Assembly: GCA_030390025.1 (NCBI GenBank)
Contig: CM059434.1
Span: 15,128,001-15,192,000 of the forward strand
DNA: 64,000 nt
Reading direction: 5' to 3'
DNA from: Squalus acanthias
Lineage: Eukaryota
In this document: one piece after another, positions 1-64,000 of the stretch
Layout: the number at the start of each line of letters is the position of its first letter
Position numbering within the stretch: position 1 is the stretch's first letter
Made by a program: the position numbers and the translations under genes
Notes under the pieces: model-generated
The model's input: the letters and a program-made list of their open reading frames with translations, nothing else
Told to the model about the DNA's origin: nothing
Database searches by the model: none

Positions 1-1839
1 GCAGTGGAGAGTCCTCGTCGGAGGGCGCAGGACTCTGCCAGCTCGGCTCAGCTGCATGTCGACCCTGTGCCTCTGGGTCCATCCAGAACGAGAGTGGTGC
101 TGGAACTCCAGGAACAGGTGCAGGAGTCTCTGGCAGGTTTTGTCTTCAGGGTCGCTGCGAGTGTCGAGCGAATGGAGGAGTCCATCGCGAACATGAGCAG
201 AGCCTTTGTGGAGGCATTGGCGCATGAACGCATCACCACGGAAAGGATGGCAACCTCCGTGGAAAGGATGGCTACAGTAGAGGAGAGGATGGCTACAGCC
301 ATGGAGGAGCTAAGTCGCCAGAGTGTAGAAAACATGGTCATTGTTCAGAATAGACTGGCATCTCTTGAGGAGTGATGGTCAGCTACTGAGCATAGAAACC
401 AGACCTTCATGGAAGTCCTCTGGAGTAGGACTTCCAGTGCAGAAACGGGTACTCATGGCCCCCCTGAAGTGCAGCAAGGTGCTGTCAAGCCACTTGCTAG
501 CTCTGAAGTGGGGCTGACCCATGAGAGGGATGTTGGTGGCAGACAACAAGGAAGTGGGGGCTCCTCTCCAAGGGCTCAAACGACCATGCCACTGCAAAGC
601 CCTTGGTCAGAGCCCCACCAGAGTTGTCACCCAACTGAGATGGGCGTCTCATCCCCTGCACAGCCGTAGGAGCAGCAGACTGTTGCCGAGCCCTCACAGG
701 TTCGCAACCCCAGAGGACGGCCGCCAAAGGTGTCGAGACAGGAGCAGCAAGAAAGTGAGCAAGGGGCCTCTAAATCTGCTGAAGCCACAGGGGAAGCACC
801 ACGTAGGGGCACGCATAAGAGGAAGATAATGCACAAGTAGTCACAAGGGTAGTCACTTGGGTGTTATGTTGTGTTTATTTTAAAATGCCACCAGTTGCTT
901 GTTGTGATAAAAAATTCTGATGGCAAACTGTTGAAGTTGTGGCCTGTGTCATTTCGCAAATGGGACTTCCACATTAAGGGCTTAGAGCGACTTGCAATTG
1001 TCAGTATGGTGGTCAGAGTGATAGGAATCCGCAGGTTCTTGTCCATTGTCGATGCTCTGGTAAGAAGGTGCGAGGCAAAAGTGTTTGATTGTACAGGCTA
1101 AGCAAGTGTGACCAACATGAGTGCGTCCCTTGCATCCTGGGCAACAATATGGTCGCGCTCAGGCGACTTCTGGCCTGTGCATCTTCAGGTGGGTGACTAG
1201 CAGCTTGGCGCTCCTGTTGATGCTGCTGTTGCTCATGGTTCTGCTGTTGCCGCGGCTGGTCTTCGTCCGAATCTGTTGTTCAGGAGGAAAGGAATTAAAT
1301 GGTCGCCATGCTTCTGATATAGGCCTCAGTTGAGGAAGCGCTTAGTCAAGGTGGGGAGAGGGGTTTCCCAGGAGGTCACACTGGAGATGGGTGTCAGGCT
1401 CCAAACTTCCACAACACTGAGTATGCCTGCTAAAAGTGCCCCCAGACCTGAAACAACGAAGTTCTGCCACCTGCAAATGATCATTGGTGAAAACTCCTTT
1501 GTAATGGTGGAGCTGCAGCTGTTCGTAAGCAATCCACTTGTGAGGCCGCCAGCATTACCTGCCGTGTTCCATAGGAGGTGTGAGGGATGGGGGGAATGAC
1601 TAAATATCGGAAAGGCCTCTCAAAATGGGATTATAGAGGCTATTAAGTGGTTGTTAAGGGCCTTAAGGGCATATCCCGCCTCTTGGAGGCAGGATGGAAA
1701 GGGGGTCAGAAAACACGCTTTTGGGAAAATTGCTCGGAGGTGAGATGGAGGAGGGATCGGGCCCGCCTGCCATTTTTGGCAATTTTAACAACTCACACGA
1801 CTCCAATCCCGCCTCCTCGGGCCTGGCAAAATTGAGCCC
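1..1839 (+). mobile_element. PIF/Harbinger-derived DNA transposon, truncated by the window start
   Basis: Degenerate plus-strand ORF 4-840 resembles the C-terminal half of a Harbinger Myb/SANT accessory protein. A minus-strand remnant near 1100-1280 (…AQDARDALML…) resembles a HARBI1-type transposase C-terminus. It ends in AAAATTGAGCCC (1839), like other GC-rich elements in this window. Confidence 0.6.
4..840 (+). pseudogene. Harbinger accessory-protein pseudo-ORF (coiled coil, AT-hook-like PRGRPPK, basic C-terminus)
   Basis: ORFs 4-375, 409-669 and 670-840 are in one frame, broken by in-frame TGA (373) and TAG (667). Contains ERMAT(S/V/A) heptad repeats and ends APRRGTHKRKIMHK*. Confidence 0.55.
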
Positions 1840-3117
1840 ATAGAGTCATAGAGTTATACAGCACAGAAAGAGGCCCATCGTGTCCGCGCCGGCCATCAAG
1901 CCCTAACTATTCTAATCCCATTTTCCAGCACTTGGTCCGTAGCCTTGTATGCTATGACGTTTCAAATGCTCATCTAAATGCTTCTTGAATGTTGTGAGGG
2001 TTCCTGCCTCTACCACCCTTTCAGGCAGTGAGTTCCAGATTCCAACCACCCTCTGGGTGAAAAAGTTTTTCCTCAAATCCCCTCTAAACCTCCTGCTCCT
2101 TACCTTGAAACTATGCCCCCTGGTTATTGACCCCTCTACTAAGGGGAAAAGTTCCTTTCTATCTATGCCCCTCATAATTTTGCACACCTCAATCAGGTCC
2201 CCCCTCAGCCTTCTCTGCTCTAAGGAAAACAACATTAGCCTGTCCAGTCTCTCTTCATAGCTGAAGCGCTCCAGCCCAGGTAACATCCTGGTGAATCTCC
2301 TCTGCACCCTCTCCAATGCAATCATATCCTTCCTATAGTGTGGCGACCAGAACTGCACACAGTATTCCAGCTGTGGCCTAACTAGCATTTTGTACAGCTC
2401 TATCATAACCTCCCTGCTCTTATATTCTATGCCTCGGCTAATGAAGGCAAGTATCCCATATGCCTTTTTAACCACCTTATCTACCTGTCCTGCTGCCTTC
2501 AGGGATCTATGTACATGCACACCAAGGTCCCTCTGATCCTCTGTCCTTCCTAGGGTCCTACCATTCATTGTGTATTCCCTTGCCTTGTTAGTCCTCCCAA
2601 AATGCATCACCTCACACATCTCACGGTTAAATTCCATTTGCCACAGTTCTGCCCATCTGACCAACCCGTCTATATCGTCCTGTAGCCTGAGGCTTCCATC
2701 CTCGCTATTTACCATGCCACCAATTTTCGTGTCATCTGCGAACTTACTGATCATACCTCCTACATTCATATCTAAATCATTAATGTACACTACAAACAGC
2801 AAGGGACCCAGCACCGATCCCTGCGGTACACCACTGGACACAGGCTTCCAGTCACAAAAACAACCTTCGACCATCACCCTCTGCCTCCTGCCACTAAGCC
2901 AATTTTGGATCCAATGTGCCAAATTGCCCTGGATCCCATGGGCTCTTACCTTCTTGACCAGTCTCCCATGCGGGACTTTGTCAAAAGCCTTACTGAAGTC
3001 CATGTAGACTACATCAACTGCACTACCCTCATCCACACACCTAGTCACCCCCTCGAAAAATTCAATCAAATTGGTCAGACATGATCTCCCCCTGACAAAG
3101 CCTTGCTGACTATCCTG
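1840..3117 (-). mobile_element. CR1 LINE, 5'-truncated, RT C-terminal half and 3' tail
   Basis: ORF 1912-3069 has [28 protein letters not shown] and [13 protein letters not shown]. Tail repeat ATAGAGTCATAGAG at 1840. Confidence 0.95.
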
Positions 3118-3782
3118 TGCTGTTGGAATACCCTCGGAGGGTAAGGCTTCCTGTTGAGAGCCCTGATAGCCCTCCTCCTCCCCCTGGCCACATGTTCCAG
3201 TCTTTCTCGCTGCTTCCGTTCCCTCCGCAGTAGATCCTGGAGGGCGAGGTCGACTGCCGGTACAGCCCCCATTAATGTAACCAAGTGTAGCACTTTGATA
3301 ATGTTGTCAGAATAAGTGTAACTAATTTTCAGTAGCCACAACACTCCTGAAACGAAAGAACCTTTAAATGACTGAATTAAACTTTCGCACAATCTCAAAC
3401 TGACGAGGAAGCAGTGAAACTGCACTAACCTGACAGCTGCGACCCTCATTACTCATGATCCCTTTTAGTAGCGGCCCCGGAGCCGGCATCCGCCTGCTTG
3501 ACGCCTCCTCTCCCTGTCGCTGTCGGGGCGGGGCGCTAAGGCAGGGGGGACAAAAATAAATTTGGCAGATCGGGCGCCTCGTGGGCGTTACACGCTCACC
3601 GACATCACGATCACCTGCCGTTGAAATCCCTGGCGGTAACTGTTTGCAGCGGCCCTGGGGGGGGGGTGCCGGATTTGGCGTGCGACGCTGGAGTTGCCTC
3701 GCCGCGGCGCTACTGCCTCAGCGCCCCGTTAGCGCCCCCGCCAGGCACTAACGGGAGGCCCTGACCAACTGAATTTCTCCCC
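3118..3782 (-). mobile_element. PIF/Harbinger terminal fragment with transposase N-terminus
   Basis: Minus ORF contains …RRRAIRALNRKPYPPRVFQQH, a HARBI1-like N-terminal motif. GC-rich subterminal region and terminus GAATTTCTCCCC at 3782. Confidence 0.6.
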
Positions 3783-4494
3783 TGAGACTCAACAAGCAAA
3801 TGCCGTGTGACATTCCATTCTCTCAGCGTTCTAGAGGTTTGTGGTACCAAGAAATTAATCCCAGATATGCAGAGCCCACAAATCTTATCGTTGCTTGTTC
3901 TGGACAAGGTCAGCAGCTTCTACAAGGGGATTTGACTGGTGCATGGTTGCTAGGTGAGATATTAACATTTGTAATACTGTGCTGCTATTTCCCAACAAGA
4001 GAGGGGGGATCTTCCATCACCCCCACTACCAGCTGGTCTTTTCTAGATGCTTTTGCATCAACTGTGGCAAGTACAACACCAAACAACAACAACTGGCATT
4101 TATATAGTGCCTCTAATGTGGTAAGACGTCCCAAGGCGCTCCACGGGGGCGTAATCAGACAAGATTTGACACCGAGCCACATAAAGAGAAGCAACGTGGG
4201 ATACGTGGAACTTTCTTTGTTCCAGTCCTACTCGGTTCCCCTCCCGTCACAGGGACATTGATGACTATCGGTGCCTCTTCCTGCTCTCGCTCTGAACCGG
4301 AAAATTTCATCAACTTTACTTCCAATTTCCATCGACATGGTCCATCGCCGACTCTTCCCATCCCTTCCTCAACTTCTCTGTCTCCATTTCTGGGAATAGG
4401 CTGTCAGCCAATACCTACTATAAGCCTACTTTCCTCCCACCATTCAATGGATCATCCTCCTCGATTTCCTCCACCTCCAGCACGATGCCATCAC

Positions 4495-4619
4495 CAATGT
4501 TCACTTTATTTTTTTGGGGGGGGGGGGGGGAGGGGCGCGGCCCCTTTAAGGGATTGTTCCTATTTAAAAGCCGTGAGCCAGGCGCGCGGGAGCTTCAGAG
4601 CAGCTTAAAGGGAACATTG
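4495..4619. mobile_element. hAT-like MITE (125 bp) inside Penelope
   Basis: 14 bp TIR CAATGTTC(A/C)CTTTA. 8 bp TSD GCCATCAC (4487-4494) / GCCACCAC (4620-4627). Removing it restores LQHDATTKHIFPS. Confidence 0.8.
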
Positions 4620-4846
4620 GCCACCACCAAACACATCTTCCCCTCCCCTCCCCTTTCATCATTCCGAAGGGACCGTTCCCTCCTTGACATCCTGGTGTAC
4701 TCTTCAATCACCCCCCAACACCCACTCCCTTTCTCACGGCACCTTCACGTGCAAGTGCAGGAGATACGACACCTGTCCTTTCACATCCTCCCCACCGGCC
4801 AGGGCCCCAAACACATCTTCCAGGTGAAAACAGCGATTTACTTGTA

Positions 4847-5116
4847 CAGTAATCCCTCCCCAACCGCGGGGGACACGTCCCTGAAAACCCCCGTGGTTAG
4901 TAAAACCGCGGTGGGTAAATACAGTATAAATGTTCAAAATAACACAATAAAAAAGAATATAAAAGCAATAAAATCATGTTATTTACCTTAATCCTAAATT
5001 AAAAACTGCGTATACGCAAAATTCACTGCCGCGGTTGGCAAAAGTTGTTGCAGAGAGGAAACGGTGTATACTTGAAATCCGCGTATGGCAAAACCGTGGT
5101 TGGGGCGGGATTCCTG
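4847..5116. mobile_element. Tc1/mariner (Tigger/pogo-like) MITE (270 bp) inside Penelope
   Basis: 23 bp TIR CAG(T/G)AATCCC(T/G)CCCCAACC(G/A)CGG with TA duplication (4845-4846 / 5117-5118). Removing it restores FTCTSFKIVYC. Confidence 0.88.
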
Positions 5117-7549
5117 TACTTCTTTCAAAATAGTATACTGTATTCGCTGCTCACGGTGCGGTCTCCTCTACACTGGGGAGACCAAACGCAGATTGGGTGA
5201 TCACTTTGCTGAACACCTCCGTTCAGTCCCTAAGCGTGACCCCGAGCTTCCGGTCGCTTGTCATTTTAGTTCTCTGTCCCACTCCCACTCTGACCTTTCT
5301 GTCCTCGGCCTCCTATACTGTTCCAATGAAGCTCAATGGAAACTCGAGGAACAGCTCCTCACCTTTCAGTTAAGCACTTTACAATCTTCTGGACTCAACA
5401 TTGATTTCAATAACTTCAGATCATAACCACTGCTCCCATTTCTCCGGATAGCAGGTGCTGGCAATGGTGCTGCTGTTGCCATTTACAGTTTCTCTCGACC
5501 TATCTTTGGTTGCTTTATTGTTCCATTACCACCCCCTTTTGTCATTTAATCACTGCTGCCCTCTACCTCATCACAGACCTTCCCCTTTGTTCTTTCCTCC
5601 TTCCCCCGCCGCGCCCCTCTCCACCCCACACCCCCTTTCCCCTGGCTCTGTACTTGCTTATAAACTGTTACATCTCTAACTTCTTCCAGTTCTGACAAAA
5701 GGTCTTTGACCAGAAACGTTAACTGTTTCTCTCTCCACAGATGCTGCCTGACCTGCTGAGTGTTTCCAGCACTGTCTGTTTTTATTAAAGAGATATTCGG
5801 ACAGGTGAACAATAGCTTGGTCAAAGAGGTAGGTTTAAGTAGCGACTTAAAGGAGGAGAGAGAGGTAGAGAGGCAAAGAGGTTTAGGGAGGGAATTCTCG
5901 AGCTTAAGGGCCCAGATAGCTCACGGCACGGCCGCCAATGGTGGACTGAAGGAAATCGGGGATGCCCAAGAGGCCAGAATTGGAGGAGCGCAGAGATCTC
6001 GGAGGGTTCATAGAATCATAGAAAGTTACAACATGGAAGGAGGCCATTTCAGCCCATCGTGTCCGCGCCGGCCAACAAAGAGCTATCCAGCCTAATCCCA
6101 CTTCCCAGCTCTTGGTCTGTAGCCCTGCCGGTTAGAGCATCCCAAGTGCACATCCAAGTACTTTTTAAATGTGGTTAGGGTTCCTGCCTCTACCACGCTT
6201 TCAGGCAGTGAGTTCCAGTTGTCGGGCTGGAGGACGTTACAGAGATAGGGAAGGGCGAGGCCATGGAGGGCCTAGTTGCTTCTTTCCCCACCATTATTCC
6301 GAGTCTTGTGCACTCTTTCAATGTGAGACAGCAATTTATATGAACTTGGTCCAATCTATTTGCTGGTGACAGTGGAGTTTTATCTATACTGGGGAGACCA
6401 AACACGGATTGGGTGTTAAACCCATTAACTGCCACTTTGTAATATTAATTAGTATTTCTATCCTGCTGGTCATACATTGTTAGGTAAGGGTATCAAGGGA
6501 TATGAAGCTAAGGCAGGCAAATGGAGTTGAGGTACAGATTATCCATGATGTAACTGAATGGTGGAACAGGCTCGAGGGGCTGAATGGCCTCCTCCTGTTC
6601 CTATGATCCTACCCACTGTCCTTCCCTCTGCCCTTTGATTTGGTCCAGTCTGTAAAAGAGGCTTTTCAACTCTGAAGTAAAAGCCTCAACCTGAGACAAT
6701 AACATTTTTATTTTTATTTTTAGGTGCTGCGTGTTAATCGATCCAAACAGCCTTGGCTTGTAAAAAAAAGTTTTTAAAGTCTCCAGCAGATGGTGGAGAT
6801 GCCTAAGGAATGTCAAAGGAGATTTGTAACTCATAAATCGCCATTGATGGACTTGGCAAGGGCAGTAGTTGCTTTTTTGGATGTTCCCTACAGGGTTTTC
6901 CTAATTGTTGCCCTGCAAGAATTAGAGCTGATTTTCAGATAATCCTGGATCCGTACTTCATAAAATGAATCTGGAGATGCCAGGAATTATAACGTAGATT
7001 ATTTTTTTCCCCTTCAAGATAAACCTGCTTCAAATTCCAGCATTCTATGATAGCTGATATCTGGCTGGCACCAGTGTATTAAGTCATATTGGGTAAACGC
7101 TGTTTAAGGCCAGTATATTCTAAATAATACTCAGTTCTGCTTATGCTCCACTTTATTTCATAAATATCACTTAGAAACATAGAAAAATAGGAGCAGGAGT
7201 AGGCCCCAGGGTCGGGTATCGGACCCCCTCCTGGGGATCGCAACTCCTCCCCACCCCAGGGACAGGGATTGGACCCCTCCCCCCACCATCCTAGGCCCAG
7301 CACTTAGCTGTTGCTGCGGCTACCTCCTCTGAGTTCCCGCACGACTGGAAGCCACCCTGTCAATCAGGCTGAGTTCCGGGCGGAGAACACGCCCCTGACA
7401 TCACATGCACGCTGTGGACTTAAAACTCCACGGTGTGCCGGGAAACCCGACCTTCCAGGTTTCCCGCCATCTCCCGGGTCACCCCCCGCGCCATGTGGGT
7501 GGGAAAATCCAGCCTGTTAACTCTGTTTCTCTCTCCAGATGCTGCCTAA

Positions 7550-8923
7550 CTTGGAAGACATTTTTGAGCTGTATGCAGTTTGGAAGTGTTTGGAGTAAAC
7601 TCTCTATCCACCATCACCTCCTTGGAGCAAGCTCTCTCTCACCATTGACAGATTGCTTCTGTCATCTCAACTTCAGCTGCCATCTATTCCAGCAACATCG
7701 GTGCCCTTGAAAAAATCTCACCTTGGTCCTCTGAATGCCTCCACGATCAGCCCCAGCACCAACATCACCAGGCATACCAACAACACCAACAACAATACCA
7801 GCCTTCTCCGCAATCACCTGATGCTGCACAGGACACAGGGCATCAGCACCCGACCACATTGCTGCCCGGGAGACTAGCGATGGCATCACCATGGCCATAT
7901 TTACTTCACTTGACGCTGTACATGATGCGTCAGGTTGACACCACTCCACACCAGCACCGTAAAGCATCCCTACAATGTCCAAGTCATTCCTTTCACACTC
8001 ATCACAATTGGGGGGTGGGAGGGAAGTTATGTCTCAACATTCACTGGAACTCGATAAGACACTTCCAAAGGTGAGCACAGATCTGTCCAATAAGGTAAAG
8101 TGTTGAAAATATAGATTTCAATGTTTGACAACACATTAACAGAAACTTCACATGAACATTGGCTAAACCACTCAAGTGCCTACCCTTGTGTGTTGTTAGT
8201 TTGTATGCTTGCAGTAGGTTGAGGGTGAGTGTGAGGGCTGGCTAGTGAGATGGGGAAGTGATAATGTAGATAGAGAGGGATGGGTGGAGGTGCAAGGTAA
8301 GTTGGTGTGAGTAAGGATGTGCAGGAGTAGGGTAGGGAAGGCAGAGTGATGGGGATGTGATGAGTGGCACAGCAGGATGAGGGTGAGTGTGGGTTTGCAG
8401 TAACATTTTGTGATCTGCTGAGATCATTGAAAGGTTTGCGCCACTGCAGCCTGGTCCTCTTGACCACATCCCTGCTTGTTCCCTCCTGTGCAATGTGCAC
8501 CCAGGCTGCGTTGATCTCCTGGGGAGGTCTCTTCCGCCTATGGGAAGGGAAGAGAACCTCCCTGCGTGCTGTGATTCCCTCCATAAGCACATGGAGGGAG
8601 TCATGGGTGGGAGAGCCTGGGTGCAGCCGTGCACCTTTGTGCAGTACTTGTCAGTGGTTGCAGCACCTCAATGCTGTAGAACACTGACAGCAGAACTGTC
8701 AAGAGCAAATTGGACATGGCCCCTTTAAGGAAACCGGCTGATGATGCGTCATCAAATGAGGTCATCAAACCCGCTTCCTATTAATTGGCCGGGAATCTCG
8801 CAGGGCTTAACAAGCCCAATCAACAAAAAATCGCTTGGAGTGTGGGCTGCAGTAGGCAGCGGGCTGGGACCGCGACACCGACCCTGGCCGCCTCGGACCC
8901 GCCTCGGTCGGTGAAATCGCGGC
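7550..8923 (-). mobile_element. PIF/Harbinger-derived element with a Myb/SANT-like DNA-binding domain remnant
   Basis: Minus ORF 8180-8590 reads LMEGITARREVLFPS…AAWVHIAQEGTSRDVVKRTRLQWRKPFNDL, a trihelix/Myb-SANT pattern. GC-rich terminus near 8923. Left boundary approximate. Confidence 0.65.
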
Positions 8924-9741
8924 CTTTGTAACTGTCTTTACGGTAGAAGACACAAAAAACATTCCGAAAATAATGGGGAACCAAGGATCTAGACAGAATG
9001 AGGAACTTAAAGAAATCAGTTTAAGTAAAGACATAGTACTGGAGAAATTAATGGGACTAAGTGGCGACAAATCCCCTGGAGCCGACAACCTGCATCCTAG
9101 GGTTTTAAAAGAGGTAGCTGCAGAGACAGTGGATGCACTGGTATTAATCTTCCAGAATCCCCTAGATTCTAGAACAGTCCCCAAGAATTGGAAGGTAGTG
9201 AACATAACCCCGCTATTTAAGAAAGGAGCAAGAGAAAAAACGGGGAACTATAGGCCAGTTAGCCTGACATCAGTAATAGGCAAAATGCGAGAATCTATTA
9301 TTAGCGACGTGGTAACAAGGCACTTAGAAAATCATAATATGATTAGTCAGAGTCAACATGGTTTTATGAAAGGGAAACCGTGCTTGACAAATGCAGTAGA
9401 GTTTTTTGAAGATGTAACTAGTAGGATGGATAAGGGGGAACCAGTGGATGTAGTGTATTTGGATTTTCAAAAAGCTTTCGATAAGGTGCCACACAAGAAG
9501 TTATTACACAAAATTAGGACTCATGGTATTGGGGGTAATATATTAGCAGGGATTGAGGATTGGTTAATGGACAGAAAACAGAGAATAGGAATAAACAAGA
9601 CTTTTTCAGGTTGGCAGGCTGTAACTAGTGGGGTACCGCAAAGATCAGTGCTTGGGCCTCAGCTATTTACAATCTATATTAATGACTTAGATGAAGGGAC
9701 TGAGTGTAACGTAGACAAATTTGCTGATGATACAAAGTTAG

Positions 9742-11100
9742 AAACATAGAAACATAGAAGATAGGAGCAGGAGTAGGCCATTCGGCCCCTCGAGCCTGCT
9801 CCGCCATTCGATGAGATCATGGCTGATCATCCGAACTCAGTACCCTGTACCTGCCTTCTCCCCATATTCCTTGATACCTTTAGCTTTAAGAAATATATCT
9901 AACTCATTCTTGAATATATTTAATGACTTGGCCTCAACTACCTTCTGTGGTAGAGAATTCCACAGGTTCACCACTCTCTGGGTGAAGAAATTCTTCCTCA
10001 TTTCTGTCCTAAATGGCTTACCCCTTATCCTTAGATTATGACCCCTGGTTCTGGACTCTCCGACCATTGGGAACATTCTTCCTGCATCTAGTTTGTCCAG
10101 ACCTGTCAGAATTTTATATGTTTCGATGAGATCCCCTCTCATTCTTCTATACTCCAGCGAGTATAAGCCCAATCGACCCAATCTCTCCTCATATGTCATT
10201 CCTGCCATCCCAGGTATCAGCCTTGTGAATCTTCGCTGAACTCCTTCCATGGCAAGAACATCCTTCCTCAGATAAGGCGACCAAAACTGCACACAGTACT
10301 CAAGGTGTGGTCTCACCAAGGCCCTGTACAACTGCAGCAGGACATCCCTGTTCCTATACGGTGGCATAGTGGTTAGCACTGGTGCCTCACAGCGCCAGGG
10401 ACCCGGGTTCGAATCTGACCTCGGGTGACTGTCTGTGTGGAGTTTGCACATTCTCCCCGTGTCTGCGTGGGTTTCCTCCGGGTGCTCCGGTTTCCTCCCA
10501 CAGTCCAAAAATGTGCGGGTTAGGTTGATTTGGCTATGATAAATTGACCCTTAGTGTTAGGGGGGGATTAAATATGTGGGGTTATGGGGATAGGATGGGA
10601 TATGTTAGGGGGAATGGGTTACGGGGGTAGGGTGGGATATGTGTACTGTGGGGATTAAAGCAGGGACAGGGTACTGGATTTGGATGATCAGCCATGATCG
10701 TATTGAATGGTGGAGCAGGCTCGACGGGCCGAATGGCCTACTCCTGCTCCTAGATTCTATGTTTCTATGTTTCTATTCTCAAACCCTTTCGTTATGAAGG
10801 CCAACATGCCATTTGCCTTCTTAACTGTCTGCTGCACCTGCATGCTTACCTTCAGCGACTGGTGCACAAGGACACCCAGGTCTCGTTGCACTTCCCCTTC
10901 TCCCAATCTATTGCCATTCAGATAATAATCTGCCTTCCTGTTTTTGCCACCAAAGTGGGTAACCTCGCATTTATCCATGTTATATTGCATCTGCCATGCT
11001 TCTGCCCAATCACCCAACCTGTCCAAATCATCCTGGAGTTTCTTGGTATCCTCCTTGTAGCACACACGCCCACCCAGCTTTGTGTCATCTGCAAACTTAG
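9742..11100 (-). mobile_element. CR1 LINE, 5'-truncated at KFADDTKL, inserted antisense into another CR1 and split by a SINE
   Basis: (AGAAACAT)n tail at 9742. Minus ORFs give [13 protein letters not shown]…KGFEN and [18 protein letters not shown]…GEKAGTGY. Confidence 0.88.
10359..10770 (+). mobile_element. tRNA-derived V-SINE (HE1-like) with CR1-type 3' tail
   Basis: A box GGTGGCATAGTGGTTAG and B box GGTTCGAATC. V-domain-like core GTGTGGAGTTTGCACATTCTCCCCGTGTCTGCGTGGGTTTCCTCCGGG. The 3' ~100 bp matches the CR1 tail at 9745-9850. Confidence 0.85.
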
Positions 11101-11390
11101 GTGGGAAAGTAAGCTGTGAGGAGGGCGCAAAGAGGCTGAAGAGAGATATAGACAGGTTGACAAAGTGGGCAAGATGGAATACAACGTGGGGAAGTGTGAA
11201 GTTATCCACTTTGGTAGGAAAAACAAAATATTTTTTGAATGGTGAGAGACTGGGAAATGTTTGCATTCAGAAGAACCTGGGTGTCCTTGTACATGAATCA
11301 CAGAAAGTTACCATGCAGGTACAGCAAGCAATTAGGAAAGCAAATGGTATGTTAGCTTTCGTTACAAAGGGATTAGAGTAGAAGAGTAAA

Positions 11391-12079
11391 GGGAGGCAAA
11401 TTGGGTCACGCCCCCTTTGGGGTGCTAACTTCACCTTTTAGCGCCCTGAAAAAGTTAGCGCCCCATGCCCAAAATTCACTGCTAGCACCCCAAGAGGGAG
11501 GTGGGGCGCTACTGGAAGCGCTCTTCCTCCCTCTTGGGGCGCTGTGAGTGAATATCGCGGTGCTACGTGCTGCGGTACTGCAGGCCTCCCTCCCCTTAAT
11601 AAAGGGGAGGGGCCTCGCACAGCGCAACCAGAGGCCAGGCTGGGCCACCAGGGATCAGAGTGCCAGCAAAAGAGCCCGGCACTCAAGAGAAGTGCCGGGC
11701 TGATGGAGCGCAGCCGGGGGGGCTTCACAGGAGGCTGGGGGCAGGTGCTGGCAGGCGGCCAGCAACAAAAATGGCTGCCCGGCACCTCCCCTTTAATTTG
11801 CGCCACCCCGGCCGCAAGTACGCCCCCCTGACCCTGTCGGACATAGCGTCCGGTGGTAAGTCAGGGGGCGCTACCAAAGATCGCGGCTAGGGTGGAAGCG
11901 GGGCACTGCGCACGGCATAGACGTCATCGGGGCGCTATTGGTTACTGCTGCCGCTAACCTCCCGCTGAATTTCACGGAAGGCGTCAGCGGCGCCGCACCC
12001 GGGCACTAGTTGCTTTGCACCCCGTTGGGGCCCTCTTACGACGCTAATGGGAGGCGCAAATCAACCGAACTTTTCCCCC
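11391..12079. mobile_element. GC-rich Harbinger-like non-autonomous element
   Basis: Imperfect TIRs GGGAGGCAAATTGGGT / ACCGAACTTTTCCCCC. Interrupts CR1 at GAGTAAA|GAAGTC with a 2-3 bp duplication. Subterminal sequence resembles 3700-3782. Confidence 0.65.
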
Positions 12080-12102
12080 AAGAAGTCTTACTACAATTAT
12101 AC

Positions 12103-15100
12103 TTCTGCTTCTTAGGCAGTCCCTTGGAACCGAGGATGACTTGCTTCCACACTAAAAATGAGTTCTCAGGTGACTGATGAGTCCAATGCGGGACCTACAG
12201 CCTCTGTCACATGTGGGGCAGACATTGGTTGAAGGGGCCGGGTGGGTGGGGTGCTTGGGTTGACGTGCGCTCCTTCCACTGTTTGCGCTTGGCTTCCGCT
12301 TGCTCCCGGCGAAGAGACTCGAGGTGTTTGGTGCCTTCCCGGATACTTCTCCTCCACTTTGTGCGGTCTTGGGCCAGGGATTCCCAGGTGTCGGTGGGGA
12401 TGTTGCACTTTTTCAAGGAGGCTTTGAGGGTGTCCTTGAAGTGTTTCCTCTTCCCACCTGGGGCTCTCTTGCCGTGTCGGAGCTCCAAGTAGAGCGCTTG
12501 TTTTTGGAGTCTCGTATTGGGCATGTGGACGATGTGGCCCGTCCATTGGAGCTGATCGAGCGTGGTCAAAGCTTCGATGCTGGGGATGTTGGCCTGAGCG
12601 AGAATACTGACGTTGGTGCGCCTATCCTGCAAATGGATTTGCAGGATCTTGCAGAGGCAGCGTTGGTGGTACCTCTCCAGTGCTTTGAGGTGCCTGCTGT
12701 ACATGGTCCATGTCTCTGAAGCATACAGGAGGGCGGGTATCACTACTGCTCTGTAGACCATGAGCTTGGGGCTGGGTTTGAGGTCCTGGTCTTCAAACAC
12801 TCTCTTCCTCAGGTGACCGAAGGCTGCACTGGCATACTGAAGGCGGTGTTGGACTTCGTCATCGACATCTGCCCTTGTTGACAGTAGGCTCCCGAGGTAT
12901 GGAAAGTGGTTCACATTGTCCAAGGCCTCGTCATGGATTTTGATAATCGGGGAGCAGTACTGTGTGGCGGGGGAAGGTTGGTAGACGGATGTTTAGTGTA
13001 AGGCCCATGCTCTCGTACGCTTCGGTGAAGGTGTTGACGATGGTTTGGAGTTCGGTCTCAGAGTGTGCGCAAATGCAAGCGTTGTCTGCATACTGTAATT
13101 CGATGATAGAGGATGGGATAACCTTGGATCTGGACTGGAGGCGACAGAGGTTGAACAGTTTCCCGTTTGTTCTGTAGATTAGCTCCACTCCAGTGGGGAG
13201 CTTACTGAGGGTGAGATAGATCATTGCAGCCAGGAAGATCGAGAAGAGCGTTGGTGCGATAACACAGCCTTTCTTGACCCCGGTCCATACGTGAATTGGG
13301 TCTGTGGTGGATCCGTTGGTCAGGATCATGGCTTGCATGTCGTCGTGAAGCAGACAGAGGGTGGTGACAAACTTTTGAGGGCAGCCGAATTTGAGGAGGA
13401 CACTCCATAATCCGTCATGGTTGACAGTGTTGAAGGCCTTTGTGAGGACAAAGAAGGCCATGTACAGCGGTTGGTGCTGTTCCCTTCATTTCTGTTGTAG
13501 TTGACATGCGGTGACGATCATGTCCATTGTGCCCCTTAGTGGGTGGAATCCACATTGCGACTCTGGGAGGAGCTCTTCAGCCACAGGGAGAAGGCGATTG
13601 AGGAGGATTCTTGCGATGACTTTCCCTGTGGCAGATAGTAGGGAGACTCCTCTGTAATTACCGCAATCGGACTTTTCACCTTTCTTGAAGATGGTCACGA
13701 TTACGGTATCTCTGAGATCCCCTGGCATGCTCTCCTCCTTCCAAATAAGAGAAATGAGTTAATGTATTCACACCAATAGTGCTTCTCCGCCATGTTTTAG
13801 CGCCTCGGCAGGGATTCCATCTGCTCCTGAGGCCTTGTTGTTCTTCAGTTGTTGCATGGCCTTTTCAACCTCATGTCGGGCTGGGGTTGTGCTGAGGTGG
13901 TGGCAGGTAGCATGCTGCGGGATAGAGTTGAGGACACTCAAAGACAGAGTCTCGGTTAAAGAGATCTTCGAAGTGCTCCTTCCAGCGGGCACTGACTGCC
14001 TCCCTGTCATTGATGAGTACTTCTGCGTTCTTGGCCCGCAATCGTGTAGGACCTTGGGTGCTTGGGCCATAGATGGTCTTGACTACCCTAAAGAATCCAC
14101 GCACGCCGTGGTTGTCGGCTAGCTGCTGGATCTCCTGCACTTTCTCCACCCACCATCTGTTCTTTAGGTCGCGAGTTTTTTGTTGGACCTCGGCCTTCAG
14201 GTGTCTGTAGAGCTGCTTTCTTGCTCTCGAGTTCTGTTGCTGTTTCCAGATCAGGAATGCCTTGCGCTTGCGGCTTATTAGCTCCTGGATCTCCTGGTCG
14301 TTCTCGTCGAACCAGTCTTGGTGTTTCCTGGTCGAGTGACCGAGCGTCTCTTCACAGGTGCTGATTATGGAGGCCTTGAATGCAGACCAGGTGCTGTGGA
14401 CACTCTGTGTCTCTGAATCACTGGGAGTCGTCAGGTTGGTTGTGAGGCGCAGGCTGAATAGAGCTTTCTTAGCAGGTTCTTTGAGTGCTCCAGCGTTGAT
14501 TTTCTTGCAGCATTGCTTCTGTTGCCGCCGCTGTTTTGGGGCTACGTTGATGGAGATGACAGAGCGGATTAGGCGGTGGTCTGTCCAGCAGTCGTCAGCT
14601 CCTGTCATGGCGCGGGTGATGCGGATGTCCTTGCGGTCCCTTGCTCGGACGATGACGTAGTCCAGTAGTGCTTGGAGCGAAGGTGTTACCATGAATCCTT
14701 GTACTTGTCGCTCTGACGGAACAAGGTGTTGGTTATGACAAGGCCATGTTCTAAGCATTTCGTCAGGAGAAGGGTACCGTCGGAGTTGGCTTTCCCTATC
14801 CCCTCTCTGCCGATCACACCTCCCCAGAGGTCTGTGTCCTTTCCAACTCTGGTGTTGAAGTCGCCAAGGAGGATCAGCTTGTCGCCCGTTGGGACTCGGG
14901 ACAGGGGTTGTTTGAGGCTGGATAGAATTCCTCTTTGGTCTCGTCTGTGGCTTCTAGTGTTGGGGCGTACGCACTGATGATCGTAGCGCACTGGTTCTGG
15001 GCTAGGGTGAGCCATAGAGTCATGAGGCGTTCGTTTATTCCACAAGGGGAGTCTCTGAGACGTTCAACTAGCTCATTTTTTATGGCGAAGCCTACCCCAT

Positions 15101-15471
15101 GGAGGTGACGTTCTTCAGGTTTGCCTTTCCAGAAGAAGGTGTAACCATCACCTTGCTCCTTGAGCTGGCCTTCCCCTGCCCGCCGGGTCTCGCTTCAGGC
15201 GGCGATGTCTATGTCGAAACGTCTGAGCTCCCGGGCAACGATAGCAGTACGGCGTTCCGGTCTGTCACTGTTGGGGTTGTCCATGAGGGTCCTGATGTTC
15301 CAGGTCCCGAACTTCATTTTAAAGGGTGGAAGATGCTTGTGTGTGAATTCTTTTAACGTGGGGTGGCCGTTGCACACCAGCTACCACATGGGCTTGACAG
15401 AGCAAGGTCTTGGTCCAATGGCAAGGGGATCCAAGACAATTGGAGACCAGGCTCTGCTACATCGGCCTAGC
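12103..15471 (-). mobile_element. RTE-clade LINE, near full length, frameshifted
   Basis: APE endonuclease motifs MKFGTWNIRTL, LLGDFN and DDCWTDHRL. RT motifs NYRGVSLLS, ESQCGF, GVKKGCVIAPTLF, LQYADN and FPYLGS. (GAA)-type tail and 10 bp TSD ACAATTATAC (12093-12102 / 15472-15481). Confidence 0.92.
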
Positions 15472-15929
15472 ACAATTATACAGGGCATTGGTGAGGCCAC
15501 ACCTGGAGTACTGTGTACAGTTCTGGTCTCTTTACCTAATGAAAGACATACTTGCCTTAGAGGGAGTGCAGCGAAGGTTCACTAGACTAGTTCCTGGGAT
15601 GAGGGGATTGCCCTATGAGGAGAGATTAAGTAGACTAGGCCTATATTCCTTAGAGTTTAGAAGAATGAGAGGTGATCTCATTGAAACATATAAAATTCTT
15701 AAGGGGCTTGACAAGGGTTAATGCTGGTAAAATGTTTTCCTTGGCTGGGGAATCTGGAACACGGGGTCACAGTCACAGAATAAGGGGTCGGCCATTTAAG
15801 ACTGAGATGAGGAGAAATTTCTTCACTCAAAGGGTTGTGAATCTTTGGAATTCTCTACCCCAGAGAGCTGTGGATGCTCAGTCATTGAGTATATACAAGA
15901 CAGAGGTCGGAAAATTTTTGAGAACGAAG

Positions 15930-17850
15930 GGAATTCAGGGATTAATTGATAAAGAAAGGGAAAATGGAATATGAGCACAAACTAGCGAAAAATATAAAAA
16001 CGGATTGTAAAAGCTTCTATAGATATGTGAAAAGGAAGAGACTGGCGAATGTAAATGTAGCTCCTTTACAGTCAGAGAAGGGAGAATTTGTAATGGGGAA
16101 TGAGGAAATGGTTGAGAAATTAAATAAATACTTTGTTTCTGTCTTCACGGAGGAAGACACAAAAAACCTCCCAGAAATACGAGAAAACCAAGGGTGTGAC
16201 GAGAATGAGGAACTTAAAGAAATTATTATTAGTAAAAAAACAGTACTAGCAAAATTAATGGGACTAAAAGTCGATAAATCCCAAGGACCGGATTACCTAC
16301 ATCCTAGGGTTTTGAAAGAGGTGGCCATTGGGATAGTGGACGCATTGGTTGTCATCTTCCAAAATTCTATAGATTCTGGAATGGTTCCTGCAGATTAGAG
16401 GATAGCAAATGTAACCCCGCTATTTAAGAGAGGAGGGAGAGAGAAAACGGGGAACTACAGACCTGTTAGCCTTACATCAGTAGTTGGGAAAATGCTGGAA
16501 TCTATTATAAAGGATGCAATAACTGGGCACTTAGAAACTAATAGTAAGATTGGGCGGAGTCAACATGGATTTATGAAAGGGAAATCCTGTTTGACAAACC
16601 TATTGGAGTTCTTTGAGGATGTAACTAGTGGAGTAGACAAAGGGGAACCGGTAGATGTGGTGTATTTGGACTTTCAGAAGGCCTTCGATAAGGTCCCACA
16701 CAAGAGGTTGGTGAACAAAATTAGGGCACATGGAATTGGGGGTAATATACTAGCATGGATTGAGAATTGGTTAACAGACAGAAAACAAAGAGTAGGGATA
16801 AACGGGTCTTTTTCAGGATGGCAGGCTGTGACTAGTGTGGTACTGCAAGGATGGGTGCTTGGGCCCCAGCTATTCACAATCTATATCAATGATTTGGATG
16901 AGGGGACTAAATGTAACATTTCCAAATTTGCTGATGATACAAAGCTAGGTGGCAGTGTCACTTGTGAAGAGGATGTGAAGATGCTTCAAGGGGATCTCGA
17001 CATGCTCAATGAGTGGGCGAGAACATGGCAGATGGAATGTAATGTGGATAAATGTGAAGTTATTCACTTTGGTAGAAAAAACAGAAAGGCAGAGTATTTT
17101 CTAAATGGTGAAAGATTGGGGAATGCAGATGCTCAAAGGGACCTGGGTGTCCTTGTACATGAGTCATTGAAAGTGAATGTGCAGGTGCAGCAAGCCATTA
17201 GGAAGGCAAATGGTATGCTGGCCTTCATTACAAGAGGATTTGAGTACAGGAGTAAAGAAGTCTTACTCCAGTTATATAGGGCTTTGGTGAGATCACACCT
17301 GGAGTACTGTGTACAATTTTGGTCTCCTTACCCAAGGAAGGATATACTTGCCATAGAGGGAGTGCAACAAAGGTTCACGAGATTGATTCCTGGGCTGGCA
17401 GGACTGTTGTATGAGAAGAGATTCAGTAAACTAGGCCTGTATTCTCTTGAATTCAGAAGAATGAGAGGGGATCTCATTGAAGCATACAAAATTATTACAG
17501 GGCTTGTTAGGGTGGATGCTGGGAGAATGTTTCCCTTGGCTGGGGAGTCTAGAACCAGGGGCCACAGCCCCAGGATGAAGGGTAGGCCATTCAGGACTGA
17601 GATGAGAAGAAATTTCTTCACACAGAGGGTGGTGAATCTTTGGAATTCTTTACCCCAGAGGGCTGTGGAGGCTCAGTCATTGGGTATATTCAAAACAGAA
17701 GTCGATAGTTTTCTGACTAGTAAGGGCATCAAGGGATATGGCAATAGGGCCGGTGAATGGAGTTGAGGCAGAAGATCAGCCATGATCTCATTGAATGGCG
17801 GAGCAGGCTCGAAGCGCCGAATGGCCTACTCCTGCTCCTATTTCTTATGC
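15930..17850 (+). mobile_element. CR1 LINE, 5'-truncated, RT largely intact
   Basis: ORFs 15946-16398 and 16492-17766 share one frame with a single TAG where a Trp is expected. All RT motifs present. Hairpin tail …GAATGGCCTACTCCTGCTCCTATTTCTTATG. Confidence 0.95.
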
Positions 17851-18099
17851 TCTGATAAACCTGCTGGGTCATTAGGTGAGCAGCACAGCTGCAATTATAT
17901 GGTCAGTTTTTTACTAGAAGTCTTTGCACGGTGCACATCAGGATCGTATTTACAACATGCCATCTGGAACTGGTACATGTTAAGGCAATTTGGTTTCTAT
18001 CTGAGCTGTCAAGAGTCCTGTCGGCTTTGTCCAACGGGTCTTGCTGTGATTTCACCAGTTCCTCACTCCTTAAACTGTTCATTTGTAGTCAGTGTCCTC

Positions 18100-21000
18100 C
18101 AGCGAGCAGCGGCAGCAGCGGGAGCGGCGGACCTGCGAGGGAGCAGCGGCTGTGGGTGAAAATAAAGGTCGGTGATTTTCAGGCCCAGTCGAACAGCGGC
18201 AGCAGAGGCAGAATTCGAGAGTGACGTCACAGTACAGAAAGTGACACCGGCGCAGGGGAAGCAGCTGATTGGGTGAGTACGGCCAGGTGAGTATTTATAC
18301 TACTCTATAGTTTGACAGTTAAGGTTAATAGTTTATAAGGTTTAGAAGGTCTTAATTTTGTGGTTTATAGTTGCTAAGGTCTCTGTTGTGTAGCAGGGAG
18401 TGCTAGTAAACAAGGGCCCTTGAGTATATCATTTAATTGTAGTGTAATTAGTGGTATTGATTTGATTTAATTTAATTTAAATTAATTAAAGGGTAAATCA
18501 TGGCAGCACAGCTTGGCCCCGTGGCATGCTCCTCCTGCACTATGTGGGAAATCAGGGACACTTCCTGTGTCCCTGACGACCATGTGTGCGGGAAGTGTAT
18601 CCAGCTGCAGCTACTGGCAGACTGCATTGCGGCGCTGGAGCTGCGAATGGATACATACTGGAGCATTCGCGATGCTGAGGACATCGTGGATAGCACGTTT
18701 AGGGAGTTGGTCACACCGCAGATAAAGGCTGCACAGGCAGGAAGGGAATGGGTGACCGCCAGGCAGAGTAGTAGGCACAGGCAGGTAGTTCAGGGGTCCC
18801 CTGTGGCCATCCCCCTCTCAAACAGATATACCACTTTGGATATTGTTGGGGGAGATGGCTTATCGGGGGAAGGCAGCAGCAACCAACTTCCTGGCACCAT
18901 GGGTGGTTCTGCTGCACAGGATGGGAGGAAAAAGAGCGGGAGAGCTATAGTGATAGGGGATTCTATTGTAAGGGGAATGGATAGGCATTTCTGCGGCCGC
19001 AAACGAGACTCCAGGATGGTATGTTGCCTCCCTGGTGCAAGGGTCAAGGATGTCTCGGAGCGGCTGCAGGGCATTCTGGAGGGGGAGGGTGAACAGCCAG
19101 TTGTCGTGGTGCATATAGGTACCAACGATATAGGTAAAAAACGGGATGAGGTCCTAAAAGCTGAATATAGGGAGTTAGGAGGTAAATTAAAAAATAGGGC
19201 CTCAAAGGTAGTAATCTCAGGATTGCTACCAGTGCCACGTGCTAGTCAGAGTAGAAATAGAAGGATATTTCAGATGAATACATGGCTAGAGGAATGGTGC
19301 AAGGGGGAGGGATTCAAATTGCTGGAACATTGGAACCAGTTCTGGGGGAGGTGGTACCAGTACAAACTGGACGGTTTGCACCTGGGCAGGACTGGGACCG
19401 ATGTCTAAGGGGGAGTGTTTGCTAGTGCTCTTGGGGAGGGTTTAAACTAAAATGGCAGGGGGTTGGGAACCTGTGCAGGGAGACAGAGGAAAGGGAAGCA
19501 AGGATAGAAGCAAAAGACAGGAAGGAGAAAAGCAAAAGTGGAAGGCAGAGAAATCAAGGGTGTAAATCAAACAGGGCCACAGTAAATAATAATTCTAAAA
19601 GGTCTAAGAGTGTTAAAAAAACAAGCCTGAAGGCTTTGTGTCTTAATGCGAGGAGCATTCATAATAAGGTGGATGAATTAGCTGCACAAATGGATGTAAA
19701 CAGATATGATATAATTGGGATTACGGAGACATGGCTCCAGGGTGACCAAGGCTGGGAATTCAACATCCAGGGGTATTCAATATTCAGGAAGGACAGGCAA
19801 AAAGGAAAAGGAGGTGGGGTAGCATTGCTGGTTAAAGAGGAGATTAACACAATAGTAAGGAAGGATATTAGCTCTGATGATGTGGAATCTGTATGGGTAG
19901 AGCTGAGAAATACCAAGGGGCAGAAAACGTTAGTGGGAGTTGTATACAGACCCCCAAACAGTAATGCTGAGGTTGGGGATGGCATTAAACGGGAAATTAG
20001 AGACGCGTGCAATAAGGGCACAGCAGTCATCATGGGTGACTTCAATCTACATATAGATTGGTCTAACCAAGTTAGTAACAATACTGTGGAGGAGGAATTC
20101 CTAGAGTGTATACGGGATGGTTTCCTGGACCAAATGTCGAGGAACCAACTAGAGATCAGGCCATCTTAGACTGGGTATTATGTAATGAGAAAGGATTAAT
20201 TAACAATCTTGTTGTGCGAGGCCCCTTGGGGAGGAGCGATCATAATATGATAGAATTCTTCATTAAGATGGAGAGTGAAGTAGTTGACTCAGAGACTAGG
20301 GTCCTGAATTTAAATAAAGGAAACTACGATGGTATGAGGCGCGAGTTGGCTAGGATGGATTGGGGAGCGTTACTTAAAGGGTTGACGGTGGATAGGCAAT
20401 GGCAAACATTTAAAGATTGCATGGATGAACTACAGAATTTGTTCATCCCTGTTTGGCATAAAAATAAAACAAAAAAGGTGACTGAACCGTGGCTAACAAG
20501 GGAAATGAGGGATAGCATAAGATTCAAGGAGAGGACATATAAATTGGCCAGAAAAAGCAGCAAGCCTGAGGATTGGGAGCAGTTTAGGATTCAGCAAAGG
20601 AGGACAAAGGGATTAATTAAGAGCGGGAAAATGGAACATGAGAGTAAGCTTGCAGGGAACATAAAAACTGACTGTAAAAGCTTCTACAGATATGTGAATA
20701 GAAAAAGATTGGTGAAGTCAAGCGTAGGTTCCTTGCAGTCAGAATCAGGGGAATTTATAATGGGGAACAAAGAAATGGCAGACCAATTAAATACATACTT
20801 TGGTTCTGTCTTCACAAAGGAGGACACAAATAACCTCCCAGAGATGTCGGGGAACATAGGGTCTAATGAGAGGGAGGATTTGAATGAAATCAGTATTTGT
20901 AGGGAAATAGTGTTAGGGAAATTGATGGGATTAAAGGCCAATAATTCCCCAGGGCCTGATAATCTACATCCTAGAGTACTTAAGGAAGTGGCCCTAGAAA

Positions 21001-21615
21001 TAGTAGATGCATTGCTGGTCATCTTCCAAAATTCTATAGACTCTGGAACAGTTCCCATGGATTGGAGGGTAGCTAATGTAACCCCACTATTTAAAAAAAG
21101 GTGGTAGCGAGAAAATGGGGAATTATAGACTGGTAAGCCAGACATCGGTAGTGGGGAAAATGCCAGAGTCCATTATAAAAGATGTAATAGTAGAGCACTT
21201 GGAAAACAGTGACAGGATCAGACAAAGTGAATGTGGATTGACAAAAGGTAAATCATGCTTGACTAATCTACTGGAATTTTTTGAGGATGTAACTGGTAGA
21301 ATAGATAAGGGAGAACCAGTGGATGTGGTGTATTTGGACTTCCAGAAGGCTTTCGATAAGGTCCCGCATAAGAGATTGGCATGCAAAGTTAAAGCACATG
21401 GGATTGGGGGTAAGGTACTGACTTGGATAGAGAACTGGTTGGCAGACAGGAAGCAAAGAGTTGGAATAAACGGGTCTTTTTCCGAGTGGCAGGCAGTGAC
21501 TAGTGGGGTACCGCAGGGATCGGTGCTAGGACCCCAGCTATTCACAATATATATTAATGATCTAGACAAGGGAACTAGATGTAATATCTCCAAGTTTGCA
21601 GACGACACAAAGTTA
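18100..21615 (+). mobile_element. CR1 LINE retaining 5'UTR, ORF1 and the ORF2 N-terminus; 3'-truncated at KFADDTKL
   Basis: GC-rich 5' end, then ORF1 from 18500. ORF2 APE motifs CLNARSI, ITETWL, GGGVAL, YRPP, GDFN and SDH, and RT up to FADDTKL. Frameshifts near 20140 and 21100. Confidence 0.92.
18500..19450 (+). pseudogene. CR1 ORF1p (N-terminal Cys-rich zinc finger/leucine zipper plus SGNH esterase domain)
   Basis: CSSC…CGKC, then SGNH blocks IGDSIVR, PGA, HIGTND and DGLHL. An apparent frameshift near 19405 stops it at 19408; the expected end GEGLN* is at 19450. Confidence 0.85.
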
Positions 21616-21782
21616 TTTCCCCCTTGAAGAAGCTCCTTTCACCTAGTCAGCTCAATTACTGCAGGTCTAATCCTTTCTTCCAGAGTTATACCCAACATGC
21701 AGGACTCTTCTGTGTAAATGGCAATGGAAATCTGTCCGCAGTAGGATCCGTCTCAATTCAGTGCGCTGTGCTTTGCTTTTAA

Positions 21783-22500
21783 GCCCAGATTTTAAGCTGG
21801 GGCGGGTTCGATGCAGGGGCGGTGGTGGGGAGTGGGGTCAGGGCAGGCGGAAGCCCCCCACGGACTGGTTGGCGTGAGACCGTGGCCATTTTAACTCCCT
21901 GGCCTCATCTTAATATTTGAGATTTGTCTCCTGCCCGACGCCAGTGGGAATGACGTCAAGGCCGGCAGGCAGGATTGGGAATTTGGGGCGGGCACTGGAT
22001 GCTGCCGGGAACCCAAGGAAATGACCCCCGGCGCATGGTAAGTGCTGGGATGGGAGATGGGGAGGGGGGGCTTGAAGAACGGATGCCGGTCAGGGAAGGA
22101 AGAGGCAAGATCGCAGCAGAGGAGGTCCAAGGATTCCTTACGGGCACTCCTAGTCCTCATGGCCCCACAAGGGACCCTTCCAAAAATTAACTTACCCTGC
22201 CATCTTCTGACCACACTGCTGCCTCACGCCAGCTGTCAGTGCTTTGTCCTTGTGCGGGCCTCCCGTGATTTGTAGCTCAAATTGAGTGCCGACGCCGATG
22301 GTGTTGCCAGGCCGCCACTTTCACCGTTTAATTAGGCCCCCGCTTGCCTGTGGCAGGCGGCCTCCATGCTGCCGGAACTGCGGCAGTTAAAGTGGCGGCG
22401 GGAGCAAACGCGCTGGGAACACGCCGCAAATTCTCCAACCGCCATTACAACCACCCGTCTGCCCCATTCGCAGCGGACCGGCTGGGTTGAACATCAGGCC
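21783..22500. mobile_element. GC-rich Harbinger-like non-autonomous element
   Basis: Imperfect inverted ends GCCCAGATTTTAA / TTGAACATCAGGCC. No credible ORF; composition like the other Harbinger derivatives. Confidence 0.45.
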
Positions 22501-22744
22501 TTGAAGGGAGCATTTACACTGCACACAGTGAACCTGAGAGCGAACTGCTCTGACATTTGCTTCGGGCATTTACACCGTGGCCAATCGGGTTTGAAACTTC
22601 AGCTGCTGTGGGTGGCGTTACGTGTTTGAGTCTCTAGTACGAGGGGTGTCAGAATTCTGATCTGATTCCGTCTGACCATGTGCAGGCGTGGGGAACCTCA
22701 CCGGCTGCCTGAAAATCATGCGTTGGCAGACGTCGAAACTCTTT

Positions 22745-23058
22745 CCAGCGACAGAAGAGCAGTAACCAGAGGACATAGATTTAAGGTGATTGACAAAAAA
22801 AAGAGGCGAGAAGAGGAGCAATGTTTTTACGCAGCGAGTTGTTGTGATCTGGAACGCACTGCCTGATAAGTTGGTGCAAGGAGATTCAAAAGTAACTTTC
22901 CAAAGGAAATTGGATAAATACTTGAAGGGGAAACATCTGCAGGACTATAGGGAAAGGGCAGGTCAATGGGACTAATTGGACGGCTCTTTCAAAGAGCTGG
23001 CACTTGCACGATGGGCCGAATGGCCTCCTTCTGTGCTGTATCATTCTATGATTCTATG
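22745..23058 (+). mobile_element. CR1 3' fragment
   Basis: TRGHRFKVI…FTQRVVVIWNALP…AGQWD followed by a (TTCTATGA)n tail. Confidence 0.88.
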
Positions 23059-23384
23059 TTGAGGTTCCCTACTGAACTTGGAAAATTAAAGAAAGACTTG
23101 CGTTTATATGGGGCATTTCACAACCTCAGGATGCCCAAAGCGCTTTACAGCCAATGAAGTACTTTTGAAGACGAGGCAAGGGGCCCGAGGCGACCGGTGA
23201 GCTGCCTCTGGAGGAGTGACTGAGATCGGCAGCTCACCGCAATTGGCCTCCTCGTGCACACCGACCGTTCTTCACCGGAAACGGGCGGGCACCCAATTTT
23301 TACCCCGATATTTTGTACAGTTTTTGTGCTAGCGCTCGGCAGAAGGGAAATCTGCGCTGGTATCTCCAAGTAGTTGAAGTTTTA

Positions 23385-23882
23385 AGAAAGAAAGACTTGC
23401 ATTTATATAGCACCTTTCACGACCGGACACCTCAAAGCGCTTTACTGCCAATGAAGTACTTTTTTGAAGTGTAGTCACTCTTGTAATGTAGGAAGCGCAG
23501 CAGCCAATTTGCGCACAGCAAGGTCCCACAAACAGCAACGTGATAATGACCAGATAATCTCTTGCGGTGATCTTGGTTGAGGAATAAATATGGGCCAGGA
23601 CACCTGGTGGGGGGAGGGGGGGGAGGGGTGGGAGGGGGGTGGCAAGTGGGGGAGAACTCTCCTGCTCTTCAAAATAGTGGCTTGGGATCTTTTACATCTA
23701 CCCCAGAGAGCAGACGGGGCCTCGGTTTAACGTCTCATCCCGAAAGACGGCACCTCAAACAGTGCAGCACTCCCTCAGCACTGCATGCAGTGTCAGCCTG
23801 GATCTTGTGCTCAAGTCTCTGGAGTGGGACTTGAGCCCACAACCTTCGGTCTACGAGGGTGCTACCCACTGTTCCACGGCTG
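23385..23882 (-). mobile_element. DeuSINE (SacSINE1-like) with L2-type tail
   Basis: tRNA-like head at ~23820-23882. Central GAGGGAGTGCTGCACTGT…GGTGCCGTCTTTCGGGATGAGACGTTAAACCGAGG resembles the Deu domain. Same family at 24590-24795, 30665-31040, 52830-53050, 56325-56460 and 58995-59472. Confidence 0.75.
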
Positions 23883-25867
23883 AAACACAATTACCCCGCA
23901 TGTTTGTGGCGCTAAATTTGTCATGCAAATGCACCCTTAAGAGAACAAAGGAAAGAAATGGGGAACGAAGCCACAAGCAAAATATACTTGCCATTTCTCT
24001 CCTCTGTCACTCACTGCACACCAGCAGTAACTAATAGAGATGGCTACCTCGATACACAAAGCCAGCTGCTCTGATATTTATGTGCTTTAATTACAGAAAC
24101 GCCAGCAATGGGGCAACAGTGCAACTTCTGCCAGCGCGGCCAATAGGAAATCTAGCTCTGCCTAGCAGGGTGGAAATCCTCTTCGGTGTCACAATCGACC
24201 TCCTATGGTTTGGCGAATTTGAGACGTATCTTTGGTATTCGAGAAATTCAACTGCAGCCGGCGCCATTCAAACTGCTGGACGTGATGAGCGATGACTGGG
24301 AGTGTGATTTGACCCAGCTCCACTCTTGCTCCCCTCGCTCACTATAAACAAAAGCCTTCTTCGTCAATAAAAAAAATTTCCGACCTCAGTCGTCTGGCAA
24401 AACGGGCTCAGCTCTTTGACAATTTAGTAGCGTCATTTAATATCGTACTTTACTGCTGATTCCGAGGAACTGATAACGAATGGTATGAAGCTAAAAGCAC
24501 CATGCCACAAATATTTACGGGATTCTTTGCCAGAACAATTTGATTTTCGGCTGTGCTTCAGTCACTAATTACAAGCATACATTTCCTGGCCAATATTTAT
24601 CCCTCAATCAACATCACTAAAACAGATTATCTGGTCATTATCACATTGCTGTTTGTGGGAGCTTGCTGTGCGCAAATTGGCTGCTGCGTTTCCTACATTA
24701 CGACAGTGCCAACACTTCAAAAAGTACTTCATTGGGGGTGTAAAGCGCTTTGGGACGTGAGAGGTGCGATATAAATCCAAGCCTTTCTTTTTCTTCTCCA
24801 GAGCTGCTGAGCTATGTAACAAGAATTACAGAGCGAGATATTTCAGATCAACCCCCCCCCCACCCGCAACGTGAAAGCATGTTTCGATAAATATTCAAAA
24901 TGTCCCCGAAAATGCTCGGGGACATTTACACTGGTGTTGCACTCTGGAGGTGGGACCTCTACCCTCTGATCACCTCTCCAAAATAGAAAATGTGAAAATG
25001 AAACAGGGGATGAGACTGACTTTGCAGTAGGATCTGATCTGGCGCAAGAGGATACGCAATATTATATTTTATAGCAAACCAGAAGCAATCAATCATACTA
25101 GAATAAGCCAGTGTCAGAAGCAATTGGACACAGTGGCATCCTAATGTATAATTTTATAGTTGCCCTCGATAGAGTCTGTTATGCGCAGATGCATTCTTGA
25201 AATGTCCTTATCTATCAAGATACCAGATACTATTATAACAACGATCATTACAAGAGATGTAGGAATTCCTTGTCTCTGGCATTATCCGTGCAGAAAATGA
25301 AAGGAAGTATTACAAATCATAAATTTTGTCACTTCTCTGTATATTGTTTTAAAGAAACTTTATCAGGCGCCAGGGCTGACAGTGAAAAAGGAGTCTGAAA
25401 CACATTAGGCACGAGTATTATTGTTTAATCAAGACAGATCTTTGATGGAATTCGAATTATTAAAGACTCACTGAATCTTCAGGGGGCTCTGCATAATGTT
25501 ACTAGTCAACTTGCTTTTGTATTGTGAGTTTCAGTTCAACTTGTTCTAAAAATGTAACGGCAAAGCACACAAGATCCTGAGGGGAGGCGAGGGCGGGGGC
25601 ACTCGGATCCGCAAGAACTAACTTTAAAAAGTGGTGTTTTTTACATTGTGGCAACTTCAAAGAATTGACTTCTAGTTGATTCCTAAATACTAGGCAGAAG
25701 ATGAATTACCACAAACAAGGAGGAAAGCTGAGACTGTTATGCTCTGTTACAAGTAATGTTGATTTAGTTGATAAATCGCGAGGTTTGTTTTTATTTTTGG
25801 ATTACTCTGATGGCTCAGTTAGTAGATACACCACCCCACGTGGAACTGAACCATCTCGACCAGGTTT

Positions 25868-26606
25868 TACATAGAATGTACAGCACAGACACAAGCCATT
25901 CGGCCCAACTGGTCCGTGCCGGTGTTTATGCTCACACGAGCCTCCTCCCACCCTACTTCATCTTACCCTATCAGCATATCCTTCTATTCTTTTCTCCCTC
26001 ATGTACTTATCTAGCTTCTCTTAAACGCATCTGTGCTGTTCGCCTCAATTACTCCTTGTGGTAGCGAGTTCCACATTCTAACCATTCTTTGGGTAAAGAA
26101 GTTTCTCCTGAATTCCTATTTGGATTTATTAGTGACTATCTTATAGCGATGGCCACAACAGAAAATACTGGAAACACTCAGCAGGCCAGGCAGCACCCAT
26201 GGAGAGAGAAACAGAGTTAAGGTTTCAGGTCGGAGACCCTTCCGACCTGAAACATTAACACTGTTTCTCTCTCCACAGATGCTGCCTGACCTGCTGAGTG
26301 TTTCCAGCATTTTCTGTTGTTATTTCAGATTTCCAGCATCCGCAGTATTTTGCTATTGTGTTATATTGATGGCCCCTAGTTTTGGATTTCCCCGCAAGTG
26401 GAAACATCTCTATGCCTACCCTATCAAATCCCTTCATAATTTGAAAGACCCTTTGGCCTTCTCTTCTCTAGAGAAAAGAGCCTCAGCCTGTTCAATCTTT
26501 GCCAATAATTATAACCTCTCAGTTGCGGTATCATCCTTCTAAATATTTTTTGCCCCTATACCCTTCTTGTAATATGGAGACCGGGACTGTGCACAATACT
26601 CTTAAG
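25868..26606 (-). mobile_element. CR1 3' fragment containing a Penelope fold-back
   Basis: Minus translation KGFDRVGIEMFPLAGKSKTRGH and CR1 tail at 25868-26000. Confidence 0.8.
26155..26360 (+). mobile_element. Penelope terminal-repeat fold-back (family A) with ~40 nt 3' extension
   Basis: Inverted arms 26155-26234 / 26241-26320 with loop GACCCT. Same sequence as the Penelope end at 5700-5785. 14 bp TSD TTATA(GC/TT)GATGGCC (26141-26154 / 26361-26374). Confidence 0.85.
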
Positions 26607-28974
26607 TTTAAATCCCAGTCTGTGCTGAGCTGGTTGATCTCACCTGGGGACAGTGCTAGAGGTGCTGCATTTGGCCTTAGAACTCCTGAGCCACAAAGAA
26701 CGAGAAACTCAGAAGTACTGTAGTAGAATAGTGTACAGTGGACAGTCACCAAGCAACCCAGATCTAGAAGTTGCTGTGCCAGAATCCCAGGCATGAACTT
26801 GTATCCTAGGACTGCTAGAAATGTACTGGGCCGGGACATTGGCACTGTAGTTTGTTATGGCAGGGAATGGCAGGAGATAAATTCATGCCTGGGATTCCCT
26901 GCATGATCTGGGTTGCTCGGTAAGTGTCCACTATATATTATTCTACTGCTCGAGAGTGTATTATTTCCAAAATCAAAATAGAGCAGGGAAAATGGAAAAG
27001 AATTCGGAAACACTTGACAATAGCTTCAGGGAATTATATTGGCTCCAAATGAGTGTGCTCCACGTTTTCTCCTTGCCTGATGGGAGTCTCTTAAGATGTT
27101 TGTAGCTGTGCCGTATTCAGAGGCTACTCGATGCCATCTGGGCAGAATGGCACCCCGCCAAGGAGGAGGAGGGGCACAAACAGAAATTAAAAGGTTAAAA
27201 GAGCACATCACCTCAAGGCACTGGGTGTCTCAGTAGCCAACTGAAGAGCAGTAGTCGGTGAGGTGTAGGTGGGGAGTACCTGGCTACTCCCTTGGACGAG
27301 ATGAGAGGGCACCGGACGCGAGTATCCTGCTGGATGTCAACCCAGAATTCGGAACTGGAGCTCTGGTCTCCACTTGCCAGGACTGTCTGGAGCAGGGTTC
27401 GAACCCTGCACCTTCTGACTCAGTGGCGGGAATGCTACCACTAAGCCAAAGACTGACGTCATTGCTCGTGGTGAATCAAAGGATACACTGTTTTATAAAG
27501 GCAGTAGTACTATGGCATGTAACTACTGTACAATGTATTATTCTGCTGTTGAGGTGGTACTATATGTAAGTGCTACCCTTTAAGCCAAGAAGATCTGAAT
27601 GCTCTAAATAGACAGATCCCGAGGTTAGTTAGAGAGTATTTGTTTCTTTGTAGATTGGCAGATGCTTATAAATCTCTGGCTCCCCCAAGATCAGAAAGAA
27701 ACCCAGCAGGAATTGACAGACTGTTCAAAATATTGCTCCGGATTGTTTTCCATCTGAGTGATCTCTGAACGGTAATAGTCCACAGACGATAAATAAAAAG
27801 TTTTTGCCCACTGAGTACTTTCCAGAATACTATATATTACATAATGCATTGTAACATTGCTATCATTATAAAATACATGCCCTTACGGTGAGCGACGCCA
27901 CAGGAGGGCCACTAGTAGTAAAAAGAAGAGCTCTTGCCTAATATATAGCACAGGAAGTAGGAAATAAAATAAAAATGTGATTCTGCAGCCAAGGAGAGAC
28001 TGTGTGAAAGAAAGTCAGACAAATGTCATTCTAGCAGTCTTAACAAAATAAATTTAAGCAAGTGTTTAGGTAATGTAAACCTTCTAACCAGAATTTTAAA
28101 TCTCTCTTTCACACAGTTTATCATGAGGGGCACAGATCACACCCATTGTTTATTCATTCAACTTCATTTATTATATGTTCTGTTAAGATCGGTTTAAATG
28201 AGTAGCCAATTCGAAGAGTAATCAGAAAGGATTAAACTCTCTCACTGGCATTTCCTTCCTTGATTTAACTATAATTCAAATAAATAATTTGCTAATTATT
28301 ACGTATAATTATGGATATATGGTTATTAATATTAGATAAAAGATGTTTAAGTAATTTCCAGACAGATTATTGTTGCAGGTAAAATTGCTTAGAAAAATTA
28401 AAAGTACGTGTGTGTGGTTGCATATGTTCTGTGAAGTAACAGTTAAGTAAACACTTTATAAAATGAGAGACATATTTCATAATTAACCTTCGGAGATGTT
28501 TCGTCCCTTTAACCTTTAAAATAGGCATTCCTTCACTAAATCACCTTTGTAGGAATGCCAGGAGAGTTAAGTGGTTTTGAGGTCATTAAGACAAGAGCCC
28601 AAGTGCCACAGGTCTCAAAGTGGCCATTAATATTGCTCCATAAACTCTGGGATGTGTGGCTGTTGATGTTAATTCAAGCCAAATGAGGCCTAACAACCCT
28701 CCCCAGGAGGGAGAATCCACCCTGGGCTACTACCGTTAGCGCAACACGTTCCAGGAATTTTCACATTCTTTTTTCATTCCTCCTTACTTTCGTCTTCTGA
28801 AGGTGGTGACTTCCTGCTGGGGTATGATCCCATGCCTTTTTGTTACTTCACCCAATGGGCCATTGCTTAGATGTATGCTTAGACAATGCGTACTGGTAGA
28901 CTATTCAACAGTGGAGAGAATCCATGCATATGCTTCCAGCAGGGGTCACTGGTAGCAATCAGCAGTGGAAACAT

Positions 28975-29592
28975 AAATACTGTGGCAACAAGAGCAGGTC
29001 AGAGGCTAGGTATTCTGCGGCAAGTGTCTCACCTTCTGACTCCCCAAAGCCTTTCCACCATCTACAAGGCACAAGTAAGGAATGTGATGGAATACTCTCC
29101 ACTTGCCTGGATGAGTGCAGCTCCAACAACACTCAAGAAGCTCGACACCATCCAGGACAAAGCAGCCCACTTGATTGGCACCCTATCCACCACCTTAAAC
29201 ATTCACTCCCTCCACCACCGGCGTACTGTGGCTGCAGTGTGTACCATCTACAAGATGCACTGCAGCAACTCGCCAAGGCTTCTTCGGCAGCACTTCCCAA
29301 ACCTGTGTCCTCTTCCACCTAGAAGAACATGGGCAGCAGGTGCATGGGAACACCACCACCTCCAAGTCACACACCATCCTGACTTAGAAGTATATCACCG
29401 TTCCTTCATCGTCGTTGGGTCAAAATCCTTGAACTCCCTACCTAACAGCACTGTGGGAGTACCTGCAGCACACAGACTGCAGCGGTTCAAGAAGGCAGCT
29501 CACCACCACCTTCTCAAGGGCAACTAGGGATGGGCAATAAAGGCTGGCCTTGCCAGTGACATCCACATGCCATAAACGAATTAAAAAAAAAA
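28975..29592 (+). mobile_element. Non-LTR retrotransposon 3' fragment (CR1/L2 group, a family distinct from the dominant CR1)
   Basis: RAGQRLGILR…TIYKAQVRNVMEYSPLAW…LDTIQDKA…LHHRRTVAA…SLNSLP, followed by a tail ending in poly(A). Confidence 0.85.
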
Positions 29593-31105
29593 TCCTGCTG
29601 GCTTTTACGCCCTCTAAAACTAGGGCACTGAAGATAATTTAGTACCCTTCCCAGGAGACCATGCAACTCAGCAAAGCCCAGGGACTGCATCTTTCTGGGC
29701 TGTATGGCTTTGTTGTCGACTCTTATAACCACTGGGAGAAAACTGATCAAATCAGCGCTAAATTTCCCAGTAAATTGCAGGTGTACGTGTGTGTGTCCAT
29801 GTTCGTGACCGATGCCTACGCCTTCTTACCTTAACTTTGACTGAACCCTCATCAGTCCATTTAAGGTCAATCAGCTGAATCAGACCTCCACCAATGTCCT
29901 CTTGCCTGCTCAGGATCATCCTGCCAGATTCTCTCTGGCACTTGTAAAAAGTTGATGCAACCTTTGCATGTTGCAGCCTCATGTTATGGAGCATCACTGG
30001 ACTGCAAATTTCATAATGAATGATCAAAAAAAAAAAATTCAGGGTTGCATGAGTTTGGTCTTCATTTGGTCACTATTGAAAAGCAGAAATCCAGTCTTAA
30101 CATGATTGGATCTTTGATAGGACAGTTCTCAAAATTTTACAATTGCTCTACATCAAGCCTACGTGAAGGGAGGAGTCCTGGGTCATGGCAGGTCACATAG
30201 CAGGTTGTTAAATGTGTCTGACTGGGTAAATACAGAAGGTGGAAGCAAAGATTTTTTTTTATAAAGAAATATCTCACTTCTCTCCTTTTCTGAAGGCAAT
30301 TTGGCTGGGGTCATGTTCCTTGGGGACCATCTCCCCATGGTATTTCACCAAAATCGCCACTCTTCACATATGAGCCCAGACTGAATGGGACAGTAAGCTC
30401 CTCCACCTTAGGAAGGCATCATCACCCAAGAACCGTGCAGGAGGAAAAAGTCAAGCATAGTAACAACTGCAATTTCAAAGGGAGATCTCTCTTTCCCCTC
30501 TCACTCTTTCTGCTGTGTGACAATTACCACCAGGACTGTGCAAAACGAGTAGAGGAAGGAACACTGCTGATCCATAGGCTAGCATGAATCCTGCAGCTGG
30601 ACAAAGAGGGAAATGTGCATCTTGAAATACAGTGGGAAAGCCATTTTGATTAGGAATGAAGATTGGCTGAGCGGTAGCATTCTTGCCTCGGAGTCAGAAG
30701 GTCCTGTGTTCAAGCCCACTCTAGGACTCGAGCCCATAATCTAGGCCTGACACTTCAGTGCAGTACTGGGAGGGTGCTGCACTGTCGGGGGTGCTGTCTT
30801 TCAGATGAGGCCCCATCTGCCCTCTCAGGCGGATGCAAAGGGCCTCATGTCACTATCCGAAGAGCAGCATGGGAGGTGTCCTGGCCACCATCCATCCCTC
30901 AACTACCACTACTAAAAACAGGTTATCTGGTCAATTATCTCATTGCTATTTGATGGACCTTGCTGCTGCATTTGCCTGTTTTACACTTCAAGCACTTCAT
31001 TGCCTTTTAAGTGGTGACATACCGGAGGTTGTGAAAGGTTTGTCTTGTTAATTGAAGTGAGAAGTCGCACAACACCAGGTTATAGTCCAACAGTTTTATT
31101 TGAAA

Positions 31106-31143
31106 TCACAAGCTTTCGGAGCGGCTGCTCCTTCGTCAGGTGA
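31106..31143 (-). ncRNA. Minimal type I hammerhead ribozyme motif (mirror copy)
   Basis: Exact reverse complement of the 32059-32096 motif. Confidence 0.75.
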
Positions 31144-32058
31144 AGTGAAGGAATACAAATCGGCACAGCATATATAGACAGAGAACAATGCCTGTGCAGC
31201 GTACAATGTCAGACGACTACAGTTAATCTTTCTGACTGCCTTTTATCACACCTCGGCAGAGAGACAATCAGGTCAGTCAGGAAGACATTATATCAAAGAC
31301 ATAGCAAGATACAACTAAGACAATGAGGTGGGGTCACAGGGGGTCTAATGTGTCAGATGCTGCAGTCTGTATGGAAAACCATAAACTTTAAACTTTTTAC
31401 TTTTTTTTTTACTGGAAATCAGATCTGTGAACAAGCCAACGACTCGAGTCTGGATGACTCTATGTCAGGTGGGGTTACATGTGGCGTGACATGAACCCAA
31501 GATCCCGGTTGAGGCCGTCCTCATGGGTGCGGAACTTGGCTATCAGTTTCTGCTCGATGATTTTGCGTTGTCGTGTGTCTCGAAGGCCGCCTTGGAGAAC
31601 GCTACCAAGGCGGCCTTCGAGACACACGACAACGCAAAATCATCGAGCAGAAACTGATAGCCAAGTTCCACACCCATGAGGACGGCCTCAACCGGGATCT
31701 TGGGTTCATGTCACGCTACATGTAACCCCACCTGACGTAGAGTCATCCAGACTCGAGTCGTTGTTGGCTTGTTCACAGATGTGATTTCCAGTAAAAAAAA
31801 AGTAAAAAGTTTAAAGTTTATGGTTTTCCATACAGACTGCAGCATCTGACACATTAGACCCCCTGTGACCCCACCTCATTGTCTTAGTTGTATCTTGCTA
31901 TGTCTTTGATATAATGTCTTCCTGACTGACCTGATTGTCTCTCTGCCGAGGTGTGATAAAAGGTAGTCAGAAAGATTAACTGTAGTCGTCTGACATTGTA
32001 CTCTGCACAGGCATTGTTCTCGGTCTATATATGCTGTGCCGATTTGTATTTCTTCACT

Positions 32059-32096
32059 TCACCTGACGAAGGAGCAGCCGCTCCGAAAGCTTGTGA
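32059..32096 (+). ncRNA. Minimal type I hammerhead ribozyme motif
   Basis: UCAC-CUGACGA-A-GGAGC-AGCC-GCUCC-GAAA-GCUU^GUGA: intact core, 5 bp stem II, palindromic stem III (AAGCUU) and stem I UCAC/GUGA. Confidence 0.8.
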
Positions 32097-32548
32097 TTTC
32101 AAATAAAACTGTTGGACTATAACCTGGTGTTGTGCGACTTCTCACTTTTGTCCACCCCAGTCCAACTCCGGCATCTCCGCATCATTGTTAATTGAAGGTA
32201 TAACAAACTTAGATGATCAAACACTCCTTAGAATTCAGTTGTTTGTCTGCTGAGACGATTGAAATATCAACTGCCAGAAGCAGCCAGATTGTGTTGAGTA
32301 ATGCAGGTCAAAAGGTTAGAAGTACTGTTCAATTATCTATAAAGGTCAACAACAACAGTTGCAGAACTTTCTCTTAAGCTTGATTAGCATAGTTCGTTGC
32401 TAGCTGAACATAGTTTCCAGTGGGTTTTTGGCTACAATTATAAAGAGTGTGGCTTATAGATGGATTGTACTCAATACTCTAAACAAGGTATGTAACTGAT
32501 TAATTAGTAATACTGTGGAAATGATGCATTACCTATTACTACTATAAA

Positions 32549-32943
32549 CTTTTTTCATTCATTCTTGGGATGTGGATGTCACTGGCAAGGCCAGCATTTA
32601 CTGCCCATCCCTAGAAGCCCTGAGGTGGTGGCGGGCTTTCTTCATAAACCAAAGCAGTTTGATTCCACTTGCTAGGCCACTTCAGAGAGCAATTAAGAAT
32701 CAACCACATTGTTGTGGGGCTAAAGTCACCTATAGGCCAAATCGGGCAAGGACAGCAAATTTCCTTCCCTGAAGGACATTAGTTGAACCAATTGGGTTGT
32801 AGCAATCGGACAGCTTTTAAAAAAAAAACTGAATTCACATTCTCATACTAACATGGTGGGGTTTGAATTCCCAGTCTCTGGATTATTAGTCCAGGCCTCT
32901 GGTTTACTAGTCTGGTAACACTATGCCTCTACACTACTGTACC
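32549..32943 (-). mobile_element. tRNA-derived SINE (tentatively MetaSINE-like) sharing its tail with the LINE at 28975-29592
   Basis: Tail CTAGGGATGGGCAGTAAATGCTGGCCTTGCCAGTGACATCCAC. Same family at ~45050-45390, ~49050-49225 and 62098-62492. Confidence 0.65.
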
Positions 32944-33789
32944 CATTGATGTAAGGAAGTATAGCATGTTCATTATTTTGGATGACAAGTTGTACTGATT
33001 GAAATAAGTGAATCTGATTATAACTATTGTTGCACGTTCATGTGCTATGAAATAAAACAGCTAATGATTTGCATTTAGCCTCGTCTCACCAACTATTTAC
33101 TCGGTCCACCTTCAAAGCAATTGAATCCTATATCTGAAAAGACACGTCTATCCAGTTCCTACCATAACCCAGAGCCCCCCATGGCAATGCTACCGTGCAG
33201 TTAGATATTGGGCAGTATGTGCAGGTTCCAACATGCCAAATGCTTATGGGAGAATATCTAAGGCAAGACTCAAACTCGTAACATGCCTTATGCCATCCTT
33301 ACCCGGTCTGGTGTGCAGCTTTTACAACTGGTACTTTCCTTGCAAGTCAAAATCAATGTCAAATAAGGTAAGTTTACAACTTGATAGAGGAGGGATGAGG
33401 TGTGCTGTGGGATATGCTATTGCCTAGACCCTGGCACCAGAGGGACTGCAATGGTCTTTTCTGGTCCTATGTTCCAATCAATGTTGGTCAAAGGACAAAT
33501 TTGTCCTGGTGGAAATGGTAACACCATCACCACATTGTTCAAAGAGCTCAATGTTTCAGTTGGAATACCCAGTGTCATTGTCATCGGACTCTGACCAGAC
33601 TGTAGGTTAAGCAGGGTTGTGATGATTACAGGGAGATTGTAATCTGGAGGATTCGCTGCACAATAATGACAATTTGCAGTTAGTACTCCTCACGCAACAG
33701 AAACCCCTCAGCCCGTTAAAAAGTGGAATGCCAAATTGGTCAGTGCAGAGTAGTCCCATGCACAGTCATTAATTGAAGCTGAATCTCAC

Positions 33790-34345
33790 ACGCCTGGCTG
33801 GCCTCCCACATTCTACTCTACGTAAACTTGAAGTCATCCAAAACTCGGCTGCTCGTGTCCTAACTCGCACTAAGTCCTGTTCACCCATCACCCCGGTGCT
33901 CGCTGACCTACATTGGCTCCCGGTTAAGCAACGCCACAATTTTAAAATTCGCATCCTGGTTTTCAAATCCCTCCATGGCCTCGTCCCTCCCTATCTCTAA
34001 TCTCTTTCAGCCCCACAACCTCACCCCTCCAACCCCACAAGAGATATCTGCGCTCCTCTAATTCTGCTCTCGAGCATCCCCGATTTTAATCGCTCAACCA
34101 TTGGTGCCCTCATCTTCAGCTGCCTAGGTCCTAAGTGCTGGAATTCACTCCCTAAACCTCTCCACCTCTCTTTCCTCCTTTAAGACGCTCCTGAAACTTA
34201 GATATTTGACCAAGCTTTTGGTCATCTGCCCTAATTTCTCTTTGTGGCTTGATGTCAAATTTTTTTTTGTCATATAATACTTCTGTGAAGCGCCTTGGGA
34301 CGTTTTACAACGTTAAAAGCGCTATATAAATACAAGTTGTTGTTG
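33790..34345 (+). mobile_element. L2 LINE 3' fragment
   Basis: LAGLPHSTLRKLEVIQNSAARVL…ITPVLADLHWLPVKQR and tail GCGCTATATAAATACAAG(TTG)n. Confidence 0.9.
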
Positions 34346-35116
34346 AAATCTGCATTGGGCAGCTTTGTAGTAATAGCTTTTCAGCAAATCTGATAGTCGC
34401 ATCAAACCCTTGTTGATGTTATTATAAGCTTCACACCTCTAGATGTCAGAAGGGTGTCAGTCCCATGAAAGCATTCATTGATGATATTCAGCATAACCTT
34501 TGAAAGGGAGAGCCAGCATTGATTTAGAGGGAGAGGACAAGCTGATCAGAAGCAAATCAATGTGGACTCTGATGGCAGAAGGCTCCATTAGTTGTTGCCC
34601 AAAGCAAGAATGGTGTCAAAAAATTGGCAAGTCTCTTTAAAACAAAAAAAAAAAAATCTACAAAACCTGGACAGTACATGAATATTACTACCAAATATCA
34701 TCATGTTTATTCAGGACCAAACTTTCTTGAATATGACTGCTGCCGACAACAGGAGGGGAGAAAAGCAAGAACATGACCAGAATGAAGTCCTGATCGACAG
34801 CGGAGTGCAGAGGGGTCATTTCAAAATTGAGGATTTAAATCCTTAAAGGGACAATGGCTTCCCCCTGCCGAGATGGTGGATAATCCTATTTGTATGTGGA
34901 GATAGATACGCAGAGAGGGATAGACATTGAGGTTAAACGGGAGGTATAACTGGAGAATGAGAGTCGAGATGTTATCGCATGTATCCCATCGAGAGAGCAG
35001 AGTGAATACAAAGTGATGCATTGAAATCAGTGCTACACAGTAGTTGCGTATGTGTGAGGTGCTCCGATACAGAAAAAGATAAAGGACATCTTAGATTAAA
35101 AACCCTAAAACTGAAC

Positions 35117-35122
35117 TTTATT
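35117..35122 (-). promoter_or_regulatory. Candidate distal polyadenylation signal (AATAAA) for ANO1
   Basis: TTTATT on plus equals AATAAA on minus, with a U/GU-rich tract 25-55 nt downstream on minus, near the end of the TE-poor block. Other AATAAA candidates near 35690, 38074 and 39167. Confidence 0.35.
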
Positions 35123-38100
35123 TTTTTCCAGTATATTTTCATTATTCATATTGTTTTGCCATAATTGTATAAAGGTAAAATTATATGTCAAAATCATTAG
35201 AATACCACTACAGTGGAATCCTGCGATATAGTATTGACCAGGATAAGAAAATAGTTGCTCATAAGCAGACTTCCTCACAACAGAATTGGTTATATCATGA
35301 GTACACTGAATACAAGGAGCAAAATCGGGACATGGTAACAAGTTGAACACAACAAAATATTGCCAAGAATTTGCTTAGATTGGGTTATTGAATGCATATT
35401 TATGCTCCTTTTACAGCATATTACTTCAACATAGTCAAAACTTAGGATCACAGTTGAGATTCAAATGAGTGCACTTAACCTTTTCAGGACGAGAGTAGTT
35501 TTGCAAAAAAAATACATGACTATTTACGGTTTTCAGAATTCTATGAGATGTTATCTAGCTCCCTCCATTTCCACAATTTTAAATGTGCATTTGCACTAAT
35601 TATATAGTAAACACACACACACACGTGTGAACTGGATCCAAAATTTCAGTACACAATGGTTTAGATTTTTGTTCAAAGAATGACCAGATTTATTTTTATC
35701 CCTCCAAAAATCTACCGCGGGCAGTGAGGAAAGGATCTAAATATAATTTTTTGCCAAAGGGTAAAGCTTGTCTAAGCAAAACCAGACAGACATAAATTTC
35801 AATACCGTGTCCCAACTGTTGTCCTTAATATACAGAAACATCTTAAAATAAAACATGTAACTGGCAGCAACTTTTAATCACTTTCAGAAGGATGATCTAG
35901 AAATTAAGAAGGAAGGGCTCTCTGGTCTCAGCTCTTTGTTTTAAGAGCTATAAAACGGTTTGCAAAGCAATATGCTCCAGCAGAATGGAAATCAGACTCT
36001 ACAGCCTACGTCAGAACATTGAAACGGCATCCGAACTTCAATTCTACTGGTTTTTACACGTAGCAAGCAGTGACTGTGATCACAGTACAACAATCCTCTC
36101 CTCCTACAGTACGCAGCAGAACCTGCACAGTTCCCCCTCTCTTGTTTTTAAATAAGATGCTTAGGAATCTTGCTTACAAAAAAGGGAAACAAATCTATTT
36201 AAAACAGTATATTTTAATCGTTTACTTACAAGCAATCCTTCAAACTGTGCACTGTGAAGAGAACTGCTGCTGTGACATCCCTTACTCAATGCATTCTCAA
36301 CTAGGCCACACTGATCACATGACCTCCAGTTGACTTGTCATGTTGCCATGCTACAATCCAAGAATTTTTTTCATGGATAATGTTTAACAAACACAAAATC
36401 TAAACATAATTAAGGGAAATTATTTCAGTTTTTTAAAAAATTGAAATTCTGCTAATTGTTAGATTTTGCTCTTTTGAACACTCAATTCTCTATTCACTTT
36501 GAACTCTTGTCTAATTTCGGGTTGGTTGATGCTTCCTTCACTACTTTATATTATTTCTGATTCCCTCATTTTTTCCCCCCCCTAATAAAATAGTCCTCTG
36601 TTGAGGGAGGCTGCTACCCAATAGAAGAATGGTTTCAGGTGAAAGATATTAGCCAAATTGGCCTCATACAACAGCAAAATTATGCACCATAACTTTATAT
36701 GACACCCATTCTACACATACATCAAAACAGTTTCCACTAACGTTTGTTTTTTTTAAAATATTGCTTCTAAAATACATTAGCTGGCTCATTAAGGGGGGGG
36801 GGGGGGAAGTGAGAAAAGAAAACAATCAAATAACTTGCAATTAGACAAAAAACAAAACAGATAAATGGAGAATGGAGCAGGCTAAAAGAGAGAAACAGAG
36901 CAAATAAAAAAAAGTAAAGCAGCTCGATTTTCTGACGTGTACACCTTCAAGGCACGGTTGGAGTTTTGTTCAGAATGTTGTATTACAAAATGAATGGATC
37001 GTGTGGGATGGTCAGGCTGAAAGTGGGTAGCAGGGAGGTTGCACGAACACTGTACCCAACAGTGGGCAGTACATGGTGATGCCATGCCCAGCATTCAGGT
37101 CGGGCAATGCCCAAGCGGGTGGTCCTGGACAGCAAAGGCTATTTGGCGGTGTAGGGACTGTGACGGAAAAAGAGCTCTCGGCCTATTCTGTATGGCTTCC
37201 AACTAAGCTCAAAATGGAGGCTGTTGTCTCTCGACTTCCACTTTTAAACTCAATAGTCAGTCTGCTAGTATAAGGGGAATGTCTTATGTTTGGAAAGCAA
37301 TGAAGAAATGACGACTTTGCTGGGACTATTTGTTTGAAATGAATGCATTGCAGACAAATAACCCCAATCAATGACCGACGGAGACTTCATTTATAATCTG
37401 TGAGCAGGTTTGAAGCACAACCTCTGGGAAAGGTACAAAGGAAGCCACAAGTTCGAGCCATTCCCACTTTTGTCCAGCTTGGTGTAAAATCTGCCTTTAC
37501 AAACCCTATCCATGCAGACAATTTTCCGAAAGAGAGACTGCTTCTGCATCAAAGGAGAAGATATCCTGATAATCCAAAGACCCTCTCAGGGAAGCCTTCT
37601 AAATTCACCTATTCTCTTTTGTGGAGGGAAAAAAAAATAGGAACACCACACCGTTTCCCAAGAATATGCTGAAAGGAGCTGTAAGAATTATGGAAGCGGT
37701 CTTTGTTTTTTTTTTTGAACAGTCAATCCAATTTGTGCAAGTTTGATTTTTTTGCTGACTTGCATCTTGCCTTTCCTTCTGATAATTTTATCTGTATTAA
37801 TTTTAAATCTGGGTAAGTAGTTTTTAAGCCTGTATGAAGTGATCTAGTAGAGCATTACTTGTACGCCCTCTGAGGTTATGGGAGAATGCTTTCTCCAGTG
37901 AGCCATTTACCATGTGTCAGGGTTAATTCGATAGACCTGGCCTATTCTAACATACTCAGCAGAAATAATTTTGGTTCATAAAAGTGACTCAAGTCTGCTT
38001 ATCAAAACTACAGACTCTGAACATGGGAAAGATGCTGGGAAAAGCCAAAAGTGGGCATTCATTTAAAAGAAGATTTATTAATTTCAAGACATTGTTTATC

Positions 38101-38888
38101 CGGAAGGAAATGTAGGTGTTAAATGTTATAATCTACCTATTTAACTTTACTAGTGGCTGGCATGTGGGGAACTCACAAGGTGGCTGCATCGCCAGAATTT
38201 GCATTGGTAAAATGTGATTGGTCATTCAACCAAATCAGAAGTTACACTATAGAGGTGGATCACAAACACAATCAGAAAACTTCTGCGTGAGACTCTGGAC
38301 AGAAAAGCTGTACAAACATGGAAAGAAAATATTAAATATATTACGAGCCAAAAATACATAAAAGTTGTGCAAAAATAAAATCTTTGGGCTACACACGACA
38401 CCACTGTGGATCAGTACTCAGAATGCATTCAATGAAGGCAATCCCATACAGCTGAGGTACAGTGTTACAGGTGGCAATCCTCTACATAGTGAAATTCACC
38501 CCAGTTAAGATGGACAATGATCTGCTTTCAAATCATATTTTCTTCGGTGATAATCCAATCACAACGACGAGAGAAAAGAACAAGAGTTAAACACGCTAAA
38601 GTGCTCTTTACGTAAAAGTTTCTAATTTCCAAAATCGAAACATAAAATGTGTGTAGATTTCGAACACGGACATTAAAGTAGCTTTTATGAAACCTGAAAG
38701 TACACTTTTCTAATTTGGTGCCTACAGCAGTAAATCTGCACCTTACCTTCCCGCTCCTCCCCCCCCACCCCCGCGCCCCCCATTGTAACAGCTCTGACAA
38801 TGGCACCATCTTAATTCAACAGTTATCATGAGATCAGTTTAAGAAAAAAAATTGCAACTATAATCTAAGTTTCATTAGTGATCTGTAG

Positions 38889-38972
38889 GAGAGAGAGAGA
38901 GAGAGAGAGAAAGGAGAAAAAAAAGACAGAAAATTAGAAAAAGAGAAACAGGAGAGAGAAAAAGAGAGACAG
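38889..38972. repeat. (GA)n microsatellite and purine-rich tract
   Basis: Read directly. Similar tracts at ~49598-49622, 53333-53358 and 55246-55278. Confidence 0.9.
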
Positions 38973-40343
38973 ACAGTAAAATAAGATGCATTAAAGCGAT
39001 AGTCTTTAAGAATTTAGTCTCCTGTATCAGAACAGTAGCAAGCAGAAAGTCTACTGGATGCAACTCAGTCTCAATTTGAAATGGGATCCTAAAACGTGTC
39101 CCCACTATTATTTTTTTTTTTAGAAACAATTCTTAGAATTTGGGACTCCACCAGGAATTAATCCCCTTTATTCGGCCAATCATATCGTTGAATGCTAATA
39201 ACCTATCTACTCACAAGTTAGTAAATGGTTTATGCTTAAATCCGGGTCCTGCTGGCATTTTATAAAAGTTAAGGTGCATGATTTGAAGCAACTACACACT
39301 TAAAATCTCCTACTAAAGCCCCTTTGGGCAAACCATCGGAGGGCAGGTTTCATTATCACAAAAAGGAAATTGGGTTTGTAAAACATCCCGGCATTGGCGA
39401 GCCCGGTCATCGAGCTAGCCGACTCCGGCATAAAACTAGCTAGGGTGGGGCCGCTTCTAAAAGCTCATTTCAGCAGTGCTCTGGATTAAGTCAAAAAGGA
39501 CAGTATTTCTATGGAAGGTAGTCCAGGATTTTCCACTGATTACATAAATGCTCAAACTACCAGTAGGATAATGTGTATAGAATAGCGAAGCTGATATGCG
39601 AATGCCATGCTGCTTTTGGATTATTAGCTCAATCCGCTACTACAGCAATAAGTTACAAATTCCTGATTACTATTTCTTTGCCCACATTTGCTTCCCTCTG
39701 AACCACATTATCCAAAACGGACATCCCTTTCAAAATGCAAGCAGTGCGTTCTTAACCGATGGGAACCTTGCTTCGAAGAAGTTGCCATTTTGTTTGTTCG
39801 AATTACAGAACATTTTAAACTGGGGGGGGGGGGGGGGGAAATCTGCCTTTACCCAAATGGCTAAGAAACAAAAGAGGAGTCTCAGATGACTACTAATTAA
39901 ACCATAAATATATATAGTAAAAAAAACAGTACATTTTAATTTTGGCAAAAAAAATTCGCTCAAAAGGAAACTGTTGCCACCATTGCTATGAATTCTTTTC
40001 CAAGCTAAAGGCTAAGTTTTGCTTGTACTGTTGTTATTTAGGGAATGGAAAATATCTGAAATAACATTCCTGTGGAATACAAAAGTGACACTCCCTGCAT
40101 TGCACTGTGTAAAAATATAAATTTTTTTTTTTATACAGTCAAATCATGGTCCGCCTCATCTGTAAAGAAAGTGGTTCTTGCATCAACATTTTCAAAATGG
40201 CAACATGAACAGCAAACTCAAGCCGTCCACCAAAGGTGCTGTTAATACAGATCAAGTTTGTGCTGCTCCTTTTAAGTGACACCTTGCCATATTGTGGAAT
40301 GCCCCAACTAAAGAAACTTAGGTTTACTTTAAAGCATCAGTCT

Positions 40344-40634
40344 CTAAACAGCTTCCTTTCCTGCGTTTATAAGATGGGAGTGGGAAGTGTCTCTGCCGCG
40401 CATGCGGTTTTCGGAGAGCTCTGGCGTATATTCCTTGGGGCTCTCGTCAAAGTTTTCCGCGGTCCTCTCTTTCTCTTGGGAAGAAAGTACATCCACTATA
40501 TGGAGTTTGGTCTGCTCTTCTTTCAGGAAAAGATCCACCATTAATAATTTTTCTTTAGACATGCGCTCACTGATTTCCTTTGGAATGTCTGGTATCATCC
40601 AGTCCACAAAGTCACTCATAAACATAACTAGGTT
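40344..40634 (-). CDS. ANO1: Anoctamin-1 (TMEM16A), last coding exon
   Basis: Acceptor ttacAG|AAC. Encodes NLVMFMSDFVDWMIPDIPKEIS…KEKLLMVDLFLKEEQ…KEAV*; NLVMFMSDFVDW matches ANO1 rather than ANO2. 291 nt, phase 0. Confidence 0.93.
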   Translation of the reverse strand, partial: NLVMFMSDFVDWMIPDIPKEISERMSKEKLLMVDLFLKEEQTKLHIVDVLSSQEKERTAENFDESPKEYTPELSENRMRGRDTSHSHLINAGKEAV

Positions 40635-41029
40635 CTGTAAAGACACAGGAGAGGGGCGGTTAGTAAAACTGTGCCGACGTCAAGTTCAGGAATATTGCAC
40701 GGCTCAAGGCTATCTAAAAGATGTGAGGAAATAAGTTTAAACAAAAACAAAGTGCTCTCCTTTAATTTCAGCTCAGACAAATCTGCTGACATCAAGTGCT
40801 TTGGAACTTCTCAACGCTGAAGTGCTTTGTGCCTGCCTCAAAAAAGGTTATTTATAAAAATTGTACCACTGAAATTAAACTCGTAAAACTCCCGTAGCAT
40901 TGCTGAGGGTAATTGAAGAGGCTATTGGGTGTTAAATAAAAAGAGGGCGAACGGGAGGGGCAGGGGAAAGTTAAAGAATGAAGTGGGAATTAAAGAAAGC
41001 GAATAAAGAGGCATATTGAGAGTTAAACA

Positions 41030-41638
41030 GTGGGAGAGAGAGTGGTGAGAATGTGGAAAGCGCTACCACATGGAGTAGTTGAGGTGAATAGTGTAGATGC
41101 ATTTAAGGGGAAGCTAGATAAACACATAGGGAGAAAGGGATAGAAGGATATGCTGATAGAGAGTTAGATGAGGAAGGGTGGGAGGAGGCACGAGTGGAAC
41201 ATAAACGCTGGCATGAACTGGTTGGGCCGAATGGCCTGTTTCTGTGCTGTAAATTCTATCTACATGCAAAATTCTTAGAAGGCTTGACAGGGTAGATGTT
41301 GAGAGGCTGTTTCCCCTGGCTGGAGAGTCTAGAACTAGGGATCCTAGACTCAGGATAATGGGTAGGCCATTTAGGACTGAGATGAGGAGAAGTTTCTTCA
41401 CTCAGAGGGTGGTGAATCTTTGGAATTCTCTACCCCAGAGGGCTATGGATGCTCAGTCGTTGAGTATATTTAAGACAGAGATCGATAGATTTTTGGGCAC
41501 TAAGGGAATCAATGGATATGGGGATAGGACAGGAAAGTGGAGTTGAGGTACAAGTTCAGCCATGATCTTATTGAATGGAGGAGCAGGCTTGAGGGGCCAT
41601 ATAGCCTCCTCCTGCTCCTATTTCTTATATTCTTGTGA
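41030..41638 (+). mobile_element. Two adjacent CR1 3' fragments in the last ANO1 intron
   Basis: GRPFRTEMRRSFFTQRVVNLWNSLP…GKWS, with CR1 tails ending near 41260 and 41635. Confidence 0.85.
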
Positions 41639-42489
41639 TAGGGATTAAAAGAGAACCAGAATAGGGAATTTTGATAAAAAGAATTGGTTGGGAATTGGGG
41701 GTTAAAAACAGGGGTGACATTAAAAGGTAAAGAGGAACTACAGTGGGTGAGAAAAGACTGGGTGGGTAAGGATGGGTGGGTAAGGATGAGTGGGGCAGGA
41801 ATGGGTTTGGGGCTGGTGCACAAGGGCAAAGAGGAGGTAAAAATAAATTAAGAGGGAGAGATTGACTTGGGAATGACGCATTAAAAAAAAATTCAAAGTG
41901 GGTCTGGAAAATTTGATAGCAATGGGGATATGGGCTGAGAGAAGAGCTTGGAGATTTGAGCGTGTGGCTGGGTCATCAGGCTGGAAGCAACCTCTGAACA
42001 GCATGGGCTCCCATAGTTCAAGAGTACTGATGTGACAGGGTGGTGAGTGGGGCTGGTGTGAAGGTCCCAGTTGGCGATAAAATAGAGGGGGAAGAAAGTT
42101 TTAGAAATTTAGAATAAAGGAAAGGTGGTCACCGTCAGCAATCCAAAACTAATCCCACTCTCTCCCTGTAGCCCTGTATCTTCCTCTGCTTCAAATATTT
42201 ATACTATCTACAGTGCTGCAACCACTCCCCATGGCCAAGCACTCTATACACCAACAACCCCCTGCTTAAAGACATTTCTCCTCATCCCTTTCCTCATTCT
42301 CCTGATGAGGATTTTAAATTGATTATTTAAATCGCCATTGATTCTCCAACCAGGGTAAAATAATGTTTCCCTATTCACTCTTCTCAAAACCCTTCATAAT
42401 TTAAAAAAACCTCTTCAAATTTCTTCTTGGCCTTCTCTGCTCCAGTGGGAATTGTCCATGTATCTCAAGTCGCTCCTCACAGCTACATA

Positions 42490-43243
42490 AGGTATTTTCT
42501 AAATGGTGAAAAGCTAAAAACAGTGGACGTCCAAAGAGACTTGGGGGGTCCAGGTACATAGATCATTAAAATGTCATGAACAGGTACAGAAAAGAATCAA
42601 AAAGGCTAATGAAATGCTGGCCTTTATATCTACAGGACTAGAGTACAAGGGGGCAGAAGTTATGCTGCAGCTGTACAAAACCCTGGTTAGACCACACCTG
42701 GAGTACTGCGAGCAGTTCTGGGCACCACACCTTAGGAAGGATATATTAGCCTTGGAGGGAGTGCAGCATAGGTTTACCAGAATGATACCCGGACTCCCAA
42801 GGTTTAAGTTACGAGGGGTGATTACACAAAGTAGGGTTGTATTCCTTAGAACTTAGAAGGTTAAGGGGTGATCTGATCGAAGTTTTCAGGATATTAAGGG
42901 GAACAGATAGGGTAGATAGAGAGAAACTATTTCCGCTGGTTGGGGATTCTAGGACTAGGGGGCATAGTCTAAAGATTAGAGCCAGACCTTTCAGGAGTGA
43001 AATTAGGAAACACTTCTACACACAAAAGGTGGTAGAAGTTTGGAACACTCTTCCGCAAATGAAATTGATGTTAGATCAGTTGTCAATTTTTAAATCGGAG
43101 ATTGATAGCCTTCTGTTAACCAAAGGTATTAAGGGATATGGGCCAAAAGCGGGTATATGGAGTTAGATCGCAGATCAGCCATGATCTCATCGAATGGCGG
43201 AACAGGCTCGAGGGGCTGAATGGCCGACTCCTGTTCCTATGTT
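42490..43243 (+). mobile_element. CR1 3' fragment nested in an older antisense CR1 (~42140-42485, ~43245-43610)
   Basis: MLAFISTGLEYK…RPHLEYCEQFWAP…GYGPKAGIWS plus tail. Both flanks are degraded minus-strand CR1. Confidence 0.85.
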
Positions 43244-44385
43244 CCTCCATCCCTGGCATCGCCCTGATGAACCTATGCTTTACGCGCTTTGGCTTCAACA
43301 TCCGTTGTAAAATGGGGTACCCAAAACTGCACATAATATTGTAACTGTGGCCTAATCAATGCTTTGTAAATTCATTGTTACCTCATTACCCTTGTACTTC
43401 ATGTCCCTTATTAAAAAAGTTATTGACTTTATCTGCCTACACTTGCACTTCAAAAAATTATGTATTTGAAATCCTAGGTTTCCACTGCCTCAGTGTCAGC
43501 CCATCGAGTGGATACTCCCATTCCTTGATTTCCCTCCCAAAATGCATTATCCCACATTTATTCACGTTAATTTGCATCCGCCACCTGCCTGCCCATTCTG
43601 CTAGTCCCATCTAAATATACTGTACATATAAAAATATAACTACTATACAAATATAGTAAATAACAACAGTTGGAGGGGGCGGACGGGATAAGACACCAAC
43701 AGGGAATGGAACAGTCCAGGGACAGGTAATACTTTAACGTGGGCCCTGCATGACGCTGGACACAAGATAAGGGTGCTGGCTGCCATTTCAGCCAGTGGTT
43801 TAGGGTGATGTGCCACAGCTACCGCCACCGTTGCCACACTGGGTTGACGTGCGTGCCTGGGTGCTGAGTCAAGAGGGGGAGTGGGCGGTCTTGTGCCACA
43901 GCACCAATGGTGGGAGGCCTGTAACAGCACAAAGACGTGAAGCATTTAAAAAAAATGTATTTGGCATTACAGGGAGTACTACAGATTAGTGATCCAATTA
44001 GCATTGAAAAATCATTAGAGCACCACCTACTGTAGTCACGTGGAATAGTTTCAGGTGAAGAGTAACAACCACCTGTGGACATTTTAATGCGAATGTCCAT
44101 GGGAATAATTAGAGGATTTTTCCAATAGAGTGCACAGCTCATGTACTGATCTTAAGTTATAGATTTAATAAAATGGAAAACTTTCAAAAACACTAGTTGA
44201 AATTATATATATTTCCCCCCCCACACCCCCCAGTTTTAATCACATTATCCCCACCTTTCCACCACCCTGGGCCAGCCACTCTTTCCTGCATTGACCTCCA
44301 TTATGGAAGGAGAGCTTAGAGGCATAGTCCATCCTTTAGAGAACCAATACTGAGCTAACTGGGGCAGTGCTTCAAAACTACTTAC

Positions 44386-44491
44386 CTGGAAAATGATGAC
44401 AAAAGCCAGTCTGGCTGCTAAGACAGACCAGAATTCCTTTGACAGATCATATGGTTGAGAAGACCATGGAGGTTCTCTGTAGTCTTTGTAC
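44386..44491 (-). CDS. ANO1: Anoctamin-1, penultimate coding exon
   Basis: tttttAG|G TAC…TTC CAG|GTAAG, 106 nt. Encodes [35 protein letters not shown]; phases fit both neighbours. Confidence 0.95.
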
Positions 44492-45704
44492 CTAAAAAGA
44501 CATGTTTTTAAATATCAAATACTGAACAGCGGAATCCTATGAAGGTGATGTGCTGAGAACATAGTTTAACATATTCTCAATAGCGGTAAAGATATACAAT
44601 AAAATATTTAAGGGACATATTGTGATTCGATTAATAATAAGGAATTTGCTTACATCTGAATTACATGCAAGTAAATCTTCCTGTATGTATTCTCCTAACT
44701 GCAGCTTAAGTAGAAATTCAAATAAAGAACAGTCCAAACTTGAGGAGGTTGGAGGGGAGGGGCGGAATAAGAGTGACTGTATTGTATTTCTAGAAATACA
44801 ATTTTTTTAAAAAAGGAACTTAATCCATATGCATTGGTCATCTATATTTGAATCTGATTTACAAATATCACTTTTTGAACTCTGCACCCATGTCTTACAC
44901 TAGGATCTTAGTGAAGTCAGAACGTGTGTCTTTTAGATCAGGCAGAATGCACTAGCACACTCGGATCAAAAAGATAATTGCCTCAGCCTCTTTTGATTCA
45001 ATGCTCTGGATTAGAGGTTAGATGGGACAAATTGTTTCATTAACTTAAAATCGGTTCTCAGGATATGGTGACATGGACTAGATTTATCTACTGGCCATCG
45101 CCAGTTGCCCGGAGAAGGTGGTGTTGAGCCTTCAATTACTGACTGGCTTGCTAGGCACTTCAGAGAGCACGAAGAGCCAACCATTTAAAATAATGTACTC
45201 TGTAGTGCCGACAGGAGTCGCAGGTAGACTAGACTAGACAGGGGTGCCAGATTTCCTTCCGAAGACCATTAGTGAAGCTGTTTTTAATGACAAAACAGCA
45301 GTTTTTAAACATAGGTTCCAGCACACAAATGACCAGATTTACTAAATTTCACAGCTTGCCTATTAGTTACTAGTCCAGTATCTTGGCCACTCTACTGACA
45401 CACACAGTTTATAATCCCTTGTATGTTCCATAGAAATAATCAAAACAGTAAGCAAAGTTATGAACTGAAGTTTGAGCTATTTTGAATGTGTTCGCCCAAC
45501 ACAAATCGCTAATATCCAAAGCAAGTGACTTTGGCCAATAGTGTCAGGTTTATAAAAAAAAAGGGATGGTTCAAATAAAAGTAATGAATATTTCTTTAAC
45601 TTTGCTTTATTATATTCAGTTTTAGAAATCTGTAGAAACTCTTTCTAGATGTGAAATGACAGAAAATTGCAAAGAAGAGGTTCAAGTAACAAGAGAAATT
45701 CTAC

Positions 45705-45889
45705 CTGCAGATCTCAACCTTGTATCCGAGCGCCATTGGTTCAAGTGGCTCTGATCCTGCCTCTAAGTGGCTGACGTTGAAGTAGGACAGTGTATTATTG
45801 GTGAACCCGTTCAGTGTGCCATCTGGACTGTACAAGTACATGAAGACTAGGCGTGGAATGAAGTCGGAAGTGAAAGAGATCACAAATGC
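45705..45889 (-). CDS. ANO1: Anoctamin-1, third-last coding exon
   Basis: gtccAG|GCA…TGC AG|GTAG, 185 nt. Encodes AFVISFTSDFIPRLVFMYLYSPDGTLNGFTNNTLSYFNVS…LGYKVEICR. Confidence 0.95.
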
Positions 45890-47869
45890 CTGGACAATGG
45901 AAATGAACAATTGAACTCTGATGTTTTTGCAATTTATGACCAAATAAAAAGGCAAATGAAAACTGAATGAATGAAAAAAAAAACCCTCAAAGTTCATAAA
46001 CCAGGTAAACATTGTCAGCAACAAAATGGCCTAGAATACTTAAACCTAGATTGTCAATCTAGACCCCCAAGCATATTCCACAGGTAAAGTACATGGAAAT
46101 AAACAGAAGCTACAACACAATAATAGGCCATTCGATCCAACCAGTCCGTGTCGGTGTTTATCTTCCACACCCCACCCTGTTCCCACATCCCTTCAACCTC
46201 TCTTTTTTCATACACCTCTCCAATCTAATCTGCAATGCTGACAGTTTCTGCCTCAACGCCAACCCTGGAAGTGTAGTCCACATTTTCAGAACTCTGTGTA
46301 AAGAAGTTTCTCCTGCCCTCGGTTCTAAATCTCTTACATATAATCCTGTATCTGTCGCCCCTCGTTCTTGACCCCTCAACTGCTGGAAACGGTATGCTTC
46401 TATTTTAAACACTTCGATCATGTTGCTCTGCATCATGCTAATGAGGAACACTCAATTTTTCCAAATCCTTTTGTATTTCTTCCAGCATCCCAGTAAATCT
46501 GAGTAGTACCCTCGCCGTGGGATTAATGTCTTACATGGAGACACTAAATCTATTGCATGATGTAGAAAATGTAGCTGGAATCTGACCCAATATTGAAGCT
46601 AATTTACAGGGTAGCAGAGGGATGGGAAAGTGCTTTTCTTATTGGCCCAGGATATGAGTGTATGGATGGTGTTCTCTATTACTTGGCCATTTGCAAGGGG
46701 GCTGCTCGTTATCCTGCATCGAAGAAAAGATTTCTCTCTCGGTTTCATATAAATTCTGTGTACAATGACATTCTGGGCAACCTCCACCTGTGTATACTAC
46801 ACGTTTCCTCTAACGGGTGGGTTCCTCTCTCCCCCCCCAAAATGGAGAACCGCTTCTATTCAAAATTATTCAATATGTCTCCCACATCCATAGGTCAAAA
46901 GGAACAGACGGGATTGTCTGAGCTAAGGAACCAATGTACGTTTGCCCATAGTTGCCCAACTCAAATTCATTGAATGTCTGTAGTGTGCATGCAGCAAGCA
47001 CCGAGCCTCCTAACAGAGTGTGGTGTTGACAGTACCGCCTTCAAACCGCTCACACATTGCACCCCAAGATACTGTGTCTGCAATGCTTCACTTGGCATTT
47101 TGTGGCCACCAAAGTGAAAGGCTTCTACTCCCACACAACTGTTTCAGGTTTTGCCACTATGTTCAAATGCCACCTCAAATGATGTGCTTGCTGTGCAGGC
47201 TTTATAGAGAATTGATTTAAGGAAAGAGAGAGAGTCTGGTATGAAAGAGTGCAGCTTCTGGAGGCAGCTTGAGGAAATGTAGAAGCATCGTTGGTGGTCA
47301 GAGCAGAGAGTGAGGCCAAAAGATGAATAGATAAATGAGGTGTCAGGATGGTGCCATCAAGGAGAGTTGATAACGGTTGACTAGACTTATGAAAGATGTG
47401 AACCAATTGACTGAAGAATCCAAAATACAAAGATTTTCGACGCTACACAGGGAAAGAGATCCAAATGTGGTAATTCAGCCACAGAACTGTAAGAGGGCTA
47501 GAGGTTGTTTGGACTGAGGATTTGTGATCAACAAGAGGGGATGGAGTCAAATAATGAGTGGAGAGGGTAATTGATAAGAAAGAATGGGGAGATATGAAAG
47601 AAGACAGAGCCCTAGAGTTGCCCTGAATCAGAGTGAGTCAGAGGATGAGCCATCAACTGCAGCATTAATAGAGAGACTCCAGAGGAAACTGGATCGCCAT
47701 GAGAATGGCATTTAAAAAATAATTCTCAGGATATGAGCCAACACTGACAAGGCCACATTTATTGCCCAGTCCCAATTGCCCTGAGATGATGGTGGGGACC
47801 ACTTCATTGGGCATGTAGCATCAAGACTGGAGCTATATCTAGGACAAGCCACACAAGAGGCTCCCCTCT

Positions 47870-49047
47870 GTCTGCAGCCTATGGTAGACCACACCATCCT
47901 TCCCCAACGCCTCTCCATCATCCAGCTTGGTAGGACTGCACTCACCTGGTTCCATTCTTATCTGTCCAGTCATAGCCAGAGAATCACCTGCAATGTCTTC
48001 TCTTCTCGCTCCCACACTCTTACCTCTGGTGTCCCCCAAGGATCTATCCTTGGCCCCCTCCTATTTCTCATCTACATGCTGCTACTCATCCAAAAACACA
48101 CGTCAGGTTCCACATGTACACTGACGACTCTCAATTCTACCTCTCTCGACCCCTCCACGGTCTCTAAATTGTCAAACTGCTTGTCTGACATCCAGTTCTG
48201 GATGAACAGAAATTTCCTCCATCTAAATATTGGGAAGACCGAAGCCATTGTCTTCAGTCCCCATCACAAACTCCGTTCCCTGGCCACCGACTCCATCCCT
48301 CTCTCTGGCAACTCTGAGGCTGAACCAGACTGTTCGCAACCTTGGTGTCATATTTGACCTCGAGATGAGCTTCCGACCACATATCCACTCCATCACCAAG
48401 ACCGCCTACTTCCACCTCCGTAACATCGCCCGACTCCACCCCACCTCATCTGCTGCTGAAACCCTCATCCATGCCTTTGTTACCTGTAGACATGACTATT
48501 TCAACGCACTCTTCACTGGCCTCCCATCTTCCATCCTCCATAAACTTAGTCATCCAAAATTCTGCTGCCTGCATCTCAACTTAAACTAGGTCCCATTCAA
48601 CCATTACCCGTGCTCGCTGACCTACATTGGCTCCTGGTTAAGCAACGCTTCGATTTTAAAATTCTCAGCCATGTTTTCAAATCCCTCTATGGCCTCGTCC
48701 CTCCCCATCTCTAACCCCTCCTCCAGCCCTACAATTCTCCGAGATATCTGCGCTTCTCCAATTCTGGCCTTTTGCGCATCCCCGAATTTAATCGCTCCAT
48801 CATTGGCGGCCGTGCCTTCAGCTGCCGAGGCCCTATCCTCTGGAATTCCCTCCCTAAACCTCTCCGCCTCTATCTCTCTCTCCTCCTTTAAGACGCTCCT
48901 TAAAACCTACCTCTTTGACCAAGCTTTTGGTTATTTTTCCCAAATATCTGTGTTACTCGGTGTCAAATTTTGTTTGATAACGCTTCCGTGATGCGTCTTG
49001 GACGTTTTACTACGTTAAAGGCACTATATAAATGCAAGTTGTTGTTG
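47870..49047 (+). mobile_element. L2 LINE, 5'-truncated and degenerate
   Basis: VDHTIL…GVPQGSILGPLLFLIYM…LNIGKTEAIVF…AYFHLRNIARL and a (TTG)n tail. Confidence 0.9.
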
Positions 49048-50407
49048 AATACTAGTGAACCAGTTGGGTTTTTATGACATTATTCTGGCAGCTTTCATGG
49101 TAAATTTCTGGTGCAAGCCACAAATGATTGGATTTACAGAATTTAGTTTCATAACTTTCCATGGTGGGATTTGAAGTCATGGACTCTGGGATGCTAGCCC
49201 AGTACCATAACCACTAGGGTACCAAAACTTACAGTCTGCTATGAAAACTAACTGGTTTAAAAGTGGAATGTCAGCCTTCATGAACAGGCGAATACCGCAC
49301 TGTGTCTCTTTGGTTGATTCCTTAATGAAATGGAATCATCTCTATTTCAAAGTGATGCATGCCCTAATCAATGCCAGCTGTAAAGTTAAAACTCATTCTG
49401 ATCAGAAGCTGACACTAATGACTGCAAAAAAAAAAGCAAAAATTGAAGTTTGGGCATCTTAACTTTTATAAATGCTTTGTAAAAAAGAGAATCCAACTGA
49501 ACACGAGCTTTTCTTGGTGTCCATAATGAACTGCTGCCGACGATGGGGATAAAAAGAATGGAAATAATCTTCTGAAATAAGGTTGTGGGGAGTGAAGAGA
49601 GAGAGAGAGAGAGAGAGAGAGCGTGAGAGAGCCTACACAACCAAAAAGGGGTTAAATTCTTAAAAGCACCGTGTTATCTATGAGTTGATGGTGAATTATT
49701 CAATTGCAAATGGGAGGTTGAATAAGTGAGGAGACATGTTATTTTCGTTCTTGGTGCAATTATTAACTGGACACCAAACAAATGTGGCTTGGTGCAGAAT
49801 TGTAACAAAAGCAAAACTTTGGAAGTTAGAACTATTTCAACAAAGACTTAAAGTTCCTTTGTCTATTTTAATATGAACAGATTAATGCATTTAATACAGC
49901 ATGATTTCAACCAAGTTTTGAAAAGGTGTAATTATGGTATTAAGTAAACACATCCATAATTGTAAATATTAGTAGTAAGAGGAAGGGTGGGGCCAATCAT
50001 TACCAGCCTAGAAGGCAAGCAGGTGGTCTGTTTCAAGTCTTCTGCCAAATACTAATATTAATGACTGGGACTTGGGTGTACAGGGCACAATTTCAAAATT
50101 TGCAGATGACACAAAATTTGGAAGTATAGTGAACAGTGAGGAGGATAGTGATAGACTTCAAGAGGACAGAGACAGGCTGGTGGAATGGGCGGACACGTGG
50201 CAGATGAAATTTAACGCAGAAAAGTGCGAAGTGATGTATTTTGGTAGGAAGAACGAGGAGAGGCAATATAAGCTAAAGGGTACAATCCTAAAGGGGGTGC
50301 ATGAACAAAGGAGATCTGGGGGTATATGTGCACAAATCGTTGAAGGTGGCAGAGCAGGTTGAGAAAGCGGTTAAAAAAAACTTACGGGATACTGGGCTTC
50401 ATAAGTA

Positions 50408-50653
50408 GACAAAAATGAGAAGTCGCACAACACCAGGTTATAGTCCAACAGATTTATTTAAAATTACAAGCTTTCGGAGCTATCGATTGCCCCTTCTTCA
50501 GGTAAAGTTACATTGTAACTTTACCTGAAGAAGGGGCGATCGATAGCTCCGAAAGCTTGTAATTTTAAATAAATCTGTTGGACTATAACCTGGTGTTGTG
50601 CGACTTCTCATTTTTGTCCACCCCAGTCCAACGCCGGCATCTCCACATCATGA
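50408..50653 (+). mobile_element. Penelope family B short fold-back (105 bp arms) with 3' extension
   Basis: 50408-50512 and 50514-50618 are inverted with one mismatch. The extension CACCCCAGTCCAACGCCGGCATCTCCACATCA matches that of the 31 kb element. Confidence 0.92.
50521..50562 (+). ncRNA. Minimal hammerhead ribozyme motif (mirror copy on minus at 50464-50505)
   Basis: UUAC-CUGAAGA-A-GGGGC-GAUCGAUA-GCUCC-GAAA-GCUU^GUAA. Stem I covaries with the 32059 copy. Confidence 0.78.
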
Positions 50654-53331
50654 GATAAGGCATAGAGTATAAAAGCAAGGAAGTTATGATGAACCTTTAT
50701 AAAACACTGGTTCGGCCTCAACTGGAGTATTATGTCCAATTCTTTAGGAAGGATGTGAAGGCCTTAGAGAGGGTGCAGAAAAGATTTACAAGAATGATTC
50801 CAAGGATGAGGGACTTCAGTTACGTGGATAGACTGGAAAAGCTGGGGTTGTTCTCCTTAGAGCAGAGAAGATGGAGAGGAGATTTGATAGAGGTGTTCAA
50901 AATCATGAGGGGTCTAGACAGAGTAGATAGCGAGAAACTGTTCCCATTGGCAGAAGGGTCGAGAACCAGAGGACACAGATTTAAGGTGATTGGCAGAAGA
51001 ACCAAAGGCGACATGAGGAAAAACGTTTTTACGCAGCGAGTGGTTAGGATCTGGAATGCACTGCCTGAAAGGGTGGTGGAGGCAGACTCAATCACGGCTT
51101 TCAAAAGGGAGCTGGATAAGTACCTGAAGGAAAAAAAATTGCAGGGCTACAGGGCAAGGGCAGGGGAGTGGGACTAGCTGAAGTGCTCTTGCAGAGAGCC
51201 GGCACGGGCTCGACGGGCCAAATGGCCTCCTTCCGTGCTGTAACCATTCTATGATTGCAAGAGTTTGTCTCAGGGTACCTGAATTCACCTTGTACAAGCT
51301 GTTGTCCCTGTATTTCTGGTTAAATGAGTGGACGACACATCATATAATCAGTGTAAAAGGTTTAACAAGTAACCTAATCCCTCTAAATTAGAACCACTTT
51401 TAAAGCATTTAGTTCATGGACAATAGGTAGTTTTAATTCATTAGCTTGGTGATTCTCTAACTGGTGAATTAAAGCATTTTGCTACAGTGATCACATGCAC
51501 TGAAGCTGAACACCAGCTTCAGATTTTTGTATAAATTTCAATATTTGCAGACGGTTACACTGTTTGGGATTTCATTAGAGAGGTGGAATGTTAGTAGTAC
51601 TTAAATGCTATATGGGTTGCTATTACCCTGAGCAATATTGGTCAGGAAGGTGCTAATACTTTTATATTAAGTTCACTTGCCCACTATTTCAATGATGGCT
51701 CATTAAAATTGACAGAAAAAAAATGAATATTAATATGGCATTGTAGGATTTCAACCCAATGTTATAAAAACATGTAATTATGGTACAGGTTATTATGCAT
51801 TAAGTAAATATCCATAATTTTAATTATCAAGGTCTGTGCGTCAGGGTAACTGAGATCTTTCTATTCACTTCAACTTGTGCAAGTTCTGTGCCCAGATTTC
51901 TGGTTAAATGAGTGGACAGCATATCAGATAACCAGTGTAAAAAGTTTAACAAGTAACCTATTGCCTCTACATAAAAGTATTTAAACCTCGATCTTTGGCT
52001 GGAACTACTTCAATGCTGAATCACACGGAGCAACATCTGCTGCATGTGCTTACGGCAGAGATATCTTAAGTATCATGTTAAACAGGAGACCTAAAAATGG
52101 TTGACATGTTTAAATTAGCCAGATGATTTATCGCACCAAAAAGAAAAGTACTTGAACTCCCCTGAGCTAACATGATTAAATATTCTTCATCAGGTTTCTG
52201 TGGTTTTTATTGATTCAGACTAACTCACTTAACATCCAGCAAGAACTATTTTGAGTCTGTGCAATGCAAGTGCCCTTGCGATGTCATAGATTCCATTTGA
52301 CTAGATGATGGAGATGCATGGAAAGTGAATCAGTCATGATATTTTATTCATTTACCAGGGGGGTTAGGAGAAGCAAAGAGTTTTGCCATGCACCATGCAT
52401 AACAAAATCAAAAAGCCATTTGTAAGAAGGGATTTACGGCTTTGTCATGCATGAGAGAGGGGGAAATTCTCCCTCCACTTCCCCTTGAGAATTTCCTGAT
52501 GAATTTGGATCAAGAATCAGCTGAAGCAAAGAAAGCAAAAGGCGGGAGTGTGTGGAGCCGATCTGGCATAAAAGGGAGGTAATTCATTAGTGGGGTGCTA
52601 CAGGAATTAGTACTGGGGCCATTGTGGTTTACAATGTGCATATATACTTGGAAATGGGAACAGAAGCAAAACTCTCCAGGTTTGCAGATACCACCAAACT
52701 GGGGGGGGATTGCACGCAGCGGTGAACAGGCTGATCACCCACAGAAGGACCTGGATATAATGGGGACCTGGACGGATGAGTGGCAAATGTCATTTAATGC
52801 GGACAAAGGCCAAATCATGAGATTGGGAATGAAAGAACGAACTTGCATTTATATAGCACCTTTCACACCCTCAAGACATCCTTTACAGCCAATGAAGTCC
52901 TTTTTGAACTGCAGTCACTGTTGTAATGTAGGAAACACAGCAGCCAATCTGCACACAGCAAGCTCCCACAAACAGCAATGTGATAATGATCAGACAATTT
53001 TTTTTTTTTAAAGTGACATTGATTGAGGGATAAAGATTGGCTAATAACAGCCCTATTGTTGTAAAACAGCACATCCTCAGAGCCAATCTGATACCTGTCT
53101 ATATCTATAGGTACACAGCCTTTAGATTTCAGTTTTCAAAACAAATGCCCAGATACCTCTTGCAAGTTTTCACTCAAGAATTGGACAGCATTACCAGTCT
53201 GTGCTCTTTCATGATCTTGACACTCTTTCAGCCGCACGTAGGAGGTAGCCAGTTGTGGTCTGTAGTGTTTACCTTCAGCTCTTCTCCAGTAAACCATCAA
53301 AATAAATAAAACTAGGAGTTTTTATTTGCTC

Positions 53332-53362
<31 letters not shown>

Positions 53363-53559
53363 CACCACCACCATTCATAATATTACACAGTTAAAATGCA
53401 TAGACTTTCAAGGTATAACCAGATCAAAGGAGGTAAAATGTAACCAAACCTATGGACCACAAACTTAAATGTTTACATCCAATCTTAAAAAAAATACCAC
53501 CACAGGAGAGATTAGACAAAAAAAAAAAATCAAGCCAGTGGATTTTTGCTTGGGCCATG

Positions 53560-54156
53560 TGAAGAAAGCCTTGCATTTCTATAGCGCCTTTCATGACCTC
53601 AGGAAGTCCCAAAGCGCTTTACAGCCAATGAAGTACTTTTGAAGTGTAGTCACTGTTGTAATGTCGGAAACATTGCAACAGCAATGAGAATGACCAAATA
53701 ATCTGTTGAGGGGTAAATATAGGTCAGGACACTGGGAAGAACCTCCTCGCTCTTCTACAAAATAGTGCCACGGGAACCTTTATATCCACTTGAGGGGGTA
53801 GACGCAGCCTCGGTTTAATGTCTCACCCGTAAGACGGCATCTCCGACAGTGCAGCGCACTCTCCGTACGGCACCTCCGACAGTGCAGCGCACTCTCAGTA
53901 CGGCACCTCCGACAGTGCAGCGCACTCTCAGTACGGCACCTCCGACAATGCAGTGCACTCTCAGTATGGTACCTCCGACAGTGTAGCGCACTCTCAGTAT
54001 GGTACCTCCGACAGTGTAGCGCACTCTCAGTACGGCACCTCAGACAGTGCAGCGCATGCTCAGTATGGCACCTCCGACAGTGCAGCGCTCCCTCAGTACT
54101 GCACGGAGGCGTCAGCCTAGGGGAGTGGGACTTGAACCCACAACCCTCTGACTCAA
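53560..54156 (-). mobile_element. DeuSINE (SacSINE1-like) with internal tandem amplification
   Basis: Colinear with the copies at 23385-23882 and 58995-59472 except for the repeat array. Confidence 0.8.
53834..54097. repeat. Minisatellite, 8 x 33 bp
   Basis: Unit ACGGCACCTCCGACAGTGCAGCGCACTCTCAGT, head to tail, with no spacers. Confidence 0.95.
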
Positions 54157-57100
54157 AAGGCCGACACCATTTTTGTTGCCACAAGTAGAAAATATATTTA
54201 GTGAATAATTTAGATTCCAGTGTAATTAGCTGCAGGCATTACCCATCCAGAAACAGCTAGATCATTGCTGATTTGAAACTGATGTCTTTAATTCAGCTGC
54301 AGAGCCTCGCTGCGTCCGTAACTCATACTTGATATTGTGACTGGATTCACGTATCCTTTCACAACCGGAGTTACAGACACTCCTATTTAACAGTTGGGTT
54401 GTGTGTGTCAGTTTACCGTAGAAGCAACGAATCATCTGACATTTGAGCAAAGGGGCAGATCATCTTTCATGCTCGTTTCAATGACAGGGGAGGCCAGATC
54501 CTCATCATTTCTTCGCGGCAGCCGCGTGCAACATCAGTGAGAATTTCAGTCACATGTCCAATCATCAGAACATAGGAATTGCGAGACCAAAAAAACACCC
54601 ACCACGGTCCACCTAGTTCATCTTCTATCATCCGGGTAGTCGCACGATACAAGGATAATGGAGCTGCTGACTAATCGTAGCAATCAATCTCGATCAATTA
54701 CTCTACAGCAGATCTGGACATGAGGCGCGGAAAACCCATCCCAGTGGTGGAGTGCTTTGGGAACTATAGGTCCAAAGTCACTTGTTTCCGCCCAAGCGGG
54801 CTACATTCATCACATGTCATGTCATGTCTCAAATTACTCACAGTATCCCAAAATATTATTTTCTGAAAGAAATCTATCTACTTTAATTCCAAGAGTGTTA
54901 GTGATGCCCTCAATTTTGAGGAAGAATTCCCTTTTGTTCAGAAAACGCACATACACCAAGTGACAGAACTCAAAACATCCGAGTGCTGAAAATACACAAA
55001 TTAATCAGCAATAGAAAGACGACAACAGGTTAACTTGGGCCTTCGATATTAATGAAGAGGACCCAACCCAAAATTGGAACCCACCTTCTTCTCCAGATGC
55101 TGAGCGGCCGGGTGTGCATCTCTCGGCTTTTATTTCAAACACTACATACAGGAGCAGACAACACAATGGTGGGTGCCTGGTCCTCGTATAGCCAAGAATG
55201 GAGGCCTAAGGTCATCAATGCACCCAGCACTTGCCAATGTGGGCAGAGAGAGCGAGAGAGAGAGAGAGAGAGAGAGAGTTGGGAGCTGGTATCCATTAGT
55301 TGAAGGTACCCGCTCCAACTGCTGTGTATTAAACGATCCCCGACTTGGACGTAAATTGGGCCAGGCACCCCATAATGCAGCTGGATTTCCCCCGAGCAGT
55401 GCTCCAGCTACACAGGGCCCACTGGCGACAGGCACTGAAGGGGCGGCCACCATTTAAAAAAAAAATCCAATACTGCCTTCTAGCGCGCAATACCCAGTCA
55501 CCGCTGGACATTACGAGCGATGCACTTGGAACGCCGGATAATTTTGCAAAATGCACTGGTCTCCTGAGGTTGTTTCATTTGTGCTCAAGCACAGAGCCAG
55601 CCTGGTGTCACGGAGTGTGGGACATATTATCTGCCCCACTCTCTTACACAGGCTTATTTTTAGTTCTCCCACCTGTAACATGGAGAGGTGTGGGCTTATC
55701 CGTGCCGAAATATTCCCCTTACTTTTGTGCGAATCCAGCCTCCATTACAGTGCTGGTGCATTTCAAAGACTGCCTTCCTACCTCAAAATCAAGAGTTCTT
55801 TTCCCCCGGTTTGATCTTGGTCTATATCTGGTACCCATCACCGCATCTCCCCACGTCACCTCTCACGACCAGCATCGCGAGACCCTGGCCTGTAAAGTAG
55901 GCTTCAATTGATTTATCTCCTGGGCTTGTTTTCGCTTGCCTAAGAAGAATTTCGCAGATATTGTTTCTCCCCCCACATTGGCCTGGGTTTTTAATCTGGT
56001 TTTTTTTTGCCTCTCCCGGATAATCACATGGTTTTCCGGTGGGATGGGGAGTGTACTTATTGTGATGCTCAAGGTATCACAATTTTGTAGGGCAGGCTGG
56101 GTGGACCAGAGGGTCTCTTTTCCTGTCCATCATTTTTCATATGTTTCGTCTCCCAACGGCTTCTCAGTCTAACTAGTTACTCGTACAAGTGAACCCCTGT
56201 GTTTAAAGGTGGACGATCGTGTGTGCACCCAGCATCTGCTACATCTGAGCTTGCGGCTCAATGTCAGTGAGGATTGCCCGATGCACGTCGCAAGGTGAGC
56301 CACCTCACTCACCACGGCTCGGTTTACTGTGCGCAAGATTGGCTGCCGCGTTTCCCACACTGCAACAGTGACTCCACTTCAAAAGTACTTCATTGGCTTT
56401 AAAGCGCTTGGAGACGTCCGGTGGTCGTGAAAGGCGCTATAGAAATGCAAGTCTGTCTTTATAATGTGCGCACTCTGCCATGTCACATGCACCCTACTGA
56501 GCTCCGTGGGAGTGGAGGTCTTTGAGGTAGGCGCTGTGCTAAAGCTCTGATGTCGTACGAATGTGTTGTTAACGGTGATTGTGCAACATCTTTCTTTCAG
56601 CCTCAAATAATCAGCAGCGCCAAATCGTTTCTCCTCAAAAAGGTGTCGATTTAATGGTTGATTGAAATAACCTAGAGCTGAGCTACGCCATCTAATTTCC
56701 TATCCTTTCTTTGCTCAGCCCTCTGAAATCTAGGTGTGGTACAAACTTATTCAGCTTCTTAGGTGTAAAGCGGAGTGAGAGTTCTGCATGATCAGTCAAA
56801 CGCCATTGCTCTATTCAGCACAAAATTCACTGGGTTGTTTGCCAGTTCAAAAGTTGGAGGGCGACACCTGTTAAGAGTCATAACGGCACAGAAGGAGGCC
56901 ATTCGGCCCATGCCGGCTCTCTGTAGCGCAATCCAGTCAGTCCCATTTCCCCGCTCTATCCCCGTAGCCCTGCAAGTTTATTTCCCTCAAGTGCCTATCC
57001 AGTTTCCCCTTGAAAACATCGAGTGTCTCCGCTTCCACCACTTCCGTCGGCAGCAAGTTCCAGGTCATCACCACTCGCTGTGTAAAAAAGTTTTTCCTCA

Positions 57101-57481
57101 CATCCCCCGTGTATCTCTTGCCCAAAACCTTAAATCTGTGTCCCCTAGTCCTTGTACCATCAACTAGTGGGAACAGACTTTCCCCGTCTAGCCTATCCAA
57201 ACCAGTCATAATCTTGTACACCTCTATCAAGTCACCCCTCAACCTCCTTTGCTCTGATGAAAACAAATCCAGCTTCACCAACCTGTCCTTGTAGCTAAGA
57301 TCCCCCATCCCCGGAACCATTCTGGTCAATGTCCTCTGCACCCTCTCAAGGGCCTTCACATCCTTCCTAAAGTGTGGTGACCAGAACTGGATGCAATATT
57401 CCAGTTGTGGCTTAACCAGCGCTTTATATAAAGGTTCAGCATAACTTCTCTACTTTTGTACTCAATACCTCTATTTATGAA

Positions 57482-57608
57482 TGATGCGGAGATGCCGGTG
57501 TTGGACTGGGGTGGACAAAAGTGAGAAGTCGCACAACACCAGGTTATAGTCCAACAGCTTTATTTGAAATCACAAGCTTTCGGAGCGCTGCTCCTTCGTC
57601 AGGTGAAG
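57482..57608 (-). mobile_element. Penelope family B solo terminus (127 bp)
   Basis: Matches 32056-32184 in reverse. 14 bp TSD CCTCTATTTATGAA (57468-57481 / 57609-57622). Confidence 0.92.
57570..57606 (-). ncRNA. Minimal hammerhead ribozyme motif, sense to ANO1
   Basis: UCAC-CUGACGA-A-GGAGC-AGC-GCUCC-GAAA-GCUU^GUGA on the minus strand. Confidence 0.78.
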
Positions 57609-58994
57609 CCTCTATTTATGAAGCCCAAGATCCCATATGCTTTGCTAACCACTCTCTCAATATGTCCTGCCACCTTCAGGGACCTATACACATTAACTCC
57701 CTCTGTCCCTGCACACTCTTTAAAACTGTGCCATTAAGTGTATATTGCCTCTCCCTGTTCCTTCTGCCAAAATGCATCACCTCACACTTCTCTGTATTAA
57801 ATGCCATCTGCCACTTGTCTGCCCATTCTGCTAGCCTATCTATGTCCTGTTGCAGTCAATTGGAATCATCCTCACTGTTTGCCATACCCTCAAGTTTGGT
57901 GTCATTGGCAAATTTAGAAATTCTACTCTGTATTCCAATATCCAGGTCATTTATATACATCAAACAAAGCAGTGGCCCCAGCACTGACCCTTGGGGAATA
58001 CCACTGTCTAGCATCCTCCAGTCTGAAAAACAGCCATTTACCACAACTCGCTGTTTACTATCCTTAAGCCAATTCCTTATCCAAGCTGCCACTGACCCAC
58101 CTATTCCATGAGCCTCAATTTTATTAACCAGCCTTCTATGTGGTACTTTGTCAAACGCCTTCCTAAAATCCATGTAGACAACATCCATTGCATTCCCTTC
58201 ATCAATCCTCCCTGTTAAAGTTCTTTAAAAATGAACATTTCATGCAACTCATTATGCTTCTAGAATTCTAGACTTTGCATACTGAAGGCAAACAAAAAAT
58301 GGACAGACAGTGCTCTGAAAGCTAGTTTGAATAAGTCTATTATGACAGCAGGCTAATGCTCGGAGCATTAGTTCCATCCATCTTCTGCCTCTCGCTCATG
58401 GAATCTTAATGTAACTGAACATTACATTATTCTGCCAATATTTTTCAAGTTAATGGAAACAACATACCGAGCTTAATATTTTACCGGAGCATTTTTTTAA
58501 TGTAGTTGGGAGGGGGCGGTGCTAAAGAGACATTTTTGTGCGGTTAAATTATCAATGGCTTCAAGTAACAAACCCAGCTCTCATTCCATGGGTTTGTCAT
58601 AAAAATCTCACCCATTTAAACTGACTATTTAACACTTGACACATTTAAGTGTCATGATTAGTATTATATATTGAACAAGTTGTATATTTCTGATGTAATT
58701 TGAAACATGTTTTTTTATATCCTATTGTAGCCCTTTCTAATTTTGCTGGCCCATTATTATTATTATTATTATTTTTTTTTTTTGCAGTGCTTTTATTTTC
58801 TTTATAAATTGTTGCAATTATTTAACAAATTTTGAATCCTTCTTCCCTGCTGCGTACCAAGACCCAAATGATTAGACGCACATCCAGAGCAGGTTAAAAG
58901 GATCCTGAAAGAAATGCGACAGCACTTAAAAAGGAACTTGAATTAAAAAACCTTGCCTGGACTTGACTTTGGATCATTCACGATGTCAGTAAAA

Positions 58995-59472
58995 GGAAAA
59001 AAAATAAAGGATTTGTATTTCTATAGCGCCTTTCATGACCTCAAGATGTCCCAAAGTGCTTTACAGCCAATGAAGTACTTTTTGAAGTGTGGTCACTGTT
59101 GTAATGTAGGAAACGCGGCAGCCAATGTGCGCACAGCAAGTTCCCACAAACAGCAATGTGATAATGATCAGATAATCTGTTTTAGTGATGTTGAGCGAGG
59201 GATAAATATTGGACAGGGACTCCAGGGAGATCTCCCCAGATCTTCAAAATAGTGGGCATGGGATCTTTCACGTCCACCTGAGGGGGGGGGCGCAGACGGG
59301 GCCTCGGTTTAACGTCTCATCCAAAAGACGGCACCTCCGACAGTGCAGCACTCCCTCAGCACTGCACTGGGAGTATCAGCTTAGATTTTTGTGCTCAAGT
59401 CTCTGGGAGTGGGACTTGAACCCACGACCTTCTGACTCGAGGCTAAAGTGTTACCCACCGAGCCACGGCTGA
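58995..59472 (-). mobile_element. DeuSINE (SacSINE1-like), near full length
   Basis: Head AGCCGTGGCTCGGTGGGTAAC…GGTTCAAGTCC (A/B boxes), Deu-like core and L2-type tail. Confidence 0.8.
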
Positions 59473-59598
59473 AACTCAGTAGTATAACATAGTACAATAT
59501 CTATTAGTTTGTTGAATACTCTGAAAACTGAATGTCTATTCCCTTGCTATTTGTGGGGTTTCTATCTCCTTTCCGATATCAACCTTGCTGAATAGGAA

Positions 59599-59700
59599 AT
59601 AACAACAGAAAACGCTGGAAAAACTCAGCAGGCCAGGCAGCATCCGTGGAGAGAGAAAGAGAGTTGACGTTTCAGGTCGATGACCTTTCATCAGAACAGG
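59599..59700 (-). mobile_element. Penelope family A solo terminus
   Basis: Reverse match to 5690-5785. 10 bp TSD TGAATAGGAA (59589-59598 / 59701-59710). Confidence 0.85.
59663..59697 (-). ncRNA. Minimal hammerhead ribozyme motif (family A), sense to ANO1
   Basis: GUU-CUGAUGA-A-AGGUC-AUC-GACCU-GAAA-CGUC^AAC: canonical core and GUC cleavage triplet, but stem I is only 3 bp. Confidence 0.7.
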
Positions 59701-62097
59701 TGAATAGGAACCGTTTTGGTCGGGGGGGGGGGGTGGTGGGGGGGTAGAAATAGCTGTCGGTCATAACTTACTTTTCATACTTATAACATCTGTAACCCAT
59801 CCAGGACAAAAAAGATATTGCCCTTTCAGCATTACAGTAAAAAAAAAATTCATACCTTTTCTAAAGTGTTAAAAATCATTTTCTGCAGTACCATCAAAAA
59901 CATCCCCTCCACCCCCCGACAATACAAGTGTTGGAATGTTAGGTGTGGCTGCGGCTCAAGTTATGATGAGCCCGTCCCACTGCATTTTCAGTGTAACTAC
60001 TTGCTTTCACAGGTCATATTTTGGAGCCGTGGGGGGCTGTGCCAACTTTTGCTGGTTTTTCTGGTTGGGGACTCATGCGGGTGGATCCGATCACATCAAG
60101 TTCATGCATCCAGTCAATAACACGGCAGAGATCAACTGAGCTGGTTAAACAGGCCACAAGGTCCGGCGTCATTATCGGGGACACGCACATCAAAAGATTA
60201 CAGTACTTGGCTGCTACTAAACAACTGCCTGCACCCGCTCTCAAATCCTTTCAAGGTGATTTTCTACAATTTAACTGTTCAAACGAACTGATTCAAGCGC
60301 ATTTTGCCGGCCAAGTGATCCTAGGCTCATTTTTTTTTTTATATACACGAGATAGAACAGAAACCGTTAACCCTTTCTATCCCACCCAGTCAAATGCAGA
60401 AGTGTTTTCAATGGCAAACATTGCTCAGGGGCCAGCTGGCAAACAGACTTACCAAAGGATTTTCATGACTGCTGGGGAGAGGCCTGGTTAGGCTGGAGGG
60501 AGAGGGAAAGGGAGGAGGAGAAAAATATAACTATCAAAATCCCCTTCCTTCTCTCAAAACAAAAAGTATACTTCACCACAAAGTATTATTTCAACTTTTC
60601 TGGGAACTGCATATAAAAAGGGTTTAAATAAAGATAAATGGGAGGAGGAAGAGAAAGGAGAAGACAACAGAAAGAGAGAAGAAAGTGTTGCCATTTAACA
60701 TTTAAATTTTCTATATTTGTGTGTTTTAAGATTTACCTTTTCCCTTACCCAACCTCAAGCTCCTTCTTTTCATGGGCCTGTGATCAGTTTGGTATTTTGA
60801 TCTGTGGCTACCCTGGCTTGGCTACTGATCTAAAGGACGACGTTTCGAAGACAGCTAGCAGAGAAATAAGTCAAGCAAAGAAGGAACCAACGATGTTCCA
60901 AAAGATTTGGCGTTTTTCCCAAAGGAGGATGAAAGGTCAAAAAGCAAGTCTTTGTTCCGTTCCCAGTAGAAATTTTGATTTAGAAGAAAAAAAAATCACA
61001 GCTGCAAAAAGCCAATTTCCTTGGAAACATTTCCCTCGTCTACTCGAGTACTCTGCGGTTTGGAATTCTGCAATAAATCATTACTGAGTTCCAAGACAAC
61101 AGATTTCCAGAATTATCATCCAACCACTGAAGTTTTAAATGGAAGAGTCAGGTACAAATGTTGTCCATGACCCTTTCCTCCACTTGTATTACAAGTTCTC
61201 CACAGTTGCTTGGCACAGAAGCTGCCAACCATTACGATGAGACAACGCCCCAATCTCCGTCACGGACATTCCTCCCACAAGTGGTTTGCGGTGTTGCTGT
61301 ATCCGTATGAGCCGAGATGCTAGTCCCTCTCCTTCCTTGATGGAATATTTCGCCATCGTGAGGTAACTTGGCACAATGAACCATTTGTAAGCTGGTGACA
61401 TTTGCTGCTCAACGATGGTGAAGGCATCTGAACTTCAACGCAATTTTGGTTGGGAAGGGCTTCTGGTACCCGAGGTACCGAGCGGTTTGTGCTTATAAAC
61501 TGGCTGCAACTCCAAATCAGTGCAATAACACCAGCCCCGAATTACTCATCCATGTGGCCAGTTTCACACCAGCATTCTCCGATAATAAAGTAGAAAATAG
61601 AACCCCATACAAATGCAGAAATGCTTTCATAAAGCTAAAGACGTGAATACTGTATATTGAACATGTAAAAAAAAACACCTTCACGTGCTATATTCCATCT
61701 ACTACTAGAAACCTTCAGCACGTCGCACTGAACTTGAGCACGCTGATGCTCAAATGTGATGTTAAAACCTAGTACCAGCACCCAAACTGAAAGATGTCCT
61801 TCGCCTCTGCAATGCCCGCAGGCTATAATGACCCAACCATCATGAAACTAGCCACTGTGTGCGACAATGAGCACAAATATAAGGCAGCTTCTCATTTTTA
61901 CTAACTAGCAAGTCAGGTAACGGCCCATTGAATAAATAGACTATATGTCTTGGCACAATATGATCCTTGGATCCATTCAGACACTTAACACCCATTCACT
62001 TTACATGTTTCATCACAGTGAAATTTCTATTCCCATTGAATTTGTCTGCATTCTTCCCATTTTAAAACTTTTTCTTATTCCTTTAAGGTTGTTAAAT

Positions 62098-62492
62098 GTT
62101 TTTATTTATTCGTTCACAGAATGTGGGCATCTATTGTCCGAGAGAAGGAGGTGAGCCGCCTTATACAACCGAGTGGCTTGCTAGGCCATTTCAGAGGGCA
62201 GTTAAGAGTCAACCACATTGCTGTGGGTCTGGAGTCACATATAGGTCAGACCGGGTAAGGGTGGCAGATTTCCTTCCCTAAAAGGACATTAGTGAACCAG
62301 AGGGGTTTTTACAACAATCCGGTAGTGTCATGGTCACCATTACTGATACTAGCTTTTTAAATTCCAGATTTATTTATTAACTGAATTTAAATTCCCCAGC
62401 TGCCATGGTGGGATTTGAACTCACATCTCTGGATCATTAGTCCAGGCCTCTGGATTACTAGCCCAGTGACATAACCCCTATGCTACCATACC
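62098..62492 (-). mobile_element. tRNA-derived SINE (tentatively MetaSINE-like)
   Basis: Head GGTAGCATAGGGGTTATG…GAGTTCAAATCCC. Core GGTTCACTAATGTCCTTTTAGGGAAGGAAATCTGCC…TGGTTGACTCTTAACTGCCCTCTGAAATGGCCTAGCAAGCCAC. Confidence 0.7.
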
Positions 62493-63499
62493 CGATAAGT
62501 ACTCTGCCTAGGAGGTTCGTGTTGTTGGAAGTTGCGGAAAGCAGGCTGGAATAATTTGGTCTACAGTCTTGTTCTCTCTTTTCAAACGCCCCCCCCCCCC
62601 CCCACCCCCCTCCGTCCTCCCCCACCCCCTTTCCCAGTGTCTCTGCATGGCAACTTCCTTTGACAACACAGGCAAAATCATGAACTCTCCACACAGGGCG
62701 GCATGGCATGAGCTTGTATCCCATCAGCATGTTGGGGTATCAATGCCCCTGTGCCACCAATGACACCTTTCTTAATGTTCGAACAGTGCAACTGCAGTGA
62801 ACCATCTTCCCCTAAACCCAACAGCTGAAGGAGTTCCGTTTTTATTAGACTCAATATAGTTTCCAAGTAAGGTAAAATTATCACTTTCAAAATAGTCAAA
62901 TCCAAACTAAAGGTGGATTATAAAGATGCATGAACTGACTGGCTCAGGTTCATAAATTTAATTTAAGAAAAAGCACCATCAGTCTTGGTTGTATATACAA
63001 TGTGCTATTATTTATACAAAAAAGGTATTTGTTTCTTCTGCATAAATCAAGTTTAAAACTTAAAGTCTAAAGGCATGTGGCAGACATCCCATTACCTTTG
63101 AAACAATGGAACTCCTGCACATTAACCTTCATTATTTGACTGTTCCAGTGTCAACTATGAGTAAACACGGGTCAACAGGCCGGCTTCAAAGCTTTTACCT
63201 TGGTGCCACTTAAACAAAGCTGATCACGTTGAGTTGATAAAACTGATATTTTAGCCCATTTTCCCTTGGTTAATTTTTTATTGACCAGAGTGGTGTTTGA
63301 ACAACTTGTTGGTTGCGCAGTGCAATGCTGTGTGGTGGAGCAGAGCATTGGAGTGCCAGGGAGCTCTGCGGGGTACTGGAAAGGGGTTTGGTCATTCACT
63401 CCATGGAGCTCCTGATCTCAGCCATACTGTTCCAGGAAAGCATCGAGAGAGACAGATAGCTCTTCACTGAAGAGGAAGAATTTGGAAAGGTAGTGGTCA

Positions 63500-64000
63500 T
63501 CTCTCTCGAACCCGCCACCGTCTCTATACCATCAGACTGCTTGTCCGACATCCAGCACTGGATGAGTAGAAATTTCCTCCAATTAACTATCGGGAAGACC
63601 AAAGCCATCGTCTTCGGTTCACGCCACAAACTCCGATCCCTTTCCACTGATTGGATCTCTTCCCCCCCCCGGCAACTGTCCAAGGCTGACCAAGTCTGTT
63701 CGCAACCTTGGTGTCATATTTGATCAGGAATTGAGCTACCGACCTCATATCAGTTCTATCACTAAGACCGCCCATTTCCACCTTCGTAATATCGGCAGTC
63801 TCCGCCATTGCCTCAACGTATCCACTGCCGAAACTCTCATCCATGGCTTTAATCACTCTAGACTTGACTATTCCAACGCACTCCAGGCAAACCTCCCCAG
63901 TTATACCCTCCATAAACTTGGTCATTCAAAACTCTGCCACCCATGTCCTAACTCGCACCAAATCTCACTCACCCATCTACCCTATGCTTGTTGACCTACA
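63500..64000 (+). mobile_element. L2 LINE fragment running out of the window
   Basis: DCLSDIQHWMSRNFLQLTIGKTKAIVFG…AHFHLRNI…SRLDYSNAL, homologous to 48140-48620. Confidence 0.88.

Follow-up and report, generated by a model that had tools for sequence, protein, structure and literature searches.

A tight palindrome downstream of ANO1 in Squalus acanthias is a single insertion of a shark Penelope-like element

The tight palindrome at 31045 to 32197 of the analyzed window (64,000 nucleotides of Squalus acanthias contig CM059434.1, positions 15,128,001 to 15,192,000 of the forward strand; all coordinates below are those of the window) is one insertion of a shark Penelope-like element (PLE), and an exact target site duplication (TSD) encloses both of its arms. 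The features of the insertion are listed below, where P0003 is a protein of the shark Heptranchias perlo.

31045..31057 (+): left copy of the TSD, 13 bp; its last 3 nt, AAG, are a likely priming microhomology
31058..31595 (-): left arm, a tail-less 5'-truncated PLE 3' end read in element sense from the minus strand
31105..31145 (-): minimal type I hammerhead in the left arm, with cleavage predicted between 31110 and 31109
31475..31603 (-): C-terminal 42 codons of the PLE ORF plus stop, 93% identical to P0003 aa 602-643, entering the loop
31596..31604 (-): 9-nt loop, element sequence (Ser-Val-Leu codons) extending the left arm
31605..32147 (+): right arm, a second copy of this PLE 3' end, in sense, beginning ~9 nt further downstream in the element
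31606..31725 (+): C-terminal 39 codons of the PLE ORF plus stop, 92% identical to P0003 aa 605-643
32057..32097 (+): minimal type I hammerhead in the right arm, with cleavage predicted between 32092 and 32093
32148..32184 (+): PLE tail, 37 nt (40 nt if the AAG overlap is assigned to the target), on the right arm only
32185..32197 (+): right copy of the TSD, 13 bp, an exact match to the left copy

Global alignment of the arms (31055-31595 against the reverse complement of 31605-32147, 541 and 543 bp) spanned 544 columns, of which 8 are substitutions and 4 are gaps. These amount to 10 events, since the gaps come from two indels, one of 1 nt within an A run and one of 3 nt within a GTT microrepeat. 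Transitions make up five of the eight substitutions, including two at CpG sites, and the symmetry is perfect over the innermost 65 bp. Each arm contains the last 39-42 codons of the ORF followed by ~420 nt of 3' region, and the 37-nt tail extends the right arm only, up to the second target copy. The 13-bp direct repeat is exact, AT-rich and starts with TT; a 13-mer was shared by chance in 8 of 20,000 random position pairs from comparable flank windows. As the AAG that ends the left TSD copy matches the element too, the insertion itself comprises 31058-32184. That the arms are two independent insertions side by side was ruled out because a single TSD surrounds both of them. A prior sequence-only reading of this locus had described two ~540 bp arms with about ten changes, a 9 nt loop, a 37 nt one-sided extension and one 13 bp TSD marking a single insertion, and this anatomy proved accurate, although the span it gave (31055..32197) starts inside the left target copy.

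The element was identified by homology search; a Pfam search of the arm peptides gave no recognition. The 43-residue left-arm peptide used as query matched 19 proteins, the closest named ones from Heptranchias perlo (93-95%) and the next from other sharks. In tblastn the C-terminal peptides of the arms were 92-93% identical to P0003, which has a reverse transcriptase (RT) domain (RVT_1 in Pfam), a GIY-YIG-type core (VVYLIRCRKGC...YIG...H...H with CCHH residues) and a CX4CxxC linker between RT and endonuclease. A CX2-5CxxC linker was present in 6 of the 16 named relatives examined, P0003, the closest, among them, many of the others being fragments. According to the text of Craig et al. 2021 (PMC8557442), this motif marks the Neptune and Nematis clades and is absent in Penelope/Poseidon. 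The linker motif of the relatives thereby places the source as an endonuclease-bearing shark PLE of the Neptune/Nematis type, and Neptune is the likelier of the two clades because it is reported to be widespread in vertebrates. The prior assignment of the arms to a Penelope 3' end therefore stands in the sense of Penelope-like, but by the linker motif not of Penelope/Poseidon proper. Similarly, the GIY-YIG C-terminus reported for each arm is indeed the C-terminal end of the endonuclease domain, but the GIY-YIG motifs themselves are absent. In endonuclease-bearing PLEs the tail is expected to run on into the start of the element ORF, at the pLTR-ORF junction; comparison of the 3' region and tail with 135 relatives gave no sense-frame match and one antisense match, and the named relatives seem N-terminally incomplete. 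The 37-nt tail is also common to two other family copies in the window. A 30-40 bp tail, an adjoining inverted 5'-truncated copy and a TSD of the variable-length kind, the traits of endonuclease-bearing PLE insertions, are all found at this locus. The insertion is dead and 5'-truncated, without usable coding capacity, and is most likely not under selection for any function. Note that P0002, P0015 and P0018, annotated as shark XRCC5, PPP1R12A-like and FAM204A isoforms, contain this PLE endonuclease peptide, so that these gene models include PLE fragments that are exonized or mis-annotated.

Self-comparison of the window detected two further tight palindromes derived from PLE 3' ends, both tailed on one side, and a single-arm copy.

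57482..57608 (-): single-arm copy of the same subfamily, with hammerhead and tail and an exact 14-bp TSD, within a CR1 copy
50405..50650 (+; arms 50405-50621): second palindrome, related subfamily, 108-bp arms with 2 differences, 1-nt centre, ~30-nt tail, within a CR1 copy, no clean TSD
26155..26360 (+; arms 26155-26320): third palindrome, second PLE family, 80-bp arms with 7 substitutions, 6-nt loop extending the tail-less arm, ~40-nt tail, degenerate 14-bp TSD

Thus 3 of the 7 PLE 3' ends of both families in the window form tight palindromes, a count that omits a weak internal match at 6357-6415. Arm divergence is 2% at the second locus and 9% at the third. The three palindromes have three fold points in three subfamilies, and the centre is at most 9 nt in every one. 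With two more examples within 64 kb and the junction type already published, the rarity formerly ascribed to such a palindrome was overstated.

Several other repeats were observed in the window. The second palindrome (50390-50660, +) and the single-arm copy (57468-57622, -) occupy the homologous site of two CR1 copies, the flanks of which are only 70-75% alike. Two of the four CR1 copies that span this site carry an insertion, and these are the two that share an AT-rich motif. Insertion at the same CR1 site hints at a sequence-preferring endonuclease. Four short PLE insertions (50514, 26241, 57608 and about 59710) are truncated within ~15 nt of the 5' side of the hammerhead or inside it, a clustering that could reflect a transcription start or RT stalling; the predicted cut site lies elsewhere. 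A fragment of the second PLE family at 5103-5786 (+) retains the GIY-YIG motif region (Pfam PF01541, E 0.0022) and a decayed hammerhead, and neither an inverted partner nor a tail was detected for it. An old hairpin-like inverted repeat at 26722-26947 (65% over 242 columns), without a match to the PLE families, is perhaps a decayed miniature DNA transposon. A tandem array of a 33-bp unit at 53834-54104 (8.2 copies), the unit of which also occurs singly at 23740 and 59321, is apparently an internal amplification in a dispersed repeat.

The shark palindrome belongs to a known class of PLE insertion products, among which it is long, and the architecture of these has been published. The text of Craig et al. 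2021 (PMC8557442) describes endonuclease-bearing PLEs that adjoin an inverted 5'-truncated copy and carry a 30-40 bp tail at one end, whereas that of Arkhipova et al. 2013 (PMC3846280) describes head-to-head PLE junctions with palindromes as abundant. Both accounts share with our locus the head-to-head inverted copy, the junction palindrome, the tail at one end and the single TSD. Unlike those elements, both copies here are truncated at almost the same point, such that the whole insertion is a palindrome with 540-bp arms; the rotifer palindromes described in the latter paper span 18-38 bp at the 5' end of the pLTR. Truncated PLE fragments of Schistosoma likewise carry two minimal type I hammerheads on opposite strands, spaced about 100-700 bp apart in the text of PMC4209133 as against ~920 bp here, in a shark. 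In the Poseidon element of Anolis carolinensis (PMC11167929) the tail is also the stretch between two RT starts and the target is also AT-rich. Poseidon belongs to a different clade, whereas the shark family has the CX4CxxC linker, and the text of that study does not model palindrome formation. Non-LTR retrozymes (bioRxiv 10.64898/2026.07.22.740005, as described in its text) resemble the palindrome in being non-coding PLE-derived pieces with type I hammerheads, but they are head-to-tail tandem repeats with at least 2 hammerheads on the same strand. The shark palindrome is instead head-to-head and cannot form a dimer in cis. Retrozyme identity was ruled out by the tandem criterion, since no tandem array exists at the locus and its hammerheads lie on opposite strands. 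In LINE-1 twin priming, reverse transcription is primed from both cut target strands and microhomology joins the products, which inverts an upstream segment without duplicating it. The two primers here would instead both begin near one 3' end and leave an inverted duplication.

The two arms do not reach equally far into the element. On the left arm the tblastn alignment of P0003 crosses the loop and extends to aa 602, whereas on the right it stops at aa 605, and on the minus strand the loop reads S-V-L as in the PLE family, a match that 24 of 65,536 random 8-mers would give. The tail-less arm thus reaches further into the element than the tailed arm and the loop, rather than being neutral spacer, continues the tail-less arm; the junction was placed by protein homology rather than by a family DNA consensus and its base-level position is open to shift. 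The third palindrome agrees in polarity: with two in-window homologues, its loop scores 31 versus 22 and 26 versus 17 in favor of the tail-less-arm reading. The polarity of the second could not be read owing to its 1-nt centre and the lack of a homologue of its upstream sequence. A single fold-back of a tail-primed cDNA was ruled out, as it would place the loop on the tailed arm. The prior proposal of fold-back or template switching during reverse transcription consequently keeps its RT origin but loses the single fold-back from tail-primed cDNA. Because a cDNA begun at the inner site could not supply the tail sequence and a tail-primed cDNA would misplace the loop, the geometry implies that two priming events are needed under target priming. 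That all three centres are at most 9 nt further implies that truncation of the two arms is coupled.

We think it probable, though well short of certain, that the main palindrome arose in the insertion reaction itself, with both cut strands priming reverse transcription, followed by snap-back or end joining. The element endonuclease would stagger its cut by 13 nt in AT-rich DNA and both 3' ends would prime on element RNA, the top strand at an inner start site, where the AAG/CUU match may help, and the bottom strand at an outer site 37-40 nt further 3', giving the tail. The top-strand cDNA of ~550 nt would stop in the endonuclease coding region, snap back on a 2-bp seed and copy itself; alternatively, both cDNAs would reach nearly the same point and be joined there, an outcome indistinguishable from snap-back at this locus. 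The top-strand product would then anneal to the tail-bearing cDNA and the gaps would be filled. The candidate seed, within the 9-nt palindrome loop, is an AG/CT pair that closes a 4-nt loop, a structure other than the minimum-energy fold predicted for the cDNA end in isolation, and a stem-loop predicted around the inner start site was no better than shuffled sequences (z -0.6 to -0.8). The PLE of the anole was seen in vitro to cut and extend each of the two target strands and to start reverse transcription at two adjacent RNA sites that bound the tail, whereas the two strands showed no difference in start site (Frangieh et al. 2024, PMC11167929, as reported in its text). Two-strand priming has its weak points: two of the three palindromes are informative for polarity, such that the agreement may be due to chance, and the in vitro model is a Poseidon element, of another clade.

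A different route would start from a tail-bearing antisense RNA or a free antisense cDNA, which would fold back at its 3' end, prime its own extension and integrate as a hairpin, the template half losing 37-40 nt. Self-priming of this kind was proposed for head-to-head PLE palindromes by Arkhipova et al. 2013 (PMC3846280) and predicts a loop on the template half, possibly the tail-less half, as observed. It needs, however, an extra trimming step of regular size, and its authors concede in that text that antisense promoter activity was not demonstrated. Moreover, according to the text of PMC11167929, the in vitro template spanned the pLTR-ORF junction and target priming accounted for the tail. 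We regard this route as unlikely, albeit deserving of attention. The loop polarity could also have been set by a later deletion at the palindrome centre. If a longer inverted structure or a perfect palindrome had been cut back by deletion of the hairpin tip, the polarity would be uninformative. Long inverted repeats with short spacers are described as breaking and rearranging (text of PMC7999016), microhomology-mediated deletions as common among PLE copies (text of PMC3846280), and the 1.5% arm divergence leaves time for such an event. Yet all three centres are at most 9 nt, two of them between arms of only 80-108 bp, and a deletion from a widely spaced repeat would seldom be so symmetric; later trimming is accordingly improbable.

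The insertion might instead have been copied whole from a palindromic source locus, the founder of a non-autonomous hairpin subfamily. PLE proteins are described as mobilizing pLTR-framed sequence in trans (text of PMC3846280), and both arms have Ile-Ile before EQ, which none of the 17 relatives with a readable motif (of 19) shares. The shared Ile-Ile is, however, equally expected if one RNA templated both arms, the window palindromes have three fold points in three subfamilies, and none of the 19 relatives contains the peptide of both arm orientations, a weak test. Such a source is therefore a very doubtful explanation. A fold-back artefact of assembly or of a read would find some encouragement in the trouble that inverted PLE structures are known to cause in assemblies (text of PMC8557442) and in the 1-nt A-run difference, which could be a sequencing error. 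It is scarcely credible, as the arms cease to be symmetric where the element ends, the unit sits within an exact TSD with unlike flanks, the arms differ at 10 sites including the two CpG transitions, the tail is one-sided and the same pattern recurs at two other loci with different arm divergence.

The hammerhead motif noted before near each outer arm end was located as cores of the form CTGACGA...GAAA at 32063 (+) and 31139 (-), ~920 bp apart. Both arms contain a minimal type I hammerhead of the PLE kind, a class in which self-cleavage would proceed as a dimer or with protein assistance. The core traits are CUGANGA plus GAAA, stems I and II and a helix III of 1-2 bp, and both arm hammerheads have an extra base before stem II, a G10.1-C11.1 pair and a palindromic loop 3, three traits listed for minimal hammerheads in the text of Cervera and de la Pena 2014 (PMC4209133). 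In an alignment to a hand-drawn structure, 49 of 50 cells were paired over 5 distinct in-window copies versus 22-47% in slid controls, with two-sided changes in 6 of 10 pairs; the six copies aligned are a small and related set, the structure was drawn from one of them and the covariation comes largely from one distant copy. The Rfam hammerhead models gave no hit at the gathering threshold in the whole window and none at E up to 10 in 31900-32250, and a relaxed descriptor is said to be needed for minimal PLE hammerheads (text of PMC4209133). The general expectation that PLEs combine an inverted structure, a short tail and minimal hammerheads matches the published descriptions. A fold point at the hammerhead cut site was ruled out, as the fold point lies ~490 nt upstream. 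Read-through RNA entering from either side should contain one sense hammerhead, synthesized after its antisense copy. Having no dimer partner in cis and being buried in a predicted duplex of ~540 bp, this hammerhead would be unlikely to cleave itself. AATAAA lies immediately 3' of each hammerhead (31100, -, and its right-arm mirror), and in principle read-through RNA could be polyadenylated there, at the far end of the hairpin.

At the epaulette shark mutation rate of 7e-10 per site per generation (text of PMC10587355), 8 substitutions over ~540 sites correspond to an insertion age of ~11 million generations (Poisson 5-21 million; 2-100 million over the rate interval), a crude estimate given that the rate is from another species, that hairpins may mutate faster and that some arm differences may date from the insertion itself. 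Over 128 columns, the independent copy at 57482-57608 differs from the arm by 2 substitutions and 1 gap. The arms are therefore as divergent from one another as from this copy, with no sign of homogenization or of kept symmetry. Inverted Alus with a 12-bp spacer stall replication forks and break in yeast and primate cells (text of PMC7999016). The expectation of the sequence-only reading that such long tight palindromes are unstable is hence reasonable for 540-bp arms and a 9-nt spacer, but this copy has lasted to 1.5% substitutions, a persistence that is mildly notable.

The gene upstream of the palindrome is ANO1, as had been proposed, and its last exon matches anoctamin-1 on the minus strand.

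40344..40634 (-): last coding exon of ANO1, anoctamin-1 residues 870-941 of 960, E 7.5e-20, acceptor and stop found

AATAAA signals follow this exon at 39172, 38079, 35694, 35122 and 34711. The last of these has the most U/GU-rich downstream sequence and is 2.5 kb from the element, which lies 2.5-3.5 kb beyond the three nearest signals in the transcribed direction. Between 35001 and 41000 there is no repeat that recurs elsewhere in the window. This repeat-free stretch after the stop ends near 35 kb, suggesting that the mature 3' UTR would stop short of the element. The ANO1 3' region at 40346-34700 (-), ~5.6 kb without repeats and with several polyA signals, suggests a long 3' UTR or alternative polyadenylation. 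A Pfam search of the 78 ORFs of at least 62 aa in the 21.7-40.3 kb interval returned just two hits, both weak and implausible, and the insertion site looks intergenic. Given the general features of polymerase II termination, nascent ANO1 read-through into the element is plausible, and with it a possible dsRNA role, although RNA beyond the polyA site is uncapped and short-lived. The palindrome RNA has a predicted fold of -1057 kcal/mol with perfect runs of up to 171 bp. In a lizard (text of PMC5625713) and in Xenopus tropicalis (text of PMC10636886), A-to-I editing is strongest in a set of repeat families that includes Penelope, and occasional editing by ADAR would be the expected fate of any palindrome transcript. 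Whatever its origin, the palindrome might have been retained as a regulatory source of dsRNA from ANO1 read-through. The position and orientation of the element, the strong predicted fold and the heavy editing of Penelope repeats favor this functional reading. Against it stand the 3' region ending short of the element, the short life of RNA past the polyA site, the arms differing mutually (8/540) as much as from the independent copy (2/128) and the lack of a host Pfam domain in the 78 ORFs beyond those two hits; we consider such retention most improbable.

By itself the locus matters little, being a dead PLE fragment of described architecture, and its value is that of a clean specimen. The origin of the tandem and inverted ends of PLEs is called undefined in the texts of PMC8557442 and PMC3846280, and the assignment of loop and tail to one arm or the other offers a simple genome-wide discriminator between models of formation. 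A loop-polarity rule was not found in the literature searched, mostly the main text of open-access papers, and it may be in print. PLE hairpins could explain the heavy A-to-I editing of Penelope repeats in lizard and frog. A tight palindrome diverged by 1.5% in a slowly mutating lineage also raises the question of how well sharks tolerate palindromes. A bolder proposal, which we put forward tentatively and think rather less than even in likelihood, is that a loop on the tail-less arm is a rule of PLE palindromes and the in vivo footprint of double-strand target priming plus snap-back, that such insertions are frequent in sharks and that their genomes are full of long-lived tight hairpins forming a main load of self-dsRNA for ADAR. 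If this is true, the polarity rule would settle how the inverted ends of PLEs arise, and shark hairpins would last for millions of generations despite the instability known in yeast and mammals.

Follow-up and report, generated by a model that had tools for sequence, protein, structure and literature searches.

The window analysed here, a 64,000-nucleotide stretch of Squalus acanthias DNA, contains short hammerhead ribozyme motifs within insertions that surround the 3' end of the shark ANO1 gene. This raises the question of what these motifs belong to, how they arrived and whether they are active where they now lie. They are very probably minimal type I hammerheads that belong to two families of Neptune-type Penelope-like elements (PLEs), A and B (the latter with subfamilies B1 and B2), in dead 5'-truncated insertions generated by the mechanism proposed below. 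The last three coding exons of ANO1 lie on the minus strand within 40368–45898 (45898–45704, 44508–44386 and 40646–40368). The insertions at 50.4, 57.5 and 59.6 kb are upstream of these exons and we infer that they are in an intron.

A minimal-hammerhead descriptor applied to both strands of the window gave exactly six matches, against a mean of 0.015 and a maximum of 1 in 200 dinucleotide shuffles, confirming the six positions named by the initial annotation. Subfamily B1 accounts for the motifs at 31106–31143 (minus strand; C3 at 31139, predicted cut after 31110, triplet CUU), 32059–32096 (plus strand; C3 at 32063, predicted cut after 32092) and 57570–57606 (minus strand; C3 at 57602). B2 motifs are found at 50464–50505 (minus strand; C3 at 50501) and 50521–50562 (plus strand; C3 at 50525). 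The single family A motif, at 59663–59697 (minus strand; C3 at 59694), has a 3-bp stem I and the cleavage triplet GUC. The CUU triplet, which family B mostly carries, is weak. A decayed family A copy that had also been reported at 5686–5725 is present, and its hammerhead plus 3' end without a tail covers 5686–5790 (plus strand). A 40-nt family A-like scrap at 7516 had been missed, as had the target-site duplications given below.

All six motifs carry the core segments CUGANGA, GAAA and UH in type I order, whereas the decayed copy fails at G8, which is changed to A. The extra A after CUGANGA, located between positions 9 and 10.1, was correctly described and occurs in 6/6. The loop-less palindromic stem III holds in part, as AGCU or ACGU is found there without a loop and position 15.2–16.2 is palindromic (GC in family B, CG in family A), but the AACGUC of family A is not a full 6-nt palindrome. 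The G10.1–C11.1 pair is present in 5/6 motifs, all of family B, and is replaced by A-U in family A at 59694; it is highly conserved but not invariant in the minimal hammerheads (min-HHR) of PLEs. A comparison with Rfam covariance models gave 6 matches at E up to 1, none of them to a hammerhead family. Rfam microRNA matches at 50.4–50.6 kb were far below the cut-off and due to the palindrome.

Stem II is 5 bp long with a loop II of 3–8 nt, and all 45 alignment cells of helices I and II in family B are paired, in agreement with the earlier observation that stem II pairing is kept while its loop varies. Stems I and II form the minimum-energy structure in 3/3 family B monomers folded. The family A motif can form its 3+5 bp of pairing, but its minimum-energy fold differs and the core is paired. 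Folding z-scores are modest, at −1.0 to −2.1, with −0.2 for the decayed copy. For two strands together, the cofold minimum (−23.7 to −30.7 kcal/mol) lies below the energy of a double hammerhead built by hand (−6.7 to −21.7 kcal/mol). Together with the paired core of family A, this means that an active dimer is not favoured on energetic grounds alone. Dimer cleavage has reportedly been described.

A compensatory change in stem I had been proposed as covariation. Among the five family B rows, which represent 3 independent insertions, one of nine pairs changed on both sides and one on one side. One compensatory pair and one wobble between the two subfamilies therefore exist, but the covariation score was equalled or exceeded in 50 of 500 shuffles and is not significant. 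Variants in public-run contigs, which are unphased, were also compared. Of 63 substitution rows, 40 were listed, and among these four lie inside the motif. They affect loop II, H17 and a single base of stem I, and leave the core and stem II unchanged. In the same listed rows, conservation of the tail equals that of the motif. The proposal that the fold is under selection is consistent with the lack of core and stem II variants among the rows listed, but is weakened by there being a single covariation event and by the equal conservation of the tail.

The latter observation could also mean that, rather than cleaving, the hammerhead in these families acts as a structural or protein-binding signal or persists as a vestige, preserved along with the whole 3' end. 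PAc, an element of Anolis carolinensis, still inserts in vitro when its ribozyme has been inactivated by mutation, and RNA ends were not seen at the cut site (PMC11167929). Naiad PLEs thrive without the motif (PMC8557442), the family A pair at 26 kb described below integrated without a whole motif, and two sense-strand copies are tolerated in the ANO1 intron. Conversely, the catalytic core is intact at every letter across two unrelated families and two subfamilies, and the H17 variant listed is U to C, an allowed letter. The PAc motif cleaves with protein help (PMC11167929), and Schistosoma mansoni dimers cleave weakly (PMC4209133). The signal or vestige explanation appears unlikely.

The assignment of the motifs to PLEs comes from the adjacent reading frames. 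The initial annotation had recognised the Penelope minimal type I architecture, and this is borne out: the end of a PLE frame precedes the family B sequence, and a GIY-YIG frame precedes that of family A. The B1 frame end is 92–93% identical to the C-terminus of the shark reverse transcriptase (RT) plus GIY-YIG protein P0003. Its last 39 codons and stop are at 31606–31725 (plus strand; 92% identity to P0003 residues 605–643), and the B1 left arm carries the same piece at 31603–31478 (minus strand). P0003 contains an RT domain (Pfam E 5e-9) as well as a DKG motif and, at residue 505, a CX4CxxC linker, and the relative P0006 passes the GIY-YIG cut-off. RT followed by a C-terminal GIY-YIG in one frame occurs in both of these relatives, while the window carries the ends alone. 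The decayed family A GIY-YIG frame at 5076–5426 (plus strand) has 38% identity to P0003 and a Pfam E of 0.002, below the cut-off, with a linker cysteine remnant near 4745. B2 is placed downstream of a PLE frame only through motif and tail homology. The Neptune-type assignment is based on the CX2-5CxxC linker motif of the relative and not on a tree. The family is high-copy in 4/4 public runs (19902, 15226, 2092 and 1677 records). Pattern scans for further copies gave 0 and 0 in viral contigs and 0 in prokaryote genomes, and two metagenome pattern matches were unrelated coding-looking DNA with no motif and no tail.

The six motifs derive from only four insertions, consisting of two head-to-head pairs with a tail of 35–40 nt at one end, and two solo ends. 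The five family B motifs represent three insertions, with 31106/32059 and 50464/50521 being the arms of two inverted pairs. In the B1 pair, the left arm (31058–31604, minus strand) contains the ORF end, 3' UTR and hammerhead and ends at an internal site without a tail, and the right arm (31605–32185, plus strand) ends in a 38–41 nt tail (32145/32148–32185). A 13-bp target-site duplication flanks the pair at 31045–31057 and 32185–32197 (13/13 identical), with the last 3 letters of the left copy also fitting the element (microhomology). The B2 pair at 50410–50651 lies in a CR1 copy and has arms at 50405/50410–50512 (minus strand) and 50514–50651 (plus strand) around a centre at 50513. Only its right arm ends in a tail, and neither the duplication nor the right junction is clean. 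The B1 solo insertion (57482–57608, minus strand, 127 bp) has a full tail and a 14-bp duplication at 57468–57481 and 57609–57622, and lies in a CR1 copy, at the position that corresponds to that of the B2 pair. The family A solo insertion (59599–59700, minus strand, 102 bp) ends at the internal site without a tail and has a 10-bp duplication at 59589–59598 and 59701–59710. A family A inverted pair at 26155–26360, missed by the initial annotation, lies within a CR1 3' end. Both of its arms (26155–26242, minus strand; 26243–26360, plus strand) start inside the ribozyme, with a 40-nt tail on the right and a 14-bp duplication (12 of 14) at 26141–26154 and 26361–26374. Overall, 4/5 bounded insertions tested have duplications (13, 14, 10 and 14 bp, the last matching at 12 of 14), 3/3 inverted pairs have the tail on one side only, and both 3' end types (the tail end, and an internal site 30–41 nt upstream) occur in both families.

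A common insertion mechanism can be proposed from these structures. The GIY-YIG endonuclease would cut both strands 10–14 nt apart, as the duplications indicate, and reverse transcription would begin at the tail end or at the internal site. Two reverse-transcription starts mapped in vitro for PAc match both end types (PMC11167929). Reverse transcription would frequently stop early, and in 3/7 events a second, inverted copy may be added at the other nick through cDNA fold-back or second-RNA priming. The ribozyme would be carried along because it sits 85–125 nt from the start sites. Judging from published work, the ribozyme of source elements probably cleaves slowly, either as a dimer via the palindromic helix III or with an element protein. 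In the copies here it is most likely idle, because a solo copy has nothing to dimerise with and an inverted pair forms a long hairpin; within one transcript, arms on opposite strands cannot act as dimer partners.

It had been suggested that truncated copies stop just upstream of the motif, so that ribozyme plus tail may be a minimal mobilised unit. This is accurate for 3/7 insertions, which start 6–12 nt upstream of the core: the solo B1 and solo A insertions at −6 from C3 and the B2 centre at −11/−12. The other 4/7 have different starts: at −458/−465, inside the motif (the family A pair), over 600 nt upstream, and close to the cut site. Readers also pick copies whose motifs are intact. A stronger form of this idea is that ribozyme and tail constitute a discrete non-autonomous SINE-like or retrozyme-like unit, with an RNA starting 6–7 nt upstream of the core and copied in trans. 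The recurrence of these starts in two families has a p of 0.014 if uniform over 100 nt, although this is post hoc, and joints or alignment ends fall at 32056–32057 in single contigs. Summed depth in run X1 rises from ~0.4–2 million upstream to 3.3–6.8 million over motif and tail; however, the likeness of B1 and B2 stops at the same place, which alone yields a depth step and joints. In family A, stem I is immediately preceded by sequence resembling a branch point and an acceptor, at the place where the D. virilis intron ends (PMC4209133). Beyond the starts located elsewhere, a discrete unit is disfavoured as PLE insertions are commonly very short (in Chlamydomonas the median is 128 bp), the tandem arrays of retrozymes are absent, and self-cleavage would place the 5' end after H17, across the motif from stem I's upstream side. 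A discrete unit is therefore unlikely, and early-stopping reverse transcription is preferred.

The family B insertion sites resemble each other. All 3 targets match in register at 13/18 letters, with a background of ~1 in 10,000, and the 31 kb and 57 kb sites match at 13/18 with a background of 9 of 127,964 positions. Two family B insertions share one position in different CR1 copies, with 2/7 such sites occupied. The in-register targets and common CR1 position suggest a sequence-preferring endonuclease. A duplicated locus behind the common CR1 site was rejected as the hosts are 74% identical (261 of 354, 386 of 525) and carry different subfamilies, B1 and B2. A CR1 break at 10.36–10.78 kb was rejected as a third use of the site, being ~20 nt off and filled by other repeats.

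The similarity could instead reflect chance and a general AT-rich liking in a CR1-crowded genome. Only three events are compared, post hoc, the B2 right junction is unclean, and PLEs are reported to favour AT-rich sites. Against this, an AT-rich null reaches a 13/18 match at 3 of 32,384 positions, or 15 of 32,384 with a 2-nt slip, the 31 kb target is not CR1, the divergence of the CR1 hosts argues against a single duplicated locus, and family A targets match at only 8 and 5 of 18. Agreement among the loose ends found at the tail (141, 116 and 18 contigs) is just 0.36–0.44, and this heterogeneity means that there is no strict site-specificity. Their consensus was set aside as support for the target motif, as X1 reaches 12/17 only with a 5-nt offset picked by eye (~0.03 after 14 offsets); X5 gives 10/17 (0.5), and as X1 and X5 are one organism and matches were hand-counted, this is a weak hint. 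Chance is considered somewhat unlikely. Judging from 3/3 sites, the family B endonuclease probably favours a degenerate target that one CR1 position happens to match. The fuller proposal that family B is a sequence-preferring PLE is evenly poised: its GIY-YIG endonuclease would read a degenerate, AT-rich ~15 bp target (roughly CTTnnTAAnTnnAGG) and cut 13–14 nt apart, with the one CR1 LINE position that spells this target acting as a genome-wide landing pad.

In a further and weaker step, inverted pairs may arise from two RNAs primed at both nicks, possibly joined through the palindromic helix III. This is put forward because the arms differ in two pairs. At 31–32 kb, the arms disagree at two sites, and there each of the alternative letters seems to be common in family B, and each arm at 26 kb has one letter in common with a different other copy. 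In a two-template test, 2/8 substitutions were at polymorphic sites (p 0.03–0.21, with 4/8 sites outside the rows listed), which is insufficient as proof.

A natural insertion record is preserved in the very many young copies, which show sharp duplications, both kinds of 3' end and inverted pairs. Counting across this record could separate fold-back from two templates and show whether 5' ends accumulate at the ribozyme. A preference of family B for a long degenerate target, if real, would make its endonuclease one of the rare PLE enzymes guided by sequence, and would be an instance of a retroelement that lands on another. The literature available to our search contains no prior report of a PLE with such a long degenerate target or CR1 landing.

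The hammerheads themselves are shark examples of a class known since 2014. Like the min-HHR found in the pLTRs of metazoan PLEs (Cervera and De la Pena 2014, PMC4209133), they are type I with a short helix I, no helix III loop, an extra nucleotide after position 9 and a palindromic 15.2–16.2. Both sets also consist mostly of single dispersed copies, with opposite-strand pairs 100–700 bp apart and several families per genome. The motifs here differ in the A-U at 10.1–11.1 of family A and in the 5-bp stem II. The supplement includes a lamprey motif whose stem I is identical to that of B1, and two of its files contain no shark terms. Animal non-LTR retrozymes also have type I hammerheads related to PLE pLTRs and are reported in the one chondrichthyan sampled (bioRxiv 10.64898/2026.07.22.740005). 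These are tandem repeats with a hammerhead per unit, an arrangement not seen here, as no same-family, same-strand motifs are closer than 7 kb in the window.

The C-terminal GIY-YIG and the CX2-5CxxC linker of the close relative resemble Neptune-type EN+ PLEs (PMC8557442; Arkhipova et al. 2013, PMC3846280). The 5' truncation, inverted adjacent copy and 30–40 bp tail at one end follow the general PLE layout (Craig et al. 2021, PMC8557442; PMC3846280). Duplications of 8–10 bp are reported for rotifer PLEs, compared with 10–14 bp here (PMC8557442; PMC3846280), and the described Neptune bias is for microsatellites, whereas the family B target is non-repetitive and degenerate. PAc, a Poseidon element (Frangieh et al. 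2024, PMC11167929), likewise has two reverse-transcription starts that define a tail, cuts and extends both strands, and uses AT-rich targets. Its hammerhead is near the 3' end, needs protein help and is dispensable for in vitro insertion. PAc belongs to another clade, however, with a cut preference of 3 letters only (ATT), and inverted pairs were not reconstituted in the part available. Insertion at one position of a multicopy sequence is shared with PLE-X of spike mosses (PMC8557442), but PLE-X is endonuclease-less with a strict 28S rDNA target, whereas family B possesses an endonuclease, and its target is degenerate and also occurs outside CR1.

Minimal type I hammerheads were sought with a descriptor scanned over both strands of the window, with 200 block-wise dinucleotide shuffles as the control. 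This recovered the same six motifs named in the initial annotation, against a mean of 0.015 matches per shuffle (maximum 1, n = 200). As described there, all six carry the extra A and a loop II of 3–8 nt, and a looped helix III is replaced by AGCU in family B or ACGU in family A. Stem II is 5 bp throughout. The family B motifs have the triplet CUU and the pair G10.1-C11.1, and the family A motif has GUC, A-U at 10.1-11.1 and a stem I of 3 bp. No Rfam hammerhead family was among the six window matches at E values up to 1. RNA folding forms stems I and II in the minimum-energy fold of the family B motifs (z-scores -1.0 to -2.1), and the lowest-energy fold of the family A motif pairs its core.

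The B1 pair of family B is a single insertion of two inverted arms from 31055/31058 to 32185, bounded by 13-bp duplications, with arms 97.8% identical across 544 nt. The arms open with the last 39–42 codons of a frame that shares 92–93% identity with the P0003 C-terminus. P0003 is a Heptranchias protein of 643 residues with a reverse transcriptase domain (RT; Pfam E = 5e-9), a DKG motif and a CX4CxxC linker. When the end of the B1 ORF was used for searching, 18 of 20 candidates passed, and the sources, where named, are all sharks. Annotated shark XRCC5, FAM204A and FAM210B isoforms (P0002, P0016, P0017) match the end of the family B ORF at 83–95% identity, as either exonised pieces or gene-model errors. 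CX4CxxC-type linkers are described as a mark of Neptune or Nematis type Penelope-like elements (PLEs) (PMC8557442), and a placement of this type is suggested by the linker motif of the relative P0003. In family A, a GIY-YIG frame lies ahead of the decayed motif at 5686; its Pfam E value, 0.002, falls short of the cut-off, and it is 38% identical to P0003. Since PLE-like frames, P0003-like and GIY-YIG, lie upstream, both hammerhead sets belong to the 3' repeats of PLEs, from two separate families. Minimal hammerheads of PLEs are already known as a class, and the initial reading of the motifs as such was correct for both families.

The window is repeat-rich cartilaginous-fish DNA with many LINE fragments, which we take to be CR1. 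Long, fairly well preserved LINE reading frames lie at 18497–21627 and 16399–17766, presumably an ORF1-like frame with an esterase-like look, an endonuclease and an RT. A tandem array of a 33-bp unit at 53770–54164 has grown within a dispersed repeat also present at 23740 and 59321. On the minus strand, anoctamin-1 (ANO1) is represented by its three final coding exons, at 45898–45704, 44508–44386 and 40646–40368, with 75–91% identity to shark ANO1. As no more ANO1 exons were found up to 64000, a long intron appears to contain three of the PLE insertions. These include one 247-nt hairpin, which could serve as an editing or small-RNA substrate.

Seven family A/B insertion events are present in the window. 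Besides the B1 pair, family B is found as a B2 pair of inverted arms at 50410–50651, with no clean duplication, and as a B1 solo, or single truncated end, at 57482–57608, which ends at the tail end. A family A solo at 59599–59700 and a long decayed copy at about 4700–5790 both end at the internal site, an alternative 3' end 30–41 nt upstream of the tail end. Within the decayed frame, 26-bp inverted repeats (88%) stand ~275 bp apart at 4844–5119, suggesting the insertion of a small DNA transposon. The A pair at 26155–26360, missed in the initial annotation, lies in a CR1 3' end and has a 40-nt tail and a 14-bp duplication, with both arms cut within the ribozyme. A 40-nt A-like scrap at 7516–7553 starts no more than 3 nt from the predicted cut site, and could be a copy of cleaved RNA or a chance truncation. 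Target-site duplications of 13, 14, 10 and 14 (12/14 identical) bp were found in four of the five insertions tested, and the terminal 35–41 nt are on one arm only in all three pairs.

It had been proposed that the ribozyme plus tail forms a minimal mobilised unit. Relative to C3, the 5' ends lie at -6 in the B1 and A solos and at -11/-12 at the centre of the B2 pair; three of the five events with a whole motif begin no more than 12 nt upstream (post hoc p = 0.014 for ends spread evenly across 100 nt). Single contigs have joints at 32056–32057, where depth also steps up. The B1 and B2 sequences also diverge at 32056–32057, however. The proposal is thus partly supported, as the other 5' ends lie far upstream (-458/-465 in the B1 pair, >600 nt in the long A copy), within the motif (one arm of the A pair from G8, the other from loop II) or, for the scrap, near the cut site. 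As type I hammerheads cut on their 3' side, cleavage cannot set a boundary upstream of the motif. Such a boundary could instead be set where the RNA starts, at a splice junction, or by stalling at the structure. At 5670–5690 in family A, a branch-point-like CTAAC, pyrimidines and CAG directly precede stem I. In D. virilis, according to PMC4209133, the 5' end of helix I is where a Penelope intron ends. PLE insertions are described as usually short (PMC9977147).

The five family B motifs represent three insertions and two subfamilies. Of the nine pairs in their stems, one in stem I has both partners exchanged (C-G to U-A) and one in stem II a single partner (A-U to G-U), with 45 of 45 cells paired. 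The compensatory change in stem I noted initially is genuine, but as covariation it was overstated, being a single evolutionary step with a score matched or exceeded in 50 of 500 shuffles. Contigs of four public runs (three guessed to be DNA and one RNA; two organisms) were aligned to 31605–32300, with 19902, 15226, 2092 and 1677 family B records per run. The family is very abundant, with a summed contig depth in the millions against 10–20 on the flank, which is not a copy number. Among the 40 of 63 substitution rows listed, three fall in the motif: in loop II at 32079 (59% of depth in X1, a public run), at H17 (U to C at 32092, 20%) and in stem I at 32095 (14%), whose partner change is absent among these rows. 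None of the rows listed is a core or stem II variant, and one deletion row falls in loop II. The 89-nt tail likewise has only three variable places in the same contig rows, so the ribozyme does not stand out by its conservation.

Cleavage as a dimer is described as the accepted model for minimal hammerheads (PMC6765202, PMC6155905), and in S. mansoni dimers are reported to cleave weakly and monomers not at all (PMC4209133). The PAc motif is reported to cleave only with protein and to be dispensable for insertion in vitro, and RNA ends at the cut site were not seen in that account (PMC11167929). Under the energy model, alternative pairings are favoured over double hammerheads built by hand, and the inverted pairs fold into long hairpins with 218/247, 162/206 and 1076/1128 nt paired. 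As the arms lie on opposite strands, each transcript would hold one sense motif, trapped in a long hairpin. Two intact sense motifs (57602, 59694) lie within the presumed ANO1 intron. The window copies are most likely idle passengers.

Look-alike target sequences are present at all three family B insertions (50397–50409, 57609–57623 and 31044–31057). The B2 pair and B1 solo occupy the same position (≤4 nt apart) in the same orientation in two separate CR1 copies sharing only 74% identity, with left flanks agreeing at 12/13. Seven CR1 copies in the window span this site, two occupied and five empty. At 10359–10778, a SINE-like piece and the 3' end of a further CR1 element interrupt a CR1 copy ~20 nt from the site. 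The 31 kb target is not CR1, and matches the 57 kb target at 13/18 in register, a level reached at 9 of 127,964 background positions, 3 of 32,384 AT-rich positions, and 15 of 32,384 AT-rich positions with a 2-nt slip. The family A targets match at only 8/18 and 5/18. Among the rows listed, the contig ends that hang loose past the tail (141, 116 and 18 contigs) agree at only 0.36–0.44, which speaks against strict site specificity; in this tally, junctions continuing with T would fall at another listed place. Some real target preference of family B is probable, and the chances of a genome-wide CR1 hot spot are evenly balanced, each a lead from three events. Our look-ups found no report of a Penelope preference for CR1. 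The putative preference offers a testable lead beyond the hammerhead class already known.

The sequence at the centre of the B2 pair is compatible with the cDNA having folded back around a 3-nt loop, or with a join at 2 nt of microhomology. The B1 arms differ at eight substitutions and two indels. In the contigs, two differences are private to the right arm, with the family 99–100% like the left, and at two others the left letter has 68% and 40% of depth; the remaining four substitutions are outside the contig rows listed, and the two-template test gives p = 0.03–0.21. One site divides the arms of the A pair, each sharing its letter with a different copy (59.7 kb or 5.7 kb). From these letters, two templates for the inverted pairs are possible. 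The arrangement itself resembles known PLEs, for which an inverted truncated copy with a 30–40 bp tail at one end is described (PMC8557442, PMC3846280), as seen in the window. Published PLE hammerheads likewise include opposite-strand motif pairs 100–700 bp apart (PMC4209133), like the window pairs. The layout also resembles that reported for a PLE that cuts and extends both strands and whose tail is set by two reverse-transcription start sites (PMC11167929).

Follow-up and report, generated by a model that had tools for sequence, protein, structure and literature searches.

Penelope-like insertions in two CR1 copies

The window, the whole 64-kb stretch of shark DNA analysed here, contains two LINE copies that we take, by their motifs, to be CR1 rather than members of another LINE clade, each interrupted by the end of a Penelope-like element (PLE; Table 1). 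Both interruptions (sites 1 and 2) fall within the LGFI(S/N)RGIEYK codons of CR1 ORF2, so that the preliminary description of two PLE ends at one homologous CR1 site is borne out. A third copy of the same PLE family (family B) is a fold-back insertion in non-CR1 DNA (site 3), bounded by the 13-bp TSD TTGTTAATTGAAG at 31045-31057 and 32185-32197; it shares with site 1 the arrangement of a short arm and a tailed arm. The hairpin at site 1 spans 50410-50651 and directly follows GGCTTCATAAGTAGA. The TSD described earlier stands at site 2, where two perfect 14-bp copies of CCTCTATTTATGAA surround a solo terminus, and does not extend to site 1, which has no clean TSD; the spacer found there instead is either filler sequence or what a small deletion has left of a TSD. 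Depending on how this spacer is read, the 3' nick at site 1 lay 0-4 nt or ~13 nt from that at site 2.

Table 1. Coordinates of the PLE insertions and their CR1 hosts in the window
Feature	Position	Strand	Remarks
Host 1 CR1 LINE, RT part 5' of insertion	50057-50409	+	terminates in GGCTTCATAAGTAGA (50395-50409)
Site 1 short inverted PLE arm, tail-less	50410-50512	-	2-nt microhomology (GA) with host at junction
Site 1 long PLE arm	50514-50651	+	minimal hammerhead, core at 50525; ~30-nt tail ending CATCAT
Site 1 spacer GAGATAA (7 nt)	50652-50658	+	between element end CATCAT and host
Host 1 CR1, 3' ORF2 part (GIEYK... to stop) and tail	50659-51245	+	restarts at GGCATAGAG
Host 2 CR1, 3' part of ORF2 and tail	56883-57467	-	75.9% to equivalent host 1 part
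TSD copy at 3' end of site 2 PLE	57468-57481	-	reads TTCATAAATAGAGG on CR1 sense strand
Site 2 solo PLE terminus	57482-57608	-	hammerhead core at 57602; tail ends CATCA
TSD copy at 5' end of site 2 PLE	57609-57622	-	
Host 2 CR1, RT part 5' of insertion	57623-58203	-	Pfam RVT_1, E 3.6e-14
Site 3 fold-back insertion, same PLE family, non-CR1 DNA	31045-32197	+	
Family B (PLE of sites 1-3) tailed end			…GGCATCTCCRCATCA

Site 3 carries the last 39 codons of a GIY-YIG ORF (31606-31722), and the 40-aa piece at this site shares 92% identity with the P0004 C-terminus and 82% with P0006. P0004 matches RVT_1 by Pfam and visibly contains a VVYLIRC..WYIG motif and C..C/H..H, and P0006 matches GIY-YIG (E 2.3e-5); relatives with RT and GIY-YIG stand at 92-95%, and no complete ORF lies within the 64-kb window. 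With a descriptor taken from the available text of PMC4209133, a minimal type I hammerhead (CUGANGA, stem II, GAAA, palindromic AGCU, stem I) is predicted in all three copies, stem I changing from UCAC/GUGA to UUAC/GUAA at site 1. The fold itself scores weakly (z from -0.4 to -1.8), and an Rfam search returned no hammerhead match, only miRNA and snoRNA hairpins, all below gathering score, which we attribute to the palindrome. We identify the inserts as ends of what is, by architecture alone, a Poseidon-type EN+ PLE. The exact 29-nt pattern of the PLE end had no matches in metagenome, viral and prokaryote collections; a 19-nt pattern had 2, 4 and 0, respectively, and these matches in microbial contigs are, by their number and titles, taken as chance. 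A search for PLE-CR1 chimeric peptides across the site 2 junction gave no candidate, the two matches being weak and unrelated.

The hosts are 75.5% alike (692/916; 75.0% 5' and 75.9% 3' of the insertion), and both are 70-71% identical to a CR1 copy at 1915-3306 that has a Pfam RVT_1 match. The two inserts are 91.4% alike, the long arm at site 1 is 91% identical to the site 2/3 subfamily, and the site 2 insert is identical to the non-CR1 site 3 copy at 126/128 positions (98.4%). As the hosts have diverged this far while insert 2 is nearly identical to a copy outside CR1, sequence comparison shows that the two insertions are independent. It is scarcely credible, then, that an old composite (PLE in CR1) was copied, or that a PLE end moved between CR1s by gene conversion: although position and orientation are equal in both hosts, as such a history would predict, this reading is largely refuted by the divergence of hosts (on both sides) and inserts, by the differing structures and junctions of the two inserts, and by insert 2 having both its close non-CR1 match and a perfect TSD. 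The earlier claim that the sites do not stem from a shared duplication is thereby upheld.

Further junctions and the target sequence

Under a uniform expectation ~0.05% of insertions would fall at the CR1 site (±4 bp, one orientation), and the chance that two of the three window insertions share CR1 position and orientation is 1.7e-4 (±4 bp) or 5.5e-4 (±14 bp), these being per-window values uncorrected for how many windows and TE pairs were scanned. Weighting for AT-rich or TT-starting targets was rejected as a full account of the coincidence, since it does not raise the pair probability (still 1.8e-4). Five of the seven window CR1 copies that map over the insertion position are empty; both of those bearing ATAARTAGAGG in the 64-kb window are filled.

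In contigs of public sequencing runs, covering CR1 copies with 80% or more similarity to host 1, four PLE-CR1 joints were among the best 15 of 191 joints, picked by support. One of them (50615->50660, run X5, intervening letters ATAAATAGAT) lies at the site 2 nick in a third CR1 copy, and its depth of 158 is the highest of the four listed. This joint and the primed junction of site 2 coincide within a T-run; the 3' junction of site 1 lies at one or other of the distances given above. Another CR1 position was struck twice (joints 50613->50848 and 50650->50849), and the PLE-CR1 joints listed mark three positions in a 300-bp stretch of CR1. A uniform model gives P = 0.06 for the same-nick joint, 0.055 for the doubly struck position and 0.0025 for both. 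No joint among those listed had more than two contigs in any run, and none of six indel rows contained an indel of at least 1% at 50645-50660. Contigs of CR1 that stop at the site mostly continue as empty CR1: the consensus of the loose ends before 50658 is empty CR1 in at least 170, 141, 234 and 260 contigs per run.

The preliminary description had matched the site 3 TSD to the CR1 site at 8 of 13 positions; the count is correct, and weak by itself, as 0.9% of window positions reach 8/13, and 7/1856 positions in host 1 and 14/2336 in host 2 score at least as high as the site (site included). When the site 3 target was used as a 27-mer probe, the filled site ranked first of 1828 positions in host 1 (15/27) and first of 2308 in host 2 (16/27), so that all three targets resemble one another; empty CR1 copies of the window scored 12-15/27, one of them equalling host 1 (15/27). 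The fixed-register tail of the site 3 match is reached by 52/124857 positions overall (P 4e-4), and by 16/4831 TT-starting AT-rich and 10/928 CTT-starting targets (P 3e-3 to 1e-2). The second hot position (50848/50849) scored 9-11/27 and the 50794-50800 joint 4-11/27 against the site 2 and site 3 targets, low values from which we conclude that the motif as drawn is not general. The loose endonuclease preference proposed earlier is supported by a motif common to the non-CR1 target and by one more same-nick junction; this lack of generality counts against it. A loose motif model, its weights computed without site 3, places 0.1-0.7% of insertions at the CR1 site, with a pair probability of at most 1.2e-4, so that luck is still needed for two in one window. 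The window also contains another PLE family, whose TSDs likewise begin with TT, without the extended motif. Two other candidates were rejected: a palindromic target (self-complementary at 4-6/14 only) and homing to the element's own sequence, for which the top score of 17/27, close to the 5' boundary of the pLTR, is not significant (~0.14 expected among 1108 positions).

Microhomology at seven primed ends measures 2, 1, 3, 1, 3, 4 and 2 nt (P ~0.002), a count that leaves out the 50653->50800 joint and, at site 1, the junction on the right, and that treats the site 2 5' end in a separate row; from the window junctions alone it is not significant (P 0.07, or 0.13 with the site 2 5' end).

Candidate explanations

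The account we favour, with moderate confidence, is that a loose target motif acts together with 1-4 nt of primer microhomology. The Poseidon-type PLE would use target-primed reverse transcription to insert; both strands would be nicked by its GIY-YIG endonuclease, at a distance of ~9-14 nt, where the DNA loosely fits C^TT-N-N-TAA-W-T-RRAG(G), with an AT-rich core and purine-rich 3' ends at both nicks. Priming would work best from nicked ends whose terminal 1-4 nt can pair with either of two start points on the pLTR RNA, namely a U-run ~30 nt from the RNA end, which would give the short arm, or the CAUCAU end, which would give the tail. In CR1, the RT codons LGF(I)NRG (GGGCTTY-ATAAATAGAGG) may meet both needs, and because they also exist in very many copies, this site would be one of several modest hot spots, with the PLE not recognising CR1 as such. 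The sequences themselves show the identity of the family, the junctions, the independence of the insertions, the likeness of the three targets and the further hit at the nick. We infer two-strand nicking and the two RT starts by analogy with the anole element PAc, and likewise infer how large the enrichment is and that microhomology guides priming; the sample is very small, with three targets from the window plus four joints. More speculatively, and in our judgement doubtfully, the endonuclease might read a degenerate ~20-bp site like its homing-endonuclease relatives, with priming at each of the two nicks through brief pairing with the two RNA starts. The conserved CR1 RT stretch would then act across the whole genome as a strong sink, tens-fold or more, and through it one retroelement family would repeatedly break the ORF of the LINE that dominates this genome.

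We consider it unlikely, though by no means negligible, that a generic AT-rich or TT preference and chance suffice, the shared motif being a post hoc pattern from hundreds of TE-rich windows. Pair probabilities of 2-5e-4 per window and family might well be reached over 185 windows with many TE pairs, an AT-rich preference is already known (available text of PMC11167929 and PMC3846280), and the TT-starting TSDs of the second PLE family, without the extended motif, fit this reading. The fixed-register match of site 3 under AT/TT-conditioned nulls and the extra same-nick junction (P 0.06) nevertheless count against chance, because both are independent of window selection. Dedicated targeting, with more than ~5% of family B insertions entering the CR1 site as in target-specific LINEs, is improbable: two of three window insertions, the filling of both ATAARTAGAGG copies and the depth of the X5 joint speak for it, but site 3 is not in CR1, no listed joint exceeds two contigs per run, the six indel rows are blank at the site, and empty CR1 prevails in every run. 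The bound that these contigs set is soft, as it comes from the joints listed and from CR1 copies similar to host 1 by 80% or more, and junctions between repeats assemble poorly. With one of three window copies (a small sample) outside CR1, the family departs from the target-specific type (R2, Tx1, PLE-X). The suggestion that CR1-targeting is a property of the element is not supported, as site 3 is non-CR1, most CR1 copies are empty (5/7 in the window, 141-260 contigs per run continuing as such) and another CR1 position was also struck twice.

Relation to known elements

The favoured combination of loose motif and microhomology can be compared with PAc of Anolis carolinensis, a Poseidon-type PLE which, in the available sections of PMC11167929, resembles the shark PLE in its RT and C-terminal GIY-YIG ORF, pLTR hammerhead, AT-rich targets and optional tail and, presumably, in its nicking of both strands and in the two RT start sites that define the tail. 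PAc differs in its 5'-ATT-3' motif, from one in vitro target, where the shark data hint at a loose motif of 13-20 bp, at 1-4 nt of microhomology and at recurrent sites in another TE; moreover, its RT begins in vitro at RNA sites non-homologous to the cut DNA, which counts against microhomology priming (same sections). The Penelope of Adineta vaga, as far as the available part of PMC3846280 describes it, likewise has inverted pLTRs, an optional 31-bp tail, solo pLTRs, TSDs of 8-10 bp (one being GAATTAAT) and a TSD-less insertion, with microhomology, inside a non-LTR element, but very low copy numbers and, in that part, no recurrent LINE site. Insertion bias is known in other PLEs according to the accessible text of PMC8557442: Naiad, Chlamys, Hydra and Neptune elements are biased to microsatellites, PLE-X of spike moss to 28S rDNA, and the D. 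virilis EN has a moderate target preference (cited therein). These targets are simple repeats or rDNA, unlike a complex site inside a LINE, and PLE-X lacks EN and is strictly site-specific, which the shark family is not. By title and opening of the abstract, in a literature collection lying outside most subscription journals and Repbase reports, we found no PLE hot spot in CR1 and no PLE target logo.

Most of what is known about PLE targets is 'AT-rich' DNA, an in vitro ATT trinucleotide or microsatellites, and a very high-copy shark PLE family in a repeated, alignable target offers a natural experiment. With thousands of junctions placed on a single CR1 consensus, both-strand nicks, TSD lengths and microhomology would become readable at base resolution, and the two-nick, two-start model of PAc, including homology-free initiation, would be tested in vivo. 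Should the site prove to be no more than a modest hot spot, its value would be as a useful detail for repeat annotation, where same-site insertions can mimic shared descent, rather than as a new system. Nested plant LTR retrotransposons similarly cluster at regions of their host elements through sequence composition; as the available text of PMC6911290 has it, these are integrase-based and avoid coding regions, whereas the shark site lies in the RT.

The inserts and their CR1 hosts

The three copies of the family (sites 1–3) all contain CUGANGA-stem II-GAAA-AGCU-stem I, the minimal type I hammerhead reported for the terminal repeats (pLTRs) of Penelope-like elements (PLEs; PMC4209133), with a compensatory change in stem I at site 1; an Rfam search did not report a hammerhead. 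Forty codons in the middle of site 3 matched the C-terminus of shark proteins at 79–95% (8 matches among 10 candidates), and the nearest named proteins to this PLE piece were likewise from sharks, P0004 carrying an RT domain with a GIY-YIG-type motif behind it and P0006 scoring as GIY-YIG. Based on the hammerhead, these RT/GIY-YIG relatives and the combination of a short inverted arm with a tailed arm, which is the standard PLE layout (PMC3846280), the inserts are, judged by sequence, canonical EN+ PLEs of Penelope/Poseidon architecture, the clade being assigned from architecture. Shark gene models named as XRCC5 and FAM204A isoforms (P0003, P0010) end in the endonuclease C-terminus of this same PLE, which is either exonisation or an annotation artefact.

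PLE copies and their hosts in the window
Feature	Position	Strand	Remarks
Host 1, CR1 LINE	50057-51245	plus	contains site 1
Site 1, PLE hairpin	arms 50410-50512 and 50514-50651		directly after GGCTTCATAAGTAGA; CR1 restarts at 50659
Host 2, CR1 LINE	56883-58203	minus	contains site 2
Site 2, PLE terminus, 127 bp	57482-57608	minus	flanked on both sides by 14-bp TSD
Site 3, fold-back copy	31045-32197		outside CR1
Second PLE-like family	26141-26374, 59590-59710, also 5686-5786		hammerhead core 59694, minus strand

LINE fragments are abundant in the window, which is repeat-rich vertebrate DNA. The preliminary description had the same CR1 site hit twice, and indeed both inserts lie in the LGFI(S/N)RGIEYK codons of CR1 ORF2 with their tailed ends oriented along the CR1 sense; the TSD of site 2 (TTCATAAATAGAGG, CR1 sense strand) is present in two copies without mismatch, but a clean TSD is lacking at site 1, where the seven bases GAGATAA separate the element's CATCAT from the host. 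Three readings of these bases are available: filler at a blunt site, which places the 3' junction ~13 nt from the site 2 junction; the remnant of a 9-bp TSD from which 5 bp between AG repeats were later lost; and a damaged TSD preceded by TCAT microhomology, which places the junction 0–4 nt from site 2. As the site 1 arms mismatch at only 2/108 positions, one of them within the host overlap, TSD decay by slow point mutation seems unlikely; the left junctions of the two sites fall within ~2–5 nt of each other whichever reading is taken. Read backwards (reversed, not complemented), the GAGATAA spacer (50652-50658) also gives the CR1 consensus AATAGAG of this position, which is probably a coincidence.

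At the site 2 junction (57410-57559, minus strand) a 26-codon open pLTR frame is fused in frame to CR1 ORF2 (…GISAS-FINRGIEYK…); it has no start codon, and a database search gave no match. The site 2 solo end (57608) and the site 1 hairpin apex (50513) each break off a few bases short of hammerhead stem I, on its 5' side. A diverged short direct repeat (51300-51380 and 51885-51965), noticed by eye, lies immediately 3' of host 1.

Common descent, chance and preference

A single PLE-in-CR1 composite behind both sites is very improbable, because a copied composite would show like divergence in host and insert, whereas the hosts are 75.5% identical (692/916), equally 5' and 3' of the site, and insert 2 shares 126/128 positions with the site 3 copy outside CR1 and 117/128 with insert 1; the separate events of the preliminary description are thus upheld. 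Given the window's own CR1 coverage, the probability that two of three insertions share one CR1 position and orientation is 1.7e-4 (±4 bp) or 5.5e-4 (±14 bp), and a 20–50-fold weight on AT-rich or TT-starting targets leaves it at 1.8e-4; this value is small for one window but not across 185 windows of this genome, each with many TE pairs, and we therefore sought evidence independent of window choice. The 8/13 likeness of TSDs previously taken as a sign of shared preference is weak alone, being reached at 0.9% of window positions. When the TSD plus seven flanking bases per side (27 nt, aligned at the primed nick, no shifting) were compared, the site 3 target agreed with site 2 in 16 of 27 positions and with site 1 in 15 of 27; used as a probe, it ranked the filled site 1st of 1828 and 1st of 2308 host positions. 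At this fixed register 16/27 occurred in 52/124857 targets overall, in 16/4831 TT-starting AT-rich targets and in 10/928 CTT-starting targets. The five empty CR1 copies that cover the site scored 12–15/27 (an eighth CR1 copy aligns poorly there), so the score fails to separate filled from empty CR1. On balance, chance with AT bias is an unlikely account of the shared position, if one to be taken seriously.

Contigs from 4 of 24 public sequencing runs (two from organism A and two from relatives; 189,881 contigs) were placed on 50514-50960, and the results concern 12 of 68 rows (table 5c), 24 of 2244 loose-end rows and 15 of 191 joints, the joints having been chosen for support, a bias towards hot spots. 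Four PLE-CR1 joints were among these 15 of 191. In one (50615->50660, with ATAAATAGAT between; run X5, one contig, depth 158), the short-arm end abuts a third copy of CR1 at the T-run nicked at site 2; 50613->50848 (run X1) and 50650->50849 (runs X1 and X5) reach one other CR1 position (50848-50849 in host 1 coordinates, …GGGG^TTGTTCTCC…) with different element ends, one a short-arm joint with 4-nt microhomology and the other via the tailed end; and three runs had 50653->50800. On a uniform model, P is 0.06 for the joint at the site, 0.055 for the coincident pair and 0.0025 for both. Dedicated targeting of CR1 is nevertheless improbable: none of the 15 of 191 joints listed had more than two contigs per run, 0/6 indel rows (≥1%) fell at the junction, and the loose ends before 50658 read as empty CR1 (…GGGCTTTATAAATAG; consensus agreement 0.67–0.71) in 170, 141, 234 and 260 contigs, although this is a soft bound, the contigs being limited to CR1 with at least 80% likeness to host 1 and repeat-repeat junctions assembling poorly. 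We lean instead towards a loose motif that makes the CR1 site a modest hot spot, one of several; of the recurrent landing pad proposed earlier, this keeps the loose preference, with site 3 ranking the filled site first and the further X5 joint, and drops the targeting of CR1, as site 3 lies outside CR1 and empty copies predominate in the window and among the loose ends listed. In run X22 (a related species), 273 contigs leave the PLE at 50608; once past the first bases, their plurality sequence is near-pure A/T (agreement 0.42), as would fit AT-rich targets.

Proposed target motif and priming

A motif model built from site 3 alone made the filled site the first or second CR1 position and gave it 0.1–0.7% of insertions versus 0.05% under uniformity, barely raising the pair probability; a real but modest hot spot is therefore likely, with luck behind the double hit in a single window. 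Position 50848-50849, the other hot one, fits the drawn motif poorly (9–11/27), which makes the motif as written provisional. The best match of the site 3 target inside the element itself (17/27, not significant) is also a few bases 5' of stem I (32057) and could reflect self-insertion at the pLTR boundary.

The PLE protein is reported to nick both strands of AT-rich DNA, and reverse transcription to start at two RNA sites whose spacing equals the tail (PMC11167929). In the present family, staggered nicks with a spacing of 9–14 nt may fall at a loose C^TT..TAAwT.RRAG(G) site; one of them would prime the tailed arm and the other the short arm in the hairpins (sites 1 and 3), while at the solo end (site 2) the second nick would be joined to truncated cDNA instead; pairing of 1–4 nt would aid priming. 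The CR1 codons GGGCTTY-ATAAATAGAGG would supply the AT core in very many copies, their CTTT/TCAT matching both RNA start points. Target-element microhomology at seven primed ends, two ambiguous junctions excluded, was 2, 1, 3 and 1 nt in the window and 3 (read against a consensus sequence), 4 and 2 nt in the contigs, a sum with P ~0.002 under random joining (P 0.07 when the four window ends are taken by themselves). Purines terminate the nicked strands at all three sites of the window (…GAA^G, …CAA^G, …GAGG^T, …AAG^G, …AGA^G).

A loose AT-rich preference, TSD-less LINE insertion and the hairpin layout are already on record for PLEs (PMC11167929; PMC3846280; PMC8557442); the EN-less PLE-X strictly targets 28S rDNA, and microsatellite-biased PLE clades show loose targeting (both as reported in PMC8557442). 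Searches of the open-licence literature listed neither a PLE hot spot within CR1 nor an extended target motif for PLEs.

A second PLE-like family and other repeats

A second PLE-like family is represented by a hairpin that lies in a further CR1 copy but not at the shared position (14-bp TSD, two mismatches) and by a solo end whose TSD is 9 bp long; on the element's 3' side both TSDs begin with TT, as in the family of sites 1–3, but the extended motif of that family is absent. A SINE-like repeat that also occurs at 23740 and 59288 contains a 33-bp minisatellite of about nine units (53794-54131).
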